DNA of 30,685 nucleotides from Candidatus Eiseniibacteriota bacterium (GCA_023249815.1 JAHFBX010000002.1:1-30685), one strand, 5' to 3'; positions 1 to 30,685 are shown, numbered from the stretch's first letter. Numbers and translations are program-made. Notes: a model not told the origin generated them from the sequence alone.

Positions 1-1
1 T

Positions 2-1210
2 CGGCTGCTTCACACTTGGACGCTCGCAGCAAGTGCCTCCGGCGACCGGGGCTGGCGCGGTTACGACCTCGCGCTCCCGCCCATCTCGGGCCGGAGCGAC
101 GTCACGACCGAGGGCGTACGTGAATTCATCAGTCTGTCCGGGTCAATGCGCGCCTATCCTTGGCGAACGCCCATCGCGCTGACCGCGTCCACGAATCACG
201 CTCTCGACATGCGACAGACATTCGTCGCAACCGACGGCATCGCGATCAACCCACCGCTCGAGGACCGCAGCTCCGAATCGTATGCTCGCGGCGAGCGCGT
301 GTATTCGGGCCAGGTGGGGCTGGGCACGGGCGTGGGTCGAGTGCGAGACGCGACACCCGTGCACCAGGTGCAAGTGCTCGAGGCGCGGCTCACTGGCACA
401 GGAGCGCTCACCCGGCCGCTCTCAGCGGACGCCCGCCAAAAGCTGGCGGCGCTGTTCAGCACGCAATCGGATGTCGGGTTCGCCCACCAGCGCCCCGAGA
501 AGCATTTCTGGCGGGAGCTGGAGCGCGTGCTGCGCGAGGATGGCGCGCTTTCGCCTGGGTCGCTCGATGCCTACGACTTGTTCCGGTTGCTGGAGCCGAT
601 CTCCACCCCCAGCGTAGTCCTGCGCCAGACCGGCTGGTTCGTGGGACCGACGCTGCTCCTCTACACCCGCCGGGGCCGCTCGAGCGAGAAGGATGCGACC
701 TCCCGGAGCGTGCTCGACGGGGGCACGGTGGTATTCACGTCTGGATCCTCGCGCTCCACGACCGTGGATGATCGAATCGACCTGGTGTTCACCGGTCTCG
801 TCGCCGAACTGCACCGGCCTCTCGATCCGCGCTGGCAGGTGGATGCGTGGACCAGCGCGTTCCTGTCCGAAGCGGGCGAGTTCCTCACTGTGAGTTCCAC
901 GGCGAGCGCCGGCTTCATCGTGTCCGATCGCTGGCTGGCCTCGCTGCGGCTCGGCCACTCCGTGTTCGCCCCGGGTCACGGCCTCGAACGGAACGTCCGG
1001 GACTGGGATGTGAGCCTCACGGGGGAACTGAACTACTTCCTCGAGGACGCCTGGTCGTTGCGGCTCGCGGTCTTCGAGGAGCAGCGGCACTCGCCGTTCT
1101 CGTTCACGCGAGACGGCGGCCTCGCGCTTGGCATCAGCTACGTGATCTCCGGCCTGTTCGAAGCGCCCGGCCTCGTGAGCGCGATGCGCCCCACGCCGCC
1201 GACGCCCTAA
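2..1210 (+). CDS. Hypothetical protein, 5'-truncated at the window edge; probable outer-membrane/envelope beta-rich protein
   Basis: Frame +2 is open from base 2 (RLLHTWTLAASASG...) through the listed 146..1210 ORF to TAA. The C-terminal half has many alternating-polarity beta-strand-like segments (WDVSLTGELNYFL, WSLRLAVFEE, LALGISYVIS). No family motif recognised. Confidence 0.55.
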   Translation, partial: RLLHTWTLAASASGDRGWRGYDLALPPISGRSDVTTEGVREFISLSGSMRAYPWRTPIALTASTNHALDMRQTFVATDGIAINPPLEDRSSESYARGERVYSGQVGLGTGVGRVRDATPVHQVQVLEARLTGTGALTRPLSADARQKLAALFSTQSDVGFAHQRPEKHFWRELERVLREDGALSPGSLDAYDLFRLLEPISTPSVVLRQTGWFVGPTLLLYTRRGRSSEKDATSRSVLDGGTVVFTSGSSRSTTVDDRIDLVFTGLVAELHRPLDPRWQVDAWTSAFLSEAGEFLTVSSTASAGFIVSDRWLASLRLGHSVFAPGHGLERNVRDWDVSLTGELNYFLEDAWSLRLAVFEEQRHSPFSFTRDGGLALGISYVISGLFEAPGLVSAMRPTPPTP

Positions 1211-1246
1211 GGCTTCGGAGGTCAGCCGCTCCGCTCAACGACGCGT

Positions 1247-1289
1247 CATGCGGGGTTCCGCGACTCAGTTCGTCGCGAAACCCCGCATG
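1247..1289. terminator. Long inverted repeat between convergent genes, overlapping the aminopeptidase stop; possible terminator or RNA hairpin
   Basis: catgcggggtt (1247-1257) pairs with aaccccgcatg (1279-1289) and cgcgac (1259-1264) with gtcgcg (1272-1277): 17 bp with one mismatch and a 7-nt loop. No clear U-tract. Confidence 0.45.
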
Positions 1290-3889
1290 TAGCGCGCTAC
1301 ACGCTCACCGTCGCGCGTGCGCAGCGAGATGCACGTGTTCACGAAGTCGCTCACGCGCTCGAGTGTCTGCTCGACGCCCGGTGCGGCGCGCTGCGGGTCC
1401 GCAAAGAACGCCTTCGTGGCCGCGAGCCGCTCCGCCGAGCAGCCGCTGCCGAGCATGGGCATGAAGCGCAGCGCCGGCGGCGGGATGCGCGCCGAAACTT
1501 GCGCATAGTGCGCGATCATCCAGTCGAACAGCCGCTGCCCGGCGGCCTCGTCGCGGCTGCCGAATCCGCGCAGCAGCAGGAACATGTCGGTGGGCCGCAC
1601 GGCGTCGGACAGCATGTAATCGAGCGCGCGGGACTCGAGCGCGCGGTCCTCGAAAGCGCCGAGCGCCGACAGGAATCGCCGGCGGATCGCCGGCACCTCG
1701 GCGGTCTCGAAGCGCTTCTGGTAGGTATCGAACAGCGCCGCGTCACCCTTCCGCGCCGCGAGCGAGAGCGCCGCGTCCGCGATTCCGGGGTCCACGCTGC
1801 TGGAGTCGGCGAGATAGCGCATCGCCGCGTCGCGGGCGAACGCCATCACCTTCTCGTCGCGCCCGCGGTTCGCAAGCCAGCGCAACAGTTCACCGCGCGT
1901 GCTCGCGATGACCTCGTCCTCGCCGCTCTTGCGCTCGTAGCCGACACGGTCGAGCGCCGGCGACAGCGTGCGCCGCACGTACACCGCGAACAGGTCGGCG
2001 AGGCTGTCGGGCACGAACGCGGCGCGCACACCGTTCAAGCTCTCCATCGCGCTCGAGATGACCTCCGGCTCGTCGTCGCTCCCAAAGTGCGCGAGCGACG
2101 CCAGGTAGGTGTCACCATGCACCTCGCCCGCCGTCATGAGCAGCGCGAGATTGCCGAGGAACGCGACGCGCTCGTCCGGCGTGAGCGCGGCGTCGGCGTG
2201 CTCGGCGAGCGCCGCCATCCACTCCTCGGGGATACTCCAGGCGTAGTAACCGTGCCCGCCCGCGTTCGGCATCACCCACGCCGGACGTCCGGGCAGCTTG
2301 ACCACGGCGCTCTCGTCGCGCAGCAGCAGGCGCTGCGTGCGGATCACCTTCCCGTCCGACCACTTGAGCGTCACCGGCACCTGCCAGCGCATCGCGTCCT
2401 GCGACACGCCGAACGGCGTGGCGCGCGACTGCGTGACGCGCACGCCGCCCGCGGCAGGCACCACGCGCAGCAGCGGCACGCCGGGCTGGTCCAGGAACGT
2501 GCTCATCGCCTCCGACACGTTGGAGCCGCTCGACTGGTCGAGCGCGCGCCACAGGTCGCTCGCGGTGGCGTTCCCCCACGCGTGGCGCTTGAGGTAGGCG
2601 CGCACGCCCTTCTGGAACGTCTCGGCGCCCAGGTAGTGCTCGAACATGGCCAGCACGGCACTGCCCTTGGCGTAGACGAGCCCGACGTTCTGGAGGCCTG
2701 CGGCGGAGCTGGTCGTGCGGCCGCGGATCGCGGTGGTGGACGGCTGCGTGTCGCCGTTCTTCACGTTCTGGACGCCCTGCAGCTCATGCAACCCCGACTT
2801 CATCTTCGGGAACACCTCGTCGGTGATCTTCTCCGCCATCCAGTCCGCGAACGACTCGTTCAGCCACAGGTCGTCCCACCACGCCATCGTCACCAGGTCG
2901 CCGAACCACATGTGTGCCATCTCGTGGGCCGCGACGCTCGCGCACGACCGGCGCTGGGAGGAGCTGGCGCTCGCATGGTCCAGGAGCAGCAGATCGTCGC
3001 GGAACGTGATGAGGCCGGGGTTCTCCATGGCGCCATAGGCGAACTCGGGCACCGCGACCAGGTCGAGCTTCTCGAACGGATACGGGCTTCCGAACCAGCG
3101 CTCGAGCGCGCCTAGCAGGAGCGGCGTGACCTCCGCTGTGTAGCCCGCGAGGTGCTTCTGACCCAGGCAGGTGACGATGCGCGTCGGCACGCTCGTGCCG
3201 GCCACCGGCGTGTACTCGAACGGCCCGACCGCGATCGCCAGCAGGTAGCTCGGGAGCGGCGGCGTGCGCTTGTACGTTATCGTCTTCCAGCCGTCGTGCT
3301 CGCGGACGCTCTCGACCGGCGTGTTCGTGAGCGCTTCCTGTGCTGCGGGCACCTCGAGCACGAGCTGCCAAGGGAACTTGAACCCGGGTTCGTCCCAGCA
3401 CGGAAACGCTTCGCGAGCGTCGTCCGATTCGAACTGCGTGAACAGGTAGCCTCGCTCCTCACGAACGGCGCGGTAGAGCCCGACGGCTCGCGTGCCAAAG
3501 AGGTGCGTGAACTCGATGTCGAGCGTGGCCGTGCCGGGGCCCAGGCGCCGCGAGGTCGCCAAGGTCTGGAATCCGTGCTCGCCGCTCGCGCGCTTCACCG
3601 CCACGGTGTCGCGCCCCTGGAGCAGTGTCACGCGCGTGAGCCGCTGCCCCTCGGCGTGAAAGCACACGCTGTCCGTGGCGCGCGCGATCTGCAGTTCGAG
3701 GTGCACGCTCCCCGTGTAGCTGCGCTTGTCTGGGTCCAGCTTGAGCCGCACGCTCTGGAACCGCGGCACCAGCTCGCGCGGCAGGCGCGCGTCCGCCGTC
3801 TCCGTGGCCCGGGACGTGGGCGCGACGACCGCGCCGACAAGGAGCAGTGTGAGCACGAGCGGGGCGGCACGGCGGAAGCGGGCGGACAT
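1265..3889 (-). CDS. Secreted M1-family Zn aminopeptidase with ERAP1-like C-terminal domain (about 874 aa)
   Basis: GAMEN motif, AHEMAH followed by WLNESF (HEXXH-18-E), FTQFESDDAREAFPCWDEP. Signal-peptide-like N-terminus MSARFRRAAPLVLTLLLVGAVVA. GGAGG lies about 7 nt before the ATG at 3889. Confidence 0.93.
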   Translation of the reverse strand: MSARFRRAAPLVLTLLLVGAVVAPTSRATETADARLPRELVPRFQSVRLKLDPDKRSYTGSVHLELQIARATDSVCFHAEGQRLTRVTLLQGRDTVAVKRASGEHGFQTLATSRRLGPGTATLDIEFTHLFGTRAVGLYRAVREERGYLFTQFESDDAREAFPCWDEPGFKFPWQLVLEVPAAQEALTNTPVESVREHDGWKTITYKRTPPLPSYLLAIAVGPFEYTPVAGTSVPTRIVTCLGQKHLAGYTAEVTPLLLGALERWFGSPYPFEKLDLVAVPEFAYGAMENPGLITFRDDLLLLDHASASSSQRRSCASVAAHEMAHMWFGDLVTMAWWDDLWLNESFADWMAEKITDEVFPKMKSGLHELQGVQNVKNGDTQPSTTAIRGRTTSSAAGLQNVGLVYAKGSAVLAMFEHYLGAETFQKGVRAYLKRHAWGNATASDLWRALDQSSGSNVSEAMSTFLDQPGVPLLRVVPAAGGVRVTQSRATPFGVSQDAMRWQVPVTLKWSDGKVIRTQRLLLRDESAVVKLPGRPAWVMPNAGGHGYYAWSIPEEWMAALAEHADAALTPDERVAFLGNLALLMTAGEVHGDTYLASLAHFGSDDEPEVISSAMESLNGVRAAFVPDSLADLFAVYVRRTLSPALDRVGYERKSGEDEVIASTRGELLRWLANRGRDEKVMAFARDAAMRYLADSSSVDPGIADAALSLAARKGDAALFDTYQKRFETAEVPAIRRRFLSALGAFEDRALESRALDYMLSDAVRPTDMFLLLRGFGSRDEAAGQRLFDWMIAHYAQVSARIPPPALRFMPMLGSGCSAERLAATKAFFADPQRAAPGVEQTLERVSDFVNTCISLRTRDGERVARYMRGFATN

Positions 3890-4085
3890 GGGGGAGCCTC
3901 CAGGGCGGACGGTCGGAACTTGGAGCCGGGGGACTCTGCGCGGAGGTGCTGGGGCGGCGCAAGTACGCGCGGGCCGGGCGCACGCCTCGAGCTCACGGGC
4001 GCGGCGGGGTTCGCGCGCCTCCGCGCGCGACGGGGAATCGCCTCGGGTTTGAGACCGCGGCCGCTCGCCCGTAGTGTCGCGCGCC

Positions 4086-5774
4086 ATGACGACGACACGG
4101 ACGTCGGCCGATCACCTGGCGCCGCTCGTGCTGGTGATGTTCGCCGGCGCCGCGCTCTGGTACGCGCACGCGCTCGCGTGGGACCTGGGCGGCCGGTCGC
4201 CGATCCTGTCCTACGATAGTGCCCAGTACGCGCTCGCGGCGCGGGAGTTCGCCTGGCACGGCCGGCTCGCGACGCCGTTCGCGCTACCCGTGGACCTCGC
4301 GTCGCACCCTTCGCCGCCGTGGCCGCTCTCCGCGCTCCAACCGGGGCTCGTGCTGGCCGAAGCGTTCATCTTCAAGCTGGTGCCGATGCGCGGCGCGAAC
4401 GTCGGATCCGACCCACGCGCCTGGCTCACGTTGATTCCCGCGTTCGTGAGTTTCCTCATGCTCGCCGCCGGGGCGGTGCTCGGCATGCGCCACCTGCTCA
4501 TCCGTTACGCGCCCGAGGCTCCGCGCTGGGTCCGCTTCGGCGCCCCGCTGACGCTCGGGCTCATGGTGGTGCTGGATCCCGAGGCGCAGCACTTTGCGGT
4601 GAGCGGGCTCACCGAGCTGCCGTTCACGGTGCTGCTCATGGGCGCGCTGTTCGGCCTCGCCCGCGGCGCCGGAGCGGAGGTCCCGCTCGTGTTCGGCCTG
4701 CTGCTGGGCGTGGGCGGACTTTTTCGCGCGAACATGCTGTGGCTCGCCCCGTTGTTCGCGCTCACCGCGGCGTGGGCGGCGCCCGCGGACCGGCGCGCGA
4801 GGGTGGTCGCCCTGGTGCTTGCGGGCTACGCGTTGCCGATGGCGCCGTGGTGGGTCTACAAGTGGCGTGCGTTCGGTTCGCCCGCATGGGATCTCACGCG
4901 CTTCGTGGTGTGGGACCAGGTGGAAGGCCGCAGCTGGTTCCAGCTCTTCCATAGCGCGGAGCTTCCCGAGCTGCCACGAGGTGGCGAGGCCGTGCGCCTG
5001 CTCGCGGACAAGCTGCGCGGGAATCTGGCGCGCCTCGGTCCCTCGCTGCTCGAGGGCCCGCGCGGGCTCTGGTTCGGTGCGCTCGTGGCGTGGCTCTTCA
5101 CCCGACCGCGACGAACACTCGCCGCGGCCGGACTTGTCGCACTCGCCGGACTCGCCATGAACCTCGCCGCGGCATGTCTGAGCATCCCGTGGCTTCGCTA
5201 CGTCTTCCCCACGCGCCTGCTCGCCGAGGCCGCTGGACTGCTCGCGCTGTGGTCGCTCATCGGGCGGCTGCCGGGGGCCTCGGAGCGGGTGCGTCGGTCG
5301 CTCGCCGTGGCCGCGGCGGTGGTGGCGCTCGCGTGGGGCGCGTGGCTGAGCGTGCTCGCTCACGGCGAGGCGCGTGCCACGTCGCTCGAGCGCGGTGTGC
5401 CCTCGAGCCGCACGCTCACGGCGCTCTCCATTGCGCTCAATACCACGCTGAGCCCTGGAGAACCGGTGATGAGCAACCTCGGGCCGGCGCTGGCCTGGCA
5501 GACGAACCACCCGGTGATCCACCTCGCGCACTCTCCCGCCGACGTCTCGGCGTGCCGGCGCCGCCACGATTTCCGGCACATCCTGCTCGTTTTCCGGGGC
5601 GCCGAGCGGGCCTGGCCCTACTGGCAGGAGTCGGTCGAGCGCCCCGGCACCGCGGCGACGATCGAGGCGCTCCACGTCGTGCGCGAGCGGCGCTTCCGAA
5701 CCGGGGACGGTTTCGACGTGGTGTGGCTCGAGTTGGGGCCGCGCTCGGCGTCACTTGCTTCCGCCGTTCGCTGA
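4086..5774 (+). CDS. Polytopic membrane protein, GT-C-fold glycosyltransferase-like (ArnT/PMT family 39-like)
   Basis: About 10-12 hydrophobic segments, first-loop DSAQY motif, LTELPFTVL and GLFRAN segments typical of GT-C proteins, and a soluble C-terminal domain. Start at ATG 4086 (GTG 4074 also possible). Confidence 0.65.
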   Translation: MTTTRTSADHLAPLVLVMFAGAALWYAHALAWDLGGRSPILSYDSAQYALAAREFAWHGRLATPFALPVDLASHPSPPWPLSALQPGLVLAEAFIFKLVPMRGANVGSDPRAWLTLIPAFVSFLMLAAGAVLGMRHLLIRYAPEAPRWVRFGAPLTLGLMVVLDPEAQHFAVSGLTELPFTVLLMGALFGLARGAGAEVPLVFGLLLGVGGLFRANMLWLAPLFALTAAWAAPADRRARVVALVLAGYALPMAPWWVYKWRAFGSPAWDLTRFVVWDQVEGRSWFQLFHSAELPELPRGGEAVRLLADKLRGNLARLGPSLLEGPRGLWFGALVAWLFTRPRRTLAAAGLVALAGLAMNLAAACLSIPWLRYVFPTRLLAEAAGLLALWSLIGRLPGASERVRRSLAVAAAVVALAWGAWLSVLAHGEARATSLERGVPSSRTLTALSIALNTTLSPGEPVMSNLGPALAWQTNHPVIHLAHSPADVSACRRRHDFRHILLVFRGAERAWPYWQESVERPGTAATIEALHVVRERRFRTGDGFDVVWLELGPRSASLASAVR

Positions 5775-5791
5775 AGCCCCCGGCCCGGCTC

Positions 5792-5822
5792 TGTCACACC
5801 GGAACGCCGGCAACGACGAACC
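5792..5822 (+). promoter_or_regulatory. Putative ECF-type promoter, copy 1 (GTCAC-N16-CGACGA)
   Basis: tGTCACacc-ggaacgccggcaa-CGACGAacc, intergenic, about 70 nt upstream of the lipoprotein ATG. Same motif and spacing at 6270 and 28994. Confidence 0.7.
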
Positions 5823-5893
5823 GATCGTGAAGCGGCCCAGCGTCCCTGATTCAGACGGGAACCGGGCCGGAAAGGTCCGAAAGGAGGCCCGCC

Positions 5894-6163
5894 ATGCTGC
5901 GCATGACCCTGCGTTTCGCGATCGCGCTCCTCGCGCTCGTCTCGCTCTCCGGCTGCGCCATCGAACGCCTCACCGGCCCCAACGTGGAGCTCACGGCTTC
6001 GGCGCGGGACCGCGCCGTTCCCTATTGGCGCGACTGCATCCGAACCGAACGCCAGGCGCGGCCACGCGACGACGATCCCAAGCTCCCGCCGACCGGCGGT
6101 GAGCAGGGCGACGGCATCGCGACGGCCTCGGACACGCTGCGCGCCGGCGGCGAGGACCGCTGA
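5894..6163 (+). CDS. Small lipoprotein (89 aa), function unknown
   Basis: Strong SD aaggagg at 5881-5887. Signal peptide MLRMTLRFAIALLALVSLSG-C with lipobox LSGC, followed by a charged low-complexity mature part. Confidence 0.8.
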   Translation: MLRMTLRFAIALLALVSLSGCAIERLTGPNVELTASARDRAVPYWRDCIRTERQARPRDDDPKLPPTGGEQGDGIATASDTLRAGGEDR

Positions 6164-6205
6164 TCCGGCGCCGACCCCCCGCCATCCCAAGGAAGGCCCC
6201 CACTC

Positions 6206-6237
6206 GAGCCGGCCCCGGGGAGACCCGGGACCGGCTC
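6206..6237 (+). terminator. GC-rich hairpin downstream of the lipoprotein gene (terminator-like)
   Basis: gagccgg...ccggctc outer stem enclosing cccggg-GAGA-cccggg, followed by the weak tract attcct. Confidence 0.45.
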
Positions 6238-6269
6238 ATTCCTGCCCCCCGCCGCGGCGGCCACGGTGG

Positions 6270-6299
6270 GTCACACCCCGGGGCCTGGCACGACGAACC
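6270..6299 (+). promoter_or_regulatory. Putative ECF-type promoter, copy 2 (autoregulatory, upstream of the sigma gene)
   Basis: GTCACacc-ccggggcctggca-CGACGAacc. It shares GTCACACC and CGACGAACC with copy 1 at identical 13-nt separation. Confidence 0.7.
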
Positions 6300-6511
6300 C
6301 ACTGAGTCCCGCGGGTGATTTCGCTGGAGAAGGCTCTCTCAACCGGCCCACCCCGCACCTCGTTCCACACCATCGAAAAGGGGTATATCCGTGGCGACTG
6401 AGCGCGACCGGGAAAGGCACGTCGGCCCCACCTCGTCTCTGGCGACCGGCCCATCGCATGCCCCGGCATCGCGGCGAGTCGTCGGGATTGCTAGTCTCCG
6501 GGACCAACGGC

Positions 6512-7978
6512 ATGTGTCCGGCGCCGATTGGGCGCCGCCGCCGCACGTCCTGGAGGTCCGCCCTGGCTCCGCCCGACGCTGCCCCCTCCCCGTCCACCCC
6601 CGATTGGCAGTCGCTGCGTTCGTACGTGCTGCGGCGAGTTCGCGGCCGGCTTCGATTCGCGCCCGCCGAAACGGTCGAGGACCTGGCGCAGGAGGTGATG
6701 GTCACGTTGTTCCGCCTGTCCCAGCGCGAGACGCTCGCGAACCCCGAAGCGCTCGCCACGACGCTCGTGCATCGCGTGACCGTGGATCACGTGCGACGCA
6801 TGCGGGGACCCGCCGGCCGTCTGGATCCTCTCCCCGATCCAGACACATCGCTCGACTGGCCGGCGGCCGATCCGACGCACGAGGTGCCGGCGGACGCGCT
6901 CGAACTCTTCCGCTTCGTGGTGCTGGAGTACTTCGAGGGACACGACGTGCCCTGCTACGAGCTGGCGAACGAATTCTTCTCGGAACAGAGCTGGTCCGCG
7001 GTGGCCGAACGCCTTGGGCTCCGACACAACACCGTCATCAAGCGGTGGTCGCGCTGCATGGAGCAGGTGCGCGAGTGGGCACGGACCGAGCAGGGCGCGC
7101 TGTGGGATTGGGCCCGCGCCCGGCTCCGGGGCTTCAGCATCGGCATCCTGTCCGAGGACGAGACTCTCGCGCTCGAGGAGCATCTGCGCGATTGCGTCCA
7201 GTGCCGTGCGAGCCTCGCCTCGCTCCGGCCCGTGGCGGCCGCGGACGTCGGCCACCTTCCAGCGTCGCTGGTGGCGACGTGGCCGCGCGCGGCGCACGCG
7301 CTGGCGGGGATCGAGCGCGAGATGGTGGCCGCGCATCTCGACCGCTGTGCCGCATGCCGCGCGAGCCTCGAGTTCGCAGGGCATGCGCCCGAGTTGCCCG
7401 ACGAGCCGGCAGCCCGTGTCGTGCGCACGGTGCGTGCGAGCCGCGTTCGCACCGTCTGGGTGTGGGCGCTCGGTCTCTCGGGCGCTGCGGCCGGTGTCGT
7501 GGCGTGGATGCTCGCCACGCAGCCGGGCCCGTCGCCGGGCGGCTCGCGCGACGCCGGCACGTCGGCCACCATGGGTGGCGCGAGGCCACGGAGCGAACCG
7601 GCCGTGACGTTTGAACTGGCGCTGGATTCTCTCGCCACCGGCGCGGTCATGCTTCCCGAGCCCGGCTTCCGCGGGAGCCCGGTGAGGGTGCTCGACCTCG
7701 GTGCGGTGACGTCGGTCTCGGGCGTGGTGTTCGTGGTGCCGCCCGCGCTCCGGCCACCGAGCCCCGAGGACGGCACGCGCGCGCTCACGCTCACGCTGCT
7801 TCGGGACGGTCGCGAGCTGGCAACGCGCCAGATCCGGTTCTACGCGCTCGGTGACGCGTTCCGCATGCGTCCCGTGGGACGACTCGAAGCCGGCGAATAC
7901 GACCTGCGCTTCGCGCTGGCCCCCGCGGTCTCGAGCGAGCGGCCGCTCCTCTGGTTCTACCGGTTGCGCGTGCGCTGA
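6512..7978 (+). CDS. ECF sigma-70 factor fused to two ZAS (HxxxCxxC) anti-sigma motifs, one TM helix and a C-terminal extracytoplasmic domain; start uncertain (ATG 6458, ATG 6512 or CTG 6563)
   Basis: Region 2-like VEDLAQEV...DHVRR and region 4-like SWSAVAERLGLRHNTVIKRWSRC. Then HLRDCVQC (7181-7204), HLDRCAAC (7334-7357) and hydrophobic VWVWALGLSGAAAGVVAWMLA (about 7454-7516), all in one frame. A perfect GGAGG sits 6 nt before the CTG at 6563. Confidence 0.8.
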   Translation: MCPAPIGRRRRTSWRSALAPPDAAPSPSTPDWQSLRSYVLRRVRGRLRFAPAETVEDLAQEVMVTLFRLSQRETLANPEALATTLVHRVTVDHVRRMRGPAGRLDPLPDPDTSLDWPAADPTHEVPADALELFRFVVLEYFEGHDVPCYELANEFFSEQSWSAVAERLGLRHNTVIKRWSRCMEQVREWARTEQGALWDWARARLRGFSIGILSEDETLALEEHLRDCVQCRASLASLRPVAAADVGHLPASLVATWPRAAHALAGIEREMVAAHLDRCAACRASLEFAGHAPELPDEPAARVVRTVRASRVRTVWVWALGLSGAAAGVVAWMLATQPGPSPGGSRDAGTSATMGGARPRSEPAVTFELALDSLATGAVMLPEPGFRGSPVRVLDLGAVTSVSGVVFVVPPALRPPSPEDGTRALTLTLLRDGRELATRQIRFYALGDAFRMRPVGRLEAGEYDLRFALAPAVSSERPLLWFYRLRVR

Positions 7979-7984
7979 CGCACG

Positions 7985-8950
7985 TCAGCGGCGAAGCGAC
8001 AGCGCCGGGGCGGGGCCGGATGAGCAGGCCCGCACGCGGTCGCCGGGTCGCGCCTCGCCTTCGGCGAGCCTCGCGCGCACATGGTTCGGGCGGTCGAGAG
8101 CGGTGACCACGAGCACCCCGACACGTACCTCCTCCCCGAGCCGCACGAGGTCTTCGTCGTAGGTCTCGATCCCGGCGCGCCATACCTCGAGGCGCTGCCC
8201 GGTGAAGTGACCGCGCGCGGTGCCGACGTCGAGCGAACACAGCTCCCCCACCACCGTCTCGACGCGCGCCTGCCAGCGCTCCTGGAGCCTCGCGCGGATC
8301 GTGTGCGCGAGGTCCGAGAGCGTCTCGCCGAGCGCTTCGCCGAGCAGGGTTTCGGGCATGGCGGCAACGAGCGATCGGTCGGGGCGAGACACCGTCGCGG
8401 TGCCACGCCCGGTGCGATCGCGCGACGCGCTCGTCTCGATGATCACCGAGCCATCGATGGCGTCCAGCACGCGCAGCGTCACACGCACCCGGGCGCGCGA
8501 TCGCGAATCGGGTGCCCCCACGCCCCAGCGCCAGAGCTTTCCGCCCTCGCGGCGGTCCTCGTGGACGAACTCGGTGACCGTACCAGTCATGACGATCTCG
8601 GCGTCCACGCGACGGGCCGACGCGAGTGCGGGCGCGTCATCCTCCGCGCGGCGAGCCGTCGGATCCGCGGCCGGGATCACGAACACGTCGCGGCCTCGCG
8701 TCGCGCGCAACGAGTCGGCGAGCAGCCGGGTGACGAGTGTCGCGGGCGAGGCCCCGGTCCACGCCTCCCAGGTGTGATCGGTGGCGTCCGCCAGCGAGAC
8801 CAGGAGGACACGAGCGTGCGGCGGATCGCAATCGCTCGAGGGCACGGCGGCGCGCGCGGGTCCGGGCCACGCCGCGAGCGACAGCGCGGCGAGCCACCGG
8901 AGGGCGCGCGGGAGGCGCGCAGGCAGGTCGCGGGGAGACAGGGAGGCCAC
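7985..8950 (-). CDS. Secreted CsgG/HfaB- or FlgT-like protein (alpha/beta domain plus C-terminal FlgT-like beta domain)
   Basis: Signal peptide ending ...WPGPARA; DAEIVMTGTVTEF and VRVTLRVLDAIDGSVI segments of the CsgG/FlgT-middle type; C-terminal LDVGTARGHFTGQRLEVWR...GDRV. GTG start; exact start uncertain. Confidence 0.6.
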   Translation of the reverse strand: MASLSPRDLPARLPRALRWLAALSLAAWPGPARAAVPSSDCDPPHARVLLVSLADATDHTWEAWTGASPATLVTRLLADSLRATRGRDVFVIPAADPTARRAEDDAPALASARRVDAEIVMTGTVTEFVHEDRREGGKLWRWGVGAPDSRSRARVRVTLRVLDAIDGSVIIETSASRDRTGRGTATVSRPDRSLVAAMPETLLGEALGETLSDLAHTIRARLQERWQARVETVVGELCSLDVGTARGHFTGQRLEVWRAGIETYDEDLVRLGEEVRVGVLVVTALDRPNHVRARLAEGEARPGDRVRACSSGPAPALSLRR

Positions 8951-9151
8951 CTCGAGGGGAGCCCCGGGGAGGTGCCGGGGGACCTTGTGCGGATGCCGGG
9001 TCCATCCGGCTCCTCATTCCCCGATGCACGCGGCGGACCACACGCGGGCGGCGCGGAATCCACGCCAATCGGCGACTGGCGGGTCTTCGAACCGTGAGCC
9101 GGTGGGCGGGCCGCCCCAGGCGAGGGGCGGTTCACCCGGCCACAGGGAGGA

Positions 9152-10363
9152 TCAGCGAGGCATGATCAGCGTGTCGCCCGGATCCTCGCCCTCGAGCTCC
9201 ACGGGGTACTCCGCTGGCAGCTCGCGCAGGCTCTCGATGAACAGCGGCACCTCGTCCGACAGATGGGCGAGCGCCTCGGGGCCCTCGCCCACGCGCAGGA
9301 TCTCGTAGAGCGTCGTGCGCTGAGCCGGCGTGAAGCCGGATTCGCGAATCAGCGTCTCGATCTCGGCGACGGTGGTCTTGTTCACGTGCCCGGTGGCGAG
9401 ATGGACGTTCTCCTCGAACAACGTACCGCCGAAGTCGTCGGCGCCGAAGTGCAGGCTCATCTGGCCGGTCTTCTTGCCCTCGCTGAACCATGACGCCTGG
9501 ATGTGCTGGAAGTTGTCGAGGTAGAGACGGCTCGCGGCCAAAATGCGGAAGTACTGGCTCGCGCCGGCGATGAACGGCACCTTCGACTCCATCGGCGTGT
9601 TGCCGCGCTTGTAGCTCCACGGCACGAACGCGGTGAAGCCCCCGGTCTCGTCCTGGAGCGCGCGGATGTGGTCGAAGTGCTCCACGACTTCGTCCGGCGT
9701 CTCGACGTGGCCGTACATCATGGTGGCGGTGGAGCGCATGCCGACGGCATGCGCCTGGGCGTGCACGTCGAGCCACGCCTCCGGCCCGCCTTTCTTGACC
9801 GAGATGCGTTTGCGCACACGCGTCGCGAGGATCTCCGCGCCGCCGCCCGGCAGCGTGCGCTGGCCGGCCTCATGGAGCGCTTCGAGCACGCCACGCAGCG
9901 ACAGCCCGCTCACCTCGGCCATCTGGTGGATCTCGGGCGCCGAGAAGAAGTGCGGCGTGATCTCCGGATAACGCCGGCGCGCCTCGCGCACGATGTCGGT
10001 GTAGAACTTCCACGGGATCTCGGGATTCAGGCCGCCCTGCAGCAGCACCGTGGTGGCGCCGAGCCCGCGCGCGTTCTCCATCATGGCCATGACGCCTTCC
10101 ACGTCGTGCGTATAGCCATCCGCGGCCGGCTTCTTAGGGTTGCGGTAGAACGCACAGAAGTGGCAATCCACCGTGCACCAGTTCGTGTAGTTGGGATTCG
10201 TGTCGATGACGTAGGTGACGATGCGCGGATCCGTGCGCCGGGCGCGGGCCTCGTTCGCGAGCGCGCCCAGCTCGATGAGCGGAGCCTCCGTGAGCAGATA
10301 CACGCCCTCGTCGTGGTTCAGGCGCTCACCGCGCGTCACTCGGTCTTCGATTCGGTTCAACAC
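9152..10363 (-). CDS. mqnC: Cyclic dehypoxanthinyl futalosine synthase (radical SAM, CofH/MqnC family)
   Basis: CTVDCHFC radical-SAM motif, VTYVIDTNPNYTN, LLQGGLNP, LPGGGAEIL, TATMMYGH, HIQASW, GADDFGGT. SD gaggag before GTG 10363 (TTG 10360 also possible). Confidence 0.9.
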   Translation of the reverse strand: MLNRIEDRVTRGERLNHDEGVYLLTEAPLIELGALANEARARRTDPRIVTYVIDTNPNYTNWCTVDCHFCAFYRNPKKPAADGYTHDVEGVMAMMENARGLGATTVLLQGGLNPEIPWKFYTDIVREARRRYPEITPHFFSAPEIHQMAEVSGLSLRGVLEALHEAGQRTLPGGGAEILATRVRKRISVKKGGPEAWLDVHAQAHAVGMRSTATMMYGHVETPDEVVEHFDHIRALQDETGGFTAFVPWSYKRGNTPMESKVPFIAGASQYFRILAASRLYLDNFQHIQASWFSEGKKTGQMSLHFGADDFGGTLFEENVHLATGHVNKTTVAEIETLIRESGFTPAQRTTLYEILRVGEGPEALAHLSDEVPLFIESLRELPAEYPVELEGEDPGDTLIMPR

Positions 10364-10433
10364 GGGGGTGGACTCCTCGTGACGGACGCGCGGTCGCTTG
10401 GCAAGGCGGCTCTCATGGCTGCGGCGGCGACCG

Positions 10434-10462
10434 AGGATACACCGCGCACGTGGCGCCTCCAA
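10434..10462 (-). promoter_or_regulatory. Possible sigma70-type promoter for mqnC
   Basis: Minus strand TTGGAG-N17-TATCCT, immediately downstream of the pilin-operon terminator. Weak consensus match. Confidence 0.3.
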
Positions 10463-10497
10463 AGCGAAGCGCCCGTCACCGGGAGCGTGACGGGCGC
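10460..10497 (-). terminator. Intrinsic terminator after the minor-pilin operon
   Basis: Perfect 11-bp stem gcgcccgtcac / gtgacgggcgc with a 7-nt loop, followed on the minus strand by ttcgcttt, about 28 nt after the pilX-like stop. Confidence 0.7.
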
Positions 10498-10524
10498 ATG
10501 AACCAAGTCGGTGCGGCGAGGCGG

Positions 10525-11760
10525 CTATTGCTCGCGCCAGGACAGGGTCACGTACTGACCGCCGTACTTCGCGAGCGCCTGTTCGATCGCTGCTTTGGAG
10601 TAGAGAATCGTCATGCCACCGTTCCCCTTGACCTTGGTCTTGCCGGTCACGATGACGCCGCCCAGGATCCACGCTTGGCCGTTGATGTCGAAGTCGCCTT
10701 CCACGAAGACCAGTCCCTTGTAATGGAAGCCGGCGTTCACGTGCAGATCCCCGTCCACATAGAGGAAGCCCTCGCCGTCCACGCTGTGCAGGGCCAGCGA
10801 GGCTGACTGATCTCGTGTCGTCGTGTTGTTGTCCCAATAGGTGAGGCCGTTCCAGGTCGAGGGTGGCGTGTTCCGGGGTGCGCCGAGCCAGGAGTAGAAC
10901 TCGGACTGCGACATGGTGAACGCCTCCCACGGCCCGGCGTAGAACCCGGTCTGGCCCGCGGAGAAGCCGGCCGGGCTGCCTGACGCGCCCGAGGCGCCGG
11001 CACCGGTCACGGCGCCGGTGCTCCACGCACCGGGCAGGTTCATTCCGCCGACCTCGTTGTCGATGCAATGGCTGGCGTCGCCAGGCATGACGCCGCGCCC
11101 GTCCTCGCCGTCGTCGTAGGGCGTGTCGCCATCGTGGTTGTAGCCGCAGATGTAGGCGTTACCCACGAACTCGATGGGGACGTCCGCGGTCAGGGCGCCC
11201 TTCACGTTCACGATGAACGGCTTGGCGATCACCTCGCTGACCAGGCTGCGGCGCGCCGAGCCCACGCGGCCCGTGGAGCTCACGACGTAGACCGGCGAGC
11301 CGGTCAGAGCGTTCATGGTCGGGTTCTTCGTCGGGTCGTACCGCATCACCGCCGTGCCCGTGGGATCTTTCTTCCAGCTGATCGTGAGCACGTCCGGTCC
11401 GCGTGTCGCGCTGGTGTAGTTCAAGTATTGGCCCACTGGCTGACCCGTGGCGAGTCCGATCGAGTCCGCGCCGAGCGCGGGTACGCTACCGGCGATGGTG
11501 TTGAACACCTGGCAGACGTCGTCCGGGTCGGTCGGGTCCATGAGCGTCTCCTGGTTCTTGATGCGGGCAATGGCTTCGCCCACACCCGCCTCCGCCAGGT
11601 TCAGCGACTGCCGCATGCGCTGATCGTTGCCTGCGAGCCCACGGTTCATGCTCGCCCCAGCCATGAGGACGAGTCCGAGCAGGGACATGACGAGCAGGAT
11701 GAGCAGGGCCATCACGAGTGCGATGCCCCGTTCGTTGCGGTGATGCCGAGTCGCGTTCAT
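10525..11760 (-). CDS. pilX: PilX-like minor type IV pilin (411 aa)
   Basis: Class III signal ERG|IALVMALLILLVMSLLG lacks Glu5, the PilX/GspK hallmark. Also SLNLAEAGV and C-terminal VDGDL/VEGDF beta-repeats. Last gene of the pilin cluster. Confidence 0.75.
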   Translation of the reverse strand: MNATRHHRNERGIALVMALLILLVMSLLGLVLMAGASMNRGLAGNDQRMRQSLNLAEAGVGEAIARIKNQETLMDPTDPDDVCQVFNTIAGSVPALGADSIGLATGQPVGQYLNYTSATRGPDVLTISWKKDPTGTAVMRYDPTKNPTMNALTGSPVYVVSSTGRVGSARRSLVSEVIAKPFIVNVKGALTADVPIEFVGNAYICGYNHDGDTPYDDGEDGRGVMPGDASHCIDNEVGGMNLPGAWSTGAVTGAGASGASGSPAGFSAGQTGFYAGPWEAFTMSQSEFYSWLGAPRNTPPSTWNGLTYWDNNTTTRDQSASLALHSVDGEGFLYVDGDLHVNAGFHYKGLVFVEGDFDINGQAWILGGVIVTGKTKVKGNGGMTILYSKAAIEQALAKYGGQYVTLSWREQ

Positions 11761-11773
11761 GTTCGCCGTCCGA

Positions 11774-14700
11774 TCAGCGGATGAAGACAACGAGGGCGCC
11801 GGTCGTCGCACTCGCCTTCACGCCGGCCGCGAGGTCGGAGAGATAGGGCGAAGGCGGTGCCGTCGTGTTGAGGCCGTAGTTGAAGTTGGCACTCGCCAGG
11901 GCTGGGACCATGTTCACGACCGTGCCCTGCGACGGATCGACACTCAGGAACGGGATGAGCCCCAAGTCCATGTAGAAGATGCAGACTCCACCGCCGTAGC
12001 CCGCGGTGGAAGTGCGGAAGCCCACCGCGAGGTCCGTGCGATTCGCCAAGCCGCCCAGGTCCGCGGCCACCATGCTCAGGACGATGCCGGGCGCGTCGAC
12101 ACCGCGCACGATGGCGAACGAGTAGGGCGTCACCGCGCCGGTATTGCGGAACTGGTAGATACGACCCTGCGACGTGTTGCGCTGGGTGCCCACGAAGATG
12201 TCCTTCCAACCGTCCCCGTCGGCGTCCAGGCAGACCACGGACGTCGGCGTGAGCCCGCCGAACGTCACCGCGTAGCGGTAGGCGAACCGGTTGCCCGCGG
12301 TGCGGCCGCGGTTCTCGTAGACCACCATCTGGCCGTTGTAGTCGCTCGTGCGTGTGGCCACGAGCAGGTCCTTGTCGCCGTCGTTGTCCATGTCGGCGAG
12401 CGTCATGCTGTTCACTTCGCCCATGATGAGCGTCGAGATGGAGTTGAACTTCTCGTCCCGGGTGAACGTCGGCGTCGCCGGCGCCGCCGCGTCGTTGTTG
12501 AGCCACACCTCGAACGATCCCTGCCCCGCGACGGGAGACTTGGTGCCGACGATGATGTCCGGCATGGCGCCGCCACCCACGTCGAGCGTGACCACCGACT
12601 GTACGTCGCCGGCGTCGGCGGTGGTGTAGTTGCCGCCGGTGCTGTACGTGGTCGGCAGGTAGCCCTCGTTGTTGCTCGAGCCCTGCGTGAACCACACGTA
12701 GAAGTTGCCCGATGGTGAGTATTTCGTTCCGGTGACGAGATCCGGGCGCAGCGGGTTGTCGTTCTGGTCGAGCGTGTCCACCGCCATCGCCATGACGGAG
12801 TTCGGCGCCAGGCGCGTGTAGCCGTCCGGGTTCGTCGGCGTGGCATTGAACAGCGGCGAGCTGGCGTAGCGGTTGAACCACACCGAGACGTTGTCCGTGG
12901 CGCCAGCGTCGGCGCCCAGCAGCAGGTCCTGGTCGTGGCGGGCCTCGTTCGTCTTCTTGCCGTTCCAGTCCGCCTCGATGACGTCCGCCGCGGTCAGCGA
13001 GAGCACGCGGTTCGCCGTGAGCCGGATGATCTGGAAGTTCGCCATACCGAAGTTGATACCCGTGATCTGCGGCGTCGAAGCCAGCCACAGTCCGCCCAGC
13101 GACGTCCCGCTGGTCGGGAAGTAGCCTGCCGGCGGCACGGTGTAGACGGAGTACGCGTTCACGTGCGGCGGGTCGTTCACCGGCGCCGTGATCGCATAGT
13201 CGCCCGAGGCATCCGACATCGCGTAGCCCGCGACAGTGGTGCCACCGTCCTTCGTCGCGCCCACCCAGACGTTCGCGATACCGGGTTCGCCGGTCTCCCA
13301 CGTGCCGTTTCGGTTGGCATCCACGTACACCTTGCCCGAGATCTTGCCGGTGATCTGGTGCACGAGGCCGAACGCCGTCGAGTCGCTGCCGCCGTTCGAC
13401 ATGCTGCCGGCGTAGGGGTTCGTATTCGTCACGCCGAGCGTGTCGGGGTTGACGCAGGTCACGGTGAAGCCACCGACGCCGGTGAACAGCGCGACGCGAC
13501 CCACGGCGTCGGTGACGCCGCTCGTCGCTTCGGGAGTGCCGGGACTGATGTTGATGCGGACACCCTGAATCGGCGTCTCGGTGACGTCCCAGCTTGCATT
13601 CGCGTTCTCATCGTGCCACGCGCGGACGGTGACATACCCGCCGCTGCGTGCGGTGTCCGCGAAGTCCTTCGAGTAGGCGGCGTTCGCGATCGTCACGTTG
13701 AACGTGTCTGGCGCCATATACGAGCCAAAGCCCATCGCCGGCGTGTGCTTGAGCACGTAGTTGCCGGACGGCGCGCGGAGCTGGTAGTAGCCCCCCGAGT
13801 TCGTGTACGCGACATAGTTGCCCAGTCGGACGGTGGCATTCAGAATGCCGACCTCGCCGCCGTTCATGGTGCCGTTCGTATTGGCGTCATCGAACACGTA
13901 GCCCGAGACGACGTACGTCGACGGACCAAAGTCCGGCACGCTGCGGGCCGCGTTCACGTCGCTCTTGAGCGTGGTCTGCGGATACTGGCCCTTCGCGTCG
14001 GGCCGCGACGCGGCGGCGGTCACGCGGAGCTCCACGCGCTGGATGTCCTGAAGCCGGTTCTGCGGCACTGGGCCATTGCTCCAGTCCCACGGCGTGGACA
14101 GACCGCGGAAGTACACGGTGAACAGCGCCGGCACACCGGTGTCGCCGGGCTTGCGGACGAGCGCCACGCGCTCGGTGGTGCCGCCGTTGTCATTGGCCAC
14201 GTCGTTCGTGGAGTCGCCGTACACCTGGCGCACGAGCACGTAGTCGTTCGGGTTCGGCGTGGCGGCTGCGTCCGCGCCCTGCGGCGCGGAGATGTCGCTC
14301 GCGTCCACGGCGCCGTCGTTGTTCACGTCGAGCGTGTAGCGGATGAGTTCGGCGCCGGTGCGATAGCGGATCGGCGGCGCGTAGACCGTGCCGTCCAGCG
14401 GCTTCGGGCGCGGCGAGTCGGCCGGGTCGTACGCCAGCGGCGCGTGTGGTCCCGTCGCGTTGTCCGGGAACGGCAGCTGGTTCTGGGACATGATGATCTC
14501 GAGCGAATCCACATACGCGATGGCCGGCTGCTGTGGCGAGTAGTCGGTGTCGGCTCCGTAGCCTGCCGTGCGGATGTCACGCGACATGAGATCGAGCGCC
14601 GCGCGGGCGAACTGCTCGCTCTCGATGCGGCCCGTCGTGCGCTGCTTGCTCTTCGCCGAGTTCTGGAGGACGAGGGTCACCGTCACCGCGACCAGCGCGA

Positions 14701-14797
14701 AGATGACCAGCGTGACCATCAGTTCGATGAGCGTGAAGCCCGCCGAACGCGGCCGTTGTGAACGGATGGAGCGAGGAAGGGCAAGCATCGGATTCAC
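11774..14797 (-). CDS. Giant PilW-like minor pilin (about 1005 aa): prepilin N-terminus, SdrD-B/Cna-B-like repeats and FG-GAP/VCBS-like repeats
   Basis: SAG|FTLIELMVTLVIFALV and AALDLMSRDIRTAGY (PilW-like). Repeats VSGYVFDDANTNG and ISGKVYVDANRNG, then DVGGGAMPDIIV, DMDNDGDKDLLV, DADGDGWKDIFV. GTG 14797 overlaps the pilV TGA (GTGA); ATG 14788 is the alternative start. Confidence 0.8.
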   Translation of the reverse strand: MNPMLALPRSIRSQRPRSAGFTLIELMVTLVIFALVAVTVTLVLQNSAKSKQRTTGRIESEQFARAALDLMSRDIRTAGYGADTDYSPQQPAIAYVDSLEIIMSQNQLPFPDNATGPHAPLAYDPADSPRPKPLDGTVYAPPIRYRTGAELIRYTLDVNNDGAVDASDISAPQGADAAATPNPNDYVLVRQVYGDSTNDVANDNGGTTERVALVRKPGDTGVPALFTVYFRGLSTPWDWSNGPVPQNRLQDIQRVELRVTAAASRPDAKGQYPQTTLKSDVNAARSVPDFGPSTYVVSGYVFDDANTNGTMNGGEVGILNATVRLGNYVAYTNSGGYYQLRAPSGNYVLKHTPAMGFGSYMAPDTFNVTIANAAYSKDFADTARSGGYVTVRAWHDENANASWDVTETPIQGVRINISPGTPEATSGVTDAVGRVALFTGVGGFTVTCVNPDTLGVTNTNPYAGSMSNGGSDSTAFGLVHQITGKISGKVYVDANRNGTWETGEPGIANVWVGATKDGGTTVAGYAMSDASGDYAITAPVNDPPHVNAYSVYTVPPAGYFPTSGTSLGGLWLASTPQITGINFGMANFQIIRLTANRVLSLTAADVIEADWNGKKTNEARHDQDLLLGADAGATDNVSVWFNRYASSPLFNATPTNPDGYTRLAPNSVMAMAVDTLDQNDNPLRPDLVTGTKYSPSGNFYVWFTQGSSNNEGYLPTTYSTGGNYTTADAGDVQSVVTLDVGGGAMPDIIVGTKSPVAGQGSFEVWLNNDAAAPATPTFTRDEKFNSISTLIMGEVNSMTLADMDNDGDKDLLVATRTSDYNGQMVVYENRGRTAGNRFAYRYAVTFGGLTPTSVVCLDADGDGWKDIFVGTQRNTSQGRIYQFRNTGAVTPYSFAIVRGVDAPGIVLSMVAADLGGLANRTDLAVGFRTSTAGYGGGVCIFYMDLGLIPFLSVDPSQGTVVNMVPALASANFNYGLNTTAPPSPYLSDLAAGVKASATTGALVVFIR

Positions 14798-15204
14798 CGC
14801 CTCACGTAGGTGGTTGCCGTCACCGACCGGGACGCCTGGCTGGCGCCCTGGTAGCTGACCGTCACGTCCACCTTCTTCAGGTTGTCGAGAGTTCCGGTCA
14901 TCGTGGTCACCTGGTAGAAGCGCAGCCAGTGACCGTTTCCGAGCGTGTCCATGGCAGCACCCGCCGGATGTCGTCCGTCCATGAGCATTGGGTCCGCCCA
15001 GTTCCGTCCGGTCACCTGCTCGAGCGTCTCCTGCGCGTAGTAGTTCGCGCCGATCAGGAGGCGGTCCTGCACCTGCGACCTCGCGCCGGCGGGAAAGATG
15101 CGCCCCACGGCGAGAATGCCGAACGCCAGCACCACGAGCGCGATGAGCAGCTCGACCAGGGACATCCCGCGTTCTGGCGCGGGAGCGGGGGTGCGGGTTC
15201 GCAA
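14794..15204 (-). CDS. pilV: PilV-like minor type IV pilin (136 aa)
   Basis: ERG|MSLVELLIALVVLAFGILAV, LKKVDVTVSY. TTG start with SD aggag overlapping the upstream TAG. Confidence 0.75.
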   Translation of the reverse strand: MRTRTPAPAPERGMSLVELLIALVVLAFGILAVGRIFPAGARSQVQDRLLIGANYYAQETLEQVTGRNWADPMLMDGRHPAGAAMDTLGNGHWLRFYQVTTMTGTLDNLKKVDVTVSYQGASQASRSVTATTYVRR

Positions 15205-15213
15205 GCGGATCTC

Positions 15214-15648
15214 CTAGCGGATCAGGGCGAGACCCGAGAGCTGGACGCTCACGGTGTCTGCGCCTCCGACCTGGTTCATGAGCACGACGAGGCCTGAGGT
15301 GTTCACCCGCCCGTCGCGCGTGAGCACGAGGGAGGCGGGGCTCGCCGAGGCGTACTGGACGCCGTTGGGAAGGCTGGTGTGGTTGGAGCGGCCCTGGCTG
15401 ATGCACGTCCAGCCTGGCGGTGTACCGGTGTTGAAGTTGAGGATCACGCTCTGGCCGGTGGTCATGGCGCGCGATCGCTGGAGTTGGACCGTCTGCACCA
15501 GGTTCTCGGCCGTGCCGCGCAACTTCTGGCTCGCCGCGTACTTCTGGTACGACGGGATCCCCATCCCCACGAGCATCCCGAAGATGATCAGGACGATCAT
15601 GAGCTCCACGAGCGAGAACCCTCGCGAGGAGCAGCGGTTGGGATCCAT
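15214..15648 (-). CDS. FimT/FimU/GspH-like minor pilin (144 aa)
   Basis: SRG|FSLVELMIVLIIFGMLVGMGIPSY, LQRSRAMTTGQSV, LVLTRDGR. SD gagga before ATG 15648. Confidence 0.8.
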   Translation of the reverse strand: MDPNRCSSRGFSLVELMIVLIIFGMLVGMGIPSYQKYAASQKLRGTAENLVQTVQLQRSRAMTTGQSVILNFNTGTPPGWTCISQGRSNHTSLPNGVQYASASPASLVLTRDGRVNTSGLVVLMNQVGGADTVSVQLSGLALIR

Positions 15649-15808
15649 CAGGGAGTCCTCTCGGGGACACGTCGAGTCCGGAAGCCGTGAACGGGCCACC
15701 CTTTCGCTATCGGCAGCTCGGATTTCCGACTGAACCACCGAGATGCGAACGGGTGTGCTTCGGGCGGCCCCGAGCGTCGCCGCCCGGGGAACTGCCCCTG
15801 ATGGCATC

Positions 15809-15825
15809 TGCATGAAACCTGCCAA
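15809..15825 (-). promoter_or_regulatory. Putative sigma54 (-24/-12) promoter for the pilin operon
   Basis: Minus strand TTGGCAGGTTTCATGCA has exact GG-N10-GC spacing with TGGCA and TGCA cores, about 160 nt upstream of the fimT-like ATG. Confidence 0.65.
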
Positions 15826-15863
15826 GCACTTGGAAGGGCTTGACGCGGTCCGAAACGCGTGAC

Positions 15864-15880
15864 TGTCGTGCATCACGACA
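15864..15880. promoter_or_regulatory. Palindrome TGTCGTG-cat-CACGACA, candidate enhancer-binding-protein site
   Basis: Perfect 7-bp inverted repeat (TGT-N11-ACA) upstream of the sigma54 motif, with an extra half-site TGTCGTG at 15911-15917. Confidence 0.45.
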
Positions 15881-16012
15881 TGCTTCGGGGCGATTGCCCC
15901 GGCGCGGATTTGTCGTGGGATGAAACTTGAGACGCAGGGCCGTGCAGGATGCGGGCCGCGTCCCGGCTTGGTCCTGGGCTCGGACCATCGCGCCGGGGCG
16001 GCTCACCCGGGA

Positions 16013-16060
16013 GAAACGCGCGGGCCCGCCCCGACTTTGGAGCGGGCCCACGCGCGTTTC
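16013..16060 (-). terminator. Strong hairpin after the TIGR00266 gene (terminator-like)
   Basis: gaaacgcgcgggcccgc pairs with gcgggccc(ac)gcgcgtttc: about 17 bp with a 2-nt bulge, 29 nt past the stop. Weak pyrimidine tail. Confidence 0.55.
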
Positions 16061-16088
16061 GTCGTCACCGCCCGATCGGGCGGCCGCG

Positions 16089-16889
16089 TCACCGTCCGTC
16101 GCCGTCCAGCAGGTTCCCGAGCCCGCCGAGGATGGAGCCCTGCTCGCGGCCACCGCGGCCGGTCTGCGGCGCCGCGGCGAAGATACGGCTCGCCAGGCGC
16201 GAGAACGGCAGCGACTGCAGCCACACCCTGCCCGGGCCGCTCAGCACCGCGAAGAACAAGCCCTCGCCTCCGAACAGCATGGTCTTCACGCCGCCAGCCA
16301 GTTGGATGTCGTAGTCGATCGTGGGCTGCATGGCCACGATGCAGCCTGTGTCCACGCGCAGCGTCTCGCCGGGTGCCAACACGCGCTCCTCGAGCGTCCC
16401 GCCGGCATGCAGGAAGCACCAGCCGTCGCCATCGAGCTTCTGCAGGATGAAGCCCTCGCCGCCGAACAGACCGGCGCCGAAGCGGCGCGTGAACGCGATG
16501 CCTAGCGACACGCCCTTGGCGGCGACCAGGAACGAGTCCTTCTGCGCGAGCAGCTGGCCGCCGAGCTCCTTCAGGTGCAGCGCCACGATCTTTCCGGGGT
16601 AGGGCGCGGCGAACGCGGCCTTCTTCTTCCCCTGGCCCTGGTTCTGGAACACGGTCATGAACAGCGACTCGCCGGTCAACAGGCGCTTGCCGGCGCCGAG
16701 CAGCGCGGTCATGAAACCGCCCTGCTGCTGCGAACCGTCACCGAAGATGGTCTGCAGCGCGATGCCGTCCTCGAGATACATCATGGCGCCGGCTTCGCCG
16801 ACGACGGCCTCGGAAGGATCGAGTTCGATCTTCACGAACTGCATGTCGTCGCCGAGGATCTCGTACTCGATCTCGTGCATGGTGGGCAT
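16089..16889 (-). CDS. TIGR00266 / AIM24 family protein (266 aa)
   Basis: [86 protein letters not shown]. Confidence 0.92.
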
Positions 16890-17054
16890 GTTGCTCGGTG
16901 CTCCTTTCTTACTGCAAGTCGCGCTGCTCGTGCGTACGCTTCTCTTCTATTCCGACTTCCTCTTCTGCACTCACCTGCGGGTCACGCGGGGCGAGGGGGC
17001 ATTCAAAGCCGTCTTCTCGAACTCGCCTGCGGCCGGCTGACGACCGCGAACACT

Positions 17055-17067
17055 CAAAGCCGCTTTG
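17055..17067. promoter_or_regulatory. Palindrome CAAAGC-c-GCTTTG in the mqnA/TIGR00266 intergenic region
   Basis: Perfect 6-bp inverted repeat. The sequence tcaaagccg recurs exactly 51 bp away (17003-17011 vs 17054-17062). Confidence 0.35.
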
Positions 17068-17124
17068 CGTGGTCGCCTCGCGGCTCAGAATACGTCTGCC
17101 GGGGCGGGCGGTTGCGGGAAACGG

Positions 17125-17916
17125 TCAGTCGGCGGCGAGTAGGTTGTGCTCGGCCAGGAGCTCGGCGAAGCGCTCCAGGCCCTGCAAGTCCTCGGGGCCG
17201 AAGCGGTAATGGAATCGGCGGAGGTAGCCCTCCATCTCGGCGGCGCTCCAGCCGGGACCCGTCTGGTGGCGGGCGATCTCCGGGAGCGAGGCCAACCCGG
17301 CGGCGAGCGACGCCTCGAGAAACGAGCGGAGCTCGTTCTTGATCACGGGATCCAGCGACGAGCGCACCACCCAGGTCGCGTAGACGAATGGCAGCCCGGT
17401 CCACTCCAGCCAGTCGGCACCCAAGTCGAGCGTGTGGACGAATCCATCGGGCGGGCGGTTGCGCGTACGCATGGCCTGGTCGCCGATCAGGAGCAGACCG
17501 TCGGCCTGGGCGGGCTCCAGGCCGCGCACGAACCGCAGGTTCGGAAGCCCGCGCTTCACCTGGAGCAGCAGCTTCAGGAGTCGGATGCTCGTGGAGGTCT
17601 CGGGTGTGACCGAGAGCAGCGCGCCGCCGAGCGCGCTCGCGGGCCGGCGCGAGAACAGGAGGACGCTCTGGACGGGTCCCCGCGCGGCAACACCCAGCGG
17701 CGCCAGCATGTCGAAGCGGTCACGCAGTCGCAGATAGTCGCCCGTGGCCATCAACCCCAAGTCGACGCTGCCGGCCTCGGCCTCGCGTCCCAGGTCGCGC
17801 GGCGAAAGGTTTCTCACCGCGAACGGCGCATCGGCCCACAGGGCGTAGAACGGCGCGGCGTTCGCATAAGGGATACGGGCCGCGACGGTGGCGGTGCCGG
17901 AGCGAATGGGATTCAT
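17125..17916 (-). CDS. mqnA: Chorismate dehydratase / futalosine-pathway MqnA (263 aa)
   Basis: IPYANAAPF, GPVQSVLL, TSTSIRLL, LLIGDQAM, DLGADWLEWTGLPFVYATW; in an operon with mqnE. Confidence 0.88.
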   Translation of the reverse strand: MNPIRSGTATVAARIPYANAAPFYALWADAPFAVRNLSPRDLGREAEAGSVDLGLMATGDYLRLRDRFDMLAPLGVAARGPVQSVLLFSRRPASALGGALLSVTPETSTSIRLLKLLLQVKRGLPNLRFVRGLEPAQADGLLLIGDQAMRTRNRPPDGFVHTLDLGADWLEWTGLPFVYATWVVRSSLDPVIKNELRSFLEASLAAGLASLPEIARHQTGPGWSAAEMEGYLRRFHYRFGPEDLQGLERFAELLAEHNLLAAD

Positions 17917-17929
17917 GAGTCGGACGAAG

Positions 17930-19501
17930 TTACTCCGCCTGCTTGAGCGCGTCGAGGAACGCGTCGCCATAACGCTTGAGCTTCACGGGTCCGACGCCCG
18001 GAACCTCCAGCAGCTCCTCGGCGCTTCGCGGCGCGCGCTCGGCCATGCCGCGCAGCGCGGCGTCGCTGAACACGATGTAGGCCGGGACGCCCTCGGCGTC
18101 GGCGAGCCGCTTGCGCACCGCGCGCAGCCGCTCGAAGCGCTCGCGGACCTCGTCCGACAGGGCTCCGCCGAGGCTGCTGGCGCTCCGGAGCCGGCCGGGG
18201 AGCGAGGCGGGCGTGCCGACCAGTGTCTCGATGCCCTCTCCCGAGCAAGCGTCGCACGCCGTGCCGCACGGCTCGAGTACTTCGTCGAAGTACGCGCACG
18301 CCGCCTGGTGGCGGCAACCGCCGCGTTCGAGCAGCCGGAATAGCTCGACGGTCTTCTTTCGCGTCTCGTCACGCAGCTCGGCGTCCTCGATGCCGCTCAG
18401 GAACGTGTCGTAGCCCATGACGTCGGCCCACGAGTAGTAGACGACGCAGTCGCTGGCGAGTCCGTCCCGCCCGGCGCGACCGATCTCCTGCACCCACGCC
18501 TCGATGCTCTTCGGCATGTCGCGGTGCACCACCAGGCGCACGTTGCTCTTGTCGATGCCCATCCCGAACGCCACCGTCGCGACGACGACGTCCACGTCGT
18601 CGCGCGCGAACGCGTCCTGGTGGCGCGCGCGCACGTCGTCCGCGAGCCCCGCGTGGTAGGCCGCGGCGCGGATGCCGTGCTCGGACAGGAACGCCGCGGT
18701 GGAATCCACGCTGCGCCGGCTCATGCAGTAGACGATGGCGCTCTCGCCGCGGCGCGCGCGCAGCAGCGCCAGCAGGTCGCGACGCACGTTGCGCGCCGGT
18801 GTCGCCGGCCCGTTCGTGTCGCGCCCGGCGCCCTTCTTGACGGCGGTGATGCGCAGGTTCGGGCGGAAGAACGAGCCCTTGAAGCCGTCCGGCTTGCGCA
18901 TGCCGAGTTGCCGGAGGATGTCACCCACCACCCGCCTCGTCGCGGTGGCGGTCAGCGCCAGCACCGGGATCTCGCCCAGCTCCTGCTTCAGGCCCGCGAG
19001 CTTCCGGTAGGCCGGCCGAAAATCATGCCCCCAGTGGCTGATGCAATGCGCCTCGTCCACGACCACGAGACTCACGGGGCAATCGGCGATGATGTTCCGA
19101 AGCGAGCCTTCGAGTGCCTCGGGCGCCAGGTAGAGGAGTTCGATCTCGCCGCGCCGGAACGCCGCAAGTCGCTCACGGCGCTCGTCGGGCGCGAGCGTCG
19201 AGTTCACCGTGGTGGCACGAAAGCCGAGCCGGACCAGCGCGTCCACTTGGTCCTTCATGAGCGAGATGAGCGGCGACACCACGAGGACCGCGCCGGGCAG
19301 CATGCGCGCCGGGATCTGGAACGTGAGCGACTTCCCGGCGCCGGTCGGCATGACACCGATGCAGTCGCGCCCCGCGAGCACGGCATCGATGATGCGCCGT
19401 TGCCCGGGCCGGAACTCGCGATATCCAAAGATGGCCTCGAGCACCTGCTGCGGGTCGGTGTAGCGCGCGCCGTGGAACAGGGGGGCGGTGGAGTCGAGCA
19501 T
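17930..19501 (-). CDS. recQ: RecQ-family DNA helicase with Zn-binding region and HRDC domain (523 aa)
   Basis: FGYREFRPGQ, MPTGAGKS, VDEAHCISHWGHDFRPAY, ATVAFGMGIDK, QEIGRAGRDG, CRHQ...CGTACDAC, HRDC motif GVPAYIVFSDAAL...GVGPVKLKRYG. Confidence 0.93.
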   Translation of the reverse strand: MLDSTAPLFHGARYTDPQQVLEAIFGYREFRPGQRRIIDAVLAGRDCIGVMPTGAGKSLTFQIPARMLPGAVLVVSPLISLMKDQVDALVRLGFRATTVNSTLAPDERRERLAAFRRGEIELLYLAPEALEGSLRNIIADCPVSLVVVDEAHCISHWGHDFRPAYRKLAGLKQELGEIPVLALTATATRRVVGDILRQLGMRKPDGFKGSFFRPNLRITAVKKGAGRDTNGPATPARNVRRDLLALLRARRGESAIVYCMSRRSVDSTAAFLSEHGIRAAAYHAGLADDVRARHQDAFARDDVDVVVATVAFGMGIDKSNVRLVVHRDMPKSIEAWVQEIGRAGRDGLASDCVVYYSWADVMGYDTFLSGIEDAELRDETRKKTVELFRLLERGGCRHQAACAYFDEVLEPCGTACDACSGEGIETLVGTPASLPGRLRSASSLGGALSDEVRERFERLRAVRKRLADAEGVPAYIVFSDAALRGMAERAPRSAEELLEVPGVGPVKLKRYGDAFLDALKQAE

Positions 19502-19535
19502 GAGGTCTTCCCTGGCCTAAGTGGGTGTGAGGCGC

Positions 19536-19919
19536 TCAGGGCCCCGGGGTCACGGTTGGCAGGCCGCGCTCGTTCCAGCCGCGCCAGCCGTCGTCGAGCG
19601 ACGTGACGTTCGTGTAGCCCATCTTCTGAAGGTTGTCCGCGGACAGCGAACTCCGATAGCCGCCGCCGCAGTAGAGAAGTATCGGGGCGTCCTTGTCGGG
19701 GATCGTGCGCTCGATCTCGCGCTCGAGGATCCCGCGACCCAGGTGATGCGCGCCGGGCAAGTGGCCGCGCGCCCACTCCGACTCCTCGCGCACGTCGAGC
19801 ACGATGTAGCGCTCGCCCGACTGGAGGCGCGCGAGGAACTCCTCGATCGTGAACCGGCGGACCCGCTGCCTCGCGTCCTCGACCAACCTGAGATAGCCGG
19901 GTGAATGCGCTTGCGCCAT
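19536..19919 (-). CDS. Single-domain rhodanese-like sulfurtransferase (127 aa)
   Basis: LDVREESEWARGHLPGA, active loop YCGGGYRS, LDDGWRGW. Confidence 0.88.
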   Translation of the reverse strand: MAQAHSPGYLRLVEDARQRVRRFTIEEFLARLQSGERYIVLDVREESEWARGHLPGAHHLGRGILEREIERTIPDKDAPILLYCGGGYRSSLSADNLQKMGYTNVTSLDDGWRGWNERGLPTVTPGP

Positions 19920-19924
19920 GGCGT

Positions 19925-21106
19925 TCACGCCGACGCCGCAGCAGCAGCCGCAGCGGCCGCCGCCGACGCGGCAGCCGACACGGCCGCCGCACGCGCCGGG
20001 GTCGCCGGCTCGTGCCGCGGATACTCGCGAACCACGCGATAGAGCGCGTCGCGCTGCACCGGGAGCTTCCCGGCCTCGCGGATCATCTGCACCATCGAAG
20101 CCTCCGCCATGCCCACCGGGCTCTTCGCGAGCGCCGCGTGCGCGATCCTCTCCTGGCCGATGGTGCCGTCCAGGTCGCTGGCGCCGAAATGCAGCGCCGC
20201 GGCGGCGGTGTCCTGCCCGAGCATGATCCAGTAGCCCTTCACGTGCGGGACGTTGTCGAACACCAGTCGCGACAGCGCGATGGTCTTGAGATCTTCGATC
20301 GCCGAGGCCTGCCGGCGCACGAGCCCGGTGACACCGGGCTGGAACGCGAGCGGAATGAACGCGAAGAACCCGGGCGCGCGCCGTTCGAGATCGCGCAGGT
20401 CGATCATGTGCTGGACGCGCTCGGCGCGCGTCTCGATGTGACCATAGAGGAGCGTGGAGTTGCTCGGGATGCCCATGCGGTGGGCGGTCTCGTGGATCTC
20501 GAGCCAGCGCTTGGCGCCGATCTTCTGCTGGAACAGCTCGCGCCGCACGCGCTCGCTGAACACCTCGGCGCCGCCGCCGGGCAGGGCATCGAGGCCCGCC
20601 GCCCGGAGCTCGCCCAGCACCCAGTCCGCCGGCTTCTTCGTGAGTCGGCAGAAGAAGTCGATCTCCACCGCAGTGTAGGCCTTCACCGACAGGTTGGGCT
20701 TCTTCTCCTTCACCCAGCGGATGATGTTCAGGTAGTCGTCGAACCGCCACTTGTTGTGGAGCCCGCCCACGATGTGGATCTCGGTGATCTCGGGGTCCAC
20801 GTGCTCCACGATCTGCTCGCGCGTCATGGTATACGAGCCGGGCGCGCCGGGCTTCTTGGCGTAGTCGCAGAACTTGCACGCGAGCACGCAAACGTTCGTG
20901 GGATTGAGCTGGCGGTTCACCGTGAAGTACACGCGGTCGCCGTGCCGGTCGCGCGCCACCGCGTGCGCCAGGCGCCCGAGCTCCATGACCGGCGCATCGA
21001 ACAACCGGACGCCGTCCTCCTGCGACAGGCTCTCCCCGGACTGTAGCTTGGCGCGCGCGGCCTCGACGGTGGCGTCGCGCAGTCGCAGTTCGGACACGTG
21101 GTTCAA
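19925..21106 (-). CDS. mqnE: Aminofutalosine (aminodeoxyfutalosine) synthase, radical SAM
   Basis: NRQLNPTNVCVLACKFC, EIHIVGGL, VKAYTAVEI, LPGGGAEVF, SNSTLLYGH, FIPLAFQP, HVKGYW, GASDLDGT. TTG start. Confidence 0.9.
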   Translation of the reverse strand: MNHVSELRLRDATVEAARAKLQSGESLSQEDGVRLFDAPVMELGRLAHAVARDRHGDRVYFTVNRQLNPTNVCVLACKFCDYAKKPGAPGSYTMTREQIVEHVDPEITEIHIVGGLHNKWRFDDYLNIIRWVKEKKPNLSVKAYTAVEIDFFCRLTKKPADWVLGELRAAGLDALPGGGAEVFSERVRRELFQQKIGAKRWLEIHETAHRMGIPSNSTLLYGHIETRAERVQHMIDLRDLERRAPGFFAFIPLAFQPGVTGLVRRQASAIEDLKTIALSRLVFDNVPHVKGYWIMLGQDTAAAALHFGASDLDGTIGQERIAHAALAKSPVGMAEASMVQMIREAGKLPVQRDALYRVVREYPRHEPATPARAAAVSAAASAAAAAAAAAASA

Positions 21107-21144
21107 GTCAGCCCTCGCGTGGGTGGGGTCGAGGAAGCCGCGAG

Positions 21145-21173
21145 AGTATACCGACGCTCGCGTGCATCGTCAC
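21145..21173 (-). promoter_or_regulatory. Sigma70-type promoter for the mqnE operon
   Basis: Minus strand GTGACG-N17-TATACT, about 40 nt upstream of the mqnE start. Confidence 0.55.
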
Positions 21174-21229
21174 ACCTCGGACGGCATCTGGAAGGTGCCC
21201 CGCCCGCCGCGAAACCGGCCCGGGCGTCA

Positions 21230-21238
21230 TGCTAAGGT
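21230..21238 (+). promoter_or_regulatory. Extended -10 element for the ABC transporter (divergent promoter)
   Basis: TG-c-TAAGGT (TGnTAnnnT), about 30 nt upstream of ATG 21270, with SD gaggag at 21258-21263. Confidence 0.4.
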
Positions 21239-21269
21239 GAACGCTCCGCCCCCTTGCGAGGAGTCCCGA

Positions 21270-23168
21270 ATGTCGTCTGCCGCTCCTGCCCGAGTCGCCG
21301 CCGTGCCGAAGAAGCCCAACGTGAGCCTGCGCGACGTGTGGCCCGATATCTGGGCGCTCGTGCGTCCCCGGCGCGCGATGATCGGCTTGGGCCTGCTGCT
21401 CATGGCGATCAATCGCGTGAGCGGACTCGTGCTGCCGTGGTCCACCAAGTCCTTGATCGACGACGTCATCGGGAAGCGCCAAGCCGAGCTGCTGTTTCCG
21501 TTGGTCGGCGGCGTGCTCATCGCCACGGTCATCCAAGGCATCACGTCGTTCACGCTCACGCAGCTCCTCTCCAAGGAGGCGCAGCGCCTGATCGCCGAGA
21601 TGCGCACGAAGGTGCAGGCGCACATCTCGCGGCTGCCGGTCTCCTATTACGACTCCAACAAGACCGGCGCGCTGGTGTCGCGCATCATGAACGACGTCGA
21701 GGGCGTTCGGAACCTGATCGGCACCGGGCTCGTGGAATTCGCGGGCGGCCTGCTCACCGCCATGCTCTCGCTCGGCGTGCTGTTGCGCATCAACGCGCTC
21801 ATGACGGTCATCACCGCCACCGTGCTCCTGAGTTTCACGTTCATCCTGAATCGCGCGTTCACGATCATGCGCCCGATCTTCCGTGAACGCGGCAAGATCG
21901 GCGCCGAGGTGCAGGGACGCCTCACGGAGTCGCTCGGCGCGGTGCGCACGGTGAAGGGCTATCACGCCGAGGAGCGCGAGCAGGGCGTGTTCGCGGCGGG
22001 GGTCAAGCGCCTGCTCGACAACGTGCTCGCCACGCTCACCGCGCAGTCCGTCATGCAGCTCTCGAGCTCGCTGCTGCTGGGATTGGTCGGCGCGATCATC
22101 ATGTTCGTGGGCACGCGCCACATCTTCAGCGGCCAGCTCACGCTCGGCGGCTATTTCACCTACACCATGTTCCTCGGTTTCCTGATCGCACCCATCTTCC
22201 AGATCGTCTCGATCGGAACGCAACTCACGGAATCGCTCGCCGGCCTCGAGCGCACGCGCGAGGTGCTGTCGGAATCGCCCGAGGACACCGACCCGCGCCG
22301 CACGGTCGCGCTGGGAGCGCTGCGCGGGGACGTGGTGTTCGAGCACGTGGACTTCGCGTACGAGGCCGACAAGCCGGTGTTGCGCGACATCTCGTTCCAG
22401 TCGCCCGCCGGCACGGTGACGGCGCTCGTGGGATCGTCTGGCTCGGGCAAGAGCACCATCATCGGGCTGATCGCCGCGTTCCACTCGCCCAATGCCGGCC
22501 GCGTCGCAGCGGATGGCGTGGACCTCACCACGGCGCGGCTCGATCACTATCGCACGCAACTCGGCGTCGTGCTCCAGGATACGTTCCTGTTCGCGGGGAC
22601 CATCCGCGAGAACGTGTCGTTCTCACGCCCGAACGCGACGGACTCGCAGATCCGCGAGGCGTGCCATATCGCGCGCGTGGACGAGTTCGCGGATCGCTTC
22701 CCGGACGGGCTCGACACCGTGGTCGGCGAGCGCGGCGTGAAGCTCTCCGGCGGCCAGCGCCAGCGCGTGAGCATCGCGCGCGCCATCCTGGCCGACCCGC
22801 GCATCCTGATCCTCGACGAAGCCACGTCGAGCCTGGACTCCGAGAGCGAGTCGCTCATCCAGGCCGGACTCCAGCACCTGATGCAGGGCCGCACCACGTT
22901 CGTGATCGCGCACCGCCTCTCGACCATCCGCCGCGCCGACCAGATCCTGGTCGTCGAGGATGGACGCATCGTCGAGCGCGGCAATCACGCTTCGCTGCAC
23001 GCCGCGAACGGTCGCTACCGCGACCTCTACGATCGCCAGCACGGGCTGGAGCAGAACCTGTTCCTGGCGCCGGGCGAGGGCGACAGCGCCCCCGAGGCCG
23101 AGGCCGGCGCCGCGGCGCGAGGCGGCACCGAACCCGGCATGCTCGACGTCATGCGCGGCGGGCGATAG
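21270..23168 (+). CDS. ABC exporter, fused TMD-NBD (MsbA/Sav1866-like; 632 aa)
   Basis: Six-TM N-terminal domain, Walker A GSSGSGKST, LSGGQRQR signature, ILILDEATSSLD, IAHRLST. Confidence 0.93.
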   Translation: MSSAAPARVAAVPKKPNVSLRDVWPDIWALVRPRRAMIGLGLLLMAINRVSGLVLPWSTKSLIDDVIGKRQAELLFPLVGGVLIATVIQGITSFTLTQLLSKEAQRLIAEMRTKVQAHISRLPVSYYDSNKTGALVSRIMNDVEGVRNLIGTGLVEFAGGLLTAMLSLGVLLRINALMTVITATVLLSFTFILNRAFTIMRPIFRERGKIGAEVQGRLTESLGAVRTVKGYHAEEREQGVFAAGVKRLLDNVLATLTAQSVMQLSSSLLLGLVGAIIMFVGTRHIFSGQLTLGGYFTYTMFLGFLIAPIFQIVSIGTQLTESLAGLERTREVLSESPEDTDPRRTVALGALRGDVVFEHVDFAYEADKPVLRDISFQSPAGTVTALVGSSGSGKSTIIGLIAAFHSPNAGRVAADGVDLTTARLDHYRTQLGVVLQDTFLFAGTIRENVSFSRPNATDSQIREACHIARVDEFADRFPDGLDTVVGERGVKLSGGQRQRVSIARAILADPRILILDEATSSLDSESESLIQAGLQHLMQGRTTFVIAHRLSTIRRADQILVVEDGRIVERGNHASLHAANGRYRDLYDRQHGLEQNLFLAPGEGDSAPEAEAGAAARGGTEPGMLDVMRGGR

Positions 23169-23246
23169 CGGATCGCCGTCCCCGCGCCGGGGGCGTGGGC
23201 CGGGGGCGGGGCCGAGCGCATTCCTCCTCTTCCTCCTGCGAACGAC

Positions 23247-23296
23247 CGAGCGCCCGAGCGCCCGAGCGCCCGAGTGCCCGAGCGCCCGAGCGCCCG
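23247..23296. repeat. Tandem 8-bp repeat (CGAGCGCC) x6, one copy CGAGTGCC
   Basis: Units start at 23247, 23255, 23263, 23271 (variant), 23279 and 23287; intergenic between convergent genes. Confidence 0.95.
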
Positions 23297-23338
23297 CAAC
23301 GGCATCCGAGCCGTGGCGGGCGTTGTTCGTTCGAGACA

Positions 23339-25984
23339 CTAGAGATCGAAGTGGTGCGCCACCTTGACGAGGAACACGTTGTTCGCCGGCGCGCGGGACA
23401 TCACGCGATAGGAGTGATCCACGTCGAACTCGTTCACGCCGTCCTCCGCGGCGCGCTCCTGCGTCCACACGAAGTAGGCGGTCGAACCGGGCAGGTACTC
23501 CCAGCGCACGACCGCATTGCCCCGCAGCGAAGCGAACGTGCCGCTTATCGCCCGGGTGAGCGTCACCACGGGATCCCCGGGGTCCGACACGATGGGGTCG
23601 GTCACCGACACCAGCTCGTACGTGCGCGACCTCTCGAGCTCCTTCATGTCGTGAAAGCGGAGCGTGGAGAGGAGCGGCTGCAGGTACACCTGGAAGCTCA
23701 CGTTCGGCGTCGCCGAGTAATCCGCGCGCAGTCCCATCGACAACTGGGTCTGCTCCAGCTCTGCGAACTGCGAGCCGGTCATCGTGCTGCCGGAGATGTT
23801 GCGGAGGAATTGGGTGTCGGTGTGGGACAGGAAGTACTCCGGACCGCCGCTCAACCCGAGGTTCGGGATCGGGCGCCACGTGACGCCGTTGCTCACCGAC
23901 TGCGTCCACGAGCCGTCCTGGCTGAAGTTCGGGTTGTAGCTCACCCACCAGAACCACGGGTTTCGCCCGTTCGTGTCGAAGTAGAGGTTCAGGTTGGCGC
24001 CAGGCTTGCTCGCCATGAGCGGCCCGCCACGCGTTTTCCGCGAGTTGAACGCCGGGCCGAACAGGAACGTGTTCGCTTCGTAGCTCCAGCGATTGCGGCC
24101 TTCGGCGCGGCCGCCGAGGTAGAATCCCTTGAGCGTGCTGTTGCCGCCGAAGTCCCAGGTGCTCGCGAGCGCGCCGAGCACGTTGGCGTACTGACGCCAG
24201 CCCTTCGGCTCCTCCCACTGCCAACCCGCGCCCAGGTGCGCGTTGACGATGTCGCCGCCGAACTGGAATCCGAGGTCGTTGTTGTTGAAGCCGGGCGAAA
24301 GCGCGCCCACGGCGGAGTTGAAGAGCAGCTTGCCCTGCTGCTTGTTGATCCACCATCGTGAGCTCCAGCCCGTGAGCGTGGTTGCGCCCGGATCGACGCC
24401 GAGCCCGGGACGGTCGGGACGCTGGTAATAGTGCGGAAAACCCTTCTGGATCGAGCTCATCCGAGCCGGGGTGCCGTGGATCTGTGACGCGGTGGCGTAG
24501 CCCGAGATCACCCACGTGCGCTTCTTGTCGAGGAACGTCCAGCCATCCATGGCAGAGACCACGGAGCGATCATTCACCTGGTCGCGCAGCGGGTCGGAGC
24601 CGCCGTCGAAGAAGCGCGCGGTCGTCATCGTCATGAGGCCGATGCCCTGCCGGCGATCGTTCAGCTCGTGCATGAATCGATACACGCCGTAGTAGCTCAT
24701 CGGCTCGACGCCGTAGTCCGTGTCCGTGCCGTCGAAGTTCCTGCGCGTGGCGATCTCACGCTGCGTGAGCGCCTGCACCGTTCCGACGTTCCATCCGGGC
24801 GCGGCCTGTCCCGTCACCTTGGCAGCGCCCAGGATGTGCGTCGCCAGCGGGTTGTCGGAGGAGTCCGCCGAGGAGGTCGATCCCTGGGGCGTGCGGCCGA
24901 TCCGGCGTGAGTAAAAGAAGATCGGCTCCGGCCAATTGAAGCCCCAGTAGTCATTCGCGCCGTTGTTGCCGCAGCGGAACACGCTCACCCCCTCGGTGAA
25001 GAACGGGCGCTTCTCCTGGAAGAAGCTCTCGACGTCCGAGAGGTTCACGACCGCCGGGTCGACCTCGACCTGGCCGAAGTCGGGATTGATCGTCGCGTTG
25101 AGCGTGAGCTTGGAGCCGAGGCTCGTGCGCAGGTCCCCGCCGAGGGCGGGCGTCGACTTCCAGCCGGAGTGGAACGGATTGTCCGTGTTGAACTCGGTCA
25201 AGCTCCCGGAGTCGAACCGCAGGTGCTCGGCCTTGTTCGTGGCGTAGGGCGTGACCTCGATGTTGCGCGCCGGCTTGAGCCGGTCGAGCCCTTGCAGCTC
25301 GGGGAAGCGCGACACGTAGCCGGACTGGCCGCGCGGCGTGTAGACGAGCGCGTCCAGCTCGTTCAGCCGGCTGATCGAGCGCTGGAAGTTGACACCCCAC
25401 ACCATCTGGTTCGCGTTGAAGCGCAGCTGTGAGAACGGGATCCGCATCTCCGCGGTCCAGCCTTCATGGTCGCGCTGCACGCGGGCCAGCCAGACGCCGT
25501 CCCACGACGAGTCGTCCCAGCCATCGTTCATGAGCACGCCGTCTGCGAGCACGCCGGCGGCCGAGACCTGGAAGAAGTATCCCGTCCGCTTGTCGCGGTA
25601 GGGGTCGAGCATGACGGAGAACGCGTCGGAGCCGCCGTCGTCATCGCGACGGACGAGCCGCGCCACGACGGAGTCGGGCGCGCTGTCGAACAGCCTCGCG
25701 CCCACGTAGACGGCGTCGTCGTCGTAGGCCAGCCGCACCTCGGTGCGCTGCCGGGGCGCCTGGCCCTGGTCAGGGTCACGCTGCGTGAACGACGTGATCG
25801 CGTTGCCGTTCTTCCAGATGTCTTCGTTCAGCAGGCCATCGACGGCGATGGGTCGATCGGTGCGCACGGCGCGCACCGGCGGATGCTGCGGCTCGGTGGT
25901 CGGCGCGGCCGGCGCGGGGGGGTCCTGCGCGAAGGCTGGCCACGCGCAGGCTGCGAGCATGAGGGTTGCAACGAGGGTACGCAT
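23339..25984 (-). CDS. DUF5916-type protein: N-terminal CBM9-like/DOMON domain plus probable outer-membrane beta-barrel (881 aa)
   Basis: Signal peptide ending ...WPAFA. IAVDGLLNEDIW, TEVRLAYDDDAVYV, GWTAEMRIPFSQLRF, TINPDFGQVEVD, FFQEKRPFFTEG, FYSRRIG, and a C-terminal FLVKVAHHFDL beta-strand. Confidence 0.8.
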   Translation of the reverse strand: MRTLVATLMLAACAWPAFAQDPPAPAAPTTEPQHPPVRAVRTDRPIAVDGLLNEDIWKNGNAITSFTQRDPDQGQAPRQRTEVRLAYDDDAVYVGARLFDSAPDSVVARLVRRDDDGGSDAFSVMLDPYRDKRTGYFFQVSAAGVLADGVLMNDGWDDSSWDGVWLARVQRDHEGWTAEMRIPFSQLRFNANQMVWGVNFQRSISRLNELDALVYTPRGQSGYVSRFPELQGLDRLKPARNIEVTPYATNKAEHLRFDSGSLTEFNTDNPFHSGWKSTPALGGDLRTSLGSKLTLNATINPDFGQVEVDPAVVNLSDVESFFQEKRPFFTEGVSVFRCGNNGANDYWGFNWPEPIFFYSRRIGRTPQGSTSSADSSDNPLATHILGAAKVTGQAAPGWNVGTVQALTQREIATRRNFDGTDTDYGVEPMSYYGVYRFMHELNDRRQGIGLMTMTTARFFDGGSDPLRDQVNDRSVVSAMDGWTFLDKKRTWVISGYATASQIHGTPARMSSIQKGFPHYYQRPDRPGLGVDPGATTLTGWSSRWWINKQQGKLLFNSAVGALSPGFNNNDLGFQFGGDIVNAHLGAGWQWEEPKGWRQYANVLGALASTWDFGGNSTLKGFYLGGRAEGRNRWSYEANTFLFGPAFNSRKTRGGPLMASKPGANLNLYFDTNGRNPWFWWVSYNPNFSQDGSWTQSVSNGVTWRPIPNLGLSGGPEYFLSHTDTQFLRNISGSTMTGSQFAELEQTQLSMGLRADYSATPNVSFQVYLQPLLSTLRFHDMKELERSRTYELVSVTDPIVSDPGDPVVTLTRAISGTFASLRGNAVVRWEYLPGSTAYFVWTQERAAEDGVNEFDVDHSYRVMSRAPANNVFLVKVAHHFDL

Positions 25985-26219
25985 GCGGGCTCCGGGGGGA
26001 GGCCGTTGGGCTTACGGCCTCGTGGGGTCGCGCCGGGTCACGGTAGGCGCTCTTCTGCGCGCCGCGGCCGACGCGCGATGTCCGCTGTACGGGCCGGCGC
26101 TGTGGGAGGTTGCCGTCCGCGCCGAGGAAACTGACCCGATTTCGCGTCGAGTTCCATGCGCCCCCGACGAGCGCTGGATTCCAAGCCACCAACCGGGGGT
26201 GGTTCGTGCCGACCGGCGC

Positions 26220-27134
26220 TCAGGACCGGATGAGGGCTGCTGCGAGTTCTCCCGCGACGCGGGCGTTGCTCTCGAGGAGCGCGATGTTCGTGCGCGTCGC
26301 CGCGCCGCCGGTCAAACGCTGCATACGGTCGAGCAGGGCGGGTGTCACGCCGCGGCCGCCGACGCCTTGCGCCCTCACCTCCTCCAGCGCCTCCGACATG
26401 GCCCGCTCGTACGTGTGCTCGTCCAGCTCGTCGGCCTCGGGCACCGGGTTGGCGATCACGATCCCGGTGCCAGTGTCGAGCGCGACGTGGGTGCGCACCG
26501 CGTCGGCGAGTCGCGACATGTCGTCGAAGCGCTCGTCCACGCGCAGCCCGCTCGAGCGCCTCCAGAACGCGGGGAAATGCTCGCACCGCCAGCCGAGCAC
26601 GGGGACGCCCAGCGTCTCGAGGCGTTCCACCGTGCGCGAGAGGTCGAGGATGGCCTTGGCGCCCGCGCACACCACCGCCACCGGGATGCGGGCCAGCGCG
26701 GTGAGATCGGCGCTCACGTCGTCGGTCTCGGATGCACCCCGGTGAACACCGCCGATGCCACCCGTGGCGAACACGCCGATGCCGGCGTGATACGCGGCCA
26801 GCATGGTGGCCGCGACCGTGGTGGAGCCGACGCCGCGCGCCACCAGCACGGCCGCGAGGTTCCCGAGGTTCACCTTGGGCACGTCCGGCGTGGCCGCGAG
26901 TCGTTCGAGCTCCTCCGGCGTGAGCCCCACGCGCACGGCTCCGTCCAGCAGCCCGATCGTGGCCGGGATGGCGCCGCCCGCCACGACCTGGGCCTCCATG
27001 TCACGTGCGACACGCACACCCTCGGGGCGCGGGAGCCCGTGCGTGACAACCGTGGTCTCGAGCGCCACCACGGGGCGATGGGCCGCGAGCGCGCGTGCCA
27101 CCGGCTCGGCGATGCGCAGGCGCTCCATGGTCAC
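26220..27134 (-). CDS. psuG: Pseudouridine-5'-phosphate glycosidase (PsuG/IndA family)
   Basis: VVALETTVVTHGLP, FATGGIGGVHRG, DVSADL, VCAGAKAILD, VIANPVP. GTG start overlaps the pfkB TGA. Confidence 0.9.
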   Translation of the reverse strand: MTMERLRIAEPVARALAAHRPVVALETTVVTHGLPRPEGVRVARDMEAQVVAGGAIPATIGLLDGAVRVGLTPEELERLAATPDVPKVNLGNLAAVLVARGVGSTTVAATMLAAYHAGIGVFATGGIGGVHRGASETDDVSADLTALARIPVAVVCAGAKAILDLSRTVERLETLGVPVLGWRCEHFPAFWRRSSGLRVDERFDDMSRLADAVRTHVALDTGTGIVIANPVPEADELDEHTYERAMSEALEEVRAQGVGGRGVTPALLDRMQRLTGGAATRTNIALLESNARVAGELAAALIRS

Positions 27135-28090
27135 GATCCCGCCTCGGCGCCGCCGGCAGGTCGTGGCGCGGCGGCGCGCTCGGCCACACCTCGTTCGCCT
27201 GAGGCACGCACGGCGGCGGGAGCGGCCGCGAGCAGTCCATCGGGACCCCAGGCGCGGATCGCGATCTCGGCTGACGCGATCGCCCGGCGCAGGCCCTCAC
27301 CGGGCTCCGCGCCTTCGAGCCACGCGGACAGGAACCCGGCTGCGAACGCATCGCCCGCACCCGTCGGATCCACGGCGCGCATCGCGCTCGGCGGCCATCG
27401 CTTGAGCTCCGCGGCTTGCGAGTCGTGCAGCGTCCCGCCCGAAGCGCCCTGCTTCCACGCCACGAATCGCAATCTTCCGCTGGCGAGTGAAGCCAGTGCG
27501 CGCTGTGCGTCGGCCTCGTCGCCGGGCCAGCGCACCTCGTCGTCGCTCGGGAAGAACGCGTCCACGTGCGGGAGCAGCTCGCGCCAGTCGTCGAGTGTCT
27601 CGGGCGAGACGGGAAGGTGCGGGTCCAGCGAGACGAGCGCCGGGCGCTCCGGGGCCTCCCAGCCGCGGATGGCGAGCACGAGCGCGCGCTGCGTCGCGAT
27701 CGGCATCGGCGCCAGGTGGAATGCGCGCGCCGTGCGCCACGCTCCGGGCACATGCGCGGGGTCGGGCGAGACCGCTTCGTGCGACGGGCAGCCCGAGTGG
27801 TGGACCACGCGCCGTGCCACGCCCTCGTAGAGGAGCCACGTGCGTACGCCGTTCGCGCGCAGGTCGTGCACGCCGTCGAGCGACACGCCGCGTTCGCGGA
27901 GCGCGGCGAGCGCGGTCGGTGGATAGTCGTTACCGCGCAGGCTCACGCAGCCCACGCGAACGCCCCACAGCGCCGCGGCGAGCGAGGCGTAGAGCATGGC
28001 GCCTCCCGGCTGCGCCATGCGCGTGCGGCCGTCTGGGAACACCACGTCGTCCACGAGCAGGTTGCCGAGCAGCACCAGGTCGGGCGTCAT
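27131..28090 (-). CDS. PfkB/ribokinase-family kinase (candidate pseudouridine or nucleoside kinase; 319 aa)
   Basis: LLGNLLVDD, PGGAMLYAS, FFPSDDE, C-terminal signature VDPTGAGDAFAAGF; coupled to psuG. Confidence 0.85.
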   Translation of the reverse strand: MTPDLVLLGNLLVDDVVFPDGRTRMAQPGGAMLYASLAAALWGVRVGCVSLRGNDYPPTALAALRERGVSLDGVHDLRANGVRTWLLYEGVARRVVHHSGCPSHEAVSPDPAHVPGAWRTARAFHLAPMPIATQRALVLAIRGWEAPERPALVSLDPHLPVSPETLDDWRELLPHVDAFFPSDDEVRWPGDEADAQRALASLASGRLRFVAWKQGASGGTLHDSQAAELKRWPPSAMRAVDPTGAGDAFAAGFLSAWLEGAEPGEGLRRAIASAEIAIRAWGPDGLLAAAPAAVRASGERGVAERAAAPRPAGGAEAGS

Positions 28091-28113
28091 GTGCGTGGAG
28101 CCCGCTGCGCGCC

Positions 28114-28938
28114 TCACGCGCCGCGCGGCGTGAGCGCCGTGAACGCTGCAACCATCGCCCGCGCGGCATCGGCGTCGAGCGCGTTGGACCACAGGCCGCC
28201 CTGCTTCACGGACGAGCCCACGATGAAGCCATCGGCGTGCGCGTAGCTCGCGAGATTCGCGGGTGTCAGCCCCGAGCCCACGAGCACGGGGAGGTGGCCG
28301 GCATCGCGCGCCGCGGCCAGGTCGGCGGGCTCGGCGGGTTCACCCGTGGCCGTGCCGGTCACCACCAACCCGTCCGCGAGGAAGAACTCCGCCGCGCGCG
28401 CCGTCTCGGCCAGTGACACGTCGGCGGTGAGCGCATGCGAGGAGTGCTTCTTCTTGATGTCGGCGAACACGCGCACGCGCTCGGCGCCGATCGCGCGCCG
28501 ATAGCGCATGAGCTCGCCCGCGAACGACTGCACGATGCCCTCGTCCGCGACGTGCGCGAACACGAACCCTTCGACGCGCACGAACTCCGCGCCGCAGGCG
28601 TGCGCCACTGCGATCGCCTCGCGGTTCGCGGCCGCCAGCACCTGGACGCCGAGCGGGAGCCCTGTCTCTCGCTTGATCTCGTGCGCGAGCACCGCCATCG
28701 CGGCGGTCACCTCGGGGCCGACGCCACCTTTCAGATAGGGCCGGTCGTGCATGTTCTCCACCGCGAGCGCGTTGAAACCCGCGTCTCGGTACGCGCGCGC
28801 CTCGCCGAGCGCGTGCTGCACCAGGCGCTCCACCGAGTGGTGCGCGGTGGGCGTGCCGGGGAGTGCTCCCACGTGCACCATGCCGATCAAGGCACGCGGC
28901 GAGCCGAACAGCTGGCGGAAGGTAGCGCGGGGGTCCAT
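28114..28938 (-). CDS. BtpA/SgcQ family TIM-barrel protein (274 aa)
   Basis: IGMVHVGALPGTP, VENMHDRPY, LGVQVL, ADIKKKH, ADGLVVTGTATG, VLVGSG, ADGFIVGSSVK. Confidence 0.88.
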   Translation of the reverse strand: MDPRATFRQLFGSPRALIGMVHVGALPGTPTAHHSVERLVQHALGEARAYRDAGFNALAVENMHDRPYLKGGVGPEVTAAMAVLAHEIKRETGLPLGVQVLAAANREAIAVAHACGAEFVRVEGFVFAHVADEGIVQSFAGELMRYRRAIGAERVRVFADIKKKHSSHALTADVSLAETARAAEFFLADGLVVTGTATGEPAEPADLAAARDAGHLPVLVGSGLTPANLASYAHADGFIVGSSVKQGGLWSNALDADAARAMVAAFTALTPRGA

Positions 28939-28992
28939 GGGCCCGCCAGCGTAGGGAATCGCTCCCCGGCGCGTCCACCCGTGGCCCTGCAT

Positions 28993-29020
28993 TGTCACGA
29001 GACCCCGGTGTGCCCGACGA
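28993..29020 (+). promoter_or_regulatory. Putative ECF-type promoter, copy 3 (upstream of the STAS gene)
   Basis: tGTCAC-gagaccccggtgtgcc-CGACGA with the same 16-nt spacer as copies 1 and 2, intergenic, about 65 nt upstream of the STAS ATG. Confidence 0.65.
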
Positions 29021-29085
29021 TGGGGGCAGAGGGGTCCATGGACCGGCCGATCGGGCCGTTCCCGGCGAGTGCTCAGGAGGTCGAA

Positions 29086-29478
29086 ATGGAGAAGCAGCGC
29101 CCGAAATACAACTCCGTGCGGGTGGCGGAGGGCTTCGCGGTGGTCCGTCCCGAGCGCAGGCTCGTGGGCGACACGGAGACCGATGAGTTCCGCGACATCG
29201 TCCGCCAGCTGAACGCGAGCAACTTGAAGTTCATCGTCGTGGACCTGGGCGAGATCGACTGGGTGAGCACGCCGGGGCTGGGCGCGCTGGTCGAGGCCCA
29301 CCAGTGGTTCGCCAAGCGCGGCGCTCACATGCTGCTCGCGCGCGTGGACAAACGGATCCACAACCTGCTCATCATCACCAAGCTGTCGATGGTGTTCGAG
29401 ACGTACCCGTCGGAGGCGGCGGCCATCGCCGCGGGCGAGGCGATGCCCGTGCAGACCCCGACGAACCCGCCCGCGTGA
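29086..29478 (+). CDS. STAS-domain protein, anti-sigma-factor antagonist type (SpoIIAA/RsbV-like; 130 aa)
   Basis: SD aggagg at 29075-29080; IVVDLGEIDWVSTPGLGALV, IHNLLIITKLSMVFETY. Confidence 0.85.
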   Translation: MEKQRPKYNSVRVAEGFAVVRPERRLVGDTETDEFRDIVRQLNASNLKFIVVDLGEIDWVSTPGLGALVEAHQWFAKRGAHMLLARVDKRIHNLLIITKLSMVFETYPSEAAAIAAGEAMPVQTPTNPPA

Positions 29479-30425
29479 GCGGGCTGTTGTCCTCGCGAGG
29501 GCCGGGGTGGTTCGCACGCCTCGGCCTGTTCGCGTTCATGCTCTTGCCCGCGCGCGGCACGCACGCCGTCGCCGCCTCCGCGAAAGCGCCCTACACCGTG
29601 GTGCTCGGCATCGCCCAGGACGGGGGACTGCCCCAGGCGGGTTGCCGCAAGGCCTGCTGCACGAGCGGTCGGCACGAGAACGTGGCGAGCCTGGCGCTCG
29701 TGGATCCGGGCTCGCGCCGCTGGTGGCTGTTCGACGCCACGCCGGACTTTCGCGCCCAGCTCGCGCGCATGGCCCGCGAAGCACCGGCGTGCTCGCTGGC
29801 CGGCGTGTTCCTCACGCATGCGCACATCGGCCACTACACCGGACTCATGCACCTGGGCCGCGAGGCCATGGGCGCGCGAGGCATGCCGGTGTGGGCGATG
29901 CCGCGCATGCACGACTTCCTCATCGCGAACGGCCCGTGGAGCCAGCTCGTGCAGCTCGGGAACATCTAGCTCCGGCCGCTCGTCGCCGACTCCGCGGTGG
30001 CGCTCACCGCTTCATTGAGCGTGACGCCGTTCCTCGTGCCGCACCGCGACGAGTTCTCGGAGACGGTGGGCTTCCGCATCGCCGGCTCGGGCGGCGCCGT
30101 GGCGTTCGTGCCGGACATCGACAAATGGGAGCGCTGGGACCGCCGCCTCGAAGGGCTGCTGCGTTACGTGAGCGTGGCCTACGTGGACGGCACGTTCTTC
30201 GACGGCGCCGAGCTCCCCGGCCGCGACATGCGCGAGATCCCGCACCCTTACGTCGTGGAGACGCTCGATCGGCTGGCGACGGAGCCCGCCGCGACACGCG
30301 CCCGCGTGAGGTTCATCCACGTGAACCACAGCAACCGCGTGCTCGACCCCGGCTCAGCCGAACGGCTGCGCGTCACGCGCGCTGGCATGCACGTGGCAGC
30401 GGAAGGGGAGCGCGTTCCTCTCTAG
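29475..30425 (+). pseudogene. PqqB-like metallo-beta-lactamase-fold hydrolase with N-terminal signal/anchor, interrupted by in-frame TAG at 29967-29969
   Basis: GTG 29475 overlaps the STAS TGA. VLGIAQDGGLPQAGCRKACC and FLTHAHIGHYTGL precede ...QLGNI*LRPL..., which continues in the same frame to VPHRDE, PDIDKW, DGTF, HVNHSN. Listed ORFs 29304..29969 and 29997..30425 are in the same frame. Confidence 0.8.
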
Positions 30426-30685
30426 CCCGACCTATTCGTGAAGCCGGCGAACTCGCGCGGTGGGCGGCGTGAGCGCCTCCGTTTCGGCGTTTCGTAGCAT
30501 GCGCGAGGCGAGCGCCACTTCTCCAGCGTGATGTGGGCGGCGCCGACAGGGCCGTGAGCGCCGGCGAGGGGTGATTCGGGCATAGCTCCGCTCCAGGGCT
30601 TCTCGGGGAGGTTCGCGATGCAGGTGTTGCGCGCGGGCTCAGCCGGGGCGGGCGCCGCTGTTGAGTGCGATCGCGCGCCAACCGT

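Follow-up and report, generated by a model that had tools for sequence, protein, structure and literature searches.

A conserved bipartite ECF-type promoter motif at a sigma/anti-sigma locus and upstream of a STAS gene in an uncultured Eisenbacteria genome

Does a short bipartite motif that recurs next to a sigma factor gene mark the promoters which that sigma factor reads, and does it connect the sigma factor to a STAS gene elsewhere on the same contig? This question is raised by the window, i.e. the whole 30,685-nucleotide stretch of DNA that was analyzed, which derives from an uncultured groundwater Eisenbacteria MAG (G000; 2.9 Mb, 65% complete). A pattern search of the window for GTCAC-N16-CGACGA returns exactly three matches (5793-5819, 6270-6296 and 28994-29020), all on the + strand and all intergenic, as an earlier sequence-only reading of this DNA had described; the exact 16-nt spacer and the additional bases common to copies 1 and 2 (GTCACACC and CGACGAACC) are likewise present. 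The low chance expectation given in that reading is also borne out: 100 dinucleotide-preserving shuffles of the window give a mean of 0.07 matches, and none contains three. When the search is extended to both strands of the whole 2.9-Mb MAG, 9 matches are found, 3 in the window and 6 beyond it. The latter correspond to 0.064 matches per 30.7 kb, and thus to a chance of about 6% that the window holds one extra copy. The features around the first two copies are as follows.

5793..5819, + strand: copy 1 of the motif, putative ECF-type promoter of the lipoprotein gene (−35 GTCACA, −10 CGACGA; exact match)
5894..6163, + strand: small lipoprotein gene, 89 aa (signal peptide and lipobox LSGC)
6206..6237, + strand: GC-rich 13-bp hairpin 3' of the lipoprotein gene, terminator-like and without a U tract (strand folding)
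6270..6296, + strand: copy 2 of the motif, putative ECF-type promoter that would autoregulate the sigma/anti-sigma operon from a distal position (exact match)
6483..6497, + strand: CGGGATTGCTAGTCT block, invariant across alignment A3

Copy 1 ends 74 nt 5' of ATG 5894 of the lipoprotein gene. For copy 2, the corresponding distance is 215 nt to the sigma ATG at 6512, or 266 nt to a conserved Shine-Dalgarno sequence plus CTG at 6563. In alignment A3, which comprises five genomes (G000, G017, G002, G015 and G014), the GTCACA and CGACG columns of copy 2 are invariant and the spacer and flanks are variable. The position of copy 1 is also occupied in G002, G015, G005, G016 and G009; in G017, its −35 element reads GTCAT. 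Same-genus loci keep the motif 5' of the lipoprotein and sigma orthologues, often as two copies ~480 nt apart. More widely, a sense-strand match (GTCAC-N15-17-CGAC) lies within 650 nt upstream in 13 of 19 sigma-homologue loci, and these 13 represent several genera and families, with identities of 30-91%. Motif density is 1.06/kb 5' of the sigma homologues vs. 0.11/kb elsewhere in the same loci and a genome background of ~0.02/kb. A PWM trained on sites from relatives only ranks copy 2 first (36.0 bits) and copy 1 second (27.4 bits) in the whole genome. Pattern counts are 27 vs. 10 for the control in sigma-positive genomes and 5 vs. 1 in sigma-negative genomes, a modest contrast given that the control counts differ as well. 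In relatives, further matches precede lipoprotein and membrane-protein genes. Judged by this conservation, the motif of copies 1 and 2 appears to be a real, group-specific and autoregulated ECF promoter with the consensus GTCACAC-N14-CGACGAAC, tied to the adjacent sigma and lipoprotein genes as had been suggested.

The lipoprotein has no match in Pfam or NCBIfam. Its homologues occupy the interval from the motif to the sigma gene in G017, G015, G002, G005 (two copies), G009 and G016, and the gene is the predicted conserved first target of the sigma factor. In a metatranscriptome of this sample, one contig matches 5883-6037, on the lipoprotein gene, with 100% identity; among the assembled RNA contigs, to which this comparison refers, it is the sole one in 5000-9000, and the STAS region has none. 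The hairpin that follows the gene is kept in G017, and a consensus terminator scan did not call it at 6206..6237. Farther downstream, the invariant CGGGATTGCTAGTCT block is possibly a proximal extended −10 (TGcTAgtcT) housekeeping promoter, and it resembles the conserved GAGTATACTG box found 5' of kinase orthologues. The sigma start is 215-266 nt away from copy 2, and this promoter-like block is nearer; the sigma gene therefore has a candidate promoter besides copy 2.

The sigma gene and its downstream neighbour comprise the following features.

6512..7117, + strand: divergent ECF-type sigma gene with sigma-2 and sigma-4 domains (family scores, AF2 model and Foldseek)
6552..6565, + strand: conserved Shine-Dalgarno sequence GGAGG, 6-nt spacer and CTG (alignment A3)
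7106..7119, + strand: site of a probable collapse that removed 58 nt between two GATTGGGCC... repeats (alignment gap against G017)
7118..7978, + strand: gene for a membrane-anchored anti-sigma (HxxxCxxC (ZAS) motif present twice, single TM helix, periplasmic domain of ~150 aa)

The reading frame of the sigma gene is open further upstream, and homologues start near ATG 6512 or CTG 6563. G017 does not keep ATG 6512; the CTG, which shares the reading frame of the sigma ORF, is replaced by GTG at the same place in G014. On the alignment, the CTG that follows the conserved Shine-Dalgarno sequence is likely the true start. The protein scores 23.3 bits against Pfam Sigma70_r2 (cut-off 24) and 25.2 against TIGR02937 (cut-off 42.9), and has no match to Pfam region 4 (r4). 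It is thus a divergent ECF member that falls under the curated family cut-offs. The top Foldseek matches in the PDB to its AF2 model (pLDDT 79) are all ECF sigmas (Mtb SigL, SigE and SigH, E. coli sigmaE, and AlgU), with alignments of 160-187 columns that span both domains at a probability of 1.00. As modelled, the architecture consists of sigma-2 and sigma-4 only, as in ECF (group IV) proteins. It is the sole strong member of its family detected in G000, a genome that is 65% complete. In same-genus relatives, the motif accompanies several paralogous sigmas. Standalone homologues have a length of 165-215 aa and end in ...WARAARVV; on this contig, the sigma gene lacks the last ~7 codons and the stop codon.

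Directly 3' of the sigma gene, the anti-sigma scores 27.4 bits against Pfam zf-HC2, above the cut-off of 22.2. A search for relatives of its periplasmic domain found no named ones, and the domain belongs to no known family. The true anti-sigma gene begins MSAMHAHDW..., and P0102 is a 297-aa standalone anti-sigma with 100% identity.

On the MAG contig the two genes form one uninterrupted in-frame ORF, from which the sequence-only reading had derived a sigma-ZAS fusion and one-component ECF signalling. This premise is not supported. The window lacks 58 nt, containing the sigma stop and the anti-sigma start, that are present in all relatives examined, including the 90%-identical G017. Sigma and anti-sigma are separate genes in all eight same-genus relatives whose junction was examined, the anti-sigma starting a few nt after the sigma stop or overlapping it, and none of 51 database homologues is fused, all being standalone anti-sigmas. 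In the Logan assembly of run X1, the probable source run, no contig crosses the fused junction: contigs break at 7106-7111, with 40 extra nt in front. One of them, L099, begins CGCGTGGTGTGAGGATCGCATGAGC... and reads ...RVV-TGA-7 nt-ATG(MSAMHAH...) with 100% identity, i.e. the unfused form; it is the sole independent contig across the sigma/anti-sigma site. The single ORF would result from a 58-nt assembly collapse or from a rare deletion variant. For the latter, a recent deletion between short direct repeats would have created a membrane-tethered one-component ECF in this strain; the GATTGGGCC repeats that flank the deletion could mediate slippage, and the contig breaks could reflect two variants in the sample. 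Against the intact L099 junction and the uniformly unfused homologues, we regard a real fusion as very unlikely. The fused ORF is most likely an assembly error, and the locus is an ordinary two-gene ECF/anti-sigma module. A comparison with ECFs fused to anti-sigma-like domains (ECF48/52/53-type) would find a likeness only in the contig's single ORF, and does not apply because the fusion is reproduced neither in the independent assembly nor in any homologue.

We propose that copies 1 and 2 would act as −35 GTCACA/−10 CGACGA elements bound by the ECF-type sigma encoded immediately downstream, with transcription predicted to start ~6-9 nt 3' of CGAC. If so, the sigma drives its own operon as well as the small lipoprotein gene. 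The operon would encode the sigma and its membrane-anchored double-ZAS anti-sigma in the usual ECF positive-feedback loop, in which the anti-sigma holds the sigma back until a presumed envelope or redox signal frees it.

Classical autoregulated pairs of an ECF sigma and a membrane ZAS anti-sigma include SigW-RsiW, RpoE-ChrR and SigK-RskA. The present module resembles them in its two-gene operon with the sigma first, in the group motif at the sigma's own promoter, in an anti-sigma with HxxxCxxC, one TM helix and an extracytoplasmic domain, and in its envelope-protein targets. It differs in that the sigma does not reach the cut-offs of Pfam or TIGRFAM, HxxxCxxC occurs twice in the anti-sigma, whose periplasmic domain is outside known families, and the operon is preceded by a small lipoprotein gene that has a promoter copy of its own.

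The comparison with ECF41, made in the sequence-only reading, is right for the −35 element. ECF41 target promoters read TGTCACA-n16(±1)-CGTC (Wecke et al. 2012, PMC3426412). The −35 core (T/G)GTCACA is identical, the spacer here is 15 nt by the same count and so within 16±1, and in both cases the regulon is small and the motif precedes the sigma gene as well as a single small target gene next to it. The −10 element, however, is CGAC(GA) here, not CGTC or TGTT. Furthermore, ECF41 sigmas have a SnoaL-like C-terminal extension and no anti-sigma, whereas this sigma lacks the extension and has a ZAS anti-sigma as its partner. The ECF41 neighbour encodes a carboxymuconolactone decarboxylase, oxidoreductase or epimerase (COE), and here it encodes the 89-aa lipoprotein. 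No closeness to ECF41 at the protein level is detectable; a PDB profile search gave only SigE region 2 (E = 0.003).

The third copy of the motif lies near the end of the contig, with these features.

28994..29020, + strand: copy 3 of the motif, putative weaker promoter of the same class 5' of the STAS gene (exact match)
29086..29478, + strand: gene for a single-domain STAS protein, anti-sigma-antagonist-like (Pfam STAS, 43.8 bits)
29475..30425, + strand: PqqB-like MBL-fold hydrolase gene (translations; its start overlaps the STAS stop, GTGA)

Copy 3 ends 65 nt 5' of the STAS ATG at 29086, in the gap between this gene and the divergently oriented BtpA gene (start at 28938). GTCAC-N16-CGAC aligns 5' of the STAS orthologues in G017, G005, G016 and G001, and the flanks have otherwise diverged. 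In the latter three (60-65% aa identity, unrelated flanks), the motif lies 60-95 nt upstream of the gene, and it persists in G005 and G001, where other genes surround the STAS gene and a hydrolase gene is missing. At a genome background of ~6e-6 per position, its presence in three diverged orthologues has a chance probability of ~1e-8. G007, where no sigma orthologue was found, lacks the motif 5' of its STAS orthologue. In addition, a second STAS gene of G017, the nearest relative, is preceded by GTCACA-N15-CGACGTAC 58 nt 5' of its ATG. Because the motif is kept both in the diverged orthologues and at this second gene, copy 3 is probably a functional promoter, and the footprint accords with the proposed placement of the motif ahead of the STAS/hydrolase operon. 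A transcriptional link from the sigma to STAS genes is thereby plausible; through copy 3, this sigma or a paralogue would control the STAS gene and the PqqB-like hydrolase gene coupled to it in translation.

Alternatively, copies 1 and 2 may be genuine and copy 3 a chance match, or a site read by another ECF or by a paralogue in the 35% of the genome that is not assembled, with the STAS operon outside the regulon. The PWM core score of copy 3 is only 10.7 bits, more than 31 genome sites, mostly inside genes, score higher, and the ~6% expectation of one extra match per window given above points the same way. The motif is also absent 5' of the STAS gene in G009, which has both sigma and STAS orthologues. 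A good-looking site 5' of a Ser/Thr kinase gene (C217:2943) is shared with the near-identical G017 alone; at six more kinase orthologues the sigma-70-like GAGTATACTG box stands in its place. With several motif-sharing sigma paralogues in same-genus relatives, at least 22 other matches above the cut-off of TIGR02937 (the ECF/sigma-70 family model) in G000 and 65% completeness, another sigma could read copy 3. Still, conservation across two different genomic contexts, the second motif-bearing STAS gene of G017 and the single family member detected in G000 make this explanation unlikely. The motif might instead be the operator of a DNA-binding repressor or activator, as the distance of copy 2 from the start codon and the nearer promoter-like block would allow. 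It is, however, asymmetric, being neither a palindrome nor a direct repeat; its spacer is fixed at 16 nt with unconserved sequence; it always lies on the sense strand and is tightly coupled, across genera, to a single family of ECF sigma genes; and its −35 equals the experimentally proven −35 of ECF41. An operator is scarcely credible on these grounds. We thus hold it probable that copies 1 and 2 are cognate ECF promoters and copy 3 a weaker promoter of the same class, with sigma and anti-sigma encoded by two genes. The broader suggestion of an unclassified ECF clade in Eisenbacteria and relatives, which would be so divergent that current family models miss it and would use an ECF41-like −35 GTCACA with a CGAC −10 and transcribe lipoprotein, envelope-protein and STAS genes, is tentative, and we lean somewhat against it.

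If the link to the STAS gene is true, an ECF/ZAS pathway would be wired upstream of a partner-switching cascade, with the STAS protein and the lipoprotein in putative roles. The STAS protein resembles SpoIIAA/RsbV-type antagonists in its single STAS domain of ~130 aa and in a hydroxyl residue, Thr62, at the position of the phosphorylated Ser58 of SpoIIAA (alignment to structures 1TH8 and 1TID). It differs from them in its coupling to a PqqB-like MBL hydrolase, in a TIGR00377 score of 40.5, below the cut-off, and in its putative ECF-dependent transcription. Within the window, no RsbW/SpoIIAB-like kinase or PP2C phosphatase is encoded near the STAS gene before the contig ends at 30685. The hydrolase ORF is broken by an in-frame TAG at 29967-29969. 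Its G017 orthologue is intact (L046:1144-2088) and scores 124 bits against TIGR02108 (PqqB), below the cut-off; in that genome, the STAS operon runs on with the second STAS gene and a metallophosphoesterase-like ORF.

The pattern GTCAC-N16-CGACGA has exactly three matches in the 30.7-kb window, each on the + strand, in agreement with the sequence-only reading, which had proposed a three-copy motif. In dinucleotide-preserving shuffles of the window (n=100), the mean is 0.07 matches and 0/100 reached three. The copies are located as follows:

5793, + strand: copy 1, intergenic, in the 120 nt that separate a 566-aa ORF from a lipoprotein gene, ending 74 nt before the latter
6270, + strand: copy 2, intergenic, after a hairpin and before an ORF with a weak Sigma70_r2 match and a zf-HC2 match
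28994, + strand: copy 3, intergenic, between the divergent BtpA (start 28938) and STAS (ATG 29086) genes

A family search gave no match for the 566-aa ORF, Rfam gave none across the whole window, and in 5700-6650 no promoter or terminator was called by a consensus scan. The window is contig C172 of G000, a metagenome-assembled genome (MAG) from groundwater (2.9 Mb, 388 contigs, 65% complete, 70% GC), whose candidate phylum has, to our knowledge, no cultured members. The exact pattern is found nine times in G000, and the six matches outside the window correspond to the chance level. Since copies 1 and 2 served to define the motif, and copy 3 alone would occur by accident somewhere in the window with a chance of ~6%, copy 3 is judged on other evidence (see below).

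For copies 1 and 2, 60 related genomes were searched with the sigma/anti-sigma protein and the fetched loci were scanned for the motif. GTCAC(A)-N15/16-CGAC is present upstream of the sigma gene in same-genus orthologues, namely: G017 (the nearest relative), G002, G015, G005, G014, G016 and G009. Two copies ~480-580 nt apart are kept in G002, G015 and G005, each of them ahead of either the sigma gene or a lipoprotein homologue; the layout of G017 is the same, but its lipoprotein-proximal copy carries the −35 GTCAT. G009 and G016 have one motif copy followed by lipoprotein, sigma and anti-sigma genes that look like one operon. Phylogenetic footprinting, suggested in the same reading, bore out the motif: when the sigma leaders of five genomes are aligned, the GTCACA and CGACG columns are invariant, and the spacer and flanks are variable. 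Among 19 loci with sigma homologues (91% to 30% identity, other genera and families included), 13 have the sense-strand motif ≤650 nt upstream, and its density in these upstream regions is 1.06/kb, compared to 0.11/kb elsewhere in the same loci and a genome background of ~0.02/kb. A position weight matrix (PWM) built from the relatives' sites only ranks copy 2 first (36.0 bits) and copy 1 second (27.4 bits) across the whole of G000. The consensus is GTCACAC-N14-(G)CGACGAAC. The reading of copies 1 and 2 as ECF promoter sites is supported: they very probably represent a conserved, family-specific promoter, and for these two copies the regulon interpretation is supported just as strongly.

The lipoprotein gene downstream of copy 1 encodes 89 aa with the lipobox LSGC. 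A metatranscriptome contig from the same sample, the only one matching within 5000-9000, covers its 5′ half (5883-6037, 100% identity), which indicates presence in an RNA library and not a start site. The lipoprotein stop is followed, ahead of copy 2, by a strong, GC-rich, 13-bp hairpin (6206-6237) without a U tract. G017 has this conserved hairpin as well, and its role may lie in termination or RNA processing. Further downstream, two blocks of the sigma leader (6483-6497 and 6552-6565) are invariant across the five aligned genomes. The former, CGGGATTGCTAnTCT, resembles an extended −10 and lies 55 nt ahead of an invariant GGAGG-N6-CTG; the latter, GGAGGTCCGCCCTGG, comprises a Shine-Dalgarno sequence plus CTG (GTG in G014). 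Their positions suggest a proximal housekeeping promoter for basal sigma expression and a non-ATG start of the sigma gene, at the CTG at 6563.

The sigma protein itself scores below the family cut-offs (Pfam r2, 23.3 vs. 24; TIGR02937, 25.2 vs. 42.9). A PDB sequence search with the sigma alone gave no match, and the best match in a PDB profile search is SigE (E = 0.003). Its AlphaFold model (20-sequence alignment, pLDDT 79) matches ECF sigma structures across both domains, the top nine being Mtb SigL, SigE and SigH. On the basis of this model, the protein is a divergent ECF sigma; all 99 of its 99 homologues are 122-247 aa long. G000 contains one strong member of this family and at least 22 other matches above the cut-off of TIGR02937, the ECF/sigma-70 family model. 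ECF41 promoters read TGTCACA-n16±1-CGTC (PMC3426412), and the −35 of the present motif equals theirs, as the earlier comparison had stated. However, the −10 is unlike that of ECF41, the ECF41 C-terminal extension is missing, and the present sigma has an anti-sigma and a different neighbour gene; membership in ECF41 is therefore ruled out, and the ECF41-type −35 is not exclusive to that group. In our literature search, ECF41 was the only group that came up for such a motif, and no work on the ECFs of Eisenbacteria was found. The promoter signature obtained for this uncharacterised, very divergent ECF sigma family is well supported, and it comes with an initial outline of a regulon made up of a lipoprotein, the operon of the sigma itself, STAS genes and membrane proteins.

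The most eye-catching feature of the window calls for caution. The sigma and anti-sigma genes are read there as one ORF, from which the sequence-only reading had proposed a sigma-ZAS fusion (ZAS being the HxxxCxxC zinc motif of anti-sigma factors) and a one-component ECF. The junction was inspected in eight relatives from the same genus, among them G017 (~90% identity). In all eight, the sigma terminates as ...WARAA(R/H)V(V/L)-TGA and the anti-sigma starts a few nt after this stop, in another frame. The window is short of exactly 58 nt at 7106-7119; the missing stretch, which sits between two GATTGGGCC... repeats, contains both the stop of the sigma gene and the start of the anti-sigma gene. 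We compared Logan contigs of the probable source groundwater run (SRR14366763) with window positions 5000-9000. At the junction, one contig ends at 7111 and the next matches from 7106 with 40 unmatched nt in front; none of the listed contigs bridges the fused junction. The second contig (L099, 2255 nt) begins CGCGTGGTGTGAGGATCGCATGAGC, i.e. ...RVV-stop, 7 nt, ATG. Its product is a separate anti-sigma of 297 aa (MSAMHAHDWARARLRGF...), which matches the window downstream at 100% identity. In addition, 51/51 database homologues of the fused ORF cover the anti-sigma part only. With relatives, the independent assembly and homologues all unfused, the fusion is rejected (at best, it is a rare variant) and the one-component inference falls with it. 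Most probably, 58 nt were collapsed in this low-coverage MAG contig, and ECF classifications should not list it as a fused type. Convergent to the anti-sigma and 6 nt from its stop is a CsgG-like gene (Pfam CsgG, 25.5 bits; 7985-8950, − strand).

The evidence on copy 3 is mixed. With the PWM of the sigma-proximal sites its core scores 10.7 bits, and more than 31 sites in G000 score better; G009 has both sigma and STAS genes and lacks the motif at STAS. On the other side, GTCAC-N16-CGAC lies 60-95 nt before the ATG of STAS orthologues (60-65% aa identity) in G005, G016 and G001, where the flanks share nothing else except the Shine-Dalgarno region. At the G000 background of ~6e-6 per position and strand, the chance of 3/5 independent 200-nt regions matching is ~1e-8. 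STAS is monocistronic among unrelated neighbours in G005 and G001 and the motif is retained; thus the motif travels with the STAS gene. It is absent upstream of STAS in G007 (99% complete), where no sigma orthologue was found with this query. G017 has another STAS gene beyond the hydrolase, with GTCACA-N15-CGACGTAC 58 nt before its ATG (L046:2386-2412, G017:C98); the G000 contig ends at 30685, short of the equivalent place. Overall, the comparative evidence makes copy 3 a likely functional promoter, and we lean, a little less firmly, towards its being read by the same sigma as copies 1 and 2. None of the RNA runs listed holds the STAS region. The next gene encodes a PqqB-like MBL hydrolase, and its GTG start codon overlaps the stop of the STAS gene. 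It has an in-frame TAG at 29967-29969 (...LGNI*LRPLV); the intact 314-aa G017 orthologue has Glu there.

We propose a circuit of the standard ECF type, working like classical ECF/ZAS pairs. The membrane double-ZAS anti-sigma would hold the sigma until a signal comes; an ESM Atlas search with its ~150-aa periplasmic domain returned unnamed clusters only, with no named relatives. Once free, the sigma would transcribe its own operon (copy 2, the distal promoter) and the lipoprotein gene (copy 1); it would probably drive the STAS gene(s) as well (copy 3), more weakly. The STAS protein has the STAS fold, with Thr at the position of SpoIIAA Ser58, and, if the link is true, would exemplify ECF control over a partner-switching component.

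Other candidate sites were also identified. The third- and fourth-best PWM sites in G000 are C325:2150 and C217:2943. The former is probably a chance match since it is inside a gene, which we take to be metK from its translation alone. The latter (L047:244) looks equally good and precedes a Ser/Thr kinase-TPR gene by 129 nt, but among the orthologues only that of the near-identical G017 (91%) retains it; the six others are without this site and have a sigma-70-like GAGTATACTG box in common. The C217 site is therefore not accepted in the regulon and serves as a negative control for copy 3. The GAGTATACTG box, ~90 nt upstream in the kinase-TPR orthologues (C217:2943, L086-L092), is probably the housekeeping −10 of this lineage; the kinase-TPR family is hugely expanded, with dozens of paralogues per genome in the genus.

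A divergent intergenic pair on opposite strands, C299:3258(−) and C299:3380(+) (G000:C299:3232-3406, L052), has TGTCAC-N16-CGACGAT at both sites; one flanking gene encodes a 91-aa protein (MPRYMVERTFPDG...), the other a membrane protein of 314 aa, and both were found only in G017, at 100% identity. Pattern counts are 27 vs. 10 for the control in sigma-positive genomes and 5 vs. 1 in sigma-negative genomes; the direction is right, but the evidence is weak because the controls differ too. Two further genes of relatives have a conserved motif copy upstream (L075, G001:C418 and L103, G005:C399; L100, G015:C403 and L101, G002:C104). One encodes a membrane protein of ~180-190 aa (M(D/N)RSARHLH...), the other a membrane-anchored protein of ~510 aa; both probably belong to the regulon as additional members or are controlled by paralogous sigmas. 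Lipoprotein and membrane-protein genes also lie downstream of other matches in relatives, consistent with an envelope regulon.
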